The notes under the pieces: generated by a model
Databases searched by the model: none
The model's input: the letters and a program-made list of their open reading frames with translations, nothing else
Told to the model about the DNA's origin: nothing
Position numbers and translations under genes: made by a program
In this document: piece after piece, positions 1-47,650 of the stretch
How the letters are laid out: the number at the start of each line of letters is the position of its first letter
Numbering within the stretch: position 1 is the stretch's first letter
NCBI GenBank assembly: GCA_038078755.1
Contig: JBBTSQ010000032.1
Location: 1 to 47,650 of the forward strand
DNA length: 47,650 bases
From: Patescibacteria group bacterium
Lineage (GTDB): Bacteria; Patescibacteriota; Minisyncoccia; Phycocordibacterales; JBAYGS01
Direction: 5' to 3'

Positions 1-854
1 AAACCATGCTTGCCAAAGCATTTACCGGTATTCTCCCACCACTCACTCACGAAGAAATGCTTGAGGTGACGGGTATCCACTCGGTCGCAGGGATTCTTGA
101 ACAAGCGATCGTCTCACACGCTCCATTTCGTTCTCCCCATCACACCGCGTCCTATGTTTCTCTCGTGGGAGGGGGTGCCACCCCAAAGCCGGGGGAGATC
201 ACGCTCGCACACCGCGGAGTGCTTTTCCTTGATGAATTCCCCGAGTTTGACCGAAAAGTGATTGATGCGTTGCGCGAACCACTCGAAGAGAGAGTAGTGA
301 CCGTCTCTCGAGCGAAGGGTTCGGCTCGATTTCCTGCACGATTTATTTTGGTGGCGGCACTCAATCCCTGTCCGTGTGGATTTTTTGGAGTGAAAGGCAA
401 AGCCTGCACCTGCAATCCGCAAGCTGTCGCGCGCTATCGACAAAAAGTGTCCGGGCCGATTGTTGACCGTATTGATTTGTGGGTGGAAGTATCGCAAGTT
501 GAGTACGAACATTTGGCAGAAAAGGGGATGGGTGGCGAGAGTGATGCTATTCGCACGCGAGTGATGAGTGCTCGCACAAAGCAGGCAGAGCGTTTTCAAA
601 AATACAAACGCAATGTAAAAATAAACAGCGATATGTCGGCGAGAGATTTGGTAGAAAGTATTACCCTCGCGCCGAAAGTAAAAGACCTGCTCACCACCTC
701 CGCCAAAGCACTCGGACTTTCTGCTCGCGCCTATCACCGCATGATCAAGCTCGCTCGCACCATTGCTGATCTCGAAAATAGTGACACCATCGAGGCTCCG
801 CATATCCTCGAAGCGCTCCAATATCGACCGAAGAGAAAGGAGTATGAGTTGTAG
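1..854 (+). CDS. comM: ComM/YifB-family Mg-chelatase-like AAA+ protein, C-terminal ~280 aa (5' end outside window)
   Basis: The ORF is open to the left window edge. It carries 'HRGVLFLDEFPEF' (Walker B region), the Cys cluster 'LNPCPCGF..KACTC' and the C-terminal 'ARAYHRMIKLARTIADL', which together match the ComM/YifB pattern. Confidence 0.85.
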   Translation, partial: TMLAKAFTGILPPLTHEEMLEVTGIHSVAGILEQAIVSHAPFRSPHHTASYVSLVGGGATPKPGEITLAHRGVLFLDEFPEFDRKVIDALREPLEERVVTVSRAKGSARFPARFILVAALNPCPCGFFGVKGKACTCNPQAVARYRQKVSGPIVDRIDLWVEVSQVEYEHLAEKGMGGESDAIRTRVMSARTKQAERFQKYKRNVKINSDMSARDLVESITLAPKVKDLLTTSAKALGLSARAYHRMIKLARTIADLENSDTIEAPHILEALQYRPKRKEYEL

Positions 855-907
855 AAAGAAGTATCAAGTACAAAGTATGAAGTAAAAAGGAGGGGTAAAG
901 ATTTCCC

Positions 908-950
908 AAAACAAGCCCAGAAATTGCGGAGCAATTTCTGGGCTTGTTTT
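908..950. terminator. Perfect 20-bp stem / 3-nt loop hairpin between convergent comM and the M23 peptidase gene
   Basis: aaaacaagcccagaaattgc-gga-gcaatttctgggcttgtttt. A-run and T-run flanks allow bidirectional use. Confidence 0.75.
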
Positions 951-1035
951 CCATTATACTTTGTACATTATACGTTATACTTCCCCTAAAAAGGATTCTT
1001 CGCTCCTAAAGCACTCAAAGTGCTCGGGCGAAACC

Positions 1036-2184
1036 CTAGAAAGGGTTTTTAGCTCCACGAACCTCAAAATGCAAATGGTTGCCGGTAGATTTTCCGGTAT
1101 TACCCACGAGACCAATCACTTGGCCACGCACCACATGATAGCCTTCAAATACGATATTTTCACTCAAGTGTCCGTAGAGTGTTTGAGTGCCATTATCGTG
1201 TTGAACGACAACATACTGACCATAGCCACCGTTCCATCCATAATTGCGACTAATGATCACTTCACCCGAAGCCGAAGCCAGCACCGGTGTGCCTTCTGGC
1301 GCGCCGATATCCACACCATTATACCCGTGAAGTCCTTGGGTCTTTCTGCCACCAGCAATCGGTCGAATATAGTAGCCTGCATATGAAGGCCCACCGGATC
1401 CACGAAGCACACTACCGTTGGCACCGATTGGCGCAATGTTGATCACCGCGTCAGGCACAATAATTTCACTGCCCACTGCCAAAAGTGCGTCTGGTCTAAT
1501 ATTATTGAATTGCACGATTTCGCTTTCATCAGCTTTGTACTTTGTAGCAATTTTTTTGATAGTATCACCAGCTTTGACAATATGAGTCACTCCAGAAATA
1601 GGGAGGATGATCAGCTTCTGCCCTTCTTTAACGGTTGAGCCGATATCATTCGCCCAACGAATAGTGTTGACCGATACCCCGAACATTTTGGCAATACCCG
1701 ATATCGTATCTCCGCTTCGGACAATATAAATGCTGATTTGAGTCGATGGGGCGCCGTCTATAATATCCGCCGTGGTACCCGATGGACCATTTTCAGACAA
1801 GAGAGAACTGCCATTGATCACTGTAATATCGCCACCCCCTCGAAAAGCGGTTGGATCGGGGTAGACCGAGGCTTCAAGGAGAGGCATTTTTTGGCTATTT
1901 TGAGCCTTCCATATCACTTCTTCAGGGCCTTCTTTTTCAAAAAAAGCTGATACGCGTGAGAAAAATCCGGCATGAGCGACGCTGGAATGAGCAAAAAGAG
2001 GGGATAGTGCTACAAAAAGCACAAGAAGCTTTTGCGATAAAAGCTTTGTTTTGAGCCATACTTTTGTCTTACCCAACGCCAAATACGCGTTTTCTGGGTT
2101 CGATTTGTAGTTGTGAGTAGAAATAAGCCTTATTTTTAGCCGTTTTACAAGACTATCAGTCATTAAATGGCTTAGTTGAGCCAT
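1036..2184 (-). CDS. LysM-domain M23 family metallopeptidase (peptidoglycan hydrolase)
   Basis: Two LysM-like repeats are present ('YIVRSGDTISGIAKMFGVSVNTIRWAN', 'HIVKAGDTIKKIATKYKADESEIVQFN'). M23 motifs 'HGYNGVDIGAPEGTPV' and 'GNTGKSTGNHLHFEV' follow. There is an N-terminal TM/signal segment. Confidence 0.9.
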   Translation of the reverse strand: MAQLSHLMTDSLVKRLKIRLISTHNYKSNPENAYLALGKTKVWLKTKLLSQKLLVLFVALSPLFAHSSVAHAGFFSRVSAFFEKEGPEEVIWKAQNSQKMPLLEASVYPDPTAFRGGGDITVINGSSLLSENGPSGTTADIIDGAPSTQISIYIVRSGDTISGIAKMFGVSVNTIRWANDIGSTVKEGQKLIILPISGVTHIVKAGDTIKKIATKYKADESEIVQFNNIRPDALLAVGSEIIVPDAVINIAPIGANGSVLRGSGGPSYAGYYIRPIAGGRKTQGLHGYNGVDIGAPEGTPVLASASGEVIISRNYGWNGGYGQYVVVQHDNGTQTLYGHLSENIVFEGYHVVRGQVIGLVGNTGKSTGNHLHFEVRGAKNPF

Positions 2185-2347
2185 TTCCAGAATTCAGTAT
2201 ACCAAACGGTCTATCATTAATCCTACTCCTGCCACCCCAAAAGTCAACCGCTCTGTGCATTGCATGTGGATAACACATTTTCGTCAAAAGTGAAGAAAAA
2301 GGTTGACTTTAACTGCATAAATGATACGTTAAGAAGCGGAATGGTCT

Positions 2348-3364
2348 TTGAAACAGTTCAACAACTCGGAACATCCTATGAACACACAATCCGTCGGTCT
2401 TCGGACATTCGTCGCTGCCGCCATTGCGGTCGCTCTCAGCTACCTCTTGGCTCTGCGGTTCGGCTCGTGGTGGTGGACCCTCTCGGCCTTGCCGATTGGC
2501 ATTCTCCTCTACGACCCGACGCACAGTCTTCAGACATGCAAGAATCTGGCGAAGAAACCATTTGCTCAGGGTAAATTTTTCCCGTCGGTTGTCGGAAAAG
2601 ACCCTGATTTTGCAATACTGCAAAACACAATTATCGAGAGTGTTCAGGGGTGCTTCGTCATCGCTCGATACATGATTGCGTATGGTTTGGGACTGCTCGC
2701 TGTCTGCTGGGCATTGATCGCGTTTGGTGGGAATGGTTTTCTCACAAATTATGACATCGGTACTTTTGTGTTTTCATTACTCGTGTTTGGCTTTGTGGGT
2801 CTTCTGATGAGTCTTGCGATACGATCCGGTCCAGATGAGAGTAAGAAAAGACCCGACTGGCCCATCATACGCAAGCTCAGTAACTGGTTCCCATTGCCAA
2901 AAGATTGGACTTGGGAATTTTCTGGAAAAACCTTTGCCAGCAATCTCAAGAAACAAGGGGTGCTTGCCGACAGTGATGGTGATCACTTCAAACTTTCGCG
3001 ATTCATACTTCTCTTGATAGATACAGTGAGGAGATTTTGGTCCGTCATCTGGTTCACTCTCAGGTGCGCAGGATATGCACTCACTCTACCTATCTCAATG
3101 GGAATAATCCTTGTAGATTCAATTCTCAGTCTGTTGTTTGCGATAACTACCCACGCCTCGGTCGGTGCGGGGATCGGTGGATTCTCGGGAGCATTGCTCG
3201 AGTATCTCTACTATCCGCACATGGAGACCACATCGGGAGACATTCTTCGATTTGTGCTCTTTATGGCAATCGGTGGCGCTCTTGGAGTCGGTCTCTACAA
3301 GCTCCGCGAGTGGGCTAGTCGGGAAGAGGTGAAACCGGTGGTGGTTCCTGACGGATTGTATTGA
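2348..3364 (+). CDS. Polytopic membrane protein of unknown function (ATG at 2378 is an alternative start)
   Basis: Long ORF with several hydrophobic helices, followed by a strong terminator. No recognisable catalytic motif. Confidence 0.5.
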   Translation: MKQFNNSEHPMNTQSVGLRTFVAAAIAVALSYLLALRFGSWWWTLSALPIGILLYDPTHSLQTCKNLAKKPFAQGKFFPSVVGKDPDFAILQNTIIESVQGCFVIARYMIAYGLGLLAVCWALIAFGGNGFLTNYDIGTFVFSLLVFGFVGLLMSLAIRSGPDESKKRPDWPIIRKLSNWFPLPKDWTWEFSGKTFASNLKKQGVLADSDGDHFKLSRFILLLIDTVRRFWSVIWFTLRCAGYALTLPISMGIILVDSILSLLFAITTHASVGAGIGGFSGALLEYLYYPHMETTSGDILRFVLFMAIGGALGVGLYKLREWASREEVKPVVVPDGLY

Positions 3365-3378
3365 GTTGTTGAAATTCG

Positions 3379-3420
3379 ATAGCCTCGGCGCGCAACGCGC
3401 CGAGGCTATTTCTTTTTTTC
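3379..3420 (+). terminator. Rho-independent terminator
   Basis: 14-bp perfect stem atagcctcggcgcg / cgcgccgaggctat with a 3-nt loop, followed by a T-run (tttctttttttc). Confidence 0.85.
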
Positions 3421-3477
3421 TCTGGTCTGTTGTCTGTGTTCTGTTGTCTCTTGTCTACTCTCTGTTATACTCTCCTA

Positions 3478-5439
3478 GTGCATCACCTCAAAGACTTAAA
3501 CGAAAAGCAAAAAGAAGCGGTGCTCCACACCAAAGGGCCTTTGCTGATTTTGGCAGGAGCGGGAGCAGGCAAAACCAAAACCATCAGTCATCGCATCCTC
3601 CACCTGATCAAAGAAGGTGTGGCCCCGCACGAAATCCTCGCTATTACCTTTACCAACAAAGCCGGCAAAGAGCTCAAGGAGCGTGTTCATAAGCTGATTG
3701 AAACCGATCCAGAATTAAATTTGCCCATTTCTCACTTTGGGATGCCCTTTGTCAGCACGTTTCACTCGCTCGGCGTCCATATTTTGAAAGAAAACGCGCA
3801 GAAACTCGGCTACACCAGACACTTCACCATCTACGACCGTGCCGATTCGCTTTCGACCATCAAAGAAGCGATCAAAAGCTTGGGGCTCGACCCTGATCAA
3901 TACGAGCCAGGCAAAATGTTACATATGATTTCGTGGGAAAAGGGGGAGGGCAAGACACTCGCCGACTATCAGTCTCGCACCGGCAACAATTATTTTGCCC
4001 AAGCGGTAGCGGGTGTCTGGCTGGCCTACGAAACCGCTTTGAAAAAAGAAAACGCCCTGGATTTTGACGACCTACTACTCAAGACAGCCGAACTGCTTTC
4101 AAAACATCCAGACGTCCGCGCGCACTACCAAAAAGTCTGGCGATACATCCACATCGATGAGTACCAAGACACCAACAAAGTGCAATACTCACTCGCCAAA
4201 AGTCTGGTCGGTGAAGAAAAAAATATCTGCGTGGTGGGGGATATCGACCAGACTATTTACAGCTGGCGAGGGGCAGACATCAGCCATATTTTGCATTTTG
4301 AAAAAGATTTTGCTGGAGCGAAGTCAATCCTGCTCGAACAAAATTACCGTTCGACCAAAACCATCCTCTCCGCCGCCAATCAGATTATCAAAAAGAACAA
4401 AGTGCGGGTGGAGAAAAACCTATTTACCGAAAATCACGACGGGGAACAGATCAGTTTGTTTGTCGGCTATAGCGAGCGGGACGAAGCACATTTTGTGGCC
4501 ACCGAATCTGCCAAATTGATCGCCTCGGGTGTGTTGCCCGAACACATCGCAGTCTTGTATCGCGCCAATTTTCAATCGCGAGTGCTCGAAGAAGCCTTCC
4601 TCACTCATGGCGTGCCCTACCAAGTGCTTGGCACCAAATTCTTCGAGCGAAAAGAAGTCAAAGACATCGTCTCTTTTATGCGCGCCGCGCTCAATCCGGA
4701 AAGTTTGGCAGATATCAAGCGCACGATCAATATCCCTGCACGAGGCATCGGCAAAACCACTATTCTTAAAATTTTCTCTGGTCAAAAAGATGGGTTGCCC
4801 CCGGCAATGCGCGCGAAAGTCGACAACTTCTATCGACTGCTCGGCAAAATCAAAGAAAAAATCGAAACTGATGCGCCATCAAGAGTGGTTAAATTCATTC
4901 TCACCGAATCAGGACTCGAAAAAGAATTGTCGGAAGGCACTGCCGAAGAAAAAGAGCGGCTGGAAAACATCCGCGAGCTTGCTACGCTTGCCACCAAGTA
5001 TGATGTGTTGCCCCTTCGAGATGGAATTGAAAAATTGATCGAGGAAGCGGCGCTGGCGACCGACCAAGACAGCCTCACCAAAAACGAATCAGCAGTCAAA
5101 CTCATGACTGTACACGCCTCGAAAGGACTTGAATTCGAGTATGTGTTTGTGACCGGCCTTGAAGCCGATCTCTTTCCACACAAAAAAATTGGGGAACGGA
5201 GAGTATCTTCGGCAGAGGAGGAAGAGGAACGCCGGTTGTTTTATGTCGCCATCACCCGCGCGAAAAAGAAATTATTTCTCTCCTATGCCGACACCCGAAT
5301 GATTTTCGGCTCACAGATGATCAATGTGCCATCAGAATTTATTATCGATATTGACAGCGCGCTCATCCACGATATGCCGCGACAGTCGCGGTGGGGTGGT
5401 GGACAAGATGATACTGAGGATAGTATTGTCTATCTATAA
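3478..5439 (+). CDS. pcrA: UvrD/PcrA/Rep-family ATP-dependent DNA helicase
   Basis: Motifs 'ILAGAGAGKT' (Walker A), 'IHIDEYQDTN', 'LEQNYRS', 'VHASKGLEF' and 'LFYVAITRAKKKL'. The GTG at 3478 is preferred over the ATG at 3430. The 16 extra residues are a Cys/Leu-rich translation of a low-complexity spacer, and a TGTTATACT box sits 6 nt upstream of the GTG. Confidence 0.9.
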   Translation: MHHLKDLNEKQKEAVLHTKGPLLILAGAGAGKTKTISHRILHLIKEGVAPHEILAITFTNKAGKELKERVHKLIETDPELNLPISHFGMPFVSTFHSLGVHILKENAQKLGYTRHFTIYDRADSLSTIKEAIKSLGLDPDQYEPGKMLHMISWEKGEGKTLADYQSRTGNNYFAQAVAGVWLAYETALKKENALDFDDLLLKTAELLSKHPDVRAHYQKVWRYIHIDEYQDTNKVQYSLAKSLVGEEKNICVVGDIDQTIYSWRGADISHILHFEKDFAGAKSILLEQNYRSTKTILSAANQIIKKNKVRVEKNLFTENHDGEQISLFVGYSERDEAHFVATESAKLIASGVLPEHIAVLYRANFQSRVLEEAFLTHGVPYQVLGTKFFERKEVKDIVSFMRAALNPESLADIKRTINIPARGIGKTTILKIFSGQKDGLPPAMRAKVDNFYRLLGKIKEKIETDAPSRVVKFILTESGLEKELSEGTAEEKERLENIRELATLATKYDVLPLRDGIEKLIEEAALATDQDSLTKNESAVKLMTVHASKGLEFEYVFVTGLEADLFPHKKIGERRVSSAEEEEERRLFYVAITRAKKKLFLSYADTRMIFGSQMINVPSEFIIDIDSALIHDMPRQSRWGGGQDDTEDSIVYL

Positions 5440-5541
5440 GACAGACCAACAACTTACACTAGCTAGCGCACCCAGACCAATAAGATTCCAACCCCAAGAT
5501 CATATACAATGTTACATTTTTATATCCACATTTCAACTATA

Positions 5542-5572
5542 CACAAATCTACGCGGTCGTATATAATTTGTG
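5542..5572. repeat. 31-bp element CACAAAT-N17-ATTTGTG, left copy, overlapping the -10 box of the PaaX-like gene
   Basis: cacaaatctacgcggtcgtatataatttgtg. The first 19 nt are the perfect reverse complement of 6196-6214. Confidence 0.85.
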
Positions 5573-5573
5573 T

Positions 5574-6140
5574 ATGGAACAAATTGGACGAACCGATAAA
5601 AATCAGAACCGTAACACAAATATTAGGCTGGTAATTTTAAAAACAGTCGCAACAGCGGGGTTACTCAGTCTTGCCTTATTGGCTCCAAATGCAGTGAGCC
5701 TAATTAAAATGTTCGGCTGGAAAACCGGAAAAAGAAGTGACGAGGTGATCAAGCGAGCTCGAAAACGACTTATTGAAAAAGGCTTACTCTGTTATAAAAA
5801 TGGGTATCTGGAATTGACTCAGGAAGGGGAGCAGATGCTACGGACACTCGAATTACGTAATTTTAAATTCAAAAAACCTAAACAGTGGGACAAAAAATGG
5901 CGCGTACTTGTTTTTGATATCCCCGAAAAACGTCGACTGACTCGTGACAAAATCAGGATGACACTACAATCGATTGGATTTATACGACTACAAGATAGTG
6001 TCTGGATTTATCCCTACAAATGCGAAGACTTAGTGACATTACTCAAAGCAGATTTTAAGGTTGGCAAGGATATGCTATATCTCACTGTCGACAATGTAGA
6101 AAATGATTCAGGAATAAAAAAATACTTTGGTCTACACTGA
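5574..6140 (+). CDS. PaaX-like / Cas2-fold wHTH transcriptional regulator family protein
   Basis: 'WDKKWRVLVFDIPEKRRLTRDKIRMTLQSIGFIRLQDSVWIYPY' matches the PaaX middle (Cas2-like) domain pattern. The wHTH-like 'RARKRLIEKGLL' lies upstream and the N-terminus is hydrophobic. TATAAT at 5562-5567 is 6 nt from the ATG at 5574. Confidence 0.6.
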   Translation: MEQIGRTDKNQNRNTNIRLVILKTVATAGLLSLALLAPNAVSLIKMFGWKTGKRSDEVIKRARKRLIEKGLLCYKNGYLELTQEGEQMLRTLELRNFKFKKPKQWDKKWRVLVFDIPEKRRLTRDKIRMTLQSIGFIRLQDSVWIYPYKCEDLVTLLKADFKVGKDMLYLTVDNVENDSGIKKYFGLH

Positions 6141-6183
6141 TGCCCGCACTACATCTGTACTTCATTGCCCTCTATTGTGTCTA

Positions 6184-6214
6184 CACAAATCTCACACGAC
6201 CGCGTAGATTTGTG
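6184..6214. repeat. 31-bp element CACAAAT-N17-ATTTGTG, right copy, inverted relative to 5542-5572
   Basis: The reverse complement is cacaaatctacgcggtcgtgtgagatttgtg, a 26/31 match to the left copy. The differences are confined to the 5-nt block that forms the -10 box in the left copy. Confidence 0.85.
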
Positions 6215-6340
6215 GGAATAGTTACTACTGTTTACTGTGGGCTTACTCTTGTGTCTACTCTCGATGACGCTCCATCTAATCAGACTTTTCGGTGTGCGTT
6301 TTAGCTTGTGTGTGGAAGATTGTTCTGTTATGGTGATTGG

Positions 6341-7282
6341 GTGATCAATATATTCGCTAAAAAATCGTTGGGGCAGAATTTTCTTCACTCGAAACCGACG
6401 ATTGAGAAAATCGTAGAAGCAGGGGAGGTGGTCTCAACAGACATCGTGCTTGAAATTGGCCCGGGTACTGGGTTTTTGACCGAACAGCTTCTTTTGAAGG
6501 CTGGTAAAGTGATTGCTGTCGAAAAAGACGACCGCCTTATCCAGCCTTTGAAAGAAAAATTCTCAAAAGAAATTGCAGAAGGAAGACTTGTTGTTATCCA
6601 TGAAGACGCCTTAATTTTTGACCCTGAAGTATTCCTAGGAACCGTGAAATCGGATGCAATTCGAGGCGCAAGCGAGGCTTGTGACCAAGACGTACAGAAG
6701 TACGTTGCGGGAGCAAATGAGCGAAGCAACAAAGAAGTGCGCCGATTTCACGGTTCCTATAAATTAATTGCGAATATTCCGTATTACATTACCGGACAAT
6801 TCTTCCGCCGATTCCTGTCAGAAGTTACTCAACCAAACACACTCGTCGCCCTAATTCAAAAAGAAGTGGCGGACCGTATCGTGGCCACTGACAACAAAGA
6901 AAGTTTGCTCTCGCTTTCGGTCAAAGCCTACGGCACACCGAAACGCGTAGCGATAGTCGGACGAGGTTGTTTTACTCCCGCGCCAAATGTTGATTCGGCC
7001 ATTATCGCCATCACACACATTTCCAAACAATTTTTCGATGATTCTCCTGAGCAAGAAAAAGTATTCTTCGAACTGATTCGCGCTGGCTTTGCACATAAAC
7101 GGAAAAAGATTTTAAGCAACTTAAAATCAACTAGCAACTTACAACAAACAACTGACAATCAGAAAAGAAAGACGGTTGATTTTGAAAGACTTTTTGAAAC
7201 ACTCAAAATATCAAAAAATGTTCGGGCAGAAGATTTGACGCTCGAGATATGGAAAAAGATATTGTCGTTGCGAGTAGATTAA
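6341..7282 (+). CDS. rsmA: 16S rRNA (adenine1518/1519-N6)-dimethyltransferase RsmA/KsgA (start GTG 6341 or upstream 6308)
   Basis: 'KSLGQNFL', the SAM-binding 'EIGPGTGFLT' and 'ANIPYYITG'. An insertion of about 30 aa lies between the 'DALIFD' and 'NIPY' motifs. Confidence 0.9.
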   Translation: MINIFAKKSLGQNFLHSKPTIEKIVEAGEVVSTDIVLEIGPGTGFLTEQLLLKAGKVIAVEKDDRLIQPLKEKFSKEIAEGRLVVIHEDALIFDPEVFLGTVKSDAIRGASEACDQDVQKYVAGANERSNKEVRRFHGSYKLIANIPYYITGQFFRRFLSEVTQPNTLVALIQKEVADRIVATDNKESLLSLSVKAYGTPKRVAIVGRGCFTPAPNVDSAIIAITHISKQFFDDSPEQEKVFFELIRAGFAHKRKKILSNLKSTSNLQQTTDNQKRKTVDFERLFETLKISKNVRAEDLTLEIWKKILSLRVD

Positions 7283-7632
7283 ATAACACTCGTGCCGGTA
7301 AAAGGCAGAGGGAGCATGATTAACCCCCCTCCAAAAGGCACGAACCCAAGAAAGCAAGGAGCAAACCCTACCGCGGCACCCAAAATACCTTGCCCAACAT
7401 GATTTGGTGGAATACCGACAACCGGCGTACCGTACATCCACATAAATGGAATACCGTTCACATAGACAAGTAACCCAGTATTACATACCAAAAACGCAGT
7501 GATGTACCCCCCAAAACAAGTGCCCAGCGGGCACGGAATCGCTTGGGCATTTGCTTGAGGAATTGGTTTAGCAACAGAAAAAAGTAACCCAACAATAAGC
7601 AGTAGTACGCAGAGATGATAGAGCCGTTTCAT
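7279..7632 (-). CDS. Small secreted Gly/Pro/Cys-rich hydrophobic protein, unknown function
   Basis: Signal-peptide-like 'MKRLYHLCVLLLIVGLLFSVAKPIPQANAQA'. The gene is divergent from 7655 and shares a palindromic -10 box with it. Its stop overlaps the rsmA stop by 4 nt. Confidence 0.55.
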   Translation of the reverse strand: MKRLYHLCVLLLIVGLLFSVAKPIPQANAQAIPCPLGTCFGGYITAFLVCNTGLLVYVNGIPFMWMYGTPVVGIPPNHVGQGILGAAVGFAPCFLGFVPFGGGLIMLPLPFTGTSVI

Positions 7633-7639
7633 GACTTAC

Positions 7640-7647
7640 AGTATACT
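7640..7647. promoter_or_regulatory. Palindromic AGTATACT, a putative shared -10 box for both divergent genes
   Basis: It reads TATACT on both strands, and each copy lies exactly 7 nt upstream of an ATG (7655 plus, 7632 minus). Confidence 0.45.
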
Positions 7648-7654
7648 ATGATGT

Positions 7655-8419
7655 ATGCTAAAAATCTTCTCAACGATTGTTGCTTTGGTGATAATTGGCG
7701 CGATTGCTACTGGTAGCCTGCAGAAGACGACTTCACACAAAACACCTCCTGACTCTTTAAAAATAGTGACTCCGGCCATTTCCGTGGAGCAGAACACTAT
7801 CCCCACCAACATCATCACAAGTACTGATTGGAAAAAAAGCCTGTGGGAGACATCAGAAAAAGAATTAGGCTACCCTGAATTCATCTTCAGCAACCCAACA
7901 CCAGTGATCCCGACACACACCGAAAAGGAAGCTGACCCAGTGCTATCAGAGAAACCGACAGTAAAAAAAGATACCGCTCTCGAATCACCTGAAATAGCCG
8001 AACTGCGTTCTTTTGGAAATACACTAGGCACCACCCTTAAAACATTTTACGCCGATACCGATCGGGACAAAAATACGCTGGCAGTCTTGGCGACCACGAC
8101 AGGTACAGTCAATTTTGAAGCGGTGCGCGCTTTGAGCAAAATCTACACTGCGTTTTCGCAAACAGTTGAAGTGATACCCGCGCCGAAGGCGGTGGCTGAA
8201 TTGCACCAAGAACTTGTCTTGAGTTACCGCCACCTCGGATCAGCTATTACCACACTCGCAGAAAAAGAACCGAGCCGTCCTGACAGCCAAGCGTGGAATG
8301 GATACAACCGAGCATTGGTCGAGAGTCTTTCGGCACTGATTCATATCGCATCGTTTTTCAAGAACAACAACATCGTGTTTGCTCAAAATGAAGCGGGCGC
8401 GATATTTGTCAGTAACTGA
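7655..8419 (+). CDS. Signal-anchored protein, paralog of 8605..9585 (shared C-terminal domain)
   Basis: N-terminal TM 'IFSTIVALVIIGAIATG'. The C-terminal 'FGNTLG...LHQELV...NNIVFAQNEAGAIFVSN' aligns with 'YGNAIG...LHIALL...NGVTFTQDEGGYIFASVI' of the next gene. Confidence 0.6.
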   Translation: MLKIFSTIVALVIIGAIATGSLQKTTSHKTPPDSLKIVTPAISVEQNTIPTNIITSTDWKKSLWETSEKELGYPEFIFSNPTPVIPTHTEKEADPVLSEKPTVKKDTALESPEIAELRSFGNTLGTTLKTFYADTDRDKNTLAVLATTTGTVNFEAVRALSKIYTAFSQTVEVIPAPKAVAELHQELVLSYRHLGSAITTLAEKEPSRPDSQAWNGYNRALVESLSALIHIASFFKNNNIVFAQNEAGAIFVSN

Positions 8420-8604
8420 TGGTTGTCAAGTGTCTGTCAAGTACTTTTTTGCCTTGATCTCGGCTCGCCGAGACTATAATAACGCCTAAATAGAGCCGTT
8501 ATCACACCATATTTGTCAAGATCTTCTCGTCTATCCGAGAAGCCTACATAGAGCCATATTTTGTGTGCGCCACCACTCCAAAACCATATGCTATACTAGA
8601 CTCA

Positions 8605-9585
8605 ATGCGCTTCTCAAAAAAACAATTAATTGTCGGCATAGTGACCCTGCTCATTATCGGAGCAATTGCCTACCTCGGATTTAAAAAACCATCTGAAAAA
8701 ATATCCAAACTGTCCCCCGCAGAACAGAGGATCGCGGCGATTTTGGAAAAAGATGCTGACGAAGACGGTCTCAAAGATTGGGAGGAAGTGCTCTGGAAAA
8801 CCGACTCACACAACAAAGACAGCGATCAAGACGGCACGAGTGATGGAGAAGAAGTGTCGCTCGGCAGAAATCCGACCAAGCCTGCACCTGATGACTTCTT
8901 GAGCACCGACACGGGAACAGCCAGCACCACGACCGGTTCGACTGCGCCTAAAACCGCCACCGAAAGCTTTTCTCGAGATTTTTTCGCTAAATATATTACC
9001 TTAAAGAAAAATCAGGAAGAAGTGAGCGAAGAAGATCAAAATTTGATTATCGCCGAACTCTTGTCCAAAGAATATGCGCCGATCGAGAAGAAAACCTACG
9101 ATCTTTCATCAATCCGCATCAGTGCCGACAGCTCAAAAACCGCTCTACGCGCCTACGGCAATGCTATCGGCAAGAGTTTTATCGACAGCACCCCACAAGT
9201 GGTTGAAAACGAACTCACCCTCTTTGAAAATGCTTTGAATATCAAAAATGAAGGGGGAGATGGAAGCGCTGAAATCGCTAAACTTGACCTGATCATTGCC
9301 GGATACCAAAAAAACATCAAAGATATTCTCGCTCTTAGAACACCGAGGACGGCTCAAGACCTTCATATCGCGCTACTTAATGCGTTAAGTGGAGTTACGG
9401 TCGCCATTGAATCGTTGCGTATAGGCTATGACGATCCAGTGCGCGGTCTGACCGCCGTACAAGTCTATCAGACTGAAGTACTGGCCTTATCTGAAGCCAT
9501 GACCCAGCTGTACGCCTACTTTGTCAGAAACGGCGTTACTTTTACACAGGATGAAGGTGGTTATATCTTTGCAAGCGTTATATAA
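8605..9585 (+). CDS. Signal-anchored protein with thrombospondin-type-3-like Ca-binding Asp repeats, paralog of 7655..8419
   Basis: ATG 8605 is preceded by TGCTATACT plus 7 nt. N-terminal TM 'LIVGIVTLLIIGAIAYLGF'. Acidic repeats 'DADEDGLKDWEE' and 'DSDQDGTSDGEE'. The C-terminal domain is shared with the upstream gene. Confidence 0.65.
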   Translation: MRFSKKQLIVGIVTLLIIGAIAYLGFKKPSEKISKLSPAEQRIAAILEKDADEDGLKDWEEVLWKTDSHNKDSDQDGTSDGEEVSLGRNPTKPAPDDFLSTDTGTASTTTGSTAPKTATESFSRDFFAKYITLKKNQEEVSEEDQNLIIAELLSKEYAPIEKKTYDLSSIRISADSSKTALRAYGNAIGKSFIDSTPQVVENELTLFENALNIKNEGGDGSAEIAKLDLIIAGYQKNIKDILALRTPRTAQDLHIALLNALSGVTVAIESLRIGYDDPVRGLTAVQVYQTEVLALSEAMTQLYAYFVRNGVTFTQDEGGYIFASVI

Positions 9586-9592
9586 TTAGCGA

Positions 9593-11755
9593 ATGTACCG
9601 GGCTTCTTTTTATAAGAAGTGCATTGTTGCTCTTTTGATAGGGAGCTTTGCGCTTAGTTCTCTTTCTTTTACCGGAAAAGTATACGCCCAAGAAGGGGTC
9701 ATTACGTCAGACTTTGTAACTCGCGTAAAAAGCACAATTACCAGTATTCAAAGTACTCTCGTCGCTTTCAACAGTACACAAAGCCTTTTAAACAACACCA
9801 TTCTCCGTAAACTCGCTGTCACGATGATGCGCGCCATCATCAAGCAGATGTCGAGTGATATTATCACCTGGATCAACAGTGGTTTTGAAGGGAGCCCTGC
9901 TTTTGCCACCAATCCCGGAGGACTATTTCTCGATATCGCTGACGAAACTATCGGCCAATTTATTGAAGGCTCTGATCTCGGATTTCTCTGTTCACCATTC
10001 CGCCTCGATATCCGTATCGCGCTCGCCCAAAGCTTCCAACCGTACCGAAGAAGAGCGGGTTGTACCTTGACCGGTATCGGCAACAACGTGACTGGCTTTA
10101 TCGAAGGCAACAACTCCGGCGGATGGGACAACTGGCTCGCTCGCACCACCCAACCACAAAACAATCCGTACACTTCCTTTTTGATGGCGCAAAACGAGGT
10201 GGCCATCCGTATTGCGGGGAGAAAAGAAATTAAAGTGGCACAACTCAACTGGGGTAATGGATTTTTGAGTTGGGAGAAATGTAGCGACACTATCTACACC
10301 CAAGAGGCTCGAGAGGCAGCTAATCTCGAAAACGGCTCGGCGGCAAAAGGCACCGCGGCTTACGAATCATCCCAGAAGCAAATCAAAGCTACCCAAAGCT
10401 GTGACACCCAAACTCCCGGGAAAGTCATCCAAGACCAGTTGAGCCACACGCTCGGCACCGATCTCCGTCAGCTCGAACTCGCCGATGAAATTGATAAAAT
10501 TATCGGCGCATTGGTGACACAAGCTGCTAAACAAGCGCTTGGCGGAGTAGGCGGTCTCCTTGGCGCAAGCAAACCGCAAGCAAGTCAGGGTGGTCGGTCA
10601 TTCCTCGATACTTACAACAACACCAATCGAGACGCGCTACTTCTGCAACAAGGAGGGGAGAGTGAAATTAGCAAACGAATTACTGCAAGCAGTACTGCAT
10701 TCAACGCACAAGCACAACAACAAGAATCTGCGATTCGAATAGAGAATTCAACAGCTGTTGGTGGAGGCAGTGGAGAGTTTATTGATACCACCGAGAGAAA
10801 TATTGCGCTAAACAAACTTGCTTTCCAATCAAGTATCCAAAATGGCTACGGTCCACACCTTGCTATCGACGGAAATCTTGACGCTATTCCAAGTGGTTAT
10901 TTCAAGAATCTTGCGATTACCAACACCGAAAACCAGCCGTGGTGGGAAGTTGATCTGGGTAAAAATTACGCTATCAATCGCGTGATTATTTCTCCGCGAG
11001 GCGATGGTTATGACCCACTGATTAATTTCCATCTCTTCACTTCACCAAATCCATTCCCATCAAATTTCAACCCTGTTCTTGCGGCAACCGGCAGTGTCTT
11101 CAAGAGCTCGATTCAAAATCCGCCGGCGCCATACACCAACACCATCACGATACCGGTCAATCGAGACGCTCGATATGTTCGCATTCAAGCGGTTGACACT
11201 CGGAGTATCGACCTTGCTGAAGTACGGGTGTTTGGGGCCGATATCGCAGTCGGAGGTGGGGTAAATGGCAACACCAATCCAACCGATGATTTTGAACAAC
11301 CGCTTTCAATTTTCATCAATCCGGAAACTGCGCAGGGTATCACTTTTGGCCGAGGTGGATTGTTTAGTACTAGCTTTAGAATTACCGGAAACAAAGATGC
11401 TGTTGGATTAAAGGTAGAAAGCAACCTCTATCTTATTTCTGGGGCAAGTCGATCATCAGCGACATTTAGTGGCGTGTTTTCACAACTTCAAGCTCGATTG
11501 AGAAATAGTGGTGTCAACACCCCAACAAATGTCCCCCTAACTAGTTCACAATATGTAGTGACTCCGAGCGCAGACTTGAGTCGAGACTACGAATTTTCAG
11601 TCACCTATACAGGGAACGCTTTGCCGGTCTGCACCTATGGCTACAGAAATTGTCCGTACGTCTCCGGAGGCAACTACCAACTCGACACTAGCATCAAAGA
11701 TGTAGACGGTACCGTGCTTGGCAGACAAGTCACCGAGTTTACCTTCAACCCATAA
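9593..11755 (+). CDS. Large secreted protein with a central fucolectin/F5-8-type-C (discoidin) lectin-like domain
   Basis: Signal peptide 'ALLIGSFALSSLSFTGKVYAQ'. The stretch 'NKLAFQSS...HLAIDGN...NQPWWEVDLGKNYAINRVIISPRGD...YVRIQAV...LAEVRVFG' (about nt 10790-11230) fits the FTP/discoidin signature. The gene is tightly packed in an operon with its neighbours. Confidence 0.75.
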   Translation: MYRASFYKKCIVALLIGSFALSSLSFTGKVYAQEGVITSDFVTRVKSTITSIQSTLVAFNSTQSLLNNTILRKLAVTMMRAIIKQMSSDIITWINSGFEGSPAFATNPGGLFLDIADETIGQFIEGSDLGFLCSPFRLDIRIALAQSFQPYRRRAGCTLTGIGNNVTGFIEGNNSGGWDNWLARTTQPQNNPYTSFLMAQNEVAIRIAGRKEIKVAQLNWGNGFLSWEKCSDTIYTQEAREAANLENGSAAKGTAAYESSQKQIKATQSCDTQTPGKVIQDQLSHTLGTDLRQLELADEIDKIIGALVTQAAKQALGGVGGLLGASKPQASQGGRSFLDTYNNTNRDALLLQQGGESEISKRITASSTAFNAQAQQQESAIRIENSTAVGGGSGEFIDTTERNIALNKLAFQSSIQNGYGPHLAIDGNLDAIPSGYFKNLAITNTENQPWWEVDLGKNYAINRVIISPRGDGYDPLINFHLFTSPNPFPSNFNPVLAATGSVFKSSIQNPPAPYTNTITIPVNRDARYVRIQAVDTRSIDLAEVRVFGADIAVGGGVNGNTNPTDDFEQPLSIFINPETAQGITFGRGGLFSTSFRITGNKDAVGLKVESNLYLISGASRSSATFSGVFSQLQARLRNSGVNTPTNVPLTSSQYVVTPSADLSRDYEFSVTYTGNALPVCTYGYRNCPYVSGGNYQLDTSIKDVDGTVLGRQVTEFTFNP

Positions 11756-11758
11756 TTT

Positions 11759-13567
11759 ATGAAGCGCTACTTTACACATAGCGGGATAGTGCTTGGAGCA
11801 ATAGCCTTCTTTGGGTTGTCTTTTGGGGTGGCACATGCTCAAAACCCAGTGACTGCTGCCGTGGGTAGTTTTTTTAGCTTTAGTCTGGATACAATAGCAC
11901 TGATTGCCACATACCCACTTGAAATGCTTAGCGCCGCAATGGCAACCATCCTTTCAATAGCTGGTACACTCCTCGACACCACTATTAAACTTTCTCTCGA
12001 TACTTCATGGTACAAGGGAGCTACTGGACCAATCATTACTCTCGGATGGGGGATTGTTCGAGACTTTTTCAATCTCACCTTTATCTTCATCCTGCTGTAC
12101 AACGGCATCCGAATTATCCTTGATCTCGACAACACTCCTGACGCAAAGAGGATCGCGACCGATGTACTGATCGCCGCGCTCCTTATCAATTTCAGTCTCT
12201 TCTTCACCCAGCTCATTATTGATGGTAGCAATATGCTGGCGGTTGGGCTCTACAACAGCATTCAGACAGTTGTAAACAGCGCTGGCGCCAATAGTGTCAG
12301 TGAGGCAATCAACGTGGTTTTTGCCAACCAAGCATTGTACAACATGGGTATAAATGCGACCGGCGGATTTGATAGATTTATCAATGTTGTTTTGCGAATT
12401 GTCTTTAGTGGTATCACTGTTTACGTCTTTTTGAGCGTCTCGTTCCTCTTTATCGGCCGATTCGTGGCATTTTTCCTCCTGATGATTACTTCGCCAATCT
12501 GGATTGCGGGGGCATTGATTCCTCGACTCAAACACTATCAAGATGAGTTCCAAAAGACCTTGTTTGACCAAGCAATGCTTGCCCCCGTTTTCCTTTTCTT
12601 CCTCTATATTATCTTACAGGTGATCACTAGTGACGTGTTTGTAGCTCTAAGCCAGTCGGGAAGTGAGGTACCGGGGGGAGGCACCAACAAGACAGGGCAG
12701 ATTCTAGTCTTCGCTATTTTGGCGGCGCTACTCCTCATTGCAAAATCTGAAGCGACCAGATTGAGTGGGGAAATAGGAAAGACGATAAACGGGTATATTG
12801 GTACTGCTGCCGGCCTTGCGGCGGGTGGAGTGGGACTAATCGGTGGGGGAATTGCAAGAACTGTGGCATCAAGTACATTTGGCAAGAAAGTGATCGGTGA
12901 TGCAGTAACTGGTACAAACCAAATGGTTGGTGGAATAGGGGCGAAAGTTAATTCCGTTACTAGCCGAATTCCTTTGATGGGTAAAAAGATGCAAATTGAT
13001 GTAGCAAAGAATCAAGCCTCGGTAAGTAATGTGGGCAAAGCATTGCAAGAGGGCACCTATGACCCTCGTCGCATGACCCTACCAGGCGCAGGAAAAATCC
13101 TTGAAGCCACTATCGGTGCTAAAAATCTTGGTGGTTTATTTAAAAAAGCGGGGATTGATATGGGAGATACAAAAAGCCCTGCCGAAATTGAACGAGAAAG
13201 ACGAAAGGAGGCTGAGGAAAAAATCAAAGATTCAGCAAAAAAGAAACGGGAAGAAGATAATAAAGCACTCAACATCTATGTTACTGATCGATCAAGAACT
13301 TCTATTGAAATCAAAAATGCTATCGAAGGTATGGACAAAGATCAGTTTAAATCTATTGACCCTAAGGTATTCGCTGAAAATGTACATGCAGCCCGTAGTT
13401 TGAGTAAGGCACAACTTCAAAAACTTCAAGAAAATGCGTCTGTAACACAAGCAGATAGAATCGCAATAAAAAATCACATAGTAACCCCTCCTCCTCTCCC
13501 AGGAGTTGCCCTAACAGAAGCGGAACAGTTTATGCTCACCGGGGCAGGAAGAGCTCTTTGGCAATAG
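11759..13567 (+). CDS. Polytopic (>=7 TM) membrane protein with a charged C-terminal tail, VirB6/TrbL-like candidate
   Basis: Signal-like N-terminus and many long hydrophobic helices. The tail 'ERERRKEAEEKIKDSAKKKREEDNK' is Lys/Glu-rich. Its context with VirB4/PrgI-like genes supports the call, but family assignment is not verifiable by eye. Confidence 0.55.
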   Translation: MKRYFTHSGIVLGAIAFFGLSFGVAHAQNPVTAAVGSFFSFSLDTIALIATYPLEMLSAAMATILSIAGTLLDTTIKLSLDTSWYKGATGPIITLGWGIVRDFFNLTFIFILLYNGIRIILDLDNTPDAKRIATDVLIAALLINFSLFFTQLIIDGSNMLAVGLYNSIQTVVNSAGANSVSEAINVVFANQALYNMGINATGGFDRFINVVLRIVFSGITVYVFLSVSFLFIGRFVAFFLLMITSPIWIAGALIPRLKHYQDEFQKTLFDQAMLAPVFLFFLYIILQVITSDVFVALSQSGSEVPGGGTNKTGQILVFAILAALLLIAKSEATRLSGEIGKTINGYIGTAAGLAAGGVGLIGGGIARTVASSTFGKKVIGDAVTGTNQMVGGIGAKVNSVTSRIPLMGKKMQIDVAKNQASVSNVGKALQEGTYDPRRMTLPGAGKILEATIGAKNLGGLFKKAGIDMGDTKSPAEIERERRKEAEEKIKDSAKKKREEDNKALNIYVTDRSRTSIEIKNAIEGMDKDQFKSIDPKVFAENVHAARSLSKAQLQKLQENASVTQADRIAIKNHIVTPPPLPGVALTEAEQFMLTGAGRALWQ

Positions 13568-13579
13568 TTTTACATCACT

Positions 13580-14281
13580 ATGTTACCAAACAAAAACAAT
13601 CTGCAAGAAGCATATGCGAATCTCCCACAAGATTTGAAAGATGCATTGTATTCAATAGATTTTGCCAAAACCATCCAAACTATTGGAACTGACCAAGGTC
13701 TTCTAATAGACCAGACCGGTAAACTGGCTGAAGAAATCGGTTTTGTGATGCTCGGCGTTACTCATCCGGACAAATTCGCAGACACTATTGTGCGCAAACT
13801 CTCTATTTCAACAGAAAAAGCATATGCAATCACTAAAGAAGTAAACGAGAAGATATTTCTAAGTATCCGCGCGTCGCTTCAGAAAATCCACTCGGGGGAG
13901 GGAATTGGGGAAGACGACTCCGACACTTCGGTCGGAGCTCCGACTAAAACGTCGGAGCAGGAGACAGTTCGTGTCAATCTGACACAAACTAGCCCCGATT
14001 TTGACCATATTCCAAGCCGAGAATCCGTGCTGGCGGAAATTGAGAATCCAAAATCAATAGTAAACACTGGCCCAGTAAATGCTTTGGCTCCCAAACCTCC
14101 CCTAAACAACCTACCTCAAGCACCTCTAACAAAAACAGTCCTTACTAATGAAAAGACGGCTCCTGCTCCAGTCAATCTGCCCACCGCCCCAGTAGGCATT
14201 CTCGAGAGCAAGCTCCATACCGTCGTCAAAAGCGAAAATCCCACCCCTAAACACGATCCGTATCGAGAGCCAGTAGAGTAG
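13580..14281 (+). CDS. Hypothetical protein with a Pro-rich C-terminal half
   Basis: 233-aa ORF, 12 nt after the preceding gene. No recognisable motif. Confidence 0.5.
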   Translation: MLPNKNNLQEAYANLPQDLKDALYSIDFAKTIQTIGTDQGLLIDQTGKLAEEIGFVMLGVTHPDKFADTIVRKLSISTEKAYAITKEVNEKIFLSIRASLQKIHSGEGIGEDDSDTSVGAPTKTSEQETVRVNLTQTSPDFDHIPSRESVLAEIENPKSIVNTGPVNALAPKPPLNNLPQAPLTKTVLTNEKTAPAPVNLPTAPVGILESKLHTVVKSENPTPKHDPYREPVE

Positions 14282-14429
14282 ACACAAAACTCACAATACA
14301 CAACATACAACTTACAATCAGAGGAGACACGTTAGAGACCCTCTCTTTTATGAGGTGACACCTGAGAATCAGAGAATAATTCGTTAGGTCTTGCCTAACG
14401 CATTAAATAAAAAGTGGGTATGATATAAA

Positions 14430-15026
14430 CTATACTAATTTTTGTTGTAAACTCTCGCATGCAATAACTTCAGCATTACGAATTAAAATTGTTCTGCTTG
14501 TTGTGTACGACAACCCTTTGTTTGGTAGGTTCTCAAACCCAAGATATATGCAACTCACCTTTCGAAGCCGCACCTCAAGAATTGCTGGTTGCAAATCGGA
14601 ATCAGAACTGGCAAGAATAATCTCTTTTACTTTTTTATCACACACCAAACTGACCATATCAACAGCAATTTTCACATCAACACCTTTTTCTTTGAATACG
14701 AGAATCTTCCTCCCATTTTGTCCATCTTCCATTTGAGCACGAACACGGCCGCTCAAAACTACTTCAAACCCTTGTTTTTCAAGATGCGTTTTGAGTAAAC
14801 GCTGATCCTCAATGAGTTGTTTTGACTTCTCTTTACTGCTTTCGTGTTCCTTGATCCGAGCAAAATAAAATACTCGCCTCTGTATGACAGTACCCTTGAG
14901 TACTGTATCAAATAGACGTTTGAAATCATATTGATGCCATACCAACTTCTCTTTTTTAGCATCGACAAAAACAGCCTTAATTTTACCTTTGAGATTCTCG
15001 CCATCAATCAACAGTACTGTGTCCAT
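14430..15026 (-). CDS. NYN-domain (LabA/DUF88, PIN-like) putative ribonuclease
   Basis: 'VLLIDGENL', 'GVDVKIAVDM' and 'ILASSDSDLQPAI' supply the conserved acidic residues of the NYN fold. TGCTACAAT lies 8 nt upstream of the ATG. Confidence 0.8.
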   Translation of the reverse strand: MDTVLLIDGENLKGKIKAVFVDAKKEKLVWHQYDFKRLFDTVLKGTVIQRRVFYFARIKEHESSKEKSKQLIEDQRLLKTHLEKQGFEVVLSGRVRAQMEDGQNGRKILVFKEKGVDVKIAVDMVSLVCDKKVKEIILASSDSDLQPAILEVRLRKVSCIYLGFENLPNKGLSYTTSRTILIRNAEVIACESLQQKLV

Positions 15027-15245
15027 TTAACCCTATTGTAGCAAAAGGCAACGCAAAACCCCAGCGGACCTTTCGGCTAGCTGGGGCGTGTATAAATACA
15101 TACTATACTATAGAATATTTTTCGTCAATGGGGTGTTGATAAGTAAGACATAGCGCATGTACATCCAATCAAAGGAAATGAATTCAACAGCAGAGCAGCT
15201 CTGCTCTGTCATTGGAGGCAGTCTTATTGAGCCATAATATGAAGT

Positions 15246-15288
15246 AAAGGCTCAATCCGCCGTGGCGGATTGAGCCTTTACCTTTTTT
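15246..15288. terminator. Hairpin aaaggctcaatccgcc-gtgg-ggcggattgagccttt with a T-run on the plus strand
   Basis: 13-bp GC-rich stem followed by 'accttttttg' on the plus strand. It lies just downstream of the minus-strand PrgI-like gene. A near-identical hairpin occurs at 33528-33561. Confidence 0.6.
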
Positions 15289-15321
15289 GATTGTAAATTG
15301 TGAGTTGTGGGTTGTGAGTTG

Positions 15322-15741
15322 TCAGTTACCCCTTTTCCCCACATCTTTCACGTCCAAACTCCACGTCAAATCCTTGAGCTTGCTATCTGAAAGGCGGGGG
15401 ACGTAGAGAGGAACAGAGGTTTCTGGTACCTGTTCAGCACTTGGGGTAATCACTTTGTCTTGTTTTTTCCAAATAAACAACTTTGAACCCATACTATACT
15501 TAAATGCCGCCTCCACCACCTCGATAAATGGCTTGCCGTTTATTTTATAAAATGCCAGCGCGAGACCAAAGCCCATTATCACAATAATTGGCAGGCCAGA
15601 AATATAAATCGAGGGGGTAAATCGGAAAATCAAAAAAGATAGCCCGCCGGCGCCGGTGAGGTAGATAAATTGTCGAAGTGTCAGTATGCCACCAATAATT
15701 TTGTCCTGCACTTCAATAAATTGAGGCACTTGAAATTGCAT
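15322..15741 (-). CDS. PrgI-family (VirB3-like) small T4SS membrane protein
   Basis: 'MQFQVPQFIEVQDKIIGGILTLRQFIYL' followed by two TM helices is the PrgI-family N-terminal pattern. The gene lies immediately downstream of the VirB4-like gene. Confidence 0.7.
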   Translation of the reverse strand: MQFQVPQFIEVQDKIIGGILTLRQFIYLTGAGGLSFLIFRFTPSIYISGLPIIVIMGFGLALAFYKINGKPFIEVVEAAFKYSMGSKLFIWKKQDKVITPSAEQVPETSVPLYVPRLSDSKLKDLTWSLDVKDVGKRGN

Positions 15742-15895
15742 AGGGTAAGTATAGCAGGCAAAATCAATTTTGTCAGAAAAATTGATTTTGCCTGCTAAAT
15801 TTCTAATACCTAAGTCCTAATTTCTAAATAAAATTAAGAAATGGCTCTTTTTCTTAGAGTTAGGAATTATAATTTAGAACTTAGGACTTTCGCGA

Positions 15896-17710
15896 CTACT
15901 TTGCACTTGTCGCGAGTTCCTGCTTCGCCCGTTTAATAGCCAAGATTTGAGAAGGGTCTGAAGTAATAATCTGATCTTCGGTGTACGAAGCAATCACTTT
16001 AATCGCCACATGTTTCAATCCCACAAAGAAAATCCCTTCTCCCACATCAGATTCGAGCAAGAGGAATTTTTCTTCATCGGTAAGATTGAACGTCTTTTGA
16101 ACAGTATCAATCGAGGACGGAGATTGTTTGAGCAAAATCTGGATTGATGAGTTGGTCACAATCGGCAAGCCATATGGTGATTTCAAAAAGTCATCGACGT
16201 CTTGGGTGATGGTGGCAAGTCCCAAATAATATTTTCGTCCGCGCTTTGCAAGGGAGAGCAGGAAGGATGCGGTGTCTTCCGACTTCATCATCCACCACGC
16301 TTCATCGATCACCAAAAGGCGTTTTTTGAGATTCTTACGCACCGCGTTCCAGATATAATGAGTGACAATATACATCGCTACCGGCTTCAACTCATCTTCC
16401 ATATCCCGAAGCGAGAAGACGATAAATTTCTTGTTGATATCAACGTTGGTCGGACGATTGATAAAGCCCGCCCACGTCCCCTTGGTATATTTGGTCAGTT
16501 TTTGTACCAGTGAATCTGCTCCCTCCATACCAGCGAGCACCAGCTCAAAGTCAGAGAGAAGTGGCGGTTCTATTTTTGAGAAGTCAGCATCGGCGGTAAT
16601 ACCTTTGAGCGCGTAGGTTTCGGTAATCGCTCGATCAATAATCGCATCTTCTTCGGGCGAAAGTCCCCCGAGCATAATGCGGAATAGTCCGACCAAATTG
16701 ATGATGTTTGATCGAAGAACATCGGCAGGGGACTCATCTTCTCTTGGGATTGGCAGATCAAATGGGTTGATGTGGTTGGTAGAGTTGAGAGAGATATTAA
16801 AATACTTTCCACCGGTAGCTTCTGCCATATATTCATACTCACGTTCTGGGTCAATCACAATCACCTCGGTATCAAACATCAACGTACGCAAAATCTCGAG
16901 TTTGGTAGTGTATGATTTTCCTGAACCGGATTTTGCAAAAGTGATCGAGTTGTAATTTTCAAGTGAAAATCGGTCAAACAGCACCATGCTCGAGTTGTGG
17001 CGGTTGACTCCAAACAAAATTCCCTTGTCAGATGTCAGGTCAAAGGATACAAATGGGAACATACTCGAAAGCGGGGAGGAGTTGAGTTTCGAATGTACAT
17101 TGAGCTGGTCATCCACAATCGGCAATGAGCTCATATATCCTTGCTCCTGTTGAAACAGCGCTGGTTTCACATAGACCAATTTTGATTCGAGAATCGATTT
17201 GATTTCCGACTCGGTCTTATCAAGTTCATTCACATTTTCACCATAAATAGTGATGTATAGTCCAACATCAAAAAGCTTTTCTTGGGCTTGCTGGAGATTA
17301 TCTCGAAGGCCTTCGAGATCGTGATAGGCAGTATCGAGCATTGGATCGCGGACGAGTCCTTTCGCTTCACGTTGATTAATCTGGCTCTGTACTTCGGCCA
17401 CTTTCTTTTGAAATTGGCGGAGTACCTGCGCGGTATCAATCGGATGAATAAAAAGAGAAATGTTGAAAATCTTTTCGAGATTGATAATAGGGGAGAACCA
17501 TGAGTCAGTCAAAAAGCGCGGGTAGGAAATGACAAAAAAGGTGCGGACGATCTTGTCTCCCAAATTGAGCTCTCGGGGGCTGATTTTGAGCGCGCTTGGC
17601 GCGATCACATCTTGGAGTTCAAGCACCCCTGCATCATAAATTTGCTGGGGCAGAATCGGCGCAATACTCGCCTCTGGCTTTTTCTTTTTTAAGAAATCAA
17701 AAAATCCCAT
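15896..17710 (-). CDS. virB4: VirB4/TraC/PrgJ-like type IV secretion ATPase
   Basis: Walker A 'AKSGSGKSYTTK', Walker B 'RLLVIDEAWWMM' and 'LATITQDVDDF'. The N-terminal 'IAPSALKI...VRTFFVISYPRFL' domain is typical of VirB4. Confidence 0.9.
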   Translation of the reverse strand: MGFFDFLKKKKPEASIAPILPQQIYDAGVLELQDVIAPSALKISPRELNLGDKIVRTFFVISYPRFLTDSWFSPIINLEKIFNISLFIHPIDTAQVLRQFQKKVAEVQSQINQREAKGLVRDPMLDTAYHDLEGLRDNLQQAQEKLFDVGLYITIYGENVNELDKTESEIKSILESKLVYVKPALFQQEQGYMSSLPIVDDQLNVHSKLNSSPLSSMFPFVSFDLTSDKGILFGVNRHNSSMVLFDRFSLENYNSITFAKSGSGKSYTTKLEILRTLMFDTEVIVIDPEREYEYMAEATGGKYFNISLNSTNHINPFDLPIPREDESPADVLRSNIINLVGLFRIMLGGLSPEEDAIIDRAITETYALKGITADADFSKIEPPLLSDFELVLAGMEGADSLVQKLTKYTKGTWAGFINRPTNVDINKKFIVFSLRDMEDELKPVAMYIVTHYIWNAVRKNLKKRLLVIDEAWWMMKSEDTASFLLSLAKRGRKYYLGLATITQDVDDFLKSPYGLPIVTNSSIQILLKQSPSSIDTVQKTFNLTDEEKFLLLESDVGEGIFFVGLKHVAIKVIASYTEDQIITSDPSQILAIKRAKQELATSAK

Positions 17711-17778
17711 ATAGACATAGTATACTATGTAAATTTCTAATTTCTAAGTCCTAATTTCTAATAACTGCTGATTGGACA

Positions 17779-18154
17779 TTACTTTGTAACACTTTTATCT
17801 CTCGAATTCTTCACAATGGTAATAAAAATGAGGTGTAATTCGTGGGCTTCCTGCCACAAACGCCTTGCGGTATCAGCATATTCTGGTTTTGCTCGAGCAA
17901 TCATTCTGAGCCAATATCTCGATTCTTTGGCTTCTTCTTTACAAATACCAATTTTATGTTCAAAATCCTTTTTTGATTCTGCACAATCAGCCTCGCAATA
18001 AATTAGAGCCAATACTTGTTGCAGACCGCGCAAGCTGATTTACCAGTGTTGAAGTAATACTATCTTTAGGAATTTTCTTTAAAAAGTCTATGGCTTTTTC
18101 TCCAAATACCGCCGTCCTCTCCTCGAGATCATAAACTTTCTTGCTCTGATTCAT
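17779..18154 (-). pseudogene. Four-helix-bundle protein gene (23S rRNA-IVS / Avd-like family) disrupted by a +1 frameshift near 18000-18002
   Basis: From ATG 18154 the reading frame gives 'MNQSKKVYDLEERTAVFGEKAIDFLKKIPKD..NQLARSATSIGSN', then stops at codon 56. The family continuation 'YCEADCAESKKDFEHKIGICKEEAKESRYWL' is in the next frame. One extra T in 'aatTtat' explains the shift. Confidence 0.7.
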
Positions 18155-18183
18155 TAGAAATTATAATTTAGAAATTAGGGATT

Positions 18184-18225
18184 GCCCATTTCTTTAGCTT
18201 AGTCGACTAAGCTAAAGAAATGGGC
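18184..18225. terminator. 42-nt perfect palindrome overlapping the stop codon of 18207..18848
   Basis: gcccatttctttagcttagtc|gactaagctaaagaaatgggc, a 21-bp stem centred on GTCGAC. Confidence 0.6.
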
Positions 18226-18848
18226 TTCTCGGTGTCGCCTGGATTAAATATCTTGTAAAACAACTCGATGATTTCCTCGGTACCAAGCTGAACCACTCGA
18301 ACACCCGACCGCATCAGCCCTTGGGTCACCACAGACGCTCGCTGGTCAAGCTGGGTGCGATTTTCTTCAAACGAAGCGGTTTTCTCTGCTACAGTTTCTT
18401 GCCCTTTTTTTGAAAAAATACCACCGACGCCCTTGGAAGCATTGAGGGTTGGGGGTGTATATGGTACAGACACAAAGAAAGTCTTAGTCATAATGTTGGC
18501 GTTGTCGGTAAAGTTTTTCACAAATTCGATATACTCGCGAGTTTGAATTTTCAAAATATCACTCATTTGCTGTTTTTGTCGCTCTTCAAGGAGAGCGACG
18601 TACGGCCTGATATCAAGCCGACGAGATTGCACAAACACTTGTATAGAAAAATCGAGAGAGTTTAGGAAATTTTGGAATTGGTAGATGATAGATTGCTGTT
18701 CGTCTGCCGATTTCAAGGCGAAGTTGATCGATGATGCCATCAAAATAATTCGCATCCCGCCGTTTTTGAGAATAAGTACCCCATCTCGTACCTCCTTGAT
18801 CGGTACAAATTCTTGAGTGGTTTTTGCATTTTGGGTACTTTCAGACAT
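18207..18848 (-). CDS. Stand-alone protein resembling the N-terminal domain of Gram-positive VirB4/TraC ATPases
   Basis: 'FVPIKEVRDGVLILKNGGMRIILMASSINFALKSADEQQSIIYQFQNFLNSLDFSIQVFV' follows the N-domain pattern seen in Tn916 Orf16-type VirB4. There is no Walker motif. ATG 18848 is preferred because the upstream ATG 18866 lies inside a TGGTATACT box. Confidence 0.5.
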   Translation of the reverse strand: MSESTQNAKTTQEFVPIKEVRDGVLILKNGGMRIILMASSINFALKSADEQQSIIYQFQNFLNSLDFSIQVFVQSRRLDIRPYVALLEERQKQQMSDILKIQTREYIEFVKNFTDNANIMTKTFFVSVPYTPPTLNASKGVGGIFSKKGQETVAEKTASFEENRTQLDQRASVVTQGLMRSGVRVVQLGTEEIIELFYKIFNPGDTEKPISLA

Positions 18849-18929
18849 TTGAGGTAAGTATACCATAGGAGGAAATTCCTAATTCCTAAATTATAATTTC
18901 TAATGGGGATAATGGTGGAGGGGAAATTT

Positions 18930-18962
18930 CTCTGGCTTCGCCAGATCTCCTGCGGAGCGAGA
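18930..18962. repeat. 33-nt inverted repeat, left arm (partner 22392-22424, 32/33)
   Basis: tctggcttcgccagatctcctgcggagcgagat. It contains the local hairpin tctggc-ttc-gccaga. Confidence 0.85.
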
Positions 18963-19120
18963 TAAGTTCTAATACCTAATTTCTAAAAGGAATCAAAGAT
19001 AGACGAGAAAGCCTCTGGTTTAGAAATTAGGACTTAGGTATTAGCAATTTGTGTTCGCAGTCATTTTGTGTGTCCACACCCAACTAGATACTATGAAATA
19101 TAGGATGGTATACTATATAT

Positions 19121-20131
19121 ATGGTCTTTCTTCGTAGATTATTGGTGATGCTTATTGCCTGTACTGCGGGCTTCGGTCTTTTTTCGACTACTGTTTCTGC
19201 ACAGCTCGCTCCACTTTCTCAATCAATTCTCCAAGTCACCCTCACTCCTGAAAATCCCGCCCCAAATGATGCGGTGTTTGCCCGAGTAGACAGCTACAAT
19301 TTCGACCTCGATACCACCGAGATAGTATGGTACGTAAACGGCGCCTTGCAGACGAGAGGTATGGGGGTCCGACAGTTTAATTTTACCGCGCCCGCGCTTG
19401 GCAAGACCATCGCGCTCAAAGTAGTCGCCCGACACAAGACCCTTGGTGACTTAGAGCAGTCAATTTCTTTGCGGACCGGTGATGTTGAGGTGATATGGGA
19501 ATCTGTTGGCTACACTCCGCCCTTTTATAAAGGTAAGACCCATCATGCATACGGGGGAGTGGTACGCTATATCGCCATCCCGCGACTTACCGACAAAAAT
19601 GGTACCGAAATTTCAGCAAGCAACCTTGTCTACACATGGAAAAAGAATAGCAAGGTAATCCAAGATCAATCTGGTTTTGGCAAATCAAACATTGTGGTTT
19701 CAGACGACAGTTATGTTCGCGATGGCAACGAGATTTCTGTCGAAGTATCAAGCACCGATCATACCGCGCAGGCGACCGGCTACAGCGGAGTCAGTCCTAC
19801 CGTAAGCAAGGTGGTGGTATACGAAAAAGATCCTGCGCTCGGCACACTATACAACAAAGCGGTGGGAAATCTGTTTAGTATTTTTGGTGATGAAGCCGAA
19901 TTAGTGGCAGAACCGTACTTTTTTTCCGTAACCACTCGGGATGCGGGTCAGATCGAATACGAGTGGCTGGTAAACGACCGTCCGGTGAGCGGGAATGACA
20001 AAAAAAGTGTTGTGATACTGAAACCAGCCCCCGGAGCTTCTGGCAAAGCCAATCTGTCATTGATTGTGCAAAACCAGCGACAGATTTTGCAGGGAGGAAA
20101 GTTGTTTAGCACTGTCTATTTTGGGAATTAA
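19121..20131 (+). CDS. Secreted protein built from three beta-rich (Ig-like?) internal repeats
   Basis: Signal peptide 'LIACTAGFGLFSTTVSAQ'. The recurring pattern is 'EIVWYVNG..', 'NLVYTWKKNSKVI..', 'IEYEWLVNDRPV..'. TGGTATACT lies 6 nt upstream of the ATG. Confidence 0.6.
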   Translation: MVFLRRLLVMLIACTAGFGLFSTTVSAQLAPLSQSILQVTLTPENPAPNDAVFARVDSYNFDLDTTEIVWYVNGALQTRGMGVRQFNFTAPALGKTIALKVVARHKTLGDLEQSISLRTGDVEVIWESVGYTPPFYKGKTHHAYGGVVRYIAIPRLTDKNGTEISASNLVYTWKKNSKVIQDQSGFGKSNIVVSDDSYVRDGNEISVEVSSTDHTAQATGYSGVSPTVSKVVVYEKDPALGTLYNKAVGNLFSIFGDEAELVAEPYFFSVTTRDAGQIEYEWLVNDRPVSGNDKKSVVILKPAPGASGKANLSLIVQNQRQILQGGKLFSTVYFGN

Positions 20132-20136
20132 ATTCT

Positions 20137-21117
20137 ATGCGGCATACTACTTCATTTTTTATACACACACTGTCCTTGATGATGATCTTGTGGGCACTGT
20201 CATCGCCAGTGGCGCTTTCAGCGGCACCAATCAGCTATGTCCCGCTCCAACCCGTCCCCGGAGTACCCGTAGGCAATGCTGATTTCAAAACCTACCTTAT
20301 TGCCGGGTTTAAAATCGGGATCAGTGTCGCGGGCATTTTGAGTGTGTTAATGCTTGTCGTTGCCGGTTTTCAATACGCCACCACCGACGCTTTTACCGGA
20401 AAAGAAGAGTCAAAAAACAAAATGACCAAGGTGGTCTATGGCCTCGTGCTGATTCTGGTATCGTATATTCTTCTCAACACAGTCAACAAAGACACGGTCT
20501 CCCTCAAACTCGACTTTGGCGCCCAAGATGCAGTAAACAGGATTGGTGGGGGGTTTCGAGATGGGCTTGCATACAACCGAGCACAAGCTATCCTAAATCA
20601 AAAACTTCGCGAGGCGGTATCTCAATACAGTGAGGGAAGGGCAGAAATAGACACACTCACATCACGAATTAATGATCTAAACGAAAGGATGGAGAATAAT
20701 ATTGATAATCCAATGGAGTACGAGAGGTTGCGTGTGCAAGCTGCTGATCTCGAGAATCAAAAGAACATCTTGGGACAACAAATAGAAAGCGCTCGGGTGA
20801 TGTCTGTATATCAAACTGATTATGATAAAGCGATGTTAGAAATAAATAACAAAGCTATCAATAAAGATGGTTATCTGTTAGCAAAAAAGAATTTCGAAAC
20901 AGCCCAAACATACTACTCTCAAGTAAAAAGGTCTTTGGAGGCAGGAGATCAAGCTTCAAAAGATGCTGCAAAGGCCTTAGATATACGCTGGACTCGTCAA
21001 TTGGAGGATTATAATAAAAAACTGACCGAGATTGAGACAAAATATCCAGTATTCACCCAAGGTAATCAAACATACACGGGCCAAAATTATTTTGTCCCAG
21101 GAACACCTGTTAGATAA
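20137..21117 (+). CDS. VirB2/TrbC-like T4SS pilin domain fused to a ~200-aa coiled-coil C-terminal extension
   Basis: A signal peptide is followed by 'YLIAGFKIGISVAGILSVLMLVVAGFQYATT...KNKMTKVVYGLVLILVSYILLNTV', a two-helix hairpin as in TrbC/VirB2 pilins. A heptad-rich Glu/Lys/Gln tail follows. Confidence 0.55.
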   Translation: MRHTTSFFIHTLSLMMILWALSSPVALSAAPISYVPLQPVPGVPVGNADFKTYLIAGFKIGISVAGILSVLMLVVAGFQYATTDAFTGKEESKNKMTKVVYGLVLILVSYILLNTVNKDTVSLKLDFGAQDAVNRIGGGFRDGLAYNRAQAILNQKLREAVSQYSEGRAEIDTLTSRINDLNERMENNIDNPMEYERLRVQAADLENQKNILGQQIESARVMSVYQTDYDKAMLEINNKAINKDGYLLAKKNFETAQTYYSQVKRSLEAGDQASKDAAKALDIRWTRQLEDYNKKLTEIETKYPVFTQGNQTYTGQNYFVPGTPVR

Positions 21118-21128
21118 ATTATAATATT

Positions 21129-22367
21129 ATGTCCAAAAAAACCGCCACATTGCTCATACTCCTCATTCTCATCATTTTTGGTATTGTTGGTTTTTGGTTT
21201 TATCAACGAGCGCAACAGAGTGGCGGGGGTGAGACCGATACTTCATTTTTTAATTTTTTCCCGTTTGGTAAGCTTGACGTGAATACCGGCACTACCGACG
21301 GCAGCAATGGTTTCGAAGATATCGCTACCACCACCGATACTGGTACTGGCATGGTTGAATTACCTACACTACACAAAATTTCAGATGAGCCGGTCGCGGG
21401 AGGGATCGTGTTTGCAGAAAATACCGTAAATACCGTCCGCTACATCGAGCGCGCCACCGGTCACATCTATCAAGTGCCGTTTGATGCGATGGACAAAGAG
21501 CGAGTATCGATTACTACCATCCCCAAACTCTATGAATCGGTTTGGACTAGTGGGGGAGCGGGAGTACTTGTGCGTTACCTAAAAGGGACGTCAGAAGCTG
21601 TTGAGACTTTTTCACTCAATCTCTCGAGCATTTCCGGCGCGGCATCCGGCGCGCCAGCGGAGGGGACTTTCTTCCCAAAAAATATCTCATCGATCACTGC
21701 CAACCCTGCAAAAACCTCCCTATTCTACATAGTACCCAACGATACTGGCAGTATCGGCTATATCAGCAACCCGACCAATACCATCAAAACCTCCGTATTC
21801 AACTCACCACTAAAAGAGTGGACCGCTACCTGGCCAAAAGAAGACACCATTGCCATCAGTCCAAAACCTGCTCACGGCATTTTCGGACACCTCTTTTTTC
21901 TCAACACCAAAACCAACAAGCTTTCAAAAGTGCTTTCAAAAGTGCCAGGGCTTACCGCATTACCAAACACCGATGCATCGGCAATTCTGTACAGTCGAAG
22001 TGGTGGAAACGACACGCGCCTCTACATCAAAAGTCTAAAAACAGGAGCTGTTCGAGAGATGCCTTTCGCGACACTCCCTGAAAAATGCGTCTGGGCCCAG
22101 ACTCAAAGTCTCTTGCTTTTCTGCGCGGTGCCGAAAGAGGGGATGCAGGGTGAACTGCCTGATATTTGGTATCAGGGATTGGTGTCATTTAGTGATCAGG
22201 TATGGCGAGTGGATGTTGAAACGGGAGCCACTGACCTCATCGCTGACCCGGATGAACTGGCATTTATCCCGCTTGATATCATCGACATATCACTCGCGCC
22301 CGATGACAGTGTGATGACATTTACCAACAAAAAAGATCTTACTTACTGGGGACTTAGGCTCAGGTAA
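21129..22367 (+). CDS. Signal-anchored protein, beta-propeller-like (TolB/PD40-like?) ectodomain
   Basis: N-terminal TM 'TATLLILLILIIFGIVGFWFY' and a long beta-rich remainder. Last gene of the three-gene plus-strand unit. Confidence 0.5.
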   Translation: MSKKTATLLILLILIIFGIVGFWFYQRAQQSGGGETDTSFFNFFPFGKLDVNTGTTDGSNGFEDIATTTDTGTGMVELPTLHKISDEPVAGGIVFAENTVNTVRYIERATGHIYQVPFDAMDKERVSITTIPKLYESVWTSGGAGVLVRYLKGTSEAVETFSLNLSSISGAASGAPAEGTFFPKNISSITANPAKTSLFYIVPNDTGSIGYISNPTNTIKTSVFNSPLKEWTATWPKEDTIAISPKPAHGIFGHLFFLNTKTNKLSKVLSKVPGLTALPNTDASAILYSRSGGNDTRLYIKSLKTGAVREMPFATLPEKCVWAQTQSLLLFCAVPKEGMQGELPDIWYQGLVSFSDQVWRVDVETGATDLIADPDELAFIPLDIIDISLAPDDSVMTFTNKKDLTYWGLRLR

Positions 22368-22391
22368 GCAGAAATTCCTAATTCCTAAATC

Positions 22392-22424
22392 ATCTCGCTC
22401 CGCAGGAGATCTGGCAAAGCCAGA
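22392..22424. repeat. 33-nt inverted repeat, right arm (partner 18930-18962)
   Basis: atctcgctccgcaggagatctggcaaagccaga. The single difference from the partner falls in the loop of the local hairpin. Confidence 0.85.
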
Positions 22425-22433
22425 TAATTTCTA

Positions 22434-22550
22434 ATGAACCCGAGTAAAAAAGTCTATGATCTCGAGGAGAGGACGGCGGTATTTGGAGAAAAGACTATAG
22501 ACTTTTTGAGGTACATTCCTAAAGATATATTAGAAATTTATCTTGTTTGA
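22434..22550 (+). pseudogene. 5' remnant (~31 codons) of a four-helix-bundle gene, inverted relative to 17779..18154
   Basis: It encodes 'MNPSKKVYDLEERTAVFGEKTIDFLRYIPKD', then diverges and stops. A 38-nt identical run tatgatctcgaggagaggacggcggtatttggagaaaa is shared with the reverse complement of 18062-18154. Confidence 0.65.
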
Positions 22551-22563
22551 CTTGTCTTCTGCT

Positions 22564-23025
22564 CTACTCAATGTATTTCGCCACCACTCTCCGCTCTCTC
22601 CCTTCACCGATTGATTCGGTTTTGATGTGGGGGAATGTCTTGAGTTCGGAGTGAACAATCATTCGTTCATAGGAGGTCATCGGTTCAAATTCTACATCGG
22701 TTTTAAAAGTGGTAGCTCGATCAGCATAGAGTCGCGCTTTCAGCCGAAGTGTATCAACAATACCTTCTTTGTATTTATTAATATCGAGTGTAAATTTTGG
22801 TATTTCGCGAGTGCCCGCTTGTTTGATGGCAATTTTGCGCACCACATGATCAAACGCGTCGAGGTGTTCTCCATCTGTGCCAATCAAACGCCCCGCTTCT
22901 TTGGTATAAATATCAATAGCCACCGTACTCGTCTCGGAAATAGTGCGTGTAGCAATCTCATCGGCATTGACCCCCATATAGGTGATCAGTCGAGCGATAA
23001 TTTCTTTAATGGTGTTGATATCCAT
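22564..23025 (-). CDS. jag: Jag/KhpB-like RNA-binding protein (KH + R3H domains)
   Basis: C-terminal R3H pattern 'MTSYERMIVHSELKTF'. It occupies the canonical position downstream of yidC. Confidence 0.8.
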   Translation of the reverse strand: MDINTIKEIIARLITYMGVNADEIATRTISETSTVAIDIYTKEAGRLIGTDGEHLDAFDHVVRKIAIKQAGTREIPKFTLDINKYKEGIVDTLRLKARLYADRATTFKTDVEFEPMTSYERMIVHSELKTFPHIKTESIGEGRERRVVAKYIE

Positions 23026-23159
23026 ATATGCAAAAGCGGCTTAATTTCTACAAACCAATTAAATGGTCTCAGATGCGAGGCATCGGCGAGTACCGTGACC
23101 AAAATGTATATGGAAATACATTGCGGGAGCGGGCGGAGCCGATAACAAAGCAGATGAGA

Positions 23160-23885
23160 CTATTTTATTGGTTTATATCGGCGAATGTAGAGTTCTTGGC
23201 CTATAGCAAAGAGATTGCTGGTCACCCAGTACAGCGCAATCACTGAAGAAAATCCGTATGCCGCAAAAAAGACAATCACGGGCATACCATACCGCATCTG
23301 AATATTCATACTCTTCATAAAATCATCTTTAAATGACGGGGTGGTACTGTTTGAAACCGGGAGGGCTGGCATTGAGTAGCGGATTTGGAAATACTGCGTG
23401 ATCGCCGCCAAAAGCGCTAGCACCAAACTTTTTTGAGTAATATCGAGGACTCCCAAAAAGAGCATATCAATTTTTTCCGGCACTGATACAAATGAATAGA
23501 GAATATCAGCGGTGACACTCGGTAGTCCTCCTTTATAAAACACCCAGTACAATGCAAAAATGATTGGGATTTGGATGAACACCACCACAATGCCGGAAAA
23601 TGGGTTAATTTTTTTGTCCCGATAGAGTTGCATGGTCTGTCGAGCAAGCTCCTCTCGTTTGTCTTTAAATTTTTCTTTAATCCGCGCCAGTTCTGGTTCC
23701 AAACGCTTCATCTGCATCTGGGTGGTGATTGATTTTTTAGAAAGCGGGAACATCAAGAGCTTGACGAGGCAGGTAAACAATACCACCGCCACTCCAGCGT
23801 CGAGCCAGGGGAGATGGCCAATCAAAAAAATCAACCCATTGTAGAGCGGTTGGTAGAAAACAGTGAAAAATATGCCGTGGGACAT
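23160..23885 (-). CDS. yidC: YidC/Oxa1-family membrane protein insertase (short form)
   Basis: 'VVLFTCLVKLLMFPLSKKSITTQMQMKRLEPELARIKEKFKDKREELARQTMQLYRDKKINPFSG' is the conserved YidC core. ATG 23885 ('MSHGIFF') is preferred because the upstream extension translates a low-complexity repeat. Confidence 0.9.
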   Translation of the reverse strand: MSHGIFFTVFYQPLYNGLIFLIGHLPWLDAGVAVVLFTCLVKLLMFPLSKKSITTQMQMKRLEPELARIKEKFKDKREELARQTMQLYRDKKINPFSGIVVVFIQIPIIFALYWVFYKGGLPSVTADILYSFVSVPEKIDMLFLGVLDITQKSLVLALLAAITQYFQIRYSMPALPVSNSTTPSFKDDFMKSMNIQMRYGMPVIVFFAAYGFSSVIALYWVTSNLFAIGQELYIRRYKPIK

Positions 23886-24074
23886 GGTAGGGGAAGTATA
23901 TAATAAAAAAGGTATAAAGTAAAAAGTATGAAGTATGGGAACAGACAGCAGAACACAGACGACAGACAAGAAACTGACAACTGACAATCAGATAAGAAAA
24001 AGCCCCCGAAATCACTTCGCGATTTCGAGGGCTTTTGTCTCCATACTTTATACCCTCCCCTCCATACCTCCCCA

Positions 24075-24300
24075 AATGGGTTGAGCCTTTAAACTAAATT
24101 TCACCAAAAAGCGCTAAAAGTCACTACGTCAAAAACCGTGTGATAATTTCCCAAACGGCGTTGTGGTGTAGCCACAGAATGCTCGAACGGCTCACTCTTT
24201 TTGGCTTCAAAAGCAGTGAGCCGTTTAACTGTATGGTGCTTATGTAGAGCCATCTTTTTGCTAAAAAGCAAAAAGATGGCTCAGTTGAGGTTTTTTCTGA
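24075..24300. repeat. Mosaic relative of the 28065/33314 hairpin element, inverted relative to the 33.3-kb copy
   Basis: It shares the hairpin core aacggctcac...gtgagccgtt. Its reverse complement also shares cgtttgggaaattatcacacg, gtgactttt, tttttggtgaaa and aaaggctcaa blocks with 33423-33540. Confidence 0.7.
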
Positions 24301-24324
24301 TTGTCAGTTGTGTGTTGTTAATTG

Positions 24325-24687
24325 TTAGTTTTTCCCCACCCTATCAACCAATCCTTGTTTAATCTCTGCCATCACCTCTTCAAAGGGTATTTTTTCCGCC
24401 CCCGATTTGGCAAAGATAATCAGTGTGATTGGTGGAAAAGTAAGCTCTTCACCAATTGCTCTGACTGCCCGATAAATTTTTCGGGTAATCGCGTGCCGAG
24501 ACACGGCCGTCTTAAATATTTTTTTGCTCGCGACCGCAGAAATCCGTACCAAGCTACCGCTTTTTAATCCAGCTTGTTCGGGCATAGGAAGGTATCGAAA
24601 AGAAAAGTGGGGGGTGTGCGCCACCTTCCCACTTTTCATTACTTGATCAAACAAATTGGTACTAACTCGTGCGCGTTTTGGAAGCAT
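24325..24687 (-). CDS. rnpA: Ribonuclease P protein component
   Basis: A basic ~120-aa protein ('MLPKRARV...', 'SRHAITRKIYRAVRAI') located between rpmH and yidC, as in most bacteria. Confidence 0.8.
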   Translation of the reverse strand: MLPKRARVSTNLFDQVMKSGKVAHTPHFSFRYLPMPEQAGLKSGSLVRISAVASKKIFKTAVSRHAITRKIYRAVRAIGEELTFPPITLIIFAKSGAEKIPFEEVMAEIKQGLVDRVGKN

Positions 24688-24720
24688 GTTGATATCCTCA
24701 TCGCTCCACCCCAAGCAGGG

Positions 24721-24885
24721 CTAGCGAGACTTAGGGTTGCGACGACTTTTTTGAACCGCAATCACTTTTCGGCCTTTCTGACGTCGAGCTTTGAGCACTC
24801 GTTTACCGCCAGCAGTCTTTGTGCGCGCCAAAAATCCGTGGGTTCGCGCTCGCTTTGCTCGTTTCGGTTTATAGGTGAATGACAT
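24721..24885 (-). CDS. rpmH: 50S ribosomal protein L34 (below the ORF-track length cutoff)
   Basis: Hand translation gives [54 protein letters not shown]. This carries the classic L34 signature (KRTxQP-like N-terminus, 'THGF..R') and lies upstream of rnpA, divergent from dnaA. Confidence 0.9.
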
Positions 24886-25070
24886 AGTGGTGTAAAAACA
24901 GAGAGGGAGTAGACTTCCGCGCCGTTTTATTTTAAAAAATTATTACTAACAACTTATACACATATTATTAACATACTTGGGCTTTCTCCACAAGTGTTCG
25001 AATTTTTAATTGAGTATATACTAAGTGCTACCTGTGAAAGAAATTTTATCACTCTCGACTACTATACACT

Positions 25071-26420
25071 ATGCTAGATAATAAATCATTGTGGGATCGG
25101 GTATTAGTCGACATGGAACTTGCGGTCTCAAAAGCAAATTTTACCACTTGGTTTAAGGATACGTGGGTAGAAAAACAAGAAGATGGGACCGTATTCTTAA
25201 GCGTGCCGAATGCATTCGTTAAAGATTGGTTGTCAAAAAAATATCACCAGATTCTTCTCAAAAGTCTTCGGGAAGTGGGGGAAGACATCCGAGCGCTTGA
25301 TTATAGTGTCAGTAAAGATAGCGCCCGCAGACACCCTCCAGAAAACACCGCTCGACCGAGCTTCCCTTCGGGCGAATTACCTCTACAAGACCTCTATATC
25401 AACAAGGAGGATAATCTCAATCCTCGCTACACCTTTGATACGTTTGTCATTGGACAATTTAACGAACTAGCAAATGCCGCCTCGCAAGCCATTTTGCGAA
25501 AACCGCTGACCTACAATCCGCTCTTTATCTTCGGCTCAACCGGCCACGGCAAAACCCACTTGATCCAAGCGGTGGGAAATCATTTGAAAAAAACCTACGC
25601 GGACAAAAAAGTATTTTATCTTACCTCCGAGCGTTTTGCCAACGACTACATCAACTCCCTAAACACCGGCAAAATCAACCTATTTAAGGAAAAATACCGA
25701 AAATACGATGTGTTGATTATGGACGACGTACAGTTTATCTCCAACAAAGACCGTACGCAGGAAGAATTGTTTCATTTGTTCAACGCGCTCTACGAAAACA
25801 ACAAGCAATTTATTTTTTCTTCCGATAAGCACCCCAACTTCATCCCAAACCTTGAGGAACGTCTCTTGTCGCGCTTCAACGCAGGGATGATTGTAGAGAT
25901 CAAACCGCCAGATTTTGAGTCTCGCCTCCAAATTTTCAAAACCAAGGCGGAGCAAATGAGTGTCCCTCTTACCCAAGAAGTCCTCGAGTACTTGGCCTCG
26001 GCGGTGGAGGGCAATATTCGAGAACTTGAGGGAGTGGTGAACACCATCTTGTGCCAAACCCAGCTGAAAAATCGAGAATTATCTCTTCTTGAAATTAAAA
26101 CCTTGTTGAAAAACAACGCTTCTCGACCAAAAAAGGCGATTGCCGTCAAAGATGTGGTCAAAACCATTGCCGATTTTTACAACATCGAAGAAACCAGTAT
26201 TTACGAGAAGACTCGAAAAAAAGAAGTGGTAAAACCTCGACAGGTGATTATGTATTTCTTGCGCGAAGAGCTCAATATTTCCTACCCATCAATCGGTGAG
26301 AAGCTTGGGGGGCGAGATCACACGACGGTTATTCACTCATGTGAAAAAATCAAAAATGAGCTTAAAGAAAACAATACACTTGTCCAAGAAATTAATCAGT
26401 TGAAATCAATGATTTGTTGA
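25071..26420 (+). CDS. dnaA: Chromosomal replication initiator protein DnaA
   Basis: Walker A 'GSTGHGKTHL', 'VLIMDDVQF' and the domain IV signature 'GGRDHTTVIHSCEKI'. Confidence 0.95.
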   Translation: MLDNKSLWDRVLVDMELAVSKANFTTWFKDTWVEKQEDGTVFLSVPNAFVKDWLSKKYHQILLKSLREVGEDIRALDYSVSKDSARRHPPENTARPSFPSGELPLQDLYINKEDNLNPRYTFDTFVIGQFNELANAASQAILRKPLTYNPLFIFGSTGHGKTHLIQAVGNHLKKTYADKKVFYLTSERFANDYINSLNTGKINLFKEKYRKYDVLIMDDVQFISNKDRTQEELFHLFNALYENNKQFIFSSDKHPNFIPNLEERLLSRFNAGMIVEIKPPDFESRLQIFKTKAEQMSVPLTQEVLEYLASAVEGNIRELEGVVNTILCQTQLKNRELSLLEIKTLLKNNASRPKKAIAVKDVVKTIADFYNIEETSIYEKTRKKEVVKPRQVIMYFLREELNISYPSIGEKLGGRDHTTVIHSCEKIKNELKENNTLVQEINQLKSMIC

Positions 26421-26439
26421 TAACCTGTTGATTTCACGG

Positions 26440-26664
26440 ACTGGTGGTGTGGGTAGTGATCTGATAGTGTGGAGGTAGTGCTGGTGAATGAGTGGGGATA
26501 AAAAAATAATTCTACAGAACGATGTCTTTTTATCCCCACTCGCAAGCGCTCATCCACAGTACACACAAATTGTTTTAGTAAAAATACCCTATAGATGAAG
26601 CAGAAAATAGAGATATCCACCAATCCACAGTGATAATAGTAGTAATAATCTGAAATATAAATAT
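26440..26664. other. Probable oriC: DnaA-box cluster plus an AT-rich unwinding region in the dnaA-dnaN spacer
   Basis: Box-like 9-mers, each 1-2 mismatches from TTATCCACA: tggggataa (26493-26501, reverse orientation), ttatcccca (26530-26538), tcatccaca (26550-26558), atatccacc (26613-26621) and caatccaca (26621-26629). The AT-rich stretch taatagtagtaataatctgaaatataaatat follows. Confidence 0.6.
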
Positions 26665-27765
26665 ATGAAGCTTGAATGTGTAAAAGATAAATTAAAAACA
26701 GCAATTTCAAAAGTAGATAAGATTACGGGAAAAAATCTTACCTTACCGATTTTAAGTTGTATTCTGTTTGAGGCGAAAAATAATACCCTCACTCTTAAAG
26801 CAACCAATCTTGATATTGGGATTGAAATTACTGTGCCGGCAAAAATTGAGGAGGAAGGAATAGTCGCAGTACCCGGAATCACCTTTTCAAATTTTTTAAG
26901 TAATCTTTACACTGAAAAAAACATCATTCTTGAAACCAAAGAAGGAAATTTAATTGTTTCAACCCAACACAACACCACTGTTATTAAAACCTTCCCGCCG
27001 GAAGATTTCCCATCAATTCCTACTGTTATCCCTGAACGATCATTTACTATCACCAGTCGAGAGCTGACCAAATCCCTCAAATCAGTGTGGTACAGCGCGG
27101 CAATTTCCAGTATGAAGCCGGAAATTTCAAGCGTGTACCTATACACCGAGGAAGATTCGTTGGTGTGTGTGGCGACCGACTCATTTCGTCTTGCTGAAAA
27201 GAAAATTAAAAACAAAAAAGTCCGTGATTTCGGCTCACTACTCATTCCAGTGAAAAATATCGCCGAGATTATCAAGGTGTTTGAGGAAGCATCGGCTGAA
27301 ATCGAAGTCAGTGTTGATAAAAACCAAGCATCATTTTCAGCAGAGGGGGTGTACCTTGTGTCACGAATCATCGAAGGCACCTTCCCGGACTATCGACAGA
27401 TTTTGCCAAAAGAATCAAAAACGGAGGTGGTGCTACTCAAACAAGATCTTATTAATGCCCTCAAACTCTCAAATGTCTTCACAGACAAGTTTAATCAGTT
27501 GGCCATACATATTGATCCAAAAAACAAATCACTCCAACTTACGACCAAAAATGGCGATGTGGGAGAAAATAAACACAACATTGAAGCATCGGTATCCGGC
27601 GAATCGCTCGATATCACGTTTAATTACAAATATATTGCCGACAGTTTCCAATCTATCGATGCCGACAGTATTGTACTGAAATTTAATGGTGCCAATCGCC
27701 CACTGACCATCTCACCGGTATCTGACCCATCATTTATCTACTTGGTGATGCCAATGAATCGCTAA
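26665..27765 (+). CDS. dnaN: DNA polymerase III beta sliding clamp
   Basis: 366-aa ORF directly after dnaA. The N-terminal 'MKLECVKDKLKTAISKVDKITGKNLTLPILSCILFEA' and the three-domain length are typical of DnaN. Confidence 0.9.
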   Translation: MKLECVKDKLKTAISKVDKITGKNLTLPILSCILFEAKNNTLTLKATNLDIGIEITVPAKIEEEGIVAVPGITFSNFLSNLYTEKNIILETKEGNLIVSTQHNTTVIKTFPPEDFPSIPTVIPERSFTITSRELTKSLKSVWYSAAISSMKPEISSVYLYTEEDSLVCVATDSFRLAEKKIKNKKVRDFGSLLIPVKNIAEIIKVFEEASAEIEVSVDKNQASFSAEGVYLVSRIIEGTFPDYRQILPKESKTEVVLLKQDLINALKLSNVFTDKFNQLAIHIDPKNKSLQLTTKNGDVGENKHNIEASVSGESLDITFNYKYIADSFQSIDADSIVLKFNGANRPLTISPVSDPSFIYLVMPMNR

Positions 27766-28022
27766 TGCTTTCCATCGGCTCACTACTCGATAGGTTTAAG
27801 GGCCCTCTCACCGATCGGATTCGGGTGGAGGAGTCTGTGATTAAGGTTGTACAAGAGGTGTGTGGGATTACACTCACCCCAAAACAAATTCAGTTTAAAG
27901 CGAATGTGGTGTCGCTCGCGATAAGTCCGGGAGCGAAGCAAGCGGTGTACATTAAAAAAGAACAGATTTTGGCGAAAATTAAATTAGAATTGCCAAAAAT
28001 ACCAATAATCGACATTCGATAG
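27765..28022 (+). CDS. DUF721/DciA-like small protein
   Basis: 'VIKVVQEVCGITLTPKQIQFKANVVSLAISPGAKQAVYIKKEQILAKIK' follows the DUF721 pattern. The start overlaps the dnaN stop (TAATG). The position after dnaN is typical. Confidence 0.55.
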   Translation: MLSIGSLLDRFKGPLTDRIRVEESVIKVVQEVCGITLTPKQIQFKANVVSLAISPGAKQAVYIKKEQILAKIKLELPKIPIIDIR

Positions 28023-28064
28023 TATTTTTTCTAAACAGACCCTCAACAGAGCCATAAAATGCTC

Positions 28065-28183
28065 GAACGGCTCACCGAGCACCATGCTTATTACTTACAA
28101 GCATACTACTAAAAGAACCAGTAACACCCTATTACTCTTTACCCATACGTTCGATACATATGGTGCTTCGGTGAGCCGTTCAG
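28065..28183 (+). repeat. 119-nt hairpin element, copy A
   Basis: Identical to 33314-33435 except for a 3-nt indel. The arms gaacggctcaccgagcaccat / atggtgcttcggtgagccgttc (about 21 bp, one bulge) enclose about 75 nt. Confidence 0.9.
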
Positions 28184-28362
28184 CACTTTTAGGCCTAACT
28201 AGAGCCGTCCTGTGGCAAAAAGTCGAAAATATAGCTCTAGTTAGTCTTAAAATAATCACTCAAAAATAATTGACTTTTTATGTTAATACGAGTAGTGTAT
28301 TAAATGGATGATTTGTAAAACAAACAAAAACTACTAAGTGGTAGTAAAAAGAAAGGTTCTTT

Positions 28363-28770
28363 GTGAAAACCGTTGATGGTTCTTTGGATAGTCCTTTGTT
28401 CACAACCAAATCGGTGCTATTTTTTGTGGCAGTAATCGCGTTTCTCCTGATAATCATTGTAACCTCTATTAGGGCTAGGGAGATGGATACCGAAATTCAG
28501 AAATCGATTGCACAAAAACACGGCTTCAATCAAGGTCTTGGCCGTCCCACATCGCTCACCAATCTCAATACGTTCACCTACATTACCTTTCTCGGTAGTT
28601 TCCAAGGGAATGATGGTCAGATATATTTAGTGGCTTTGGTGGGAACCAATAGCGCACCAACGCTTTTCAACACAGGCACCAACGAGCCTCCTCGCGAAGC
28701 GCGAGAGAGAAGTATTCTCCTCTACGATGGCAAAAGACTCATTTCGATACCGAAAGAAAAGTCTGAGTAG
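28363..28770 (+). CDS. Signal-anchored hypothetical protein (GTG start)
   Basis: 135-aa ORF with one N-terminal TM 'VLFFVAVIAFLLIIIVTSI'. No known motif. Confidence 0.45.
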   Translation: MKTVDGSLDSPLFTTKSVLFFVAVIAFLLIIIVTSIRAREMDTEIQKSIAQKHGFNQGLGRPTSLTNLNTFTYITFLGSFQGNDGQIYLVALVGTNSAPTLFNTGTNEPPREARERSILLYDGKRLISIPKEKSE

Positions 28771-28872
28771 TCATTCTTCACCACCACCCCAGGGCAACCT
28801 GCGGTGGTTTTTAATTTTCCGTTTTTACCGGCTGGTCTATCCTACTTTTTATATCCCTTGCTTCTCCACTAT

Positions 28873-31422
28873 CTAATCTACAATAAACATCGTGTTCACT
28901 TCGGTACGATTAAGCATCGCGTCGTACACCACCACTTGCAACGTGTTGTCGGTGTTAAGAATTTCAAGATCGCTCGGGATAAATGAAAAAGTGTTGTTGT
29001 TTGATGAGCCGAGATAGAGGCCGTTGACTGAAATATCGGCTCGCAGTAATGGATACTTACCACTGTAATTCAAAGATACCGAAAGGGGTGTATCTTTTTG
29101 GTAGTGTCGATTCGAGTTTGGTGACATTAGGGTCACTTTCGGTACCGTGTCCGGTGTGTGTATATCATCGGTTTGAGTAGGAACGACCAACGATGGATTC
29201 TCATCGGTAAAATTTTGTTCTTGCGCCCATTTTCGAACTGGATATTCCCAGTTGGTAAATTGAGAGTCTTTTTCCGGATGCTCGGGAACTGGTCCGCGCG
29301 GATTATTTTTATCTACCCAATAGAGGATGGAGTGGACCGCGCGCACTACCTTGTCCTGCTTAAGCTCGGTGGGGGTGTATTCAGTCGCCAACTTTCCTGA
29401 TGCGTTATCAACAGTAAACACCTGTCCACCTTGCCACATATTTCGCAATACTGGTTTCAGAGTGTGTGGATCTTCTGATTCTGGTTTTTTAAATGGCTCG
29501 TTTGGCGCTCCCTCAAGCGCTACTTTCATAAACGCATTCCAAAATGGAGCAATGATAAATCCAGCCACCTTTTTCTCCATCGGACTGTTGTCATTGTTGC
29601 CGGCCCATGCTCCGACCGCTAATCGGGGAGTGTAGCCGATAATCCACGCGTCGCGGTAATCGTTGGTAGTACCGGTTTTGACCGCTACGGTGTGTCCCGG
29701 AACATAGAGGTATGAGCGAGTTCCAAACGCCGGCGCTCGAGCTTTTTCATCAGAGAGGATACTTGAAATGTGCAAAGCGGTTTGTTCGGGAAGCACTTCT
29801 ACGGGGTGTGGTTGGTGTTGCTCAAGCACCTTTCCATTTTTATCTTCCACACGCACGATGGCGTGGCTTGGGTTGCGAACACCGCTCTGAGCAAAAACTC
29901 CGTACGCGCTGGTCATCTCAAGCAGGGACACTTCGCCGCCACCGAGGACGAGTGTTAGGCCGTACTGATTAACATCTTTGAGGCTGGTGATACCCATATC
30001 TTTGGCAGTTTTAAGAGAGTCTTTCACACCGGCAAGATAGAGCGTCTTGATGGCGGGAATGTTGATGGATTGCGCCAAAGCCTCTCGCATCGTGATCGGC
30101 CCGCGATAGATGTGGTCGTAATTTTCCGGGGCATAACAGCCGGTATCTATCGGCGCGCCGGTTGGGGTGGTGGTGGGCGTGTTGCCGTCAGGAGCGCAGG
30201 ATGCTTGGAATTCGGTGCGAAGGTCAAAAAGCACGGTATCTGGCGTATATCCTTTTTGAAAAGCGGTGGCGTAGGCAAAGGGCTTGAAAGTCGAGCCGGG
30301 TTGTCTACTGGCGGTGGCGACATTGAAATTACCCTCGATTTCTTTGTCAAAATAATCTCGAGACCCAACCATGGTGAGAATATCTCCGGTTGATGGATCG
30401 AGCGCGATCAACGAGATATTTTCAGCGTTAAAAGCCGTTTTATTTTTCAAGGCAAATTCAAGAGCAAGGTCTTCAGCCTTTTTTTGCAAATCGTAGTTGA
30501 GGGTGGTGATCACTTTCAAGCCATCCTGCTCAATCGCGCGCTTACCATATTTTTTTTCCAAATAGTCTTTAACATAAAATACGAAATGGGGCGCCTTGAG
30601 ATTGGCACCTTCCTCCGGAGCAAAAAGCACCACTTCCGTTTTTGCGGCGGCATATTCTTTTTCGGTGATGAATTTATTTTCCAACATCTTTTTCAGCACC
30701 AGATTTTTTCGAGCCGTGAGCTCGTCTACGTGCGAGCCATACGGAGAGTATCGGCTGGGTGCTTGGGGCAGGGCGGCGAGGTATGCTGATTCAGCGAGAG
30801 ACACATCACGCGCTGATTTACCAAAAAATGCCTTGCTTGCCTCCTCAACCCCGTACATATTGCCTCCATACGGCGCTTCGTTGAGATAGAGGGCCAAAAT
30901 CTCCTCTTTAGTGAGGATGCGTTCAATTTTTAAAGACAGTACCCACTCCTTGAGCTTACGGGAGATTTTTTTGTCGATAGTGAGAATAGAGTTTTTCACT
31001 ACTTGTTGGGTAATAGTCGAACCTCCTTGGCTATAACTGCCGGCGCCGAGGTTGGCGAGAACTGCGCGGATAATCGAGGTGATTTTAATCCCATGATGTT
31101 CATAGAATTCAGCATCTTCGATGGCGACGGTTGCGTTTTTGATATGACGAGAGATATCTTCAAATGGGACGATGGTGCGTTTAGTATTCTCAAACACATC
31201 ATAGAGCAGTATGGTGCCAGTGCGATCATAAATCTTGGTCGATTCAGTCACTTTCCGTTTTTCAAACGAGCGAAGATCGGGGGTTTGGAATGTAGAAATC
31301 CAAAACAAAAATATCGCGGAGAGTAGTAGGCCAACTGAACCAGCAACTAACCCCCACTCTTTTAGGGAATGGTGGTAGCGTCTTTGTAGGATGTGCAGTT
31401 TGTGACGGACAGGGCGCTTCAT
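28873..31422 (-). CDS. Class A penicillin-binding protein (PBP1A-type transglycosylase/transpeptidase) with a ~200-aa C-terminal extension
   Basis: GT51 motifs 'EDAEFYEHHGI', 'GGSTITQQ' and 'RKLKEW'. Transpeptidase motifs 'SRQPGSTFKP' (SxxK) and 'KTGTTND' (KTG). Confidence 0.9.
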   Translation of the reverse strand: MKRPVRHKLHILQRRYHHSLKEWGLVAGSVGLLLSAIFLFWISTFQTPDLRSFEKRKVTESTKIYDRTGTILLYDVFENTKRTIVPFEDISRHIKNATVAIEDAEFYEHHGIKITSIIRAVLANLGAGSYSQGGSTITQQVVKNSILTIDKKISRKLKEWVLSLKIERILTKEEILALYLNEAPYGGNMYGVEEASKAFFGKSARDVSLAESAYLAALPQAPSRYSPYGSHVDELTARKNLVLKKMLENKFITEKEYAAAKTEVVLFAPEEGANLKAPHFVFYVKDYLEKKYGKRAIEQDGLKVITTLNYDLQKKAEDLALEFALKNKTAFNAENISLIALDPSTGDILTMVGSRDYFDKEIEGNFNVATASRQPGSTFKPFAYATAFQKGYTPDTVLFDLRTEFQASCAPDGNTPTTTPTGAPIDTGCYAPENYDHIYRGPITMREALAQSINIPAIKTLYLAGVKDSLKTAKDMGITSLKDVNQYGLTLVLGGGEVSLLEMTSAYGVFAQSGVRNPSHAIVRVEDKNGKVLEQHQPHPVEVLPEQTALHISSILSDEKARAPAFGTRSYLYVPGHTVAVKTGTTNDYRDAWIIGYTPRLAVGAWAGNNDNSPMEKKVAGFIIAPFWNAFMKVALEGAPNEPFKKPESEDPHTLKPVLRNMWQGGQVFTVDNASGKLATEYTPTELKQDKVVRAVHSILYWVDKNNPRGPVPEHPEKDSQFTNWEYPVRKWAQEQNFTDENPSLVVPTQTDDIHTPDTVPKVTLMSPNSNRHYQKDTPLSVSLNYSGKYPLLRADISVNGLYLGSSNNNTFSFIPSDLEILNTDNTLQVVVYDAMLNRTEVNTMFIVD

Positions 31423-31479
31423 AATGAAAGTTGTAGTATACCATTTTTCTAGGCGAAATAAGTGGAATTGTGCTAGAGT

Positions 31480-32715
31480 ATGGGCATGTTTTTCAGTAAA
31501 AAAGACACCATACTCACACCTACCCCTGATACCATCAAGGATTTTCTTTCTCGCGGGGTTGAGATGGTATACCCTTCGGCTGATTTTTTAGCAAGTCGAC
31601 TTACTTCAGGAAAGAAGCAGACACTTTTTTTGGGTATTGATCCCACTGGACCAACCCTACATTTGGGACACGTGATTATTTTGAAAAAATTACGCGATTT
31701 TCAGAAAATGGGGCATCAAGTCATCCTGCTGATCGGTGATTTTACGGGAATGATTGGTGATCCGACTGACAAGACCGCCACCCGCAAAAAATTGACTAGA
31801 GGTGAGGTGCTCAAAAATGCTACGTTGTATAAAAAACAAGCTTCAAAGTTTGTCTCATTTTCTGGGGTCAATAAAACACAGCTCCGATACAATTCAGAAT
31901 GGTTGTCACCTATGCGTTTTGATGAAGTGCTTGAGTTGGCATCAAATATTACCGGCGATCAACTAATGAAGCGAGATATGTTTGCAAAGCGTCTCGAGGA
32001 AGGAAAATCAACCTATCTTCACGAACTGCTGTACCCACTTCTACAGGGTTACGATAGTGTGGCGATGGACGTCGATGGTGAAATTGGGGGCAACGACCAG
32101 ACATTTAATATGTTGGTTGGTCGAGACTTGATGAAGAAGCTCAAGAACAAAGAAAAATTCGTGATGACTATGAAGCTCTTGGTGGATACGTCGGGCAAAA
32201 AGATGGGCAAGACTGAAGGGAATATCGTAGCGCTCACGGATAGTCCGAGCGAAATGTACGGCAAGGTGATGAGCTGGACAGATGGGATGATTGTGCGCGG
32301 GTTTGAGCTTTGTACTGATGTGCCAACCTCGGAAATTGGCGCGATTGAACGATCACTTGCTTCGGGAGCCAATCCAAAAGAGCATAAAATGCATTTAGCG
32401 AAAGCGGTGGTAACACTGCTGACTTCTGCAAAAGATGCGGTGGTGGCCGAACAATCATTTATTAGTCAATTTAGTCGAGGGGAAGTGCCGGAAGATGTAA
32501 AAACTGTTTCAGTGGCTTCGGGCGCATTGCTTTCCGAAGTGCTTTTAAGTGCCGGACTGATTGAGTCAAAAGGTGAATTCAAACGATTGGTGGAAGAAAA
32601 AGCAGTGCGCAATCTTTCAAACGATAGTGTGATTGAGCGATTTGATACGACTGTCTCCGAAGCGATGACTGTGAAGGTGGGTAAGCGCCGGTTTTTGAAA
32701 ATTATTCTAAAGTAG
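31480..32715 (+). CDS. tyrS: Tyrosine--tRNA ligase (the ATG at 31486 may be the true start)
   Basis: HIGH motif 'PTGPTLHLGH', KMSKS motif 'KMGKT' and a C-terminal S4-like domain. Confidence 0.95.
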   Translation: MGMFFSKKDTILTPTPDTIKDFLSRGVEMVYPSADFLASRLTSGKKQTLFLGIDPTGPTLHLGHVIILKKLRDFQKMGHQVILLIGDFTGMIGDPTDKTATRKKLTRGEVLKNATLYKKQASKFVSFSGVNKTQLRYNSEWLSPMRFDEVLELASNITGDQLMKRDMFAKRLEEGKSTYLHELLYPLLQGYDSVAMDVDGEIGGNDQTFNMLVGRDLMKKLKNKEKFVMTMKLLVDTSGKKMGKTEGNIVALTDSPSEMYGKVMSWTDGMIVRGFELCTDVPTSEIGAIERSLASGANPKEHKMHLAKAVVTLLTSAKDAVVAEQSFISQFSRGEVPEDVKTVSVASGALLSEVLLSAGLIESKGEFKRLVEEKAVRNLSNDSVIERFDTTVSEAMTVKVGKRRFLKIILK

Positions 32716-32763
32716 AGTCCGGTCTCGTGTAGTATGAGGTGTCACCTCATGGGCGCCACCTTA

Positions 32764-32787
32764 CCTGTGGAATTAATTTTCCACAGG
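32764..32787 (+). terminator. Hairpin cctgtggaa-ttaatt-ttccacagg downstream of tyrS
   Basis: 9-bp perfect stem. The T-tract is weak (ttgctcttt), so the assignment is tentative. Confidence 0.45.
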
Positions 32788-32864
32788 TTGCTCTTTGAAC
32801 GTATTTACAAATAAAACAGGTTTTGCTACAACTATGGCTATTAACGGATTAGTCCCGTTTTGTT

Positions 32865-33131
32865 ATGGCACCAAATAAGAAACAAATTAAAAAAATAGTA
32901 AAGAAGCATAGCCTGGGAGCGGTTGATACGACAGAAGAAGTAAAAAAGAAGGTCGTTGGGGAGGAAGGAGAGGATGCTCACGCCGAGAAAGATAGACCCG
33001 TTAATTTAGGGGATGATTTTGAAGAGCCCGTCGAGGGTGGAGATGATTTTGGTGGCCCGATTGAATCTGAAGATGATGAGGATGATACGTTGTACAGCTC
33101 GGCGGATAGCGAGGATCATCATTATGAGTAG
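32865..33131 (+). CDS. Small, very acidic protein (basic N-terminus, Asp/Glu-rich body)
   Basis: 88-aa ORF 'MAPNKKQIKKIVKKH...GDDFEEPVEGGDDFGGPIESEDDEDD'. No known family was recognised. Confidence 0.45.
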   Translation: MAPNKKQIKKIVKKHSLGAVDTTEEVKKKVVGEEGEDAHAEKDRPVNLGDDFEEPVEGGDDFGGPIESEDDEDDTLYSSADSEDHHYE

Positions 33132-33313
33132 GATGGAGCAAACTAACAACCAACAATCTACAACTTACAATCAGAGTAAGATAAAGAGCGGCGATGTAGG
33201 CGCTGCTCTTTGTGCATAGGACCGTCCTTTGCAATACATTCAAAGAATTTATATTTAGAGCCATTTCTTCAACTTTTCGCTGTAGCGTGCCTATGTAGAG
33301 GCCCAAAAGTGCT

Positions 33314-33435
33314 GAACGGCTCACCGAGCACCATGCTTATTACTTACAAGCATACTACTACTAAAAGAACCAGTAACACCCTATTACTCTTTACCCATAC
33401 GTTCGATACATATGGTGCTTCGGTGAGCCGTTCAG
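33314..33435 (+). repeat. 122-nt hairpin element, copy B
   Basis: Identical to 28065-28183 apart from one extra 'cta'. It continues 3' into blocks shared with the 24.1-kb relative. Confidence 0.9.
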
Positions 33436-33527
33436 GCATTTTGTGGCTTTATAGCAATGTCGTTTGGGAAATTATCACACGCTCTTTGGTGCAGTGACTT
33501 TTGGTGGTTTTTGGTGAAAATTAAGTT

Positions 33528-33561
33528 AAAGGCTCAATCCGCCGCGGCGGATTGAGCCTTT
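33528..33561. terminator. Hairpin aaaggctcaatccgcc-gcgg-ggcggattgagccttt (33/34 identical to 15246-15279)
   Basis: 13-bp GC-rich stem between convergent genes (acidic protein plus strand, ruvC minus strand). There is no clear T-run. Confidence 0.5.
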
Positions 33562-33729
33562 AAACTATAACAAAACCTTTTTTGTGAATAATCCTGTGAA
33601 TTATCTCTGAACAACTAGTGGATAGACTATAATATGGCCCTGTAACAAGCTTTAATTACATATTTTTCTAAGCAAACTCTTATCCACATATGTTAATATC
33701 GCTGTTTTTTAAACTTTTCTACATTCGAT

Positions 33730-34230
33730 CTACTGTCTCAGTATCTCGTCGCTCCCACTCCTCGACACAGCTAGGCAGGTTATCCCCACCGCGATGGCGT
33801 CATATTCATCATCGTGGGCGATGTTTTTGTCGATTTTGAGTAGGCGAGGGATCATTGAAATCATCTGTTTTTTGTCACTTTTGCCATAGCCGGTGACCGC
33901 TACTTTAATTTCGAGAGGAGTGTATTCGTGAATGGTGAGATCCGCGAGAGATCCTTCGTACATAATTACTCCGCGCGCTTCCGCCACACCCATCGCCGTC
34001 TTTTGGTTGGTGGTGAAGTATAATTTTTCAATAGCTAGACGCTCCGGCTGGTACTCTTTAATCAACTTTTTAATTTCTTGACCGATTAGTGCAATTCGAG
34101 CAGGCAACTTTTCTTCTTTGACTGTCTTGAAACAATCCGAGTATACCAGTACTTCTTTTTGTTTGGGCAATTTCTCAATCACCGCAATACCGACACGCTC
34201 ATACCCGGGATCGATGCTTAATATTCGCAT
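33730..34230 (-). CDS. ruvC: Crossover junction endodeoxyribonuclease RuvC
   Basis: 'MRILSIDPGYERVGIAVIE', 'EYTPLEIKVAVTGYGKSDKKQM' and 'HDDEYDAIAVG'. Confidence 0.9.
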   Translation of the reverse strand: MRILSIDPGYERVGIAVIEKLPKQKEVLVYSDCFKTVKEEKLPARIALIGQEIKKLIKEYQPERLAIEKLYFTTNQKTAMGVAEARGVIMYEGSLADLTIHEYTPLEIKVAVTGYGKSDKKQMISMIPRLLKIDKNIAHDDEYDAIAVGITCLAVSRSGSDEILRQ

Positions 34231-34278
34231 AAGGGAAGTATAACAATGAAAACAGAGAAAAAACAGTTTTCATTGTTG

Positions 34279-34344
34279 ATTCGACTTCGACTCAAACGCT
34301 GTGTGAATGCAGACATCCCCACGCGATTTTCGCTCGTCGAAATA
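34279..34344. repeat. 66-nt direct repeat, copy 1
   Basis: attcgacttcgactc...cgctcgtcgaaata. By hand count, 52/66 positions match 34481-34546, and the termini are conserved. Confidence 0.75.
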
Positions 34345-34480
34345 GGGTATAAAGTATGAAGTAAAAAGCTATATATGCCCCTGCGGCAGAAACCGCGGGG
34401 TAATCTTGGAACTCGTCCGTCCGACCGTCCGAACGGACTCATAGAGACGCGTGGCAGAGACCACGCGGTAGTGACCTATA

Positions 34481-34546
34481 ATTCGACTTCGACTCGGACG
34501 CTGTGTACAATCAGAATTGTCCACGCGCTCCTCGCTTGTCGAAATA
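34481..34546. repeat. 66-nt direct repeat, copy 2
   Basis: attcgacttcgactc...cgcttgtcgaaata. See copy 1. Confidence 0.75.
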
Positions 34547-34573
34547 AAATAACGCGCCTTCCAGCGCGTTATT

Positions 34574-34807
34574 TTATACAGTTAGCGGAGTTTTTGTTGT
34601 AATTTTAATTGGTATACCATTCCGTATATTTTTCTCAAGTTCCGAACCCTGTTGTGATGAAGCGTCTAAGAGTTCAATGCCCAAAGTTTCTCCATTTTTA
34701 TTAACGTCAATAGTAAGGTGCTCATTTATAACAAGTGTTTTACTCACTGTTCCTTTTTTAACAGTGAAGTATATGGCATCGGCTACTTTATCGTAATTTA
34801 TTTTCAT
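34574..34807 (-). CDS. DUF2283-family small protein (putative antitoxin)
   Basis: 'INYDKVADAIYFTVKKG...TIDVNKNGETLGIELLDAS' is the DUF2283 pattern. It overlaps the upstream DUF4258 gene by 4 nt. Confidence 0.7.
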   Translation of the reverse strand: MKINYDKVADAIYFTVKKGTVSKTLVINEHLTIDVNKNGETLGIELLDASSQQGSELEKNIRNGIPIKITTKTPLTV

Positions 34808-35031
34808 TTGTAGTACGCAGTTATAAGTAGGTATTCTTCTTTATCTCGAAAACTCTCTTTACAGTATATCACTTCGATTAACTTACCTTCAATGCGCTTA
34901 CTCACTCTAATCTTACCATCAAAAACGAGCTCCTTTGAGTCCGGACACCGAATGGCTTGTTTTATATGCTCAAAATTGATGTTCCGCTCACTCAATCGGC
35001 TCTGAAAATGCGCAGTTTGTTTGAGCTTCAT
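34804..35031 (-). CDS. DUF4258-family small protein (putative toxin)
   Basis: 'HFQSRLSERNINFEHIKQAI...LLITAYY' fits the DUF4258 pattern. Translationally coupled to the DUF2283 gene. Confidence 0.7.
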   Translation of the reverse strand: MKLKQTAHFQSRLSERNINFEHIKQAIRCPDSKELVFDGKIRVSKRIEGKLIEVIYCKESFRDKEEYLLITAYYK

Positions 35032-35042
35032 ACAGTATACGA

Positions 35043-35573
35043 TTACTCGGCATTTGTAAATACCTCCTGCACTTCGTCGTTGTTTTCGAGGGCATCAACA
35101 AGTGCTTCAAGTTTTACACCGTCTTCTTCCGAGAGGGGGAGGGTTGAAGTGGGTTCCCATCCAGCACCAACTTTTTTGAACGCCCAGAGTGCACTGCCGA
35201 CAGAGGCCAGTTCACTCCCGTGTTGCGAGAGAATAAATTTCACTTCTTGCGCCGCTTTGTTTTTGTTGTCGGTCAAAGCTTCGATGATGAGGGCACAGCC
35301 GCCCGGGCCATAGGATTCGTAGGTGATGGCGTCCATTGAGCCAGTGTTTACTTCGGTGGCTTTTTTAACCGCGCGGTCGATGGCGTCGTTCGGCATATTT
35401 TCTCCACGAGCGCGATCAATCACCGCTTTCACATTTGCAGAATCACGATTACCGCCAGCCTTTTTGGCCTCAACGGTGATCAAGCGGGCGTACTTGGTAA
35501 AGATTTTACTCTTTTGACCATCCGTCTTCGCTTTTTTATTTTTGATCTGTGACCATTTGTTGTGACCGGACAT
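35043..35573 (-). CDS. yebC: YebC/PmpR-family protein (short form)
   Basis: 'MSGHNKWSQIKNKKAKTDGQKSKIFTK' is the family N-terminal signature. ATG 35573 is preferred over the upstream 35615. Confidence 0.85.
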   Translation of the reverse strand: MSGHNKWSQIKNKKAKTDGQKSKIFTKYARLITVEAKKAGGNRDSANVKAVIDRARGENMPNDAIDRAVKKATEVNTGSMDAITYESYGPGGCALIIEALTDNKNKAAQEVKFILSQHGSELASVGSALWAFKKVGAGWEPTSTLPLSEEDGVKLEALVDALENNDEVQEVFTNAE

Positions 35574-35794
35574 GGCTAATTTGTAAGGAGTGGTAGCGAC
35601 TATACAGATCGCCACCCAGCACCTATGTTAGTAATAATGTATTAAATAATTAAATTGTGCGCCACAGCATTCTCAAAGTAAATCCATTGATTCTTCTAAG
35701 ATAGGTGCTGGGTTTGTTTCTAGCTTATATTTTTTAGATGTTGGATGCAAGCACCTGTGCTTGCGCTCTTAGTCCATCAGGAATACTATTATAG

Positions 35795-35974
35795 ATGGAA
35801 ATGAACCTTAACATCCCCCTTGCTATGAAAGATGAAAAAACTCCGTGGCCCCCAATAGCGGTTAAATACTTTAGGCCCATGCTTAGTGCCAAAGGCGCCC
35901 TGATCTTCTTGGCTCTAGGTTTGGGTGTCCCCGCCCTTTGTCTCTTAATCAACAGCTGGATCAGAACCCCCTGA
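35795..35974 (+). CDS. Small hydrophobic peptide (59 aa from ATG 35795, 49 aa from ATG 35825), paralog of the next ORF
   Basis: Hand translation ...MKDEKTPWPPIAVKYFRPMLSAKGALIFLALGLGVPALCLLINSWIRTP. It is below the track cutoff. AATACT lies 7 nt upstream of ATG 35795. Confidence 0.45.
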   Translation: MEMNLNIPLAMKDEKTPWPPIAVKYFRPMLSAKGALIFLALGLGVPALCLLINSWIRTP

Positions 35975-35978
35975 ATTT

Positions 35979-36128
35979 ATGAAGACCCCTGCTACTCATC
36001 GGTATCCAAAGTGGCTCATCAAGAATTGGGGACCACTGCTTACTTCCAAAGGCGCGCGACCGGCGCTTGCCCTCTGTTTTTTGTGCGCACTATTTCTGGT
36101 GTGGGTGGATTTCACTTTTTTCAGGTGA
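35979..36128 (+). CDS. Small hydrophobic peptide (49 aa), paralog of 35795..35974
   Basis: MKTPATHRYPKWLIKNWGPLLTSKGARPALALCFLCALFLVWVDFTFFR. It shares 'P.L.SKGA....LAL' with the upstream peptide, starts 4 nt after that peptide's stop, and is followed by a strong terminator. Confidence 0.45.
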   Translation: MKTPATHRYPKWLIKNWGPLLTSKGARPALALCFLCALFLVWVDFTFFR

Positions 36129-36139
36129 ATAGTTTTGCA

Positions 36140-36171
36140 AGCGCGATGTATCATCGCGCTTTTTCTTTTTT
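36140..36171 (+). terminator. Rho-independent terminator
   Basis: agcgcgatg-tat-catcgcgct followed by tttttctttttt. Confidence 0.8.
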
Positions 36172-36338
36172 AAATCCAAAAATATTTTTGAGTTGTCCCC
36201 AGTTATTATTTTTTTATCATTGTATTTTTTGCAACTAAGCACATACTAGAGATAGTCAATGCAACTATTTTTTGCGCGAACGGTGCAGACGTCGAAAAAA
36301 TAGATTGTACACTTTTAAAAAATAGTTCTTTACTCTCT

Positions 36339-36413
36339 ATGGCAAAAAAGAAGAAGGCTGCAAAGAAGTCAAAAAAGACTTCAAAGAAGAAGGCTTCAAA
36401 AAAGCGCCGTTAG
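36339..36413 (+). CDS. 24-aa Lys-rich micro-protein candidate
   Basis: MAKKKKAAKKSKKTSKKKASKKRR. An AT-rich upstream region precedes it, and a strong terminator follows immediately. Confidence 0.35.
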   Translation: MAKKKKAAKKSKKTSKKKASKKRR

Positions 36414-36419
36414 TCAAAG

Positions 36420-36455
36420 AAAAACTGTTCGCCACGGCGGACAGTTTTTCTTTTG
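36420..36455 (+). terminator. Rho-independent terminator
   Basis: aaaaactgttcgcc-ac-ggcggacagttttt (14-bp stem, one mismatch), then cttttgg. Confidence 0.7.
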
Positions 36456-36633
36456 GTTGGCTATTGTATCTGCGGAGCATACCCTGTCCCTCTACCTCGG
36501 GGTATGCTCCGCAACGAATGGATGTGTCGGCGGAGCCGACACCCTCACAACAAAGTTTTCCCTGTCGCTTCGCCTAACCCCACCCTCGTCTGCGAGGAGA
36601 GGCTTTCCGGAAGGGTATGGACGAGGCAAAACT

Positions 36634-37203
36634 TTACTCACTTGTGCCACATCTCTCTGTTGGCAATACTACTCCTTCCGGTTTTGGACACTTTTCAGAG
36701 TAGATGCAGGCATTATGACTTACTTCTCCGAGCTCTTTTTCAATATACTGTGTTTTTGCGTTGCCATACGAGAGTAGGATTTTATCAAGATCGTTGAAGA
36801 CATAGCCTTGTAATGATGAGGTGGCAACACCGTTTACAAAAAACTGCCATTTTTTACTTGTATTATTAGTGTATGTCACATCAGTTTCGCTCACGAGTGA
36901 TTCATCGGTCAAAGCAAATCCAATCGAGGTGAAGAAATCAGAAACTGTTTGACCTTCTTGATGAATGTGAATTACTTCACCATTTTCATCATGCAGGTGA
37001 GTGTGTTTACTGTTGTAATCGGTAGCACAAATATCGGTTGATGTCATATACCCGTCGTGAGCGAAATCCATTTTGGTGCCGTCGATAAAGACCGCAAAAT
37101 CGGCGTGGATATGGTACGCATGTGTGTCAAAAAGATATCGTTGACTGACATATCCTAGAAGCATGATGGCAATGGCGGAAATAATCCATACGATGTTTTT
37201 CAT
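36634..37203 (-). CDS. Signal-anchored His-rich protein of unknown function (possible metal binding)
   Basis: N-terminal TM 'IVWIISAIAIMLLGYV'. Conserved-looking 'HIHADFAVFIDG' and 'HTHLHDENGEVIHIH' motifs. Confidence 0.6.
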   Translation of the reverse strand: MKNIVWIISAIAIMLLGYVSQRYLFDTHAYHIHADFAVFIDGTKMDFAHDGYMTSTDICATDYNSKHTHLHDENGEVIHIHQEGQTVSDFFTSIGFALTDESLVSETDVTYTNNTSKKWQFFVNGVATSSLQGYVFNDLDKILLSYGNAKTQYIEKELGEVSHNACIYSEKCPKPEGVVLPTERCGTSE

Positions 37204-37214
37204 ATATGTAGATT

Positions 37215-38222
37215 TTATAATAATGTCGGACGATACATTTTTAAATGGTCGTAGGCTTTGGCGGTGGCGGTGCGTCCGCGGGGAGTACGTTCAATAAAGC
37301 CAAGCTGAAGTAGGTACGGTTCGTGGACCTCTTCGATAGTGGCCTCCTCTTCGGAAAGAGCGGCGGCAAGGGTGTTGAGACCGACAGGACCACCACCAAA
37401 TTTTTCGATGAGGGTCGAGAGCAGTGATCGGTCGGCGGGAGTGAGGCCGGCAGAATCTACCCCAAGCATCGTCAGGGCTTTTTCAACTACAGCGTTATCG
37501 AGTGCGCCTTTGTGTACCTGCGCAAAGTCTCGACACCGTTTCAGGAGGTAGTTGGCGGTGCGGGGGGTGAATCGGCTTCGTTTGGCGATCTCTCCTGCGG
37601 CATCGTGAGCGATGTCGATACCCAAAATACGTGCTGATCGAGAAATAATTTTAGCAATTTCTTTTTCGGTATAAAATTCGAGGCGGAACGTACCACCGGA
37701 GAAGCGTGAACGGAGCGGGGAAGAGAGGAGGGCGATACGAGTGGTGGCGGCGATCAGGGTAAATGGTGGGAGTTCGAGCTGGATCGTGCGCGCTGACGGG
37801 CCTTTGCCGATAATAATGTCGAGCGAACCGGATTCCATAGCGGGATAGAGGATTTCTTCGATTGAACGATTGAGCCGATGGATTTCATCGATAAACAAAA
37901 TGTCGCCAGCAGAAAGATTGGTTAGAATCGAAGCCAAGTCACCAACTTTTTCAATGGCAGGGCCGGAGGTCACTTTCATTTGCACGGCAGTCTCCTTGGC
38001 GATGAGGTGGGCGAGGGTAGTTTTGCCTAAACCTGGGGGCCCGTAAAAAAGAATGTGTTCCGGAGGGTGTTTTCGTTCCTTAGCGGCGGTGAGTAAGATG
38101 TGGAGATTGTTCTTGATATTTTCTTGGCCAACATATTCATCCCAACGCGCCGGGCGCAGGGTTTGGTCGAGGAAGGTGTCTTCAGAAGCAGGAGATTTTG
38201 GTACTTTGGTGTCGTCGGGCAT
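37215..38222 (-). CDS. ruvB: Holliday junction branch migration ATPase RuvB
   Basis: Walker A 'GPPGLGKTTLA', Walker B 'ILFIDEIHRL' and 'IERTPRGR'. ATG 38222 ('MPDDTK') has TGCTATAAT 6 nt upstream. Confidence 0.95.
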   Translation of the reverse strand: MPDDTKVPKSPASEDTFLDQTLRPARWDEYVGQENIKNNLHILLTAAKERKHPPEHILFYGPPGLGKTTLAHLIAKETAVQMKVTSGPAIEKVGDLASILTNLSAGDILFIDEIHRLNRSIEEILYPAMESGSLDIIIGKGPSARTIQLELPPFTLIAATTRIALLSSPLRSRFSGGTFRLEFYTEKEIAKIISRSARILGIDIAHDAAGEIAKRSRFTPRTANYLLKRCRDFAQVHKGALDNAVVEKALTMLGVDSAGLTPADRSLLSTLIEKFGGGPVGLNTLAAALSEEEATIEEVHEPYLLQLGFIERTPRGRTATAKAYDHLKMYRPTLL

Positions 38223-38378
38223 TCCTCGATTATAGCAATAATCGAGGAGGGGAGATAGGAGCAAACTATATATACAAAAGACAACGGCTCAACCAGTTCA
38301 TGGTTGAGCCGTTGTTTCAAAATATGCTCCTACAGAGCCATATTTCAGTAAAACAAGGCAGAAAAGTAAGAAAAGTGC

Positions 38379-38407
38379 TTGACTTTTAAAATCGAGTATG
38401 CTATACT
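38379..38407 (+). promoter_or_regulatory. Near-consensus sigma-70-type promoter (TTGACT-17 nt-TGcTATACT)
   Basis: TTGACT at 38379-38384, a 17-nt spacer and TATACT at 38402-38407 with an extended TG. Confidence 0.6.
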
Positions 38408-38413
38408 ATCCAG

Positions 38414-38487
38414 TAGGAACTTTGAGATAGTCCGCATCTGCGGAAAAGAATTGATTGCAACAGCGGTGTTGCAATCAATTTCTTTTT
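38414..38487 (+). ncRNA. Candidate ~75-nt small RNA (unknown class) bounded by the promoter and an intrinsic terminator
   Basis: The predicted start lies about 7 nt after the -10 box. A small hairpin ccgca-tc-tgcgg comes first. A 14-bp perfect stem aattgattgcaaca-gcgg-tgttgcaatcaatt follows, then tcttttt. There is no ORF. Confidence 0.4.
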
Positions 38488-38854
38488 GTTCTATACTCAT
38501 CGTCCTTGTCAATTTTTCTGATTTAACCCTTCCAGGGCTTAAATCTCTAAGTAATGGGATCCCTTACCGGATCTATGTAAGCCTTGCGTAAAGGACGGTC
38601 TGGTTTCTTTCTTCGGAATGACTACTGGTCCTATCCTTAATGCTCTGCTTGACTTTTGGTGTTACATTAAAAGTATTACTTAGAGATTTCAGATCTGGAA
38701 GGAACTTCGTAACAAAACTTTTTCTTTCCTTATTATACTCACTCATTAAATAGAGCAATCTTAAATGTGGACTATTTTCGTGTCGTACTGGTTGACGAAC
38801 CAAAAAATAATTTTTTAACTATCTTTTATAGTGTAGCTATACTAAGATGATACT

Positions 38855-39361
38855 ATGAAGTGGATTTTATTTACTGGAACATGGCGAGTGACAAACGCAC
38901 AGGTTGAAACAGACGTCCGACAGGCCGTACAAGAAATTGTCGAGCGTGGTGATGGTGTGCTTACTGGAGGAGCTACCGGTGTAGATTTTTTTGCCATGGA
39001 CGAGATGTTGCGCATTAACCCGACTTTTTCAAGCCTCAGGGTGATCATTCCTGCGTACCTCGAGGATTACATTACAGATTATTACACTAATTGGTGTATC
39101 GAGCCGATCACCAAAAAAGATATCGAGCACCTAGCTCTGCTATTACGGAAAATAAAAAATATACAACCTACGGCCATTATCGAGATGCCTTATCGAGTCA
39201 TCACACAGACACATTACGATATGAGAAATGACGAAGAGGTGCTACAAGCAGACGGAGTATGTGCTTTTCAGGTTAATGACAGTTCAGGTACTCAATATAC
39301 AATAGATAAAGCAAAACAGACTGGTATACCGATTTTGCTACACAAAAAGTACACACTATAA
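38855..39361 (+). CDS. SLOG-superfamily (DprA/DUF2493-like) Rossmann-fold protein
   Basis: Gly-rich loop 'VLTGGATGVDFFA' and the C-terminal 'DSSGTQYTIDKAKQTGIPI' pattern, as in DprA/DUF2493-type SLOG domains. The 3' end overlaps the pilB 3' end by 6 nt (convergent genes). Confidence 0.55.
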   Translation: MKWILFTGTWRVTNAQVETDVRQAVQEIVERGDGVLTGGATGVDFFAMDEMLRINPTFSSLRVIIPAYLEDYITDYYTNWCIEPITKKDIEHLALLLRKIKNIQPTAIIEMPYRVITQTHYDMRNDEEVLQADGVCAFQVNDSSGTQYTIDKAKQTGIPILLHKKYTL

Positions 39362-41032
39362 CTCTTCGGTGAGGTCAATTACTCGACTCAGTTCATCGAG
39401 CGACGTCACCCCTGCCAAAATTTTAATCACACCATCTCCACGCATATCGGGGATGCCTTGGGGTTTTGCTGCTAATCGAATATCTCGTTCACTTGGATTT
39501 TTCTGTACGGCTTCTTCGATCGCGCGGTCTTTCAAGATCGCTTCGTAGACGCCGGTACGTCCTTTGTAGCCGGTGCCATTGCATGCGTCACAGCCAACCG
39601 CCACAAACATCGTCTCTTTTTGTGTAAGCACATTTGGATCGGGAAGTGTGGCGATAATGGTATCAATCAGCACTTTGTCAGCGCCGGCAATCGGTACTGA
39701 TTTTTTGCATTGCGGACAGAGGGTGCGGACAAGACGTTGCGCCATGGCGATATTGACCGCCGAGGTGATCACTTTTGGATTGATCCCAAGGTCTATCAAG
39801 CGGGGGAAGGTGCCGGCGGCGTTGTTGGTGTGGAGCGTTGAAAAAACTAGGTGACCAGTGAGTGCAGAGTTGATGGCAATTTCAGCCGTTTCCTCATCTC
39901 GGATTTCGCCCACCATAATAATATCTGGGTCTTGTCGGAGTGCCGATCGCAATCCCGAAAGGAAGGTGTAATTTTTAGCATCATCGGTCTGGGTCTGGAC
40001 GATCCCGGGCAGGTGATACTCAATCGGATCTTCGATGGTGATAATTTTAATGCCCGGATTATTTACTTTCCGTAAGAATGCATACAGGGTGGTGGTCTTA
40101 CCGCTTCCGGTGGGGCCGGTGGTCAAAATCATCCCATTAGGTTTTTCGATTTCGTGAAGGAGGATTGATAGTAGTTTTGGACTAATACCCATTTGTTCGA
40201 GTGGGACGGCGATTGATTTGGGGTTGAGCACGCGAAGCACGATGGATTCGCTGTAGGCGCCAGGGATGATTGAGGTTCGGATTTCGATATCTCCGCCGTT
40301 CACGGTCACACTGAATCGCCCATCTTGCGCATCTTTTTTGGTGTTGAGTTTTAGTCCGGAAATCAATTTAATACGAGAAGCGAGGAGATTGTAGGTGTCG
40401 GTATCCAGTCGAGTAATGTCGGTGAGCACCCCATCGAGCCGAAAGCGTAATCGGACCGAATCTTCTTCGGGTTCGATGTGAATGTCCGACGAGTTGGTAG
40501 CAAGCGCGCCGGCGAGCATAATTTCTAATATCTTTGCGATACGAACACCTTTTTTGTTGGCCAACATCTCATCGATTTGCTTTTTGACTTCGACCGTCGA
40601 AGTCAATTTTTTAAGGAAAGCAATAATATCATCGCTTGAGATGTCGAGTGCCCCAGCGCGAGTCTCGAAGGCGTAGGAGAGCGAGGCGTATTCACGAAAA
40701 GCCTTCTCTAAACTTATAGGAGAAGTGATGTAGAGAGTGGGGCGATAGTGTTCGGTCTTGAGCACTTCTATCGCTTGCAGAGCTTTTTTGTTGGTGGCAG
40801 AAAGAAGGGCAATTTTAATATTTTTGCCGGCACTATCAAAGACCGCCATCCTCGCTTCCCGCGCAGTTGCTTCGGGAATGATACGAAGTGCGTCGGTGTT
40901 TACCGCGATGCCTGATAGATCAATATATTCAAGACCAAGGCGGGATGCCATAATCTGCGCGAGCTCCTCGGCTTCTTTTTGTTTTAATTCTTGGAGTCGC
41001 TGATTTTGCCGATCTTCATCAAATTGAACCAT
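39356..41032 (-). CDS. pilB: PilB/GspE-family type IV pilus / type II secretion assembly ATPase
   Basis: Walker A 'GPTGSGKTTT', 'VGEIRDEETA' and 'GHLVFSTLHTN'. A tetracysteine 'CPQC...CDACNGTG' is present, and the N-terminal domain is T2SSE_N-like. ATG 41032 ('MVQFDED') has TGGTATACT 7 nt upstream. Confidence 0.9.
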   Translation of the reverse strand: MVQFDEDRQNQRLQELKQKEAEELAQIMASRLGLEYIDLSGIAVNTDALRIIPEATAREARMAVFDSAGKNIKIALLSATNKKALQAIEVLKTEHYRPTLYITSPISLEKAFREYASLSYAFETRAGALDISSDDIIAFLKKLTSTVEVKKQIDEMLANKKGVRIAKILEIMLAGALATNSSDIHIEPEEDSVRLRFRLDGVLTDITRLDTDTYNLLASRIKLISGLKLNTKKDAQDGRFSVTVNGGDIEIRTSIIPGAYSESIVLRVLNPKSIAVPLEQMGISPKLLSILLHEIEKPNGMILTTGPTGSGKTTTLYAFLRKVNNPGIKIITIEDPIEYHLPGIVQTQTDDAKNYTFLSGLRSALRQDPDIIMVGEIRDEETAEIAINSALTGHLVFSTLHTNNAAGTFPRLIDLGINPKVITSAVNIAMAQRLVRTLCPQCKKSVPIAGADKVLIDTIIATLPDPNVLTQKETMFVAVGCDACNGTGYKGRTGVYEAILKDRAIEEAVQKNPSERDIRLAAKPQGIPDMRGDGVIKILAGVTSLDELSRVIDLTEEL

Positions 41033-41091
41033 AGGGGTAAGTATACCAGACAAGGAGGTATGAAGTATAAAGTAAAAAGTATAACGTATGG

Positions 41092-41122
41092 GGAAAAGAA
41101 AGCGGGGGAAATCGCGAAGCGA
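41092..41122. repeat. GC-rich perfect hairpin embedded in AGTATAA-type low-complexity arms
   Basis: gcgggggaaatcgc-gaa-gcgatttcccccgc. It is flanked by gtatgaagtataaagtaaaaagtataacgtatgggg and its approximate complement. Confidence 0.7.
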
Positions 41123-41299
41123 TTTCCCCCGCCCCACCTTTATACTTTTTACGTTATACATGATACTTCTTCGGGTACTTGACAGAATTATGATTATGGT
41201 ATAGGGTCCTCGATGGAAGGGTAGATATGTGGGGTCGTGTGATTCCACAAAGTCTACCAAAACGTCCTGTCACAAATCAAAAACAGAAGGAAAATCAGT

Positions 41300-41869
41300 A
41301 TGAAAATCAACCTGTCGATCTGTCGGATCGCGAGCTTGCTCGCGGTGGTTCTCGTGTTTGGTGTCGGCTGTGCCATGGGGCGCCCCAGCATTACTTGGAA
41401 AAAGCCGATCCCTGTTCAGAAGGCACCCCTCGTCCCCGCAGGCTACAAGCTGGTGCCGGACACGGCACCAGCGACCGCTCTGACACCCAGTAGCACCAAT
41501 ACTCCGGTAGTCTTGAATCCGCCGGTGGTTGGTCAGGGCACTGCTCCGACCAACGGTCTTGCGATTATCAAGGCACCCGGTATCCTGACGGAAGATCGGC
41601 CAATCAGTTCTGGCAACCCGCCCTTCGAAGTCAACTTCAGTAACCCATTTGATTTTCCTCTGACGGTGGTGATTAATCACAAACACGATCAGAAAATCGA
41701 AGTGCCGAAGAGGGGGTCGAAAAAGGCGCGAATCGATTCGGGTAATCTGGTGGCTGTGTATGAGGTGCTCGTCAATGGTCAGGTGGCATACGTTGGTGAG
41801 GTGAAGACCACGATCGGCATTCCATATGCCAGTGTGGTGCTTTCTTTGCCAGTCACCAGGTCTCCGTAA
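41300..41869 (+). CDS. Secreted/possible lipoprotein, unknown function
   Basis: Signal-like 'LLAVVLVFGVGC', a Pro/Thr-rich linker and a beta-rich C-terminus. A GAAA-loop terminator at about 41893-41922 follows. Confidence 0.55.
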   Translation: MKINLSICRIASLLAVVLVFGVGCAMGRPSITWKKPIPVQKAPLVPAGYKLVPDTAPATALTPSSTNTPVVLNPPVVGQGTAPTNGLAIIKAPGILTEDRPISSGNPPFEVNFSNPFDFPLTVVINHKHDQKIEVPKRGSKKARIDSGNLVAVYEVLVNGQVAYVGEVKTTIGIPYASVVLSLPVTRSP

Positions 41870-42061
41870 GCTTTGCCGACTTTTCGGCTCAAGCGGTTTC
41901 TCGAAAGGGGAGCCGCTTTTTTAATGGGTGGAAAATCACAGGAAAGCCCTGCCAAAAGTGACTTACCCCGAAGGATTTTAGGGGTCATTTTTGGCGGGGA
42001 TTTAAAATACGGCTCTACAGAGCCACTAATTTGCACCACTGTCTGCAAAATCATAAAAAAC

Positions 42062-42090
42062 TTGCAATTTTAATTCGAATATGCTATAAT
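42062..42090 (+). promoter_or_regulatory. Near-consensus promoter TTGCAA-17 nt-TGcTATAAT
   Basis: TTGCAA at 42062-42067 and TATAAT at 42085-42090, with a 17-nt spacer. It lies about 60 nt upstream of ATG 42152. Confidence 0.55.
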
Positions 42091-42151
42091 ATATATAGAA
42101 AAGAGTTAGATGGTCTAGCTCTTCACAAATGTTCGAACCCAGTCCTTTCAA

Positions 42152-42535
42152 ATGAAAAAACTGTTTTTATTCCTGATTCCTTTGGTCGCCGTATTGCTTG
42201 TCGGGTGCATTGCCCCCGATGGCTCGACCTCGACCCCCGTCCTCTTCAAGGGGGATTCGTGGTTGAATGTTGGTATCGGTATCCCCGGCACTGCGTTGGT
42301 GGTGCTGAATGATACCGACGAGAGAATCCTCTTGTCGGTTGATGGTCACGACAAGGCCGTGCTCGAACCTCGAGCAAAAACAAACTTTCGACTGGAGGTT
42401 GTCGGTCGTGACTATCAAACCTGGACGATTATGCTCCAGGGTCCATCAGGGACATACACCAAACAGGTTTCGGCTTCGTATAGCCAGACTTGTTCGCAGA
42501 GCATTGTCCTAAACCGACATATGCTCCGCCGATAA
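42152..42535 (+). CDS. Small lipoprotein, unknown function
   Basis: Lipobox 'AVLLVGC' after a short basic N-terminus, and a beta-rich body. A terminator hairpin follows. Confidence 0.6.
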   Translation: MKKLFLFLIPLVAVLLVGCIAPDGSTSTPVLFKGDSWLNVGIGIPGTALVVLNDTDERILLSVDGHDKAVLEPRAKTNFRLEVVGRDYQTWTIMLQGPSGTYTKQVSASYSQTCSQSIVLNRHMLRR

Positions 42536-42637
42536 GGTCGGCACTGTTCTTTCGCGCTCGCGCCCAACTTTCGTTTGGCGCTTGTTTTTTGCCAGAGAAT
42601 ATGTAATACTGAATACGGAATAAAAAGAAAGTTCTTT

Positions 42638-42838
42638 ATGAAAACGATACACAAACTTCCTTCAGGACAACGCGTGGCTATGATTGGATCTCTGCCACCA
42701 AACAAACTTGGCTACTTTGCGACCCCAGGCCAACAACTTTCTCCAGAAGTCGCCCTTATCATAATCAATGGGCCTCTCACTGCAATGCAAGAAAAGCTTA
42801 CGGCCGAATTGGCTAAGCCAGAAGTTGAGGGTTTATGA
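42638..42838 (+). CDS. 66-aa hypothetical protein
   Basis: The ATG-initiated part of the track ORF 42575..42838. Its stop overlaps the ATG of a further 54-aa ORF. Confidence 0.4.
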   Translation: MKTIHKLPSGQRVAMIGSLPPNKLGYFATPGQQLSPEVALIIINGPLTAMQEKLTAELAKPEVEGL

Positions 42839-42999
42839 GTACAGTAACTACAATCCCCAACACCCGATCTTGGATGGGTGGATCACCAAATGCTTCGCGG
42901 AGATGGTTGGTTCGTCGATTGAAGCAAATCATCAAAGCGCAAGATCGACGGCACCCTTCGTCACCAGCTATTGTAGGATACAACCCATACCGACGGTGA
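42835..42999 (+). CDS. 54-aa basic hypothetical protein (below track cutoff)
   Basis: MSTVTTIPNTRSWMGGSPNASRRWLVRRLKQIIKAQDRRHPSSPAIVGYNPYRR. An ATGA overlap links it to the upstream ORF. The perfect terminator agagcgaacg-ca-cgttcgctct plus a T-run follows at about 43013-43046. Confidence 0.3.
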   Translation: MSTVTTIPNTRSWMGGSPNASRRWLVRRLKQIIKAQDRRHPSSPAIVGYNPYRR

Positions 43000-43068
43000 T
43001 ATTTTTCACACACAGAGCGAACGCACGTTCGCTCTTGTTTTTTTATACAAACAAGCGATACTGTTTCT

Positions 43069-43509
43069 ATGCGATATCATAGTGACACCCCTCTTCAAAC
43101 CGCGGAAGTAGCCAGAGATTTTTTAAATCGTCTTTTTACTCTGTCACACACGGAAGCCGTCACCCTCGGTCTCTATGGTGATCTCGGCGCGGGCAAGACC
43201 AATTTCACCCAAGCGATTGCGCAAGCACTCGGGGTAGTTGAGGTAGTATCGAGCCCCACCTATGTTATCCAAAAGATTTATAAACTCAATAACCAGCCGT
43301 TTGACCACCTCATCCATATTGATGCTTACCGACTCCTAAAAAGCGCGGAACTTTCGGCGCTTGGCTGGGCAGAAATCATCGCTAATCCAAAAAATCTAGT
43401 ACTCGTCGAGTGGCCAGAGAGGGTGTTGGAGGTGATGCCTCAAGGGCATATTAAAATTACTTTTGCTCACGGAGAAAAAGATACTCGCATAATTGAAACA
43501 AGCATCTAG
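43069..43509 (+). CDS. tsaE: tRNA t6A37 biosynthesis ATPase TsaE
   Basis: P-loop 'GDLGAGKT', 'SPTYVI' and 'HIDAYRL'. Confidence 0.85.
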   Translation: MRYHSDTPLQTAEVARDFLNRLFTLSHTEAVTLGLYGDLGAGKTNFTQAIAQALGVVEVVSSPTYVIQKIYKLNNQPFDHLIHIDAYRLLKSAELSALGWAEIIANPKNLVLVEWPERVLEVMPQGHIKITFAHGEKDTRIIETSI

Positions 43510-43583
43510 GTCGTCTACTTGCGTTTCTTAAGTAGGAGTGATTTAATTGAAAATGGAATAGAAACTTTGCAGCTCATTGTGTT

Positions 43584-43784
43584 ATGTGCAAAAAAGACCT
43601 TGTTGTCCTGTTCGTGTTGCTCGGCGCTCTCGTGGCGGCGTGCCAGCTACTGTCGATTCCCTGGTTGATTGTTTTTGGGGCTTTCGAGATTGTCTTTGCA
43701 GTATGGTGGGGACGCCGACCATGCTCAAAGGTCCGTGTGACCCATCGTCGGTCAACACATTCGACCTTTTTTGAATCGCCGTAA
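43584..43784 (+). CDS. Small two-TM membrane protein with a basic tail
   Basis: 'LVVLFVLLGALVAAC' and 'IPWLIVFGAFEIVFAVWW' helices, followed directly by a terminator. Confidence 0.4.
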   Translation: MCKKDLVVLFVLLGALVAACQLLSIPWLIVFGAFEIVFAVWWGRRPCSKVRVTHRRSTHSTFFESP

Positions 43785-43789
43785 ACCAG

Positions 43790-43820
43790 AGGCGCGCTCA
43801 CACCAGAGTGCGCCTTTTTC
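43790..43820 (+). terminator. Rho-independent terminator
   Basis: aggcgcgctc-acacca-gagtgcgcct (10-bp stem, one G-U pair), then ttttt. It lies inside the 5' extension of the polA track ORF. Confidence 0.75.
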
Positions 43821-43869
43821 TTTGCTCCTGCAAGAGAAAAAGGCGCGGAAAAGTGCTACACTAAAGAAT

Positions 43870-46296
43870 ATGAAGGCCCCAGAATCTGCTACTAAAAAAG
43901 AGGTCAGAAAGCTTGTGTTGCTCGACGCGCACGCGATCCTCCATCGCGCGTATCACGCTCTGCCTGACTTCGCTTCAAGCAAGGGTGAGCCGACGGGGGC
44001 CCTCTACGGCCTTTCGACAATGCTGATCAAGATTATTGATGAGCTTAAACCAGATTATCTGATTGCCGCGTATGACCTCCCCAAGCCAACCTATCGTCAT
44101 GAAGCCTACAAAGACTACAAAGCGGGTCGGGTCAAGGCAGATGACGAGCTTGTCGCCCAAATGAAACGCTCCCGAGAAGTATTCACTGCGTTCAATATCC
44201 CTATCTACGACAAAGAAGGTTTTGAGGCGGATGATATGCTCGGCACGATTGTCGAGCAGATGAAAAAGCGCTCCGACATCGACATTGTAATTGCTTCCGG
44301 TGATATGGACACGTTGCAATTGGTGGATGACAAAAAAGTACAAGTCTATACACTCAAAAAAGGCATTCACGATACGATTTTGTATGATGAAGATGCGGTT
44401 CTGAAGCGCTTTGGCTTTGGGCCGAAACTTTTACCAGACTACAAAGGTTTGCGCGGTGATCCATCTGATAATATTCCAGGGATTAAGGGGATTGGTGAGG
44501 TGACAGCAACTGCGCTAATCACCAATTTCGGCTCAATTGAGCAGATATACAAGACTCTCAAAAAAGACCAGTCCGCTTTTGAAAAAGTGGGAATTAAACC
44601 GAGAATTATCGAGCTCCTCAAAGCGGGAAAAGAGGATGCCGAGTTTAGTAAGATGCTCGGCACTATCCGCCATGATGCACCGATCGAGTTTATGCTTCCA
44701 GAAACATTGTGGAAAGAGAGTGTGAATATGCAGAAAGCCGAAGATTTTTTCCGCGAGCTTGAGTTTCGGGCGTTACCAACACGTTTGAAAGAGGTATTGA
44801 CCGGCAAAAAGGCGGACGTGGCCGTGCAGAGCTCTTTAGTCAGCACGGTGCAAAACGATATTTCTCCAAAGGCGCTTTCGGAACTTTTGATTGCGCTCTG
44901 GGTGCTCGATTCAAACAAAACCACACCGACAATCGAAGATATCACCGCCTATGCTAAGACGGATTCTTTGGCTGAAGCACAGAAAGTAATTTTTGATCGA
45001 CTAGCGAGAGAGGCTGGCTCGCGGCGAGTGTTTGAGGAGATAGAAAAGCCACTGATTCCGATTATTGAAAAAATGAAAGAAGTGGGGATCAAAATCGATA
45101 CCGCGCAATTTAAAAAGCTATCACTCACGTGCCACAACGAGCTTTCGGGACTTGAAAAAGAGATTTGGAAACTAGCTGGAGCAGAGTTTAATGTGGCATC
45201 ACCAAAACAGCTCGGCGATATCTTGTTTATCAAAATGAATTTGGCTGGAAAGCGTCAAAAAAAGACTGCTACCGGCAATTTTTCGACCAAAGAATCGGAA
45301 CTTGAGAAAATAAAAGATGTCAGTCCGATCATTCCGCTGATTTTAAAACACCGAGAGCTCTCAAAACTGCTCGGCACATACGTGGACCCACTCCCGACTC
45401 TGGTCAAAGAAGATGGGCGAGTGCACGCCACCTTTCTTCAGGCTGGAGCGGCCACGGGGAGAATGGCATCGACCAATCCGAGTCTCCACAACATTCCCAA
45501 CACCGGCGCCTATGGCAAGGCTATTCGCAAAGCCTTTATTGCTGAAAAAGGTTTCAAAATTGTGACGTTTGATTACTCGCAAATCGAACTCCGCATTGCC
45601 GCCTTTCTTTCAGGAGACAAAAAAATGATTGATGTGTTTTTGAAGGGGGAGGATATTCATACGAGAGTGGCGAGTGAAGTCTTTGGGGTACCTCCTGATG
45701 CGGTGACCAAAGATATGCGTCGCCAAGCCAAGGTGATCAATTTCGGTATTCTTTTTGGTATGGGTGTCTCTGCGCTCCAGACCAATCTTGCTGACCCAGA
45801 GGCAGGAGAGGCCGGCAAAATTTCTCGGGCGCAAGCACAGAAGTTTTATAACGACTACTTTGAAAAGTTTTCAGGTCTTGCCGAGTACCTAAATTCAGTC
45901 AAAGCCGAGGCCTATCGTACTGGCTACACCGAGACATTTTTTGGCAGACGCAGGTATTTTGAGGGTATTAAATCTAAACTACCATTTATTCGCGCTGCTG
46001 CTGAGCGAATGGCGATAAACGCGCCGATTCAAGGCACTGAAGCAGATATTATCAAGCTGGCGATGGTGCAGATTGATGCCTATTTAAAAAAAGAAAAATT
46101 ACTTGATTCAGTGCGAATACTGCTTCAGGTGCATGACGAGTTGGTGTACGAGATTAAAGATGAGTTGGTGGAAACAGTGGCGCCACAAATCCGAAAAATA
46201 ATGGAAGAGATAATTGATCCAAAAGACGTCTCGGGTATTGTGTGTACGGCAGAGGCCTCGGTGGGGGATAATTGGGGCGAACTACGGGGGTTGTAG
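43870..46296 (+). CDS. polA: DNA polymerase I
   Basis: 5'-nuclease 'LVLLDAHAILHRAYHA'. Polymerase motif A 'DYSQIELR', motif B 'RRQAKVINFGILFGM' and motif C 'QVHDELV'. ATG 43870 has TGCTACACT 7 nt upstream and lies after the terminator. Confidence 0.95.
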   Translation: MKAPESATKKEVRKLVLLDAHAILHRAYHALPDFASSKGEPTGALYGLSTMLIKIIDELKPDYLIAAYDLPKPTYRHEAYKDYKAGRVKADDELVAQMKRSREVFTAFNIPIYDKEGFEADDMLGTIVEQMKKRSDIDIVIASGDMDTLQLVDDKKVQVYTLKKGIHDTILYDEDAVLKRFGFGPKLLPDYKGLRGDPSDNIPGIKGIGEVTATALITNFGSIEQIYKTLKKDQSAFEKVGIKPRIIELLKAGKEDAEFSKMLGTIRHDAPIEFMLPETLWKESVNMQKAEDFFRELEFRALPTRLKEVLTGKKADVAVQSSLVSTVQNDISPKALSELLIALWVLDSNKTTPTIEDITAYAKTDSLAEAQKVIFDRLAREAGSRRVFEEIEKPLIPIIEKMKEVGIKIDTAQFKKLSLTCHNELSGLEKEIWKLAGAEFNVASPKQLGDILFIKMNLAGKRQKKTATGNFSTKESELEKIKDVSPIIPLILKHRELSKLLGTYVDPLPTLVKEDGRVHATFLQAGAATGRMASTNPSLHNIPNTGAYGKAIRKAFIAEKGFKIVTFDYSQIELRIAAFLSGDKKMIDVFLKGEDIHTRVASEVFGVPPDAVTKDMRRQAKVINFGILFGMGVSALQTNLADPEAGEAGKISRAQAQKFYNDYFEKFSGLAEYLNSVKAEAYRTGYTETFFGRRRYFEGIKSKLPFIRAAAERMAINAPIQGTEADIIKLAMVQIDAYLKKEKLLDSVRILLQVHDELVYEIKDELVETVAPQIRKIMEEIIDPKDVSGIVCTAEASVGDNWGELRGL

Positions 46297-46334
46297 TCGA
46301 TAGATGGTAGTTAGTAGTTAGGGAAACAGATTTA

Positions 46335-46721
46335 ATGATAGAAAATAATAAAAAAATACAAAGTTTTAAACAGCTACGTGCTTGGCAAGAAGCACACAGA
46401 CTTACATTACTTGTGTATACATGCACGAAACAATTTCCTAAGGAAGAAATATTCGGATTAACCAGCCAAATACGCAGATCTGCAAGTTCGATAGGAGCCA
46501 ATATTGCAGAGGGTTTTTGTCGTTTTTCACTAAAAGACAAAGTTCACTTTTATACCATCGCGGCAGGCTCAATCTCTGAAACAGAAAATCATATCGAGCT
46601 TGCTGGTGATTTAGGGTATATTAACGCAGAGTCGTATTCCATGTTACAAGAGCAACTTCTGTCTGTGTACAAGTTAAGTAACGCACTAATTAAAAGTATT
46701 AAGGTTTCTCCGAATTATTGA
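46335..46721 (+). CDS. Four-helix-bundle protein (23S rRNA intervening-sequence protein / Avd-like family)
   Basis: 'FKQLRAWQEAHRLTLLVY..FPKEEIFGLTSQIRRSASSIGANIAEGF.R.S.KD...FYTIAAGSISE' is the family consensus pattern. Confidence 0.9.
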   Translation: MIENNKKIQSFKQLRAWQEAHRLTLLVYTCTKQFPKEEIFGLTSQIRRSASSIGANIAEGFCRFSLKDKVHFYTIAAGSISETENHIELAGDLGYINAESYSMLQEQLLSVYKLSNALIKSIKVSPNY

Positions 46722-46783
46722 ATACGGTATTCGTTGACTTATTTACCAAACTACCATCTACTAACTACTAACTACCACTGCCC

Positions 46784-47539
46784 ATGATCTACCTACTCTA
46801 CGGTGAAGATACACTATCTGCTCGAGCCAAGGTGCACGAGCTGGTCAATGCACTTCAAAAGAAAAAACCAAATGCGGCATTCTTCACTATGACGGCTGAA
46901 GGTTGTGATGCCAGTCGGTTGGAAGAATTTGCGGGCGGGCAGGGGCTTTTTGAACAGAAGTATATTGTTTTTTTGGATCGAGTGTTGGAAACAGCTGAAG
47001 CAAAAGAGGCCTTTTTGGATTGTCTCAAAACAGTATCAGAGTCGGATAATATTTTTGTCATGCTTGAGGCGAAGCTTGATAAGGCCACACTGACCAAAAT
47101 TGAAAAGAAAGCGGAGAAAGTACAAGAATTTGTTTTTTCTGCCGGCGCAAAAGTTATGAGTAAAAGCGGGGCAGGTGATCGCCCGGAAGCCATCCCCGAA
47201 TTCAACATTTTCGTCTTGTCGGACGCTTTAGGTAAACGAGACAAAAAAAGTCTGTGGGTGTGGTACCAAAAAGCTCTGCTATCAGATATTCCTCCCGAAG
47301 AAATTTCAGGCACTTTGTTTTGGCAGGTCAAAAGCATGTTGGTAGCTCGGGAATCAAAAACTGCACTAGAATCCGGACTCAATCCCTTTGTATTTCAAAA
47401 ATCAAAAACGTACGAGAAAAATTATCCGGGCGATATACTTCCAAAACTTTCAGAAAAATTGGTCAGTATCTACCACGACGCGCATCGGGGGAAGGGGGAT
47501 TTTGCGGTGGCGCTGGAAAGACTGATTTTAAGTTTGTAG
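46784..47539 (+). CDS. holA: DNA polymerase III delta subunit (HolA)-like protein, short form
   Basis: The N-terminal 'IYLLYGEDTLS', the overall helical C-terminal half and the size resemble HolA. The assignment is weak without a profile search. Confidence 0.5.
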   Translation: MIYLLYGEDTLSARAKVHELVNALQKKKPNAAFFTMTAEGCDASRLEEFAGGQGLFEQKYIVFLDRVLETAEAKEAFLDCLKTVSESDNIFVMLEAKLDKATLTKIEKKAEKVQEFVFSAGAKVMSKSGAGDRPEAIPEFNIFVLSDALGKRDKKSLWVWYQKALLSDIPPEEISGTLFWQVKSMLVARESKTALESGLNPFVFQKSKTYEKNYPGDILPKLSEKLVSIYHDAHRGKGDFAVALERLILSL

Positions 47540-47650
47540 GACTTTTGTGGTCACGAATATTTTGTTCGCCGTCGCTCACAAAATTTCTTGACCACGACTC
47601 GTCTATTTTTCTTGCTAGAAAAATATGACTCCGTCTCGCACATGTATCAA

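Follow-up and report, generated by a model that had tools for sequence, protein, structure and literature searches.

A chromosomal T4SS-like machine next to the replication origin of a Paceibacteria genome, with a probable role in host-cell contact

Introduction

About 15 kb of a 47.6 kb stretch of Patescibacteria DNA (the window, meaning the whole stretch analysed) encodes a VirB4-type ATPase together with lectin-like, pilin-like and other envelope proteins, which raises the question of what such a cluster is and what it does. The original prediction read it as a host-contact or uptake device in an episymbiotic small-genome bacterium, built mostly of signal-anchored or secreted proteins. All open reading frames named there were found in place, and homolog and genome searches return Parcubacteria/Paceibacteria MAGs as the closest relatives. 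Counting the system as 12 proteins, 9 have either a hydrophobic segment at the N-terminus or multiple TM segments. Profile HMM searches confirm VirB4, PrgI, the VirB4-N/TrsD protein, the pilin and the lectin.

The cluster is a chromosomal T4SS-like machine carried by most Patescibacteria, and in this class it lies next to the replication origin. The system is already known from papers of 2023-2025: Quinonero-Coronel 2025 and Wang 2023 describe the Patescibacteria-clade T4SS to which it corresponds. Paceibacteria clusters with matching repertoire have been described near dnaA, dnaN, rnpA and ksgA, the relaxase missing from most (PMC12102498), and Patescibacteria T4SS are also treated in PMC10633639 and in a review (PMC12857230). 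Since exactly this repertoire and position have been published, the module can no longer be called poorly described, as it had been. Added here are the comparison of VirB4 with DnaA conservation, the fast change of the lectin C-terminus, pilin tail and VirB6 tail, and an inversion of the VirB4 block.

The ATPase engine

VirB4 (15896..17710, minus strand) is a VirB4-family ATPase body of 604 aa without N-terminal domain. It matches the NCBIfam model NF045971 (conju_CD1110) at 2e-111 with 373 bits (curated cutoff 325), covering only model positions 185-733 of 752, and Pfam P-loop_TraG at 2e-26, which bears out the predicted ATPase. The 18 homologs compared all keep Walker A (GSGKS) and Walker B (VIDEAW) unchanged. 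The homolog search yielded 8000 database proteins at E<=1e-20, and the genome scan, from which 80 related species were retained, gives identities of 79-86%.

The TrsD-like protein (18207..18866, minus strand) corresponds to a detached VirB4 N-terminal domain. It matches positions 2-114 of NF045971 (CD1110 VirB4) at 3e-6, VirB4_plasma positions 96-231 at 3e-9 and TrsD (NF041427) at 1e-4, in line with the separate N-domain-like protein foreseen by the original prediction. Its orthologs carry a precomputed PF26593 TraC-like annotation, and its gene stands immediately before virB4 in 40/40 relatives. Because this protein fills the CD1110 N-terminus that the 604-aa protein lacks, VirB4 is, on these profile matches, split into a TrsD-like N-domain protein and an ATPase. 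PrgI/VirB3 is represented by a small membrane protein (15322..15741, minus strand) with a hydrophobic hairpin at residues 37-65; it matches PF12666 at 1e-10, above the gathering score, as had been expected of it. The prgI gene is present in all 40 full-length loci, directly upstream of TrsD-VirB4.

Membrane platform and pilin

The polytopic protein encoded at 11759..13567 (plus strand, 602 aa) has 8 hydrophobic segments, then a linker rich in Gly and, at the C-terminus, a charged tail of ~200 aa that evolves fast. The claim of a polytopic membrane protein thus stands, while its VirB6 family is probable only: TrbL matches at E=0.0028, below the cutoff, over model positions 26-213 of 215. TrbL is matched by 8/55 orthologs, precomputed TrbL_3 or TrbL matches exist on 13/97 homologs, and the profile of the TM core has TrwI/VirB6 as top PDB match (E=0.02). 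Taken at this sub-threshold level (E 0.003-0.02), the protein is probably, but weakly, assigned to VirB6. Downstream lies g233 (13580..14281, plus strand), a 233-aa protein with a conserved N-terminal part of ~150 aa and a Pro-rich tail; it has no TM segment and no family match in Pfam or NCBIfam, and sits between the VirB6-like and PrgI genes in 29/40 full-length loci.

The pilin fusion (20137..21117, plus strand, 326 aa) combines a signal peptide and a VirB2/T4SS-pilin hairpin of two TM helices (residues ~26-126) with a variable tail of ~200 aa, heptad-like windows of which extend over residues 151-316. T4SS_pilin is matched at 1e-4 here and by 51/54 orthologs (best 2e-11), and TrbC/VirB2 by 7, which upholds the predicted hairpin with long tail. 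Conservation in relatives is limited to residues 26-126, and single orthologs carry He_PIG, VanY, CHAP or SLT tails. Such a tailed subunit could fail to polymerise like VirB2 and act instead as a membrane-anchored display protein.

Lectin-like and other envelope proteins

The g720 gene (9593..11755, plus strand) adjoins the VirB6-like gene directly upstream and encodes a secreted or anchored 720-aa protein, laid out as a Cys-containing all-alpha N-domain (~64-326), an F-type-lectin-like domain (~400-550) and a C-terminal beta-sandwich (~582-720). The predicted fucolectin/discoidin domain is recovered by the Pfam profile search (F5_F8_type_C, 1.5e-12) and by Foldseek, whose best matches are the fucose-binding modules of lectinolysin and SpX (6e-10, TM 0.8; AF2 pLDDT of the domain about 90). 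Across 52 relatives only the N-domain is conserved; the C-terminal modules differ, with F5/8-C in 6/53 and Ig-like or InlB B-repeat domains in others.

Further proteins are anchored or secreted. The 254-aa protein (7655..8419, plus strand; TM segment at residues 4-22) has no match in the Pfam profile search, and is a paralog of g340 through a common C-terminal helical domain (BLASTP 2e-6, C-terminal 145 aa of g340). The 340-aa g340 itself (8563..9585, plus strand; TM segment at residues 22-40) contains a bacterial TSP3 repeat of the Ca-binding type (TSP3_bac, 9e-6) and a conserved C-terminal domain; it is a conserved accessory gene, located upstream of the lectin gene in 34/40 full-length related loci. 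The secreted 336-aa g336 (19121..20131, plus strand; signal-like segment at residues 2-20) probably consists of three Ig-like beta domains, as faint BiPBP_C and Ig_3 matches of its orthologs suggest; it is present in 40/40 full-length loci, in relatives directly downstream of virB4. The anchored 412-aa g412 (21129..22367, plus strand; TM segment at residues 6-24) is the last cluster gene, also found in 40/40 full-length loci, and is probably a beta-propeller, judging by faint PD40, DPPIV_N and DUF5050 matches of orthologs and TolB as best PDB profile match (E=0.05). The lineage-conserved extracytoplasmic set thus comprises an Ig-like secreted protein, a propeller-like anchored protein, two anchored helical paralogs and a large protein with exchangeable modules. 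It is uncertain whether a 117-aa secreted or hydrophobic protein (7279..7632, minus strand; signal-like segment at residues 7-25, hydrophobic C-terminal half) belongs to the system; it is confined to the closest relatives (87% identity in the related locus L093, 57% in L081), has no Pfam or NCBIfam match and is not pilin-like by hhalign. An M23/LysM peptidase is encoded 5 kb upstream of the cluster (profile search).

Conservation and rearrangement of the locus

Gene order was compared over 40 full-length loci from different Paceibacteria species. The order ksgA-g340-g720-VirB6-g233-PrgI-TrsD-VirB4-g336-pilin-g412-yidC-dnaA-dnaN recurs in nearly all of them, kept between ksgA and yidC/dnaA, with one or two less conserved genes lacking a detectable match in individual loci. 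GC content of the cluster is 0.447 and equals that of the flanks. On this conserved order and equal GC, the cluster is vertically inherited.

VirB4 is conserved beyond DnaA: identities are 97% against 93% in L081, 88% against 67% in L084, and 81% against 61.5% as medians over related loci with a detectable match. The engine is under strong purifying selection. In L093, DnaA (99.6%) and VirB4 (99.5%) are almost identical to ours, yet the pilin fusion shares 64%, the VirB6-like protein 70% and g720 83% identity, and the pilin-fusion tail gives no nucleotide alignment. The lectin C-terminus, pilin tail and VirB6 tail are swapped or fast-diverging even among near-identical strains.

In this genome the genes are split over both strands, so that the cluster is not the single operon that had been assumed. 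Two unrelated genes are inserted, an NYN gene (14430-15026) and a 23S-rRNA-IVP pseudogene (17779-18150). Arrays of 7-nt tandem repeats (TTAGNNN type, both orientations; period 7 detected by TRF) lie at the PrgI|VirB4 boundary (15796..15891) and the TrsD|g336 boundary (18871..19050) and bracket the block of VirB4, IVP pseudogene and TrsD; they contain an inverted pair of 32 nt (15797-15828 / 19019-19050) with 97% complementarity. L081 and 40 more distant relatives have the block in the opposite orientation; the inversion of the VirB4 block in this genus lies between inverted arrays of the 7-nt repeats.

Is the cluster a remnant of a conjugative element?

Profile searches of every sizeable ORF in the window return no family of relaxases, VirD4, VirB11 or integrases, as the original prediction had stated for the first three, and the called genes ~10 kb beyond each end, to which the search for a relaxase or VirD4 was extended, contain no relaxase, T4CP, VirB11 or integrase. 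Over roughly 67 kb in total there is neither relaxase nor coupling protein, in agreement with the view that this is not a conjugative element. Inside the cluster, no component resembling VirB8 or VirB1 was recognised.

A decaying Gram-positive-type module, left over from or carried by an integrated conjugative element and stripped of relaxase and coupling protein, could account for the best NCBIfam VirB4 model being that of the CD1110 conjugative-transposon family, and for PrgI and TrsD being families first defined on conjugative plasmids. However, order and position between ksgA and dnaA are kept in nearly all of the 40 species, there is no integrase, tRNA or GC deviation, all genes but the inserted IVP are intact, and a VirB4 more conserved than DnaA is the opposite of decay. 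This explanation is largely refuted and we regard it as very improbable.

Possible function

We consider it quite likely that the cluster derives from a monoderm, MPF-FATA-like conjugation machine which lost its DNA-processing functions, and that the device would serve exchange with a host cell. A point against this explanation is that most Patescibacteria genomes are reported to carry T4CP homologs at other sites (PMC12102498). Of the predicted host-contact or uptake device, the non-conjugative T4SS-like part stands, and the function is taken from a different class, Saccharimonadia, by analogy: in Southlakia a T4SS with pilins and without coupling protein or relaxase (SEML1_0006-0019) is essential for epibiotic growth (PMC10633639). 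In archaea-parasitic Patescibacteria, the unknown genes with the highest expression include those for T4SS pilins and for a galactose-binding-fold protein (PMC10936435). By analogy with Southlakia the machine probably has its role in host-cell contact. In the proposed mechanism, PrgI and the N-domain protein would hold VirB4 at the membrane, where it would supply the energy to extract pilin-hairpin subunits and to assemble them, on the VirB6 platform, as a short fibre or conduit through the cell wall. Host surface structures would be bound by the variable modules (lectin, Ig and tail), and the assembled device may exchange macromolecules or nutrients with the host, inward or outward; it would not conjugate DNA.

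Alternatively, the machine might draw in host or environmental DNA as a source of nucleotides, like H. pylori ComB or archaeal Ced. Import through T4SS has been proposed for Patescibacteria, which lack nucleotide synthesis (PMC11665869), no export-type coupling protein is nearby, and VirB4 has weak partial matches to CedB (1e-9) and CedD (5e-4). These matches, however, cover the generic P-loop region only and lie far below cutoff, and neither CedA nor ComB-specific components turned up. As the competence channel ComEC is dispensable and the T4SS essential in Southlakia, any import would need a new route. We hold a DNA importer to be unlikely.

The fastest-varying components are surface modules (lectin/Ig C-termini, pilin tails, and the He_PIG, VanY, CHAP and SLT tails), VirB4 is established as a driver of pilus biogenesis (PMC12102498), and a coupling protein is absent. 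VirB4, VirB3 and VirB6 might accordingly only assemble and display pilin-hairpin proteins and lectin adhesins, with no translocation. The extreme conservation of VirB4 and the essentiality in Southlakia suggest, however, a role beyond one of several adhesins. A further point against this reading is that the window also encodes type IV pili (PilB, 39356-41260), which in Saccharibacteria are implicated in adhesion (PMC12857230, PMC10633639). An adhesion-only apparatus seems unlikely to us, and we favour the host-exchange device.

Comparison with known systems

The closest counterpart is the Patescibacteria-clade T4SS (PMC12102498; Southlakia, PMC10633639), with which our cluster shares VirB4 with adjacent TrsD-like and PrgI/VirB3 genes, a VirB6 homolog, a VirB2-like pilin, the lack of a relaxase, and the chromosomal site near dnaA, dnaN, rnpA and ksgA reported for Paceibacteria. 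It differs in having one long-tailed pilin-hairpin gene where that system has 2-11 short pilins in an array, no gene for a peptidase or lysozyme adjoining virB4, and, in this genus, an inverted VirB4 block interrupted by the IVP gene. The conserved Paceibacteria-specific accessory genes g340, g720, g233, g336 and g412 are unannotated in Quinonero-Coronel 2025 (PMC12102498).

The lectin-like domain of g720 (~400-550) resembles F-type lectins (S. mitis lectinolysin, S. pneumoniae SP2159 modules, fish fucolectins) in fold and sequence (phmmer 2e-11, Foldseek TM 0.8, identity 26-30%) and keeps both the PWWxVDL and the RGD motif. Unlike these lectins, it is fused to an N-domain specific to the T4SS cluster, and aligns Ile with the fucose-coordinating His of the 'THT' motif; its ligand is therefore not predictable and sugar binding only putative.

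Monoderm MPF-FATA systems (pCF10 Prg/Pcf, pGO1 Trs, C. difficile CTn2 CD1110) include the best-scoring VirB4 family, CD1110, and likewise have PrgI, a TrsD-like protein, a VirB6/PrgH-type polytopic protein and no outer-membrane core. In contrast to them, our cluster is a chromosomal core locus and not a mobile element, lacks relaxase, T4CP, VirB1-type hydrolase (PrgK/TrsG), VirB8-like PrgL and PrgB adhesin, and has a VirB2-like pilin, which the Gram-positive systems do without. Effector translocators without T4CP (Bordetella Ptl, Brucella VirB) are similarly non-conjugative, but are diderm MPF-T systems with VirB7, VirB9, VirB10 and VirB11, none of which occurs here. The DNA-uptake systems H. 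pylori ComB and Sulfolobales Ced also put a VirB4-family ATPase to non-conjugative use, in the import direction proposed for Patescibacteria too, whereas our cluster has no homologs of ComB8-10 or CedA/A1/A2 and resembles CedB in the generic P-loop only.

Core proteins of the secretion system

All ORFs named in the original prediction are present in the window, and its assignments of VirB4, of a separate VirB4 N-domain protein and of PrgI/VirB3 are each upheld by profile searches. The VirB4-family ATPase (604 aa, 15896-17710, minus strand) scores 373 bits (2e-111) against NCBIfam NF045971, the CD1110 VirB4 family of monoderm conjugative elements (cutoff 325), and matches Pfam P-loop_TraG at 2e-26. 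The best curated model for this protein is an MPF-FATA family. The Walker A (G261, G263, K264, S265) and Walker B (D468, E469) residues are intact and invariant in its homologs. Every named match among the 120 best listed is from Patescibacteria or an unclassified "bacterium" MAG, with 83-100% identity.

The TrsD-like protein (219 aa, 18207-18866, minus strand) covers positions 2-114 of NF045971, and the 604-aa ATPase covers only positions 185-733. Since the two proteins match different positions of one full-length VirB4 model, VirB4 is split here: one protein supplies the N-domain and the other the ATPase body, the "TrsD" arrangement known from pGO1 and from Patescibacteria (Quinonero-Coronel et al., 2025; PMC12102498). 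The match to TrsD NF041427 (1e-4) is under the full-length cutoff, and orthologs are annotated as PF26593 TraC-like. When the TrsD-like family is compared profile to profile (hhalign) with that of the 604-aa ATPase there is no signal, as expected for families that span different parts of VirB4, and a sequence-profile search of the TrsD family against the PDB gives no match. The PrgI/VirB3-like small membrane protein (15322-15741, minus strand) reaches 42.5 bits against PF12666 in the Pfam search (cutoff 27), and its gene is next to virB4 here, as in 40 of 40 relatives.

The 602-aa protein encoded at 11759-13567 (plus strand), proposed originally as a VirB6-like candidate, is probably VirB6, although this is not proven. 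It has eight hydrophobic segments, and its alignment to TrbL covers the model nearly end to end, with a score of 17.9 bits that stays below the cutoff of 25.9. TrbL or TrbL_3 matches occur in 8 of 55 orthologs and 13 of 97 homologs, with no competing family. A profile of the transmembrane core retrieves TrwI, the VirB6 of R388, as top match in the PDB (E=0.02); a sequence-profile search with the full-length family returns only coiled-coil noise from the tail.

The predicted VirB2-like pilin hairpin is confirmed through the orthologs of the pilin fusion (326 aa, 20137-21117, plus strand). The window protein itself is sub-threshold for PF18895 T4SS_pilin (22.7 bits, cutoff 26.6), but 51 of 54 positional orthologs match this family (best 2e-11), and 7 match TrbC/VirB2. 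A 117-aa protein considered as an additional pilin was rejected on comparison with the pilin family.

Lectin protein and further cluster members

The secreted or anchored 720-aa protein g720 (9593-11755, plus strand) matches F5/8 type C at 1.5e-12. The AlphaFold2 (AF2) model of this domain has a pLDDT of about 90, and Foldseek against the PDB retrieves 4gwi, 2j1t and 3lei (E about 6e-10, TMt 0.80-0.84). The best superposition is with F-type lectins (lectinolysin, pneumococcal fucose-binding modules; TM 0.8), so that the sugar-binding type of domain foreseen for this protein is borne out as an F-type lectin fold. The fucose-binding triad of F-type lectins consists of one His and two Arg in the motif H...RxDxxxxR. 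In a phmmer alignment with lectinolysin, the "THT" His aligns to the Ile of "AIT" in g720, the "RGD" Arg is retained, and no counterpart could be assigned to the second Arg. Because the fucose-binding His is not conserved, the ligand of g720 is left open.

The N-terminal domain of g720 is all-alpha. For residues 1-400, AF2 gives a model of only moderate confidence (pLDDT 65.6), and Foldseek against the PDB finds nothing below E=0.6. DUF4141 matches occur on 3 of 53 orthologs (best 1e-5), in addition to two precomputed ones; this domain marks the gene adjoining traJ/VirB6 in Bacteroides conjugative transposons (PMC10434189). These weak but recurrent matches suggest that the N-domain might occupy the VirB5/TraI niche, which we regard as a lead only.

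For the other members the signals are faint. The 336-aa protein (19121-20131, plus strand) is secreted and shows faint Ig-like signals; the best PDB match of its family in a sequence-profile search, an Ig-like receptor, is not significant (E=0.015). The 412-aa protein (21129-22367, plus strand) is N-anchored with faint beta-propeller signals, and its family likewise matches TolB without significance (E=0.05). The 340-aa (8563-9585, plus strand) and 254-aa (7655-8419, plus strand) proteins are anchored paralogs with a common C-terminal domain, the former carrying a TSP3 repeat. The 233-aa protein (13580-14281, plus strand) has neither TM segments nor family matches.

Chromosomal context and conservation

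The window is part of the chromosome of a member of the Parcubacteria/Paceibacteria, close to the origin. The source organism is uncultivated; the closest database proteins belong to MAGs labeled Candidatus Parcubacteria, Paceibacterota and Taylorbacteria, and contigs identical to the window come from assemblies of the Hainich groundwater well H52. To the left of the cluster lie genes for a ComM-like protein, an M23/LysM peptidase, UvrD, a PaaX-like protein and KsgA. To the right follow Jag/KhpB, YidC, RnpA, DnaA, DnaN, PBP1 and a class I aminoacyl-tRNA synthetase (Trp/Tyr type), and further on RuvC, YebC, RuvB, PilB, TsaE and PolA.

Some neighbors deserve mention in their own right. The PaaX-family protein (5568-6140, plus strand; PaaX_M 4e-21) has a Cas2-like middle domain and an N-terminal hydrophobic segment, and its gene lies just upstream of ksgA, a position found in only 2 of 80 relatives. 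UvrD has 669 aa and no intein in the window (3430-5439), and its ortholog in the closest strain, L093, is called as a protein of 1045 aa with an intein-splicing domain (20614-21818 of L093); the intein is a presence/absence polymorphism between near-identical strains. The PilB-type type IV pilus ATPase (634 aa, 39356-41260, minus strand; T2SSE 1e-117, MshEN domain) is the only T2SSE-family ATPase in the window, about 17 kb downstream of the cluster, and is followed by several small unannotated ORFs (41300-43082) that could be pilins.

A scan with one genome per species yielded 497 VirB4 relatives, of which the best 80 loci were fetched, and the 40 with full 10-kb flanks were used for the comparison of gene order. 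This order is collinear and on one strand in nearly all of them: UvrD, KsgA, a gap, g340, g720, VirB6-like, g233, PrgI, TrsD-like, VirB4, g336, pilin and g412, then YidC on the opposite strand, DnaA and DnaN (g numbers denote product length in aa). Single loci have no detectable match for one or two genes among those less well conserved. As nearly all of the 40 species have this gene order at one and the same place in the chromosome, the cluster is a vertically inherited core locus and not a mobile element. The GC content of the cluster (0.447) equals that of its flanks, and the reading as an ICE remnant was rejected on grounds of synteny, composition and conservation.

Over the related loci with a match, median identity is 81% for VirB4, a figure slightly inflated by the choice of loci by VirB4 similarity, 61.5% for DnaA and 53% for DnaN. 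Identity to the congener locus L081 is 97% for VirB4 and 93% for DnaA, and to a more distant relative (L084) 88% and 67%. In all three comparisons VirB4 is above DnaA (25071-26420), DnaN, YidC and UvrD in conservation. Secretion ATPases do not usually rank so high, and this speaks for a core cellular role.

Towards the closest strain, L093, identity is 99.6% for DnaA, 100% for DnaN and 99.5% for VirB4, versus 64% for the pilin fusion, 70% for the VirB6-like protein and 83% for g720; the VirB6 and pilin tails give no nucleotide alignment between the window and this strain. Conservation in the relatives is limited to residues of about 64-326 in g720 and about 26-126 in the pilin protein. The C-termini of g720 orthologs carry F5/8-C in 6 of 53 cases and otherwise Ig-like or InlB B-repeat domains. 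The pilin tails vary as well, with He_PIG, VanY, CHAP or SLT domains on single orthologs.

Absent conjugation components

The absence of relaxase, VirD4 and VirB11 noted in the original prediction is confirmed, since no sizeable ORF of the window matches any of these families. The search of both flanks gives the same picture: neither a relaxase nor a VirD4/TcpA coupling protein is found among the called genes about 10 kb past each end, which are housekeeping genes. There is also no integrase match in the sizeable ORFs and no tRNA in the window. No cluster ORF has a Pfam or NCBIfam match to VirB8-like or VirB1-like proteins, which are likewise mostly undetected in the published Patescibacteria systems.

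Encoded 5 kb upstream of the cluster is a secreted peptidase of the M23 family that carries two LysM domains (1036-2184, minus strand). Some VirB1-like proteins of Patescibacteria bear M23/LysM domains (PMC12102498), and the peptidase may be the enzyme, otherwise missing, that opens the cell wall, or no more than a hydrolase of cell division. Only 8 of 80 relatives have such a gene at most 10 kb from virB4.

Inverted block, repeat arrays and inserted genes

Compared with the collinear order of other Paceibacteria, the block of PrgI, VirB4 and TrsD (15322-18866) is inverted and re-ordered. The three genes lie on the strand opposite to the rest of the cluster in the window and in the independent assemblies L086, L087 and L093. 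The segment from TrsD over an intervening-sequence protein (IVP) gene to VirB4 is flipped relative to L081 exactly between the arms 15797-15828 and 19019-19050, which are 97% complementary.

Such arms are part of arrays of about four copies of a 7-nt repeat, often placed as inverted pairs around single genes (NYN, TrsD-like, VirB4 and both IVP genes). They lie at 14288-14320/15288-15320, 15796-15891, 17730-17762, 18152-18186, 18871-19050, 22373-22388 and 46307-46323/46749-46776, with further arrays at 952-980, 3425-3456, 23894-23987, 34347-34373 and 41053-41090. Of 36 TRF rows, 20 are period-7 arrays, which makes these the dominant class of tandem repeat in the window; 5 of them remain at a stringent threshold, versus 0 in shuffles and none for any other period from 4 to 11. 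L081 has a matching bracket architecture built from another heptamer (TTGTNNN versus TTAGNNN in the window). In the papers searched there is no description of heptamer arrays of this kind in Patescibacteria/CPR.

Two foreign inserts interrupt the cluster. The first, an NYN-domain (LabA-like RNase) gene (14430-15026, minus strand), lies between g233 and PrgI within its own arms (14288-14320/15288-15320). It is missing from all 80 GTDB relatives and from L093, and is present in L081 in the opposite orientation. Some 9 kb before the window begins there is a second NYN gene. The 295-nt spacer upstream of the minus-strand NYN gene in the cluster holds a strong terminator-like hairpin (15244-15281, plus strand; 17-bp stem with 9 GC pairs, then CTTTTTTG), with no plus-strand ORF before it; it could be the end of a small RNA or a relic of cassette inversion. 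Rfam at gathering thresholds gives no match anywhere in the window.

The second insert, between TrsD and VirB4, is a 23S-rRNA-intervening-sequence protein pseudogene (17779-18150, minus strand), an 84-aa ORF with a detached N-terminal part; in L081 and L093 the gene is intact (120 aa). Proteins of this family are four-helix bundles. Another IVP gene, intact, follows polA (46335-46721, plus strand); a perfect inverted repeat flanks it, with GGTAGTTAGTAGTTAG as one arm and the reverse complement as the other. The two IVP genes look like small invasive cassettes.

Possible mechanism

We are fairly confident of the identity of the system; as to its function, export, import and attachment alone stand at about equal chances. 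We hypothesize that PrgI and the N-domain protein would dock the VirB4 hexamer at the membrane, where VirB4 would pull the pilin-hairpin protein out of the membrane and power its assembly on the VirB6 platform, through wall-spanning accessory proteins. The variable lectin, Ig and tail modules would contact the host surface, and a substrate might then cross in either direction.

A more far-reaching reading, which we consider rather unlikely, takes the T4SS of Paceibacteria as a modular host-range device with invertible engine cassettes. An ultra-conserved engine (the split VirB4 with PrgI) would carry rapidly exchangeable receptor-binding modules, and the choice of host cell would lie with the g720 C-terminus, the pilin tail and the VirB6 tail. 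The engine genes of this genus would reside in cassettes between inverted 7-nt repeat arrays, whose recombination would invert them and could switch expression of the machine.

Comparison with known systems

The feature is real, and its original interpretation as a T4SS-like machine outside conjugation was correct; it is a rediscovery, as the system has been described recently (PMC12102498; PMC10633639). The VirB4 clade of Patescibacteria is monophyletic and nested in MPF-FATA, with TrsD, PrgI/VirB3, VirB6 and VirB2-like pilins near virB4, relaxases almost absent and T4CPs usually distant; in Paceibacteria, the T4SS adjoins dnaA, dnaN, rnpA, ksgA and rpmH (Quinonero-Coronel et al., 2025; PMC12102498). 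In Southlakia, the T4SS includes pilins, neither coupling nor relaxase proteins are recognizable in it, and it proved essential to growth as an epibiont (Wang et al., 2023; PMC10633639). The T4SS is thus essential in the one species of Patescibacteria tested, and its function has been termed "completely unknown" (PMC11665869); reviews likewise call its role unknown, with effector delivery or uptake as speculation.

Beyond those papers, our data provide, for Paceibacteria as the largest class, a concrete list of accessory genes that are conserved. They also add the hyper-conservation of VirB4 relative to other proteins, with evidence that few proteins of the genome are as conserved as this ATPase, and the repeat-bracketed inversion. 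A further addition is that of the modular, fast-evolving parts, namely the g720 C-terminus with its lectin/Ig modules and the tails of the pilin and of VirB6, which are natural candidates for host-specificity determinants.

What the first reader, a model, noticed from the sequence alone, without database searches (positions are those of the whole stretch)
17731..22550. Nested inverted repeats and a truncated 4HB gene copy bracket a 4.3-kb piece of the T4SS-like locus
The 5' ~93 nt of the frameshifted four-helix-bundle gene (reverse complement of 18062-18154) recurs at 22434-22526 in inverted orientation. The two copies share a 38-nt identical run and are roughly 83% identical by eye. The right copy is only a ~31-codon stump. 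Inside this pair is a second inverted pair of 33 nt (18930-18962 and 22392-22424, 32/33); its single difference falls in the loop of a conserved local hairpin. A 20/20 direct repeat gaaattcctaattcctaaat is also present (18872-18891 and 22371-22390). Together these repeats bracket the VirB4-N-like gene and the three secreted-protein genes (19121..22367). The pattern suggests a past or ongoing DNA inversion or cassette exchange, which could switch expression of surface proteins.
Basis: seen in the sequence. Interest (0 to 1): 0.7.

Follow-up and report, generated by a model that had tools for sequence, protein, structure and literature searches.

The report
Four-helix-bundle insertion elements, not an invertible switch
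The repeats are real, but they are the ends and decayed remains of four copies of a small insertion element in a conserved secretion-system operon of a Paceibacteria genome, and the 4.3-kb piece they bracket is not an invertible cassette, although a neighbouring block of the operon was inverted in the past.

Summary
**Observation: confirmed.** The inverted pair 18061-18164 / 22424-22527 is 104 nt and 88% identical, with a 38-nt identical run. The 33-nt inverted pair matches 32/33, and the direct repeat matches 20/20.

**What they are.** All three belong to four copies of one small element. It is a PF05635/TIGR02436 four-helix-bundle (4HB) gene bounded by inverted ~32-nt arrays of AATTYCT heptamers. 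The copies sit in four intergenic gaps of a T4SS-like operon next to dnaA:
- one frameshifted copy,
- one internally deleted stump,
- two copies with no ORF.

**A general architecture.** 4HB genes with inverted periodic flanks recur in 49 genes of related loci, in cyanobacterial plasmids and in one Azospirillum plasmid. The closest protein homologues, in unrelated gene contexts, carry the same heptamers, which points to a mobile unit.

**What actually moved.** About 160 related loci keep the order PrgI, B4N, VirB4, then the secreted-protein genes, all on one strand. Here the secreted-protein genes keep that orientation. PrgI and the B4N-VirB4 block are inverted, and the breakpoints lie in element-filled gaps. 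The bracketed 18.1-22.4 kb piece is therefore not the rearranged unit.

**No sign of a switch.**
- No recombinase in 47.6 kb.
- All 14 independent same-strain contigs are colinear with the window.
- The repeat arms have diverged mainly by synonymous changes.

The parts
14288..15320 (-). Insert absent from related loci. A NYN-domain gene (14430-15026, minus strand) is bounded by inverted arrays of a second heptamer family (ACAACTY/TTGTGAG) at 14288-14320 and 15288-15320. It fills the p233|PrgI gap, which is the left breakpoint.
   Evidence: The inverted repeat is 33 nt at 85%. NYN Pfam hit. NYN is not found in the 160 related loci.
15322..15741 (-). PrgI-family gene. Its strand is opposite to that in relatives, and it now lies downstream of VirB4 instead of upstream of B4N.
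   Evidence: PF12666. PrgI precedes B4N on the same strand in 146 of 149 related loci.
15797..15891 (.). Element 1, without an ORF. Heptamer arm a (15797-15828), a 31-nt loop, and inverted arm b (15860-15891). It lies in the PrgI|VirB4 gap, which is the middle breakpoint.
   Evidence: Arm a is 97% complementary to 19019-19050, and arm b is 88% complementary to 18872-18903. The RNA fold pairs the two arms.
15896..17710 (-). VirB4-like ATPase (C-terminal three quarters of a split VirB4). Part of the inverted block.
   Evidence: Pfam P-loop_TraG. NCBIfam CD1110 family, model positions 185-733. Opposite in strand to s336, p602 and DnaA, unlike all relatives.
17731..18186 (-). Element 2, the complete copy. 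3' arm at 17731-17762, 4HB gene at 17779-18154 with a +1 frameshift near 18005, and 5' arm at 18152-18186. The arm overlaps the ATG and contains a TATAAT.
   Evidence: PF05635 on both ORF halves. The reconstructed protein hits TIGR02436 at 8e-21 and PDB 2RLD at 1e-12. The arms are 84% complementary. They pair as the closing stem in the minimum-free-energy fold.
18184..18225 (.). Perfect 42-nt palindrome at the end of the B4N gene, next to element 2. Several short-read contigs end here.
   Evidence: I9, 100%. Contig ends at 18193-18196.
18207..18866 (-). B4N, the stand-alone N-terminal domain of VirB4. Part of the inverted block.
   Evidence: PF26593 TraC-like. NCBIfam CD1110, model positions 2-114. 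Precedes VirB4 in 142 of 142 related loci.
18871..19050 (.). Element 3, composite and without an ORF. Arm b' with a relic ATG (18871-18905), the 33-nt double hairpin in minus orientation (18930-18962), arm c (18963-18987), a loop, and inverted arm a' (19019-19050). It lies in the B4N|s336 gap, which is the right breakpoint.
19121..22367 (+). Three genes: a secreted 336-aa protein, a T4SS-pilin-like 326-aa protein and a 412-aa membrane-anchored protein. They keep the orientation seen in relatives.
   Evidence: (PF18895, weak).
22371..22539 (+). Element 4, the internally deleted copy. 5' arm (22371-22390), 33-nt double hairpin inserted in the array (22392-22424), the rest of the arm with the ATG (22425-22436), the first ~31 codons of the 4HB gene, joined at a TATTA microhomology to the last ~11 nt of the 3' arm (22529-22539). 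It lies in the s412|Jag gap.
   Evidence: Related locus L118 has an intact 4HB gene in the same gap.
46305..46777 (+). A second, intact 4HB element in the window, between polA and holA, with its own heptamer family. TGGTAGTTAGTAGTTAG at 46305-46321 and its exact complement at 46761-46777.
   Evidence: PF05635 at 9e-36. Arms match 17/17.

Best explanation
**What it is.**
- The repeats are the termini and remnants of four copies of one small insertion element.
- A full element is a roughly 125-codon 4HB gene (PF05635/TIGR02436, the '23S rRNA intervening-sequence protein' family). It is bracketed, right at its start and stop codons, by ~32-nt arrays of AATTYCT heptamers in inverted orientation.
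- The four copies occupy four intergenic gaps of a conserved Paceibacteria T4SS-like operon beside yidC-jag-dnaA.

**The four copies.**
- Element 2 (17731-18186) is complete but frameshifted.
- Element 4 (22371-22539) lost everything between codon ~32 and the last ~11 nt of its 3' arm.
- Elements 1 and 3 are arm-loop-arm relics without an ORF.
- A 33-nt double hairpin sits inside the arrays of elements 3 and 4.

- The 104-nt inverted repeat is the shared 5' end (arm plus 31 codons) of elements 2 and 4.
- The two copies point in opposite directions because each runs with its local transcription unit, as these genes almost always do.
- The B4N-VirB4 block that carries element 2 was inverted in this lineage. 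PrgI was inverted separately.
- This takes a minimum of two inversions with three breakpoints. All three lie in gaps filled by heptamer-array elements.

**Shown.**
- The anatomy of the elements.
- The family-wide architecture.
- The co-occurrence of gene subtype and array type.
- The ancestral gene order and which blocks are inverted.
- The absence of a recombinase.
- A single orientation in all assemblies.

**Inferred.**
- The inverted arrays served as the recombination or template-switch substrates. The pair 15797-15828 / 19019-19050, which matches 31/32, flanks exactly the inverted block.
- The elements are tolerated inside operons because the two arms pair in the transcript into a ~30-bp stem that RNase III can cut, as in rRNA intervening sequences.
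- Each rearranged block keeps its own TGnTATACT-type promoter just upstream of its ATG.
For: **Anatomy in the window.**
- Arrays and repeats.
- 4HB identity.
- Stump junction, and 6 synonymous against 4 non-synonymous codon differences.
- The two window copies are each other's closest relatives at the DNA level.
- The arms pair as the closing stem in the minimum-free-energy fold.

**Gene order in relatives.**

| Relationship | Related loci |
|---|---|
| B4N before VirB4, same strand | 142/142 |
| VirB4 and s336 on the same strand | 124/124 |
| p602 and VirB4 on the same strand | 58/58 |
| VirB4 and DnaA on the same strand | 65/65 |
| PrgI before B4N, same strand | 146/149 |

- The loci come, and the maps.
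- In the window, VirB4, B4N and PrgI are on the strand opposite to p602, s336 and DnaA.

**The architecture is general.**
- 49 4HB genes in related loci have a median best flanking inverted-repeat score of 15. The median for 1363 control ORFs is 7.
- 71% of them score 12 or more, against 1.8% of controls (Mann-Whitney p = 6e-24).
- All but two of the 50 detected 4HB ORFs lie on the operon strand.

**Evidence for mobility.**
- 4HB genes are present or absent in the p233|PrgI, PrgI|B4N, B4N|VirB4 and s412|Jag gaps of different relatives.
- The same subtype occurs in different gaps of different genomes.
- Protein similarity tracks flank similarity (Spearman 0.24; 0 of 2000 permutations reach it).
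- The closest homologues (about 70% identity) sit between unrelated genes (TGT, glycosyltransferase, TPR, LamG). They carry the same AAGTTCT/AAATTAT/AATTTCT arrays.

**Other phyla.** At least 9 of 13 4HB genes on cyanobacterial and Azospirillum plasmids have inverted periodic flanks. One more has direct arrays. Several sit inside cas operons.

**Not an artefact, not a switch.** 14 independent contigs are colinear with the window. No recombinase was found.
Against: - No target-site duplication or precise empty-versus-filled site could be defined.
- No transposase, reverse transcriptase or integrase is linked to the element, so how it moves is unknown.
- Native intergenic DNA in some relatives is itself heptamer-like. 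The genes might therefore insert into pre-existing arrays rather than carry them.
- The arms do not show clean base-by-base covariation. They are arrays of one heptamer family in opposite orientation, with a flexible register.
- One cyanobacterial case has direct, not inverted, arrays.
- PrgI has no inverted repeat at its present borders. PrgI alone is also inverted in three relatives with clean junctions, so the PrgI inversion need not have involved the elements.
- The RNA folds of the ORF-less elements are only modestly better than shuffled sequence (z = -1.4 to -3.7).
- RNase III processing and the promoters are inferred, not shown.
- The nearest relatives are only 86% identical in VirB4, so the inversions cannot be dated.
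Confidence: 0.7

Rival explanations
1. **Programmed invertible switch.** The 104-nt and 33-nt inverted repeats are recombination sites at which the 4.3-kb piece flips, switching expression of the pilin-like and secreted proteins.
For: Two nested inverted-repeat pairs do bracket the piece. The 38-nt identical run and the 32/33 hairpin pair are long enough for occasional homologous exchange. Short-read contigs end at 18193-18196, 22421 and 22463, which is what an assembly-graph bubble would also produce.
Against: - No invertase, integrase or transposase in 47.6 kb.
- All 14 independent contigs have one orientation.
- The contig ends sit at repeats longer than the assemblers' k-mer or at a perfect palindrome, which breaks contigs without any inversion.
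- The long arms are 12% diverged with mostly synonymous changes, so they are not being homogenised.
- Flipping would tear B4N away from VirB4, an adjacency kept in 142 of 142 relatives.
- The secreted-protein genes are in the ancestral orientation.
Confidence: 0.05
2. **Host intergenic repeats rather than element ends.** The heptamer arrays are native features of these genomes, such as promoter or UP elements, terminators, RNA-processing stems or STRR-like simple repeats. The 4HB genes are ordinary small resident genes. The inverted repeat comes from a local segmental duplication followed by decay.
For: - The arrays lie directly upstream of -10-like boxes and start codons (TAGAAA-16-TATACT before VirB4; TGGGCA-17-TATAAT before the 4HB gene).
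- Arm-loop-arm units without an ORF exist (element 1, element 3, and 41058-41165).
- An empty gap in relative L118 already contains heptamer-like sequence.
- Other cargo (NYN) can sit between arrays.
Against: - Array sequence follows 4HB protein subtype, not host or position.
- The same arrays accompany the closest homologues in unrelated hosts and gene contexts.
- Family-A arrays occur at 4 gaps within 6.8 kb and nowhere else in 47.6 kb.
- Related loci lack them at the same gaps.
- Promoter-like matches are not enriched overall (23 found, 17 ± 3.2 expected).
Confidence: 0.15
3. **Unprogrammed structural polymorphism.** The many inverted arms in this 7-kb stretch still recombine at low frequency by RecA-dependent exchange or replication template switching. 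The population would then hold rare rearranged variants with no regulatory role.
For: - The locus has already been inverted at these gaps.
- The arm pair 15797-15828 / 19019-19050 matches 31/32.
- A near-identical strain (L006: 99.7% identity over 677 nt covering jag and the stump) has a different gene upstream of jag, so structural variants exist near this locus.
Against: No variant contig for the T4SS-like part was recovered from at least 8 samples. The identical tracts are short (38 nt or less).
Confidence: 0.1

Closest known systems
Intervening sequences (IVS) of bacterial 23S rRNA genes that carry a PF05635 ORF (Leptospira, Coxiella and others; recalled from memory, literature tool unavailable)
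   Same: The same protein family is encoded. The ORF is bounded by inverted repeats that can close into a long stem. The element sits inside a transcription unit, in the sense orientation, and is sporadically present or absent.
   Different: - It is not in rRNA. No rRNA is present in the window, and the elements lie between protein-coding genes of an operon.
- The bounding repeats are arrays of 7-nt units whose sequence is specific to the gene subtype.
- ORF-less and internally deleted derivatives accumulate.
- RNase III excision is untested here.
STRR heptamer repeats of heterocystous cyanobacteria, and the small dispersed repeats (SDR) inserted within them (Mazel 1990 and Elhai 2008; recalled from memory, with the Elhai reference seen)
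   Same: Both are tandem 7-nt units in intergenic DNA. A short hairpin-forming unit (33 nt) is inserted inside a heptamer array; compare 18872-18905 with 22371-22436. Cyanobacterial 4HB genes examined here are themselves flanked by such heptamer arrays.
   Different: The phylum is different (Patescibacteria). The arrays are short (about 4.5 units) and paired in inverted orientation around a gene. To my knowledge a link between STRR-type arrays and 4HB genes has not been described, and I could not check this.
MITEs and other small TIR-bounded non-autonomous elements, such as REPINs (PMC3116915)
   Same: - Terminal inverted repeats.
- Multiple copies in intergenic gaps.
- Internally deleted derivatives that keep both ends.
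- Hairpin-forming solo units.
- Association with rearrangement breakpoints.
   Different: No target-site duplication was found and no transposase or RAYT lies nearby. The terminal repeats are periodic arrays rather than a fixed recognition sequence. The cargo is a conserved non-transposase gene.
Site-specific invertible segments (Hin/Gin/Cin, fim switch, shufflons)
   Same: Inverted repeats bracket a segment that contains surface-protein genes.
   Different: There is no recombinase gene. The arms are diverged. Only one orientation was recovered. The bracketed segment is not the unit that differs from relatives.
Avd, the four-helix-bundle accessory protein of diversity-generating retroelements
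   Same: The same Pfam family (PF05635).
   Different: No reverse transcriptase and no template/variable repeat pair were found in the window.

Membership tests
23S rRNA intervening sequence (IVS) element | Encodes a PF05635/TIGR02436 four-helix-bundle protein | tested here: met
   Both ORF halves hit PF05635. The frameshift-corrected protein hits TIGR02436 at 8e-21 and PDB 2RLD at 1e-12.
23S rRNA intervening sequence (IVS) element | Bounded by inverted repeats that form a closing stem | tested here: met
   Arms 17732-17762 / 18153-18183 are 84% complementary. They pair in the minimum-free-energy fold of the 466-nt transcript.
23S rRNA intervening sequence (IVS) element | Inserted in a helix of the 23S rRNA gene | tested here: not met
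   No Rfam rRNA match in the window. The elements lie between protein-coding genes.
23S rRNA intervening sequence (IVS) element | Excised from the transcript by RNase III without religation | not testable with these tools
   Needs RNA-end mapping.
Site-specific invertible DNA switch | Inverted repeats flank the invertible segment | tested here: met
   104-nt (88%) and 33-nt (32/33) inverted pairs flank 18.2-22.4 kb.
Site-specific invertible DNA switch | A dedicated recombinase (serine or tyrosine) is encoded in or next to the segment | tested here: not met
   A Pfam scan of the main ORFs across the 47.6-kb window finds none. Only RuvB, RuvC, a UvrD-type helicase and a DprA-like fragment are present.
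Site-specific invertible DNA switch | Both orientations coexist in the population | tested here: inconclusive
   14 independent contigs show one orientation only. Raw reads could not be examined.
Site-specific invertible DNA switch | The segment is the unit that varies between relatives | tested here: not met
   The secreted-protein genes keep the ancestral orientation. The parts that differ are PrgI and B4N-VirB4.
MITE / TIR transposon | Terminal inverted repeats and multiple dispersed copies | tested here: met
   Four family-A copies in the window. The same arrays and gene occur in unrelated contexts elsewhere.
MITE / TIR transposon | Target-site duplication | tested here: inconclusive
   None is visible at the borders of element 2 by inspection. 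A comparison of an empty gap (L118) with a filled one (L129) did not resolve the borders.
MITE / TIR transposon | A cognate transposase in the genome | tested here: not met
   None in the window. The rest of the genome was not available.
Diversity-generating retroelement (Avd) | An adjacent reverse transcriptase and a template/variable repeat pair | tested here: not met
   No RT domain in the window. The repeats found are element ends, not a TR/VR pair.
STRR-type heptamer repeats | Tandem 7-nt units in intergenic DNA | tested here: met
   Heptamer-flanked 4HB genes also occur in Nostoc, Trichormus, Calothrix, Picosynechococcus and Pseudanabaena.

The most novel reading that the evidence does not exclude
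PF05635 four-helix-bundle genes bracketed by subtype-specific inverted heptamer arrays may be an unrecognised, cross-phylum class of selfish 'operon intervening sequences'. They occur in Patescibacteria, Cyanobacteria and at least one alphaproteobacterium.

On this reading:
- They insert in the sense orientation into the gaps of operons, including cas operons and this T4SS-like operon.
- They are cut out of the transcript at the arm-arm stem, so they do little harm.
- The 4HB protein recognises its own arrays to promote spread or maintenance.
- They decay into the solitary heptamer hairpins and STRR-like arrays that litter these genomes.
- As a by-product they seed inversions such as the one that reshuffled this otherwise invariant operon.
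Probability: 0.3. Interest if true: 0.75.

Novelty: new variant of a known kind. Interest (0 to 1): 0.5.

Why it matters
**For the finding as written.** The answer is deflationary. There is no phase-variable surface-protein cassette. There are only decayed copies of an insertion element, and one past rearrangement.

**What is worth keeping.**
- **A rare rearrangement of a fixed operon.** The T4SS-like operon next to dnaA has an essentially fixed gene order in about 160 Paceibacteria loci. This genome is a rare exception, and its breakpoints coincide with the elements. This is a concrete case of small repeats reshaping a core locus in a reduced genome.
- **A reproducible gene-plus-array architecture.** The very abundant and functionally unexplained 4HB ('23S rRNA IVS protein') genes show the same layout in several phyla: a gene flanked at its start and stop codons by arrays of about 7-nt units, usually inverted, specific to the subtype, and lying in tight co-directional gaps. 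If this holds up, it ties together three old loose ends:
  - what PF05635 proteins do outside DGRs and rRNA,
  - why rRNA intervening sequences carry this ORF,
  - where cyanobacterial STRR heptamer arrays come from.

  It also suggests direct experiments in culturable cyanobacteria.

Tried and rejected
- **Known RNA families.** No match at gathering threshold in the window. A permissive scan of 14.2-23.1 kb gave only sub-threshold miRNA-precursor matches to the generic hairpin at 15747-15802. No tRNA or tmRNA was found.
- **Defence systems.** The 4HB proteins have no PADLOC match. NYN matches only generic NYN/HEC-09 models.
- **Recombinase search.** None in the window.
- **More copies of the 33-nt hairpin.** None in the window beyond the two, and none in the related loci.
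- **Closer relatives.**
  - The genome scan gave at best 86-87% VirB4 identity.
  - The metagenome scan gave at best 73% B4N identity.
  - No intermediate arrangement was found to date or order the inversions.
- **Inverted repeats around PrgI.** None in the window. None in the three relatives where PrgI alone is inverted.
- **Exact insertion borders and target-site duplication.** The comparison of L118 (empty gap) with L129 (filled gap) was not resolved.
- **Base-by-base covariation between arms of related elements.** Not seen. The register of the heptamers shifts.
- **Misassembly.** Rejected. The junctions are spanned by independent contigs from other samples.
- **Promoter and terminator scan.** Individual sites are suggestive, but there is no overall enrichment.
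- **Literature.**
  - One search worked and returned nothing on 4HB genes with heptamer flanks.
  - Every later search, and every look-up by DOI or PubMed id, failed or was not held.
  - Statements about IVS, STRR, SDR and Avd therefore rest on memory, and novelty could not be checked against the literature.

Full report

Yes.
- The repeat finder returns an inverted pair at 18061-18164 / 22424-22527. It is 104 nt, gapless and 88% complementary. A gapped local alignment carries it to 18055-18164 / 22424-22532.
- It contains a 38-nt identical run.
- The left arm is the 5' end of a minus-strand gene whose two reading-frame halves both hit PF05635. The right arm opens a 38-codon ORF that resembles that gene only through about codon 31.
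- The 33-nt inverted pair (18930-18962 / 22392-22424) matches 32/33. Its one difference lies in a hairpin loop. A 23-nt core occurs exactly twice, against 0.00 expected.
- The 20/20 direct repeat is at 18872-18891 / 22371-22390.
Otherwise the description is accurate.

**2.

- All three repeats are embedded in short arrays with a 7-nt period, (AATTYCT)n.
- A degenerate two-unit pattern has 20 matches where 0.27 are expected. All lie between 15.8 and 22.4 kb.
- Plus-oriented arrays lie at 15797-15828, 17731-17762, 18871-18905, 18963-18987 and 22371-22390.
- Minus-oriented arrays lie at 15860-15891, 18152-18186, 19019-19050 and, as a remnant, 22529-22539.
- Read as plus-X-minus units, they define four elements in four intergenic gaps.

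| Element | Coordinates | Gap | Content |
|---|---|---|---|
| 1 | 15797-15891 | PrgI\|VirB4 | arm, 31-nt loop, arm |
| 2 | 17731-18186 | VirB4\|B4N | arm, 4HB gene, arm |
| 3 | 18871-19050 | B4N\|s336 | arm with a relic ATG, 33-nt hairpin, arm, loop, arm |
| 4 | 22371-22539 | s412\|Jag | arm interrupted by the 33-nt hairpin, ATG plus 31 codons, last ~11 nt of the 3' arm |

- In element 4 the coding remnant is joined to the arm remnant at a TATTA microhomology. It is therefore an internally deleted copy that kept both ends.
- Comparing GAAATTCCTAATTCCTAAAT-TAT-AATTTCTAATG (element 3) with GAAATTCCTAATTCCTAAAT-[33-nt hairpin]-AATTTCTAATG (element 4) shows that the hairpin sits inside an array.

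**3. The genes**

Pfam and NCBIfam give the following map.

| Strand | Gene | Coordinates |
|---|---|---|
| minus | NYN | 14430-15026 |
| minus | PrgI | 15322-15741 |
| minus | VirB4-like ATPase | 15896-17710 |
| minus | frameshifted 4HB gene | 17779-18154 |
| minus | B4N | 18207-18866 |
| plus | 336-aa secreted protein (s336) | 19121-20131 |
| plus | 326-aa T4SS-pilin-like protein | 20137-21117 |
| plus | 412-aa membrane-anchored protein (s412) | 21129-22367 |
| minus | jag/khpB, yidC, rnpA, rpmH | from 22564 |
| plus | dnaA, dnaN | from 25071 |

- B4N aligns to the N-terminal ~115 positions of full-length VirB4-like ATPases. The 604-aa protein aligns to positions 185-733. VirB4 is therefore a split gene.
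- The frameshift-corrected 4HB protein hits TIGR02436 (8e-21) and the solved four-helix-bundle protein 2RLD (1e-12).
- The source is contig CAYINR010000002.1 of assembly GCA_964364845.1, and near-identical contigs come from Hainich groundwater samples. Relatives are Paceibacteria/Parcubacteria metagenome-assembled genomes.

**4. Which piece is rearranged?**

I fetched 80 loci from species-representative genomes with VirB4 and 80 metagenome loci with B4N. I then mapped 14 window proteins onto them.

The conserved layout is p720, p602, p233, PrgI, B4N, VirB4, s336, (pilin), s412 on one strand. Jag and YidC follow on the other strand, and then DnaA.

| Relationship | Related loci |
|---|---|
| B4N before VirB4, same strand | 142/142 |
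| VirB4 and s336 on the same strand | 124/124 |
| p602 and VirB4 on the same strand | 58/58 |
| VirB4 and DnaA on the same strand | 65/65 |
| PrgI before B4N, same strand | 146/149 |

- In the window, p720, p602, p233, s336, pilin, s412, Jag, YidC and DnaA all keep their mutual orientation.
- PrgI, VirB4 and B4N are on the opposite strand, in the order PrgI, VirB4, B4N along the plus strand.
- As a signed permutation, (P N V S) has become (-P -V -N S). This has three breakpoints and needs at least two reversals: PrgI alone, and the B4N-VirB4 block.

The three breakpoints are:
- the p233|PrgI gap, which holds a 1-kb insert with NYN between inverted arrays of a second heptamer family (14288-14320 / 15288-15320);
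- the PrgI|VirB4 gap, which holds element 1;
- the B4N|s336 gap, which holds element 3.

The inverted B4N-VirB4 block is flanked by two nested inverted arm pairs. These are 15797-15828 / 19019-19050 (31/32) and 15860-15891 / 18872-18903 (88%).

B4N belongs to the inverted block, and the three secreted-protein genes do not.

**5. Why the two 4HB copies are inverted**

- 4HB genes in the related loci lie on the operon strand in all but two of 50 cases. The same holds for the closest homologues elsewhere and on cyanobacterial plasmids.
- Element 2 runs with B4N-VirB4, and element 4 runs with the secreted-protein genes.
- Before the block inversion the two copies would have been direct repeats. 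Their present inverted relationship follows from that inversion.
- The two copies are each other's closest relatives at the DNA level.
- They differ at 10 of 31 codons, 6 of them synonymously. They diverged while both were still coding and then decayed, one by frameshift and one by deletion. They are not being homogenised.

**6. What the elements are**

- A profile search of all ORFs in the related loci found 50 4HB ORFs. They sit in the p233|PrgI, PrgI|B4N, B4N|VirB4 and s412|Jag gaps of different genomes, so they are present or absent at equivalent gaps.
- For 49 of them I scored the best inverted repeat between the 90 nt before the start codon and the 90 nt after the stop codon.
  - The median score is 15, against 7 for 1363 control ORFs.
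  - 71% score 12 or more, against 1.8% of controls (p = 6e-24).
- The arms abut the start and stop codons, have a period of about 7 nt, and differ in sequence from element to element. Examples are TAGCTTC, GAATATA, AACCAAC and AAAATCA. The second intact 4HB gene of the window (46335-46721) has TAGTTAG arms that match 17/17.
- Protein similarity predicts flank similarity (Spearman 0.24; 0 of 2000 permutations).
- One subtype is found in different gaps of different genomes.
- The 4HB family is very large. 7998 of the 8000 scored candidates had E ≤ 1e-10, and the best identity is 71-74%.
- Four of the closest homologues lie between unrelated genes (TGT, a glycosyltransferase, TPR and LamG proteins). 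They carry the same AAGTTCT / AAATTAT / AATTTCT arrays on both sides.
- Gene and arrays therefore travel together.

The layout is not confined to Patescibacteria.
- Of 13 4HB genes on cyanobacterial and Azospirillum plasmids, at least 9 have inverted periodic flanks. One (Pseudanabaena) has long direct arrays.
- Several sit in tight co-directional gaps of cas operons (cas6|cas4, cas10|cmr3).

**7. Is inversion ongoing?**

- No serine or tyrosine recombinase, transposase or reverse transcriptase is encoded in the 47.6-kb window.
- 14 independent contigs of the same strain are colinear with the window at 99.7% identity or more. They come from several Hainich wells and replicates and from Logan assemblies. 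Together they span every junction.
- Several short contigs end at 18193-18196 (a perfect 42-nt palindrome), 22421 (the 33-nt hairpin) and 22463 (the 38-nt identical run). Small-k assemblers break at repeats in this way, so this is not evidence for two orientations.
- Raw reads were not available, so a rare minority form cannot be excluded.

**8. How it most likely works**

*Shown:*
- the element anatomy;
- the pairing of gene subtype with array type;
- the sense-strand placement in operon gaps;
- decay into ORF-less hairpins;
- the coincidence of elements with the three breakpoints.

*Inferred:*
- The inverted arms, many of them within 7 kb, provided the substrates for the B4N-VirB4 inversion, by homologous exchange or by template switching at a fork. 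The PrgI inversion may be independent of the elements. PrgI alone is inverted in three relatives with clean junctions.
- The two arms of an element, when co-transcribed with the host operon, pair into a stem of about 30 bp. The minimum-free-energy fold of the element 2 transcript closes in exactly this way. Such a stem is the kind of substrate that RNase III cuts in rRNA intervening sequences (established knowledge, recalled from memory). Cutting there would release the 4HB message and leave the flanking cistrons usable.
- Each rearranged block can still be expressed, because a TGnTATACT-like -10 box lies 7-12 nt upstream of the ATG of B4N, s336, VirB4, PrgI and several unrelated genes. This suggests leaderless or short-leader transcripts.
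- How the elements move is unknown.

**9. Comparison with known systems**

- The closest known system is the 23S rRNA intervening sequence that carries this same ORF family between inverted repeats. These elements fail the defining feature of lying in rRNA. They can be said to work like an IVS, but they are not members of that class.
- They resemble MITEs in having terminal inverted repeats, multiple copies and deletion derivatives. They lack a detectable target duplication or transposase.
- The arrays resemble cyanobacterial STRR heptamers. The 33-nt hairpin inside an array resembles the small dispersed repeats reported inside such arrays (Elhai 2008; the reference was seen, and its content is from memory).
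- They are not a DGR (no RT, no TR/VR pair), not an integron cassette (no integrase), and not a Hin- or Fim-type switch.

**10. Verdict**

- The proposed invertible surface-protein cassette is not supported.
- The general idea of a past inversion at these repeats is supported, but for a different segment.
- The specific repeats are ordinary debris of an insertion-element family.
- The family itself is 4HB genes with subtype-specific heptamer arms sitting in operon gaps across phyla. To my knowledge it has not been described in this form.

Interest: 0.5.

Noticed in passing
window 28056-28183 and 33306-33435; partial copy 24160-24230: A ~130-nt repeat (96% identical, direct orientation). Its ends, GAACGGCTCACCGAGCACCAT and ATGGTGCTTCGGTGAGCCGTTC, pair into a 21-bp stem around an ~85-nt loop. 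It lies in intergenic DNA after dnaN and near ruvC. It could be a MITE or a structured small RNA. There is no Rfam match.
   Followed up: partly
window 15244-15281 and 33523-33562; partial copy 24078-24095: A repeated G+C-rich terminator-like hairpin (GTAAAGGCTCAATCCGCC...GGCGGATTGAGCCTTTAC followed by a T-run) at several gene ends.
   Followed up: no
window 14288-15320: The NYN-domain (predicted RNase) gene is absent from about 160 related loci. It is bracketed by inverted arrays of a second heptamer family (ACAACTY/TTGTGAG). Solo arrays of that family also lie at 24296-24330 and 33140-33176. Heptamer-arm units can therefore carry cargo other than 4HB genes.
   Followed up: partly
window 41058-41165: Another ORF-less arm-hairpin-arm unit, with a fourth heptamer family (GTATAAA). 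It surrounds a GGGGGAAATCGC/GCGATTTCCCCC hairpin, between the T2SS-E/PilB-like ATPase gene and the next gene.
   Followed up: no
window 46305-46777: A second, intact 4HB element between polA and holA. Its TAGTTAG-type arms match perfectly (17/17).
   Followed up: yes
L006 (Logan ERR3654040) against window 22463-23139: A near-identical strain (99.7% identity over jag and the 4HB stump) has an S1-domain gene, not yidC, upstream of jag. The sequences diverge at window position ~23139. This is either a structural variant close to the origin or a chimeric contig.
   Followed up: partly
L150, L167, L174, L164: In three metagenomic relatives PrgI alone is inverted relative to B4N-VirB4. The junctions are tight and there are no flanking inverted repeats. 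In L164 yidC-jag is inverted. PrgI orientation is the one recurrently variable feature of this operon.
   Followed up: partly
window 15896-18866 and all related loci: VirB4 is split into a ~215-aa N-domain gene (B4N) and a ~600-aa ATPase gene throughout this clade, usually about 10 nt apart. The B4N|VirB4 gap is a recurrent 4HB insertion site (window, L019, L028, L029, L056, L063, L107, L114, L118, L129).
   Followed up: partly
window 2196-2204, 18857-18865, 19106-19114, 31435-31443, 41040-41048: The motif TGGTATACT (an extended -10 box) lies 7-12 nt upstream of several start codons with no Shine-Dalgarno sequence between them. This suggests leaderless or very short-leader mRNAs in this organism.
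   Followed up: partly
window 1-47650 (cumulative GC skew minimum near 28-29 kb): The skew minimum and dnaA-dnaN place the replication origin at about 25-29 kb. The ancestral T4SS-like operon is therefore transcribed head-on to replication. The inverted PrgI and B4N-VirB4 blocks are now co-directional with the fork, which is a possible reason why the inversion was kept.
   Followed up: no
L190, L192, L197 (cyanobacterial plasmids): 4HB genes with heptamer flanks sit inside CRISPR-cas operons: cas6|cas4 in Pseudanabaena, cas10|cmr3 in Picosynechococcus, and upstream of cas4 in Anabaena sp. 90.
   Followed up: partly

What the first reader, a model, noticed from the sequence alone, without database searches (positions are those of the whole stretch)
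28065..33435. Perfectly conserved 119/122-nt hairpin element present twice in direct orientation, 5.2 kb apart
28065-28183 and 33314-33435 are identical except for one 3-nt indel (cta), while the surrounding intergenic DNA differs. Each copy folds as a ~21-bp stem (gaacggctcaccgagcaccat / atggtgcttcggtgagccgttc, one bulge) that extends imperfectly into the flanks and encloses about 75 nt. Both copies are co-oriented with local transcription: one follows the DUF721 gene and one follows the acidic-protein gene. The ORF through them (MLITYKHTT...) lies inside the stem and is unlikely to be coding. Candidate explanations are a MITE-like element, a recently copied structured ncRNA, or a processing/termination module. 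The direct repeats could also mediate deletion or duplication of the PBP1A-tyrS segment.
Basis: seen in the sequence. Interest (0 to 1): 0.65.

Follow-up and report, generated by a model that had tools for sequence, protein, structure and literature searches.

The report
Long-tipped copies of a terminator-hairpin repeat
The two identical 119/122-nt sequences are real, but they are the centres of two members of a species-specific family of intergenic terminator-like hairpin repeats in a groundwater Parcubacteria genome. They share a recently copied 95/98-nt insert at the hairpin tip, which makes this a fairly ordinary kind of small selfish or neutral repeat rather than an RNA gene.

Summary
28065-28183 and 33314-33435 are identical except for one unit of a (TAC)n microsatellite. 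Thirteen independent contigs span one or other copy. Unitig depth indicates two copies per genome. The interpretation needs changing. The outer 11 bp of each arm (GAACGGCTCAC/GTGAGCCGTTC), plus about 15 nt of imperfect flank, is the conserved stem of a hairpin-repeat family resembling REPIN/BIME elements and bidirectional terminators. At least four members lie in 66 kb of this genome and more appear in the same metagenomes. Other members carry unrelated 19-20-nt tips with compensatory changes. Only the 95/98-nt inner part is unique to the two copies. Their flanks are about 70% alike and in opposite orientation, so the long tip moved or was converted independently of the surrounding hairpin. 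A strain 93-98% identical (L082/L088) and two sister species lack it at both sites. A third strain carries one copy that is about 91% identical. Its changes and frameshifting indels all lie in the loop and break the predicted inner hairpin. Rfam gives no match, no conserved promoter is present, and no RNA-seq data exist. The best reading is a recent tip transfer between family hairpins, by template switching, gene conversion or transposition in trans. Interest is low to moderate.

The parts
28065..28183 (+). Copy 1 as reported (119 nt): the family stem GAACGGCTCAC/GTGAGCCGTTCAG plus the long tip
28076..28170 (+). The 95-nt long tip, which is the part unique to the two copies. It has an inner inverted repeat CGAGCACCAT/ATGGTGCT(T)CG around a 75-nt A+T-rich interior
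   Evidence: Its boundary is set by other family members that carry 19-20-nt tips between the same stems
33314..33435 (+). Copy 2 as reported (122 nt)
33325..33422 (+). The 98-nt long tip in copy 2, with one extra TAC
   Evidence: Logan contigs skip exactly 33324->33423 and carry 19-nt tips instead
28049..28197 (.). The whole inverted-arm hairpin at site 1 (arm AGAGCCATAAAATGCTC-GAACGGCTCAC and its imperfect complement ending in TTTT)
   Evidence: Arm-profile hits at 28049-28075(+) and 28197-28171(-); fold
33298..33449 (.). The whole inverted-arm hairpin at site 2. Its arms are swapped relative to site 1: the left arm AAAAGTGCT is the exact reverse complement of copy 1's right arm AGCACTTTT
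28199..28240 (.). Second, weaker hairpin of the outer element at site 1 (CTAGAGC...GCTCTAG)
   Evidence: Homologous to 24247-24282 and to the reverse complement of 33235-33313
33216..33297 (.). Outer-element 'right part' at site 2, in inverted orientation
   Evidence: c1R against rc(c2L): score 20 versus 8.2+-1.6, 0/1000 shuffles. Absent in L082
33450..33525 (.). Outer-element 'left part' at site 2, in inverted orientation
   Evidence: 81% identical over 105 nt to the reverse complement of 24078-24184 (E 5e-26)
33526..33563 (.). 17-bp bidirectional terminator-like hairpin AAAGGCTCAATCCGCC..GGCGGATTGAGCCTTT. This is a separate, more abundant repeat, also found at 15242-15283
   Evidence: depth 5-10x the single-copy level
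24169..24240 (.). Third family member (site 3, between rnpA and yidC): the same stem with the 20-nt tip TCTTTTTGGCTTCAAAAGCA
38279..38317 (.). Related simple hairpin AACGGCTCAA..TTGAGCCGTT followed by TTT
28084..28269 (+). Spurious ORF (MLITYKHTT...) that runs through copy 1
   Evidence: The C-termini differ between the two copies, and the X11/X12 variant has frameshifting indels

Best explanation
The window comes from a groundwater Parcubacteria (Patescibacteria) MAG. Nearly every intergenic region in it holds a long hairpin flanked by A-runs and T-runs, the shape of a bidirectional intrinsic terminator. One family of these hairpins consists of two inverted arms of about 26 nt (consensus ..GCCAYAAARTGCT-GAACGGCTCAC) around a variable tip, the same layout as a REPIN or a BIME (two inverted REPs plus a linker). 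Most members have a 19-20-nt tip that is itself a small hairpin. Tips differ completely between members, and even between orthologous loci of strains about 95% identical, while the stems stay identical. So tips are replaced as blocks, most likely by template switching or gene conversion that uses the palindromic stem as homology (inferred). The two sequences in the finding are members whose tip is a 95/98-nt module, with a 10-bp inner inverted repeat and a 75-nt A+T-rich interior of unknown origin. That module was copied from one family hairpin to another 5.2 kb away very recently. It shows zero substitutions and one microsatellite slip. It lies in opposite orientation relative to the asymmetric arms, which is possible because the homology or target is a perfect palindrome. 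Shown: the family, the nesting, the inverted flanks, two copies per genome, absence in close relatives, and fast, unconstrained change of the interior. Inferred: the copying mechanism, and the idea that the hairpins act as terminators or 3'-end stabilisers while the long tip itself has no function.
For: Family and nesting: site 3 has the same stem with a 20-nt tip. A further member lies 2.6 kb left of the window (L072). Logan contigs in five runs skip 33324->33423 and carry tips TCCCGCACAGTTTGCGGAA, TCCCGCACGGCTTGCGGGA or TTCCGCACGCCGTGCGGAA. In the family hairpin 94.7% of cells are paired and 10 of 18 pairs change on both sides; 0/500 shuffles reach the observed paired fraction, count of both-side changes or covariation score, and slid controls give 33-43% paired. 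Block replacement of tips: at orthologous site 3 the stems are identical between the window and L088, but only 3 of 20 tip positions match. Independence from the flanks: the core is 100% identical while the flanks are about 70% identical and inverted. c1R against rc(c2L) scores 20 versus 8.2+-1.6; c2R against rc(s3L) scores 63; direct comparisons are not significant. Recency and absence: strain L082/L088 (93-98% nt identity) has no core anywhere in the roughly 26 kb read. An X12 contig spans site 1 with 127 other letters in place of 214. Sister species L002 and L083 lack the core, and L083 has a degenerate short-tip hairpin at site 1. Two copies per genome. Interior unconstrained: the X11/X12 variant has 9 substitutions and 2 one-nt deletions relative to copy 1, all listed ones in the loop, whereas the neighbouring acidic-protein gene has 4 differences in 302 nt. 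Inner hairpin A is destroyed. Terminator-like context: arms end in AAAA..TTTT on both strands, positions are downstream of genes, and 47 hairpins with stems of 11 bp or more were catalogued in the 66.5 kb, mostly intergenic. The arm profile hits only this species among 1.0 Mb of Patescibacteria loci.
Against: Only two (or three) long-tip copies are known, so the mechanism cannot be told from copy statistics. No donor with homology beyond 11-13 bp has been shown for a conversion event. The origin of the 75-nt interior is unknown, with no match in any collection. Termination has not been measured, and a 75-nt loop is atypical for an intrinsic terminator. Copy 2 sits behind a separate terminator hairpin (33183-33212), so it is not needed for termination there. 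The rest of the genome could not be searched for a transposase.
Confidence: 0.6

Rival explanations
1. The 95/98-nt module is a non-autonomous transposable element: a MITE, a PATE of the IS200/IS605 type, or a solo module of an IS110-type element such as ssr9 of ISPpu9. It specifically targets the apex of this hairpin family and is moved in trans by an enzyme encoded elsewhere in the genome.
For: It has 10/11-bp terminal inverted repeats and small size. It sits in the same place in two family hairpins in both orientations. Close relatives lack it. A roughly 91%-identical copy in strain X11/X12 lies on a contig whose other 1 kb did not align, in the pieces listed, to the parts of either site that were laid. 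REP hairpins are known IS targets (PMC1525189), and ISPpu9's ssr9 module moves alone into REPs (PMC12288879).
Against: No target-site duplication is present; only an ambiguous CG occurs at both junctions. There are only 2 copies per genome. The strains that lack it do not show a clean empty site but a different sequence: 72 nt replace 159 at site 1, and 714 nt replace 239 at site 2. Short tips are also swapped as blocks without any TIR, so a transposase is not needed to explain the pattern. No transposase lies in the 66 kb examined.
Confidence: 0.25
2. The element is a structured non-coding RNA, either a 3'UTR-derived sRNA or a processing module, that was duplicated recently and is kept in the sense orientation behind two genes.
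For: Both cores are co-oriented with the upstream gene. The fold is strong, with z about -5 to -7. Three loop changes in the X11/X12 variant keep one small predicted stem through G-U/G-C pairs (inspected by eye on the differences; not computed).
Against: Rfam gives no match at the gathering score or at E<=10. No promoter sits in a common position. The opposite strand folds even better. The variant has five deleted bases relative to copy 2 and destroys inner hairpin A, and its MFE interior differs. The core is absent from a strain 93-98% identical and from both sister species. Same orientation in 2 of 2 copies has a 50% chance expectation.
Confidence: 0.07
3. One copy is an assembly artefact, or the repeat marks a real tandem duplication or circular form of the 5.2-kb PBP1A-tyrS segment.
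For: The junction 'acidic gene - core - right flank of copy 1' appears in contigs L066 and L068 and in a 2x Logan contig of X6, and it is compatible with X1 record 3. The reciprocal junction was never seen.
Against: Thirteen contigs support the linear order. L068 is riddled with 1-nt deletions at 2.2x. L066 overhangs by exactly 127 nt, which I recall (not checked) is SPAdes' largest k-mer, at 1.0x. Depth inside the segment is 8.4-9.0 against 8.0-9.4 outside in X3. The core unitig has 2x depth, not 1x or 3x.
Confidence: 0.05

Closest known systems
REPINs (REP doublets forming hairpins) of Pseudomonas and enterobacteria (PMC3116915, PMC3337134)
   Same: Two inverted copies of a short conserved sequence are separated by a spacer and fold as one long imperfect hairpin. 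They are intergenic, multi-copy and lineage-specific.
   Different: No RAYT gene could be looked for. No GTAG-type 5' tetranucleotide is evident. Copy number appears to be tens, not hundreds. Here the spacer (tip) is the most variable part and can be 19-98 nt.
BIMEs of E. coli (inverted palindromic units joined by alternative linker motifs) (PMC3333891, PMC2817692)
   Same: It is a mosaic of conserved palindromic units with alternative central linkers of different length. It lies at 3' ends of genes and between convergent genes. From memory, the long BIME linker carries an IHF site; this offers a model for a long tip with a function.
   Different: The sequences and the phylum are unrelated. 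No protein binding is known here. The long linker here is itself bounded by an inverted repeat and occurs only twice.
IS elements and IS modules that insert into REP hairpins (IS1397 from memory; ISPpu9/ssr9, PMC12288879; PMC1525189)
   Same: A discrete piece of DNA sits inside a repeated extragenic hairpin. The small non-coding ssr9 module occurs alone at some sites.
   Different: No transposase, no A/B-box-like ends and no shared core dinucleotide have been shown. The size is about 100 nt.
ERIC/IRU, Correia (NEMIS) and other bacterial MITE-like palindromes (review PMC3184786)
   Same: These are 100-150-nt imperfect palindromes that are co-transcribed with flanking genes. From memory, ERIC exists in longer forms with internal insertions at fixed sites, and Correia elements can act as terminators or RNase III substrates.
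   Different: Those families have tens to hundreds of near-identical copies and, for Correia, TA duplications. Here only the stem is shared by the family, and the insert has two copies.
Hairpin-loop inversions and quasipalindrome template-switch mutations
   Same: Flipping or replacing the sequence between two short inverted repeats without a dedicated enzyme would explain both the orientation flip and the block replacement of tips.
   Different: This is a mutational mechanism, not an element family. It is known to me from chloroplast and E. coli work (from memory, not checked here).

Membership tests
Classical MITE | Terminal inverted repeats | tested here: met
   CGAGCACCAT / ATGGTGCT(T)CG bound the 95/98-nt module
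Classical MITE | Target-site duplication flanking the element | tested here: not met
   The flanks are inverted (CAC / GTG), not direct. Only an ambiguous CG dinucleotide occurs at both junctions
Classical MITE | Many copies at unrelated sites, with precise empty sites in relatives | tested here: not met
   Two copies per genome, both inside family hairpins. Relatives show replacement by other sequence, not precise absence
Classical MITE | A cognate autonomous IS with the same ends | not testable with these tools
   Only about 66 kb of the genome was reachable, and no transposase lies in it
REP / REPIN / BIME | A conserved short palindromic unit that is repeated and intergenic | tested here: met
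   Four members in 66.5 kb plus at least five further tips in metagenome contigs. The arm profile hits only this species
REP / REPIN / BIME | Inverted doublet with a spacer that forms one long hairpin | tested here: met
REP / REPIN / BIME | An associated RAYT (Y1 HUH transposase) gene | not testable with these tools
REP / REPIN / BIME | High copy number (>100 per genome) | tested here: inconclusive
   Summed contig depth over the arm is about 3.5-5x the single-copy level at >=90% likeness. The total is unknown
Intrinsic (bidirectional) terminator | A G+C-rich stem directly followed by a T/U run, with an A run upstream | tested here: met
   AAAAGTGCT-GAACGGCTCAC...GTGAGCCGTTC-AGCACTTTT
Intrinsic (bidirectional) terminator | A short loop | tested here: not met
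   The two long-tip copies enclose 75-78 nt, so the scan tool did not call them. Short-tip members meet the criterion
Intrinsic (bidirectional) terminator | Transcript 3' ends at the U run | not testable with these tools
   No RNA runs hold this sequence
Structured ncRNA gene | A match to a curated family, or covariation that supports the interior fold | tested here: not met
   Rfam gave nothing. The variant breaks inner hairpin A and carries indels
Integron attC site | R''/R' boxes RYYYAAC/GTTRRRY (consensus recalled from memory), extrahelical bases, and arrays of cassettes next to intI | tested here: not met
   GCTGAAC/GTTCAGC deviates at position 4. Short-tip members are fully paired. The DNA between the sites is dnaA-dnaN and PBP1A-tyrS, syntenic with relatives

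The most novel reading that the evidence does not exclude
The apex of this terminator-hairpin family is a dedicated landing site, or exchange cassette. Under this reading, tips of 19-98 nt are actively swapped between loci by an unrecognised hairpin-specific enzyme (HUH/Y1 or an RNA-guided IS110-like recombinase), and the 95/98-nt module is a minimal mobile element that lives only in terminator tips of an ultra-small CPR genome.
Probability: 0.12. Interest if true: 0.6.

Novelty: new member of a known kind. Interest (0 to 1): 0.3.

Why it matters
Two full-text searches turned up no description of MITE- or REP-like repeats in Patescibacteria, whose genomes are tiny and usually thought of as streamlined. 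This window shows that at least one Parcubacteria lineage carries several families of long terminator-like hairpin repeats. These repeats turn over much faster than the genes around them, through whole-tip replacement, deletion and acquisition of a 95-nt module, within strains that are 93-98% identical. This is useful as a strain marker. It warns that such repeats break short-read assemblies and can produce duplication-like junction contigs. It is also a small natural system for studying palindrome-driven sequence exchange. It does not point to a new gene, RNA or defence system.

Tried and rejected
1. Rfam at gathering score over the whole window, and at E<=10 on 27950-28350, gave nothing relevant. 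There are no tRNA or tmRNA genes.
2. Exact-arm scans gave 0 hits in genome contigs. Metagenome contigs gave only the same locus as copy 2. Viral contigs gave two unrelated simple hairpins. BLAST against phages and plasmids gave no match.
3. The 98-nt insert has no other similarity in the window, the flanking 19 kb or 52 other Patescibacteria loci.
4. The coding reading (ORF MLITYKHTT..) is rejected. The C-termini differ between copies, the start codon is buried in the stem, and the variant has frameshifts.
5. The integron attC reading is rejected (see the membership test).
6. There is no promoter inside the core. Promoter-like hits near it are at chance level and not in homologous positions.
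7. No RNA-seq runs are available.
8. The search for the site of the diverged X11/X12 copy failed. A homology search with that ORF found only the L082 contig at 100% and otherwise proteins of <=60% identity with no annotation. Cluster-member contigs were too short.
9. The duplication test by depth gave an inside/outside ratio of about 1.0 in X3. The other runs are too shallow.

Full report
OBSERVATION. 28065-28183 and 33314-33435 are identical over 119 nt apart from three extra bases in the second copy. The extra bases are one unit of a TAC microsatellite, (TAC)2 against (TAC)3. Its length is polymorphic in the population, because runs X18 and X15 carry the short form at site 2. The 21-nt arm occurs twice in the window even when 3 mismatches are allowed, against 0 expected. 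Each copy folds into a 21-bp stem with one bulged T. The stem continues imperfectly into the flanks and encloses about 75 nt (-56.2 and -61.1 kcal/mol, z -7.0 and -5.3). The opposite strand folds at least as well.

SOURCE AND REALITY OF THE REPEAT. The window is the last 47.6 kb of a 130.6-kb contig of MAG GCA_964364845.1. Near-identical DNA is found only in groundwater metagenomes of three studies, including the Hainich wells H41, H51 and H52 and their 0.1-um filter fractions. The closest genome in the species collection is a 'Candidatus Parcubacteria' MAG with 84-85% TyrS identity, and the next hits are Paceibacterota/Patescibacteria. The local genes are rpmH-side rnpA, yidC, dnaA, dnaN, an 85-aa ORF, a 135-aa ORF, PBP1A (minus strand), tyrS, an acidic 88-aa ORF, ruvC and yebC. 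Five independent contigs span copy 1 and eight span copy 2. In Logan runs X2 and X3 the shared core is its own 119-nt unitig at 14.1 and 14.6x, against 7.3 and 9.0x for the flanks. The only flank sequences joined to it are those of the two sites. So there are two real copies per genome.

WHAT THE ELEMENT REALLY IS. The outer 11 bp of each arm (GAACGGCTCAC ... GTGAGCCGTTC) is not private to these two copies. A third locus, between rnpA and yidC (24169-24240), has the same stem around a 20-nt tip, TCTTTTTGGCTTCAAAAGCA. A fourth locus, 2.6 kb left of the window, has the tip TGGTTTTGTCCCAAAACCA (L072). Contigs in five sequencing runs match both stems but skip exactly 33324->33423. In its place they carry TCCCGCACAGTTTGCGGAA, TCCCGCACGGCTTGCGGGA or TTCCGCACGCCGTGCGGAA. 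Hence only 28076-28170 and 33325-33422 (95/98 nt) are unique to the two copies. I call this part the long tip. It sits at the apex of a family hairpin.

The family hairpin extends about 15 nt further on each side as two imperfect inverted arms (..GCCAYAAARTGCT-GAACGGCTCAC), ending in an A-run on the left and a T-run on the right. A profile of these arms hits only this species in 1.0 Mb of Patescibacteria loci. Across nine members and relatives, 94.7% of cells are paired and 10 of 18 pairs change on both sides. None of 500 shuffles reaches the observed paired fraction, count of both-side changes or covariation score, and slid controls give 33-43% paired. The layout is two inverted conserved units plus a variable spacer. 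That is the layout of REPINs and BIMEs (PMC3116915, PMC3333891). The shape is that of a bidirectional intrinsic terminator. A catalogue of the 66.5 kb found 47 hairpins with stems of 11 bp or more, up to 25 bp. Most are intergenic, many are flanked by A-runs and T-runs, and they fall into several sequence families.

THE LONG TIP MOVED INDEPENDENTLY OF ITS SURROUNDINGS. The cores are 100% identical, whereas the DNA around them is only about 70% alike and inverted. After excluding the conserved stem, the right flank of copy 1 matches the reverse complement of the left flank of copy 2 (score 20 against 8.2+-1.6, 0/1000 shuffles). It also matches the right flank of site 3 in direct orientation (score 22). 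The right flank of copy 2 matches the reverse complement of the left flank of site 3 (score 63; by BLAST, 81% over 105 nt, E 5e-26). The direct comparisons are at background level. Copy 2's left arm, AAAAGTGCT, is the exact reverse complement of copy 1's right arm, AGCACTTTT. So the outer element lies in opposite orientations at the two sites while the long tip, including its asymmetric bulge, lies in the same orientation. Any copying must therefore have used only the perfectly palindromic stem as homology or target, or the tip was flipped afterwards by exchange between the arms.

COMPARISON WITH RELATIVES. Sister species L002 is syntenic but has 576 nt where the window has 875 at site 1, and 174 nt where the window has 634 at site 2. 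It has no family hairpin at either place. The more distant L083 (TyrS 75%) has a degenerate short-tip hairpin at site 1 and a short spacer at site 2.

Strain L082/L088 is 93-98% identical in most genes and has no long tip in the roughly 26 kb read. At site 1, 72 nt holding two A+T-rich hairpins replace window 28055-28213. At site 2, 714 nt including an unannotated 136-aa ORF replace 33215-33454. A 2.2-kb contig of run X12 spans site 1 in the same L082-like form, with 127 letters in place of 214.

At site 3 the window and L088 have identical stems but share only 3 of 20 tip positions, and the neighbouring second hairpin differs by several compensatory pairs. Tips are thus replaced as blocks on a time scale shorter than 5% sequence divergence. 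This is the simplest precedent for the transfer of the long tip.

IS THE LONG TIP FUNCTIONAL? Runs X11 and X12 hold a single diverged copy at single-copy depth (9.1 against 9.5). Relative to copy 1 it has nine substitutions and two 1-nt deletions. All listed differences lie between the arms. The first 30 nt are unchanged, and the last 30 nt could not be read. The acidic-protein gene in the same runs differs at only 4 of 302 positions. The variant destroys the predicted inner hairpin GCTT..AAGC, changes the predicted interior fold and shifts the reading frame.

Rfam has no match at gathering score or at E<=10. Promoter-like hexamers are at chance frequency and not in homologous positions. No RNA run holds the region. 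The interior has no similarity to anything in the genome, metagenome, viral, phage or plasmid collections. I conclude that the interior is not under detectable constraint, that the ORF is spurious, and that an RNA-gene reading has no support. It cannot be formally excluded without transcript data.

MECHANISM. The most likely account (confidence about 0.6) is as follows. A lineage-specific REPIN/BIME-like family of terminator hairpins has apical spacers that are exchanged between members by template switching or gene conversion through the palindromic stem. The long tip is one such spacer that grew or captured about 75 nt of unknown DNA, and it was copied very recently to a second member 5.2 kb away. 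The hairpins themselves probably terminate or stabilise transcripts in both directions. This is inferred from their shape and position and has not been measured.

The main rival (about 0.25) is a non-autonomous transposable module that targets the hairpin apex and is moved in trans. This would resemble the ISs that insert into REPs (PMC1525189) or the ssr9 module of ISPpu9, which transposes alone into REPs (PMC12288879). Several points count against it: no target duplication, only two copies, no clean empty site, and the fact that TIR-less short tips are swapped too.

DUPLICATION OR ARTEFACT. A junction 'acidic gene - core - right flank of copy 1' is present in L066, L068, a 2x Logan contig of X6 and possibly X1. 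This is the junction expected from a tandem duplication or a circle of the PBP1A-tyrS segment, and the reciprocal junction was not seen. However, L068 is full of 1-nt deletions at 2.2x coverage. L066 overhangs by exactly 127 nt at 1.0x coverage, a length I recall to be SPAdes' largest k-mer. In X3 the depth inside the segment (8.4-9.0) equals the depth outside (8.0-9.4). I treat these contigs as repeat-induced mis-joins. A low-frequency variant is not excluded.

NOVELTY AND VERDICT. The kind of element is well known: extragenic palindromic repeats with alternative linkers, possibly with a nested MITE-like module. This particular family, and its presence in a Patescibacteria genome, appears undescribed. 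Two full-text searches found nothing on MITE- or REP-like repeats in this phylum. The finding is real and tidy but biologically modest, so interest is 0.3. The most novel reading still open is an enzyme-driven tip-cassette system, or a mobile element restricted to terminator apices. I give it about 0.12.

Noticed in passing
window 34215-35047: A DUF2283 gene (34574-34807, minus) and a DUF4258-like gene (34804-35031, minus) form a likely toxin-antitoxin-type pair. Together with flanking repeats they are an insertion of about 830 bp between ruvC and yebC, absent in L002, L082 and L083.
   Followed up: partly
window 34236-34344 and 34479-34547; L076 12781-12930; L088 14666-14773: A repeat of about 110 nt (AACAATGAAAACAG..CAGTTTTCATTGTTGATTCGACTTCGACTC..CTCGTCGAAATA) always abuts the start of a minus-strand gene: ruvC, a 345-aa gene, and yidC in strain L088 but not in the window. 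It looks like a portable 5' leader or promoter module. It has no Rfam match at gathering score.
   Followed up: no
window 24197-24216 vs L088 15228-15246: At the orthologous rnpA-yidC hairpin the stems are identical between two strains, but the 19-20-nt tip is a completely different sequence (3/20 matches). The adjacent second hairpin (24247-24282) differs by several compensatory pairs.
   Followed up: yes
window 8550, 24246, 28048, 33257, 38334 (+); 15841 (-); L076 11620-11650: The 8-mer AGAGCCAT occurs 6 times on the plus strand and 2 on the minus strand in 66.5 kb (about 1 expected per strand), always in intergenic DNA and often upstream of promoter-like TTGAC..TATACT sites. It is part of the left arm of the hairpin family but also occurs alone.
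   Followed up: partly
window 7128-7164, 14287-14323, 33140-33176, 24293-24330 (rc), 23940-23990: G-poor, CA-rich tracts ending in CAATCAGAG/A follow at least two stop codons directly (those at 14281 and 33131) and precede the terminator hairpins. They may be a common 3'-UTR signal, perhaps rut-like.
   Followed up: no
window 15242-15283 and 33526-33563: A 17-18-bp hairpin, AAAGGCTCAATCCGCC-GYGG-CGGATTGAGCCTTT, is repeated. Its depth in Logan contigs is 5-10x the single-copy level, so it is a more abundant terminator-like repeat family than the one in the finding.
   Followed up: partly
L066 3442-3698; L068 481-3306; X6 contig: Low-coverage contigs join the acidic-protein gene through the core to the DNA right of copy 1, which is a duplication- or circle-type junction. 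The reciprocal deletion-type junction was never seen. Depth in X3 does not support a duplication.
   Followed up: partly
L082 7784-8194 (site 2 of a sister strain): A 136-aa ORF with no Pfam match occupies the place of copy 2's hairpin in strain L082. Its homologues are <=60% identical and scattered in metagenomes without annotation.
   Followed up: partly
window 15796-19050: Several copies of a TTTCTAA-rich repeat of about 32 nt (TAAATTTCTAATACCTAAGTCCTAATTTCTAA) occur in both orientations. They flank the genes that match type IV secretion-like families in L088 (PrgI, VirB4/TraC-like).
   Followed up: no
The label rests on position only.
   Followed up: yes
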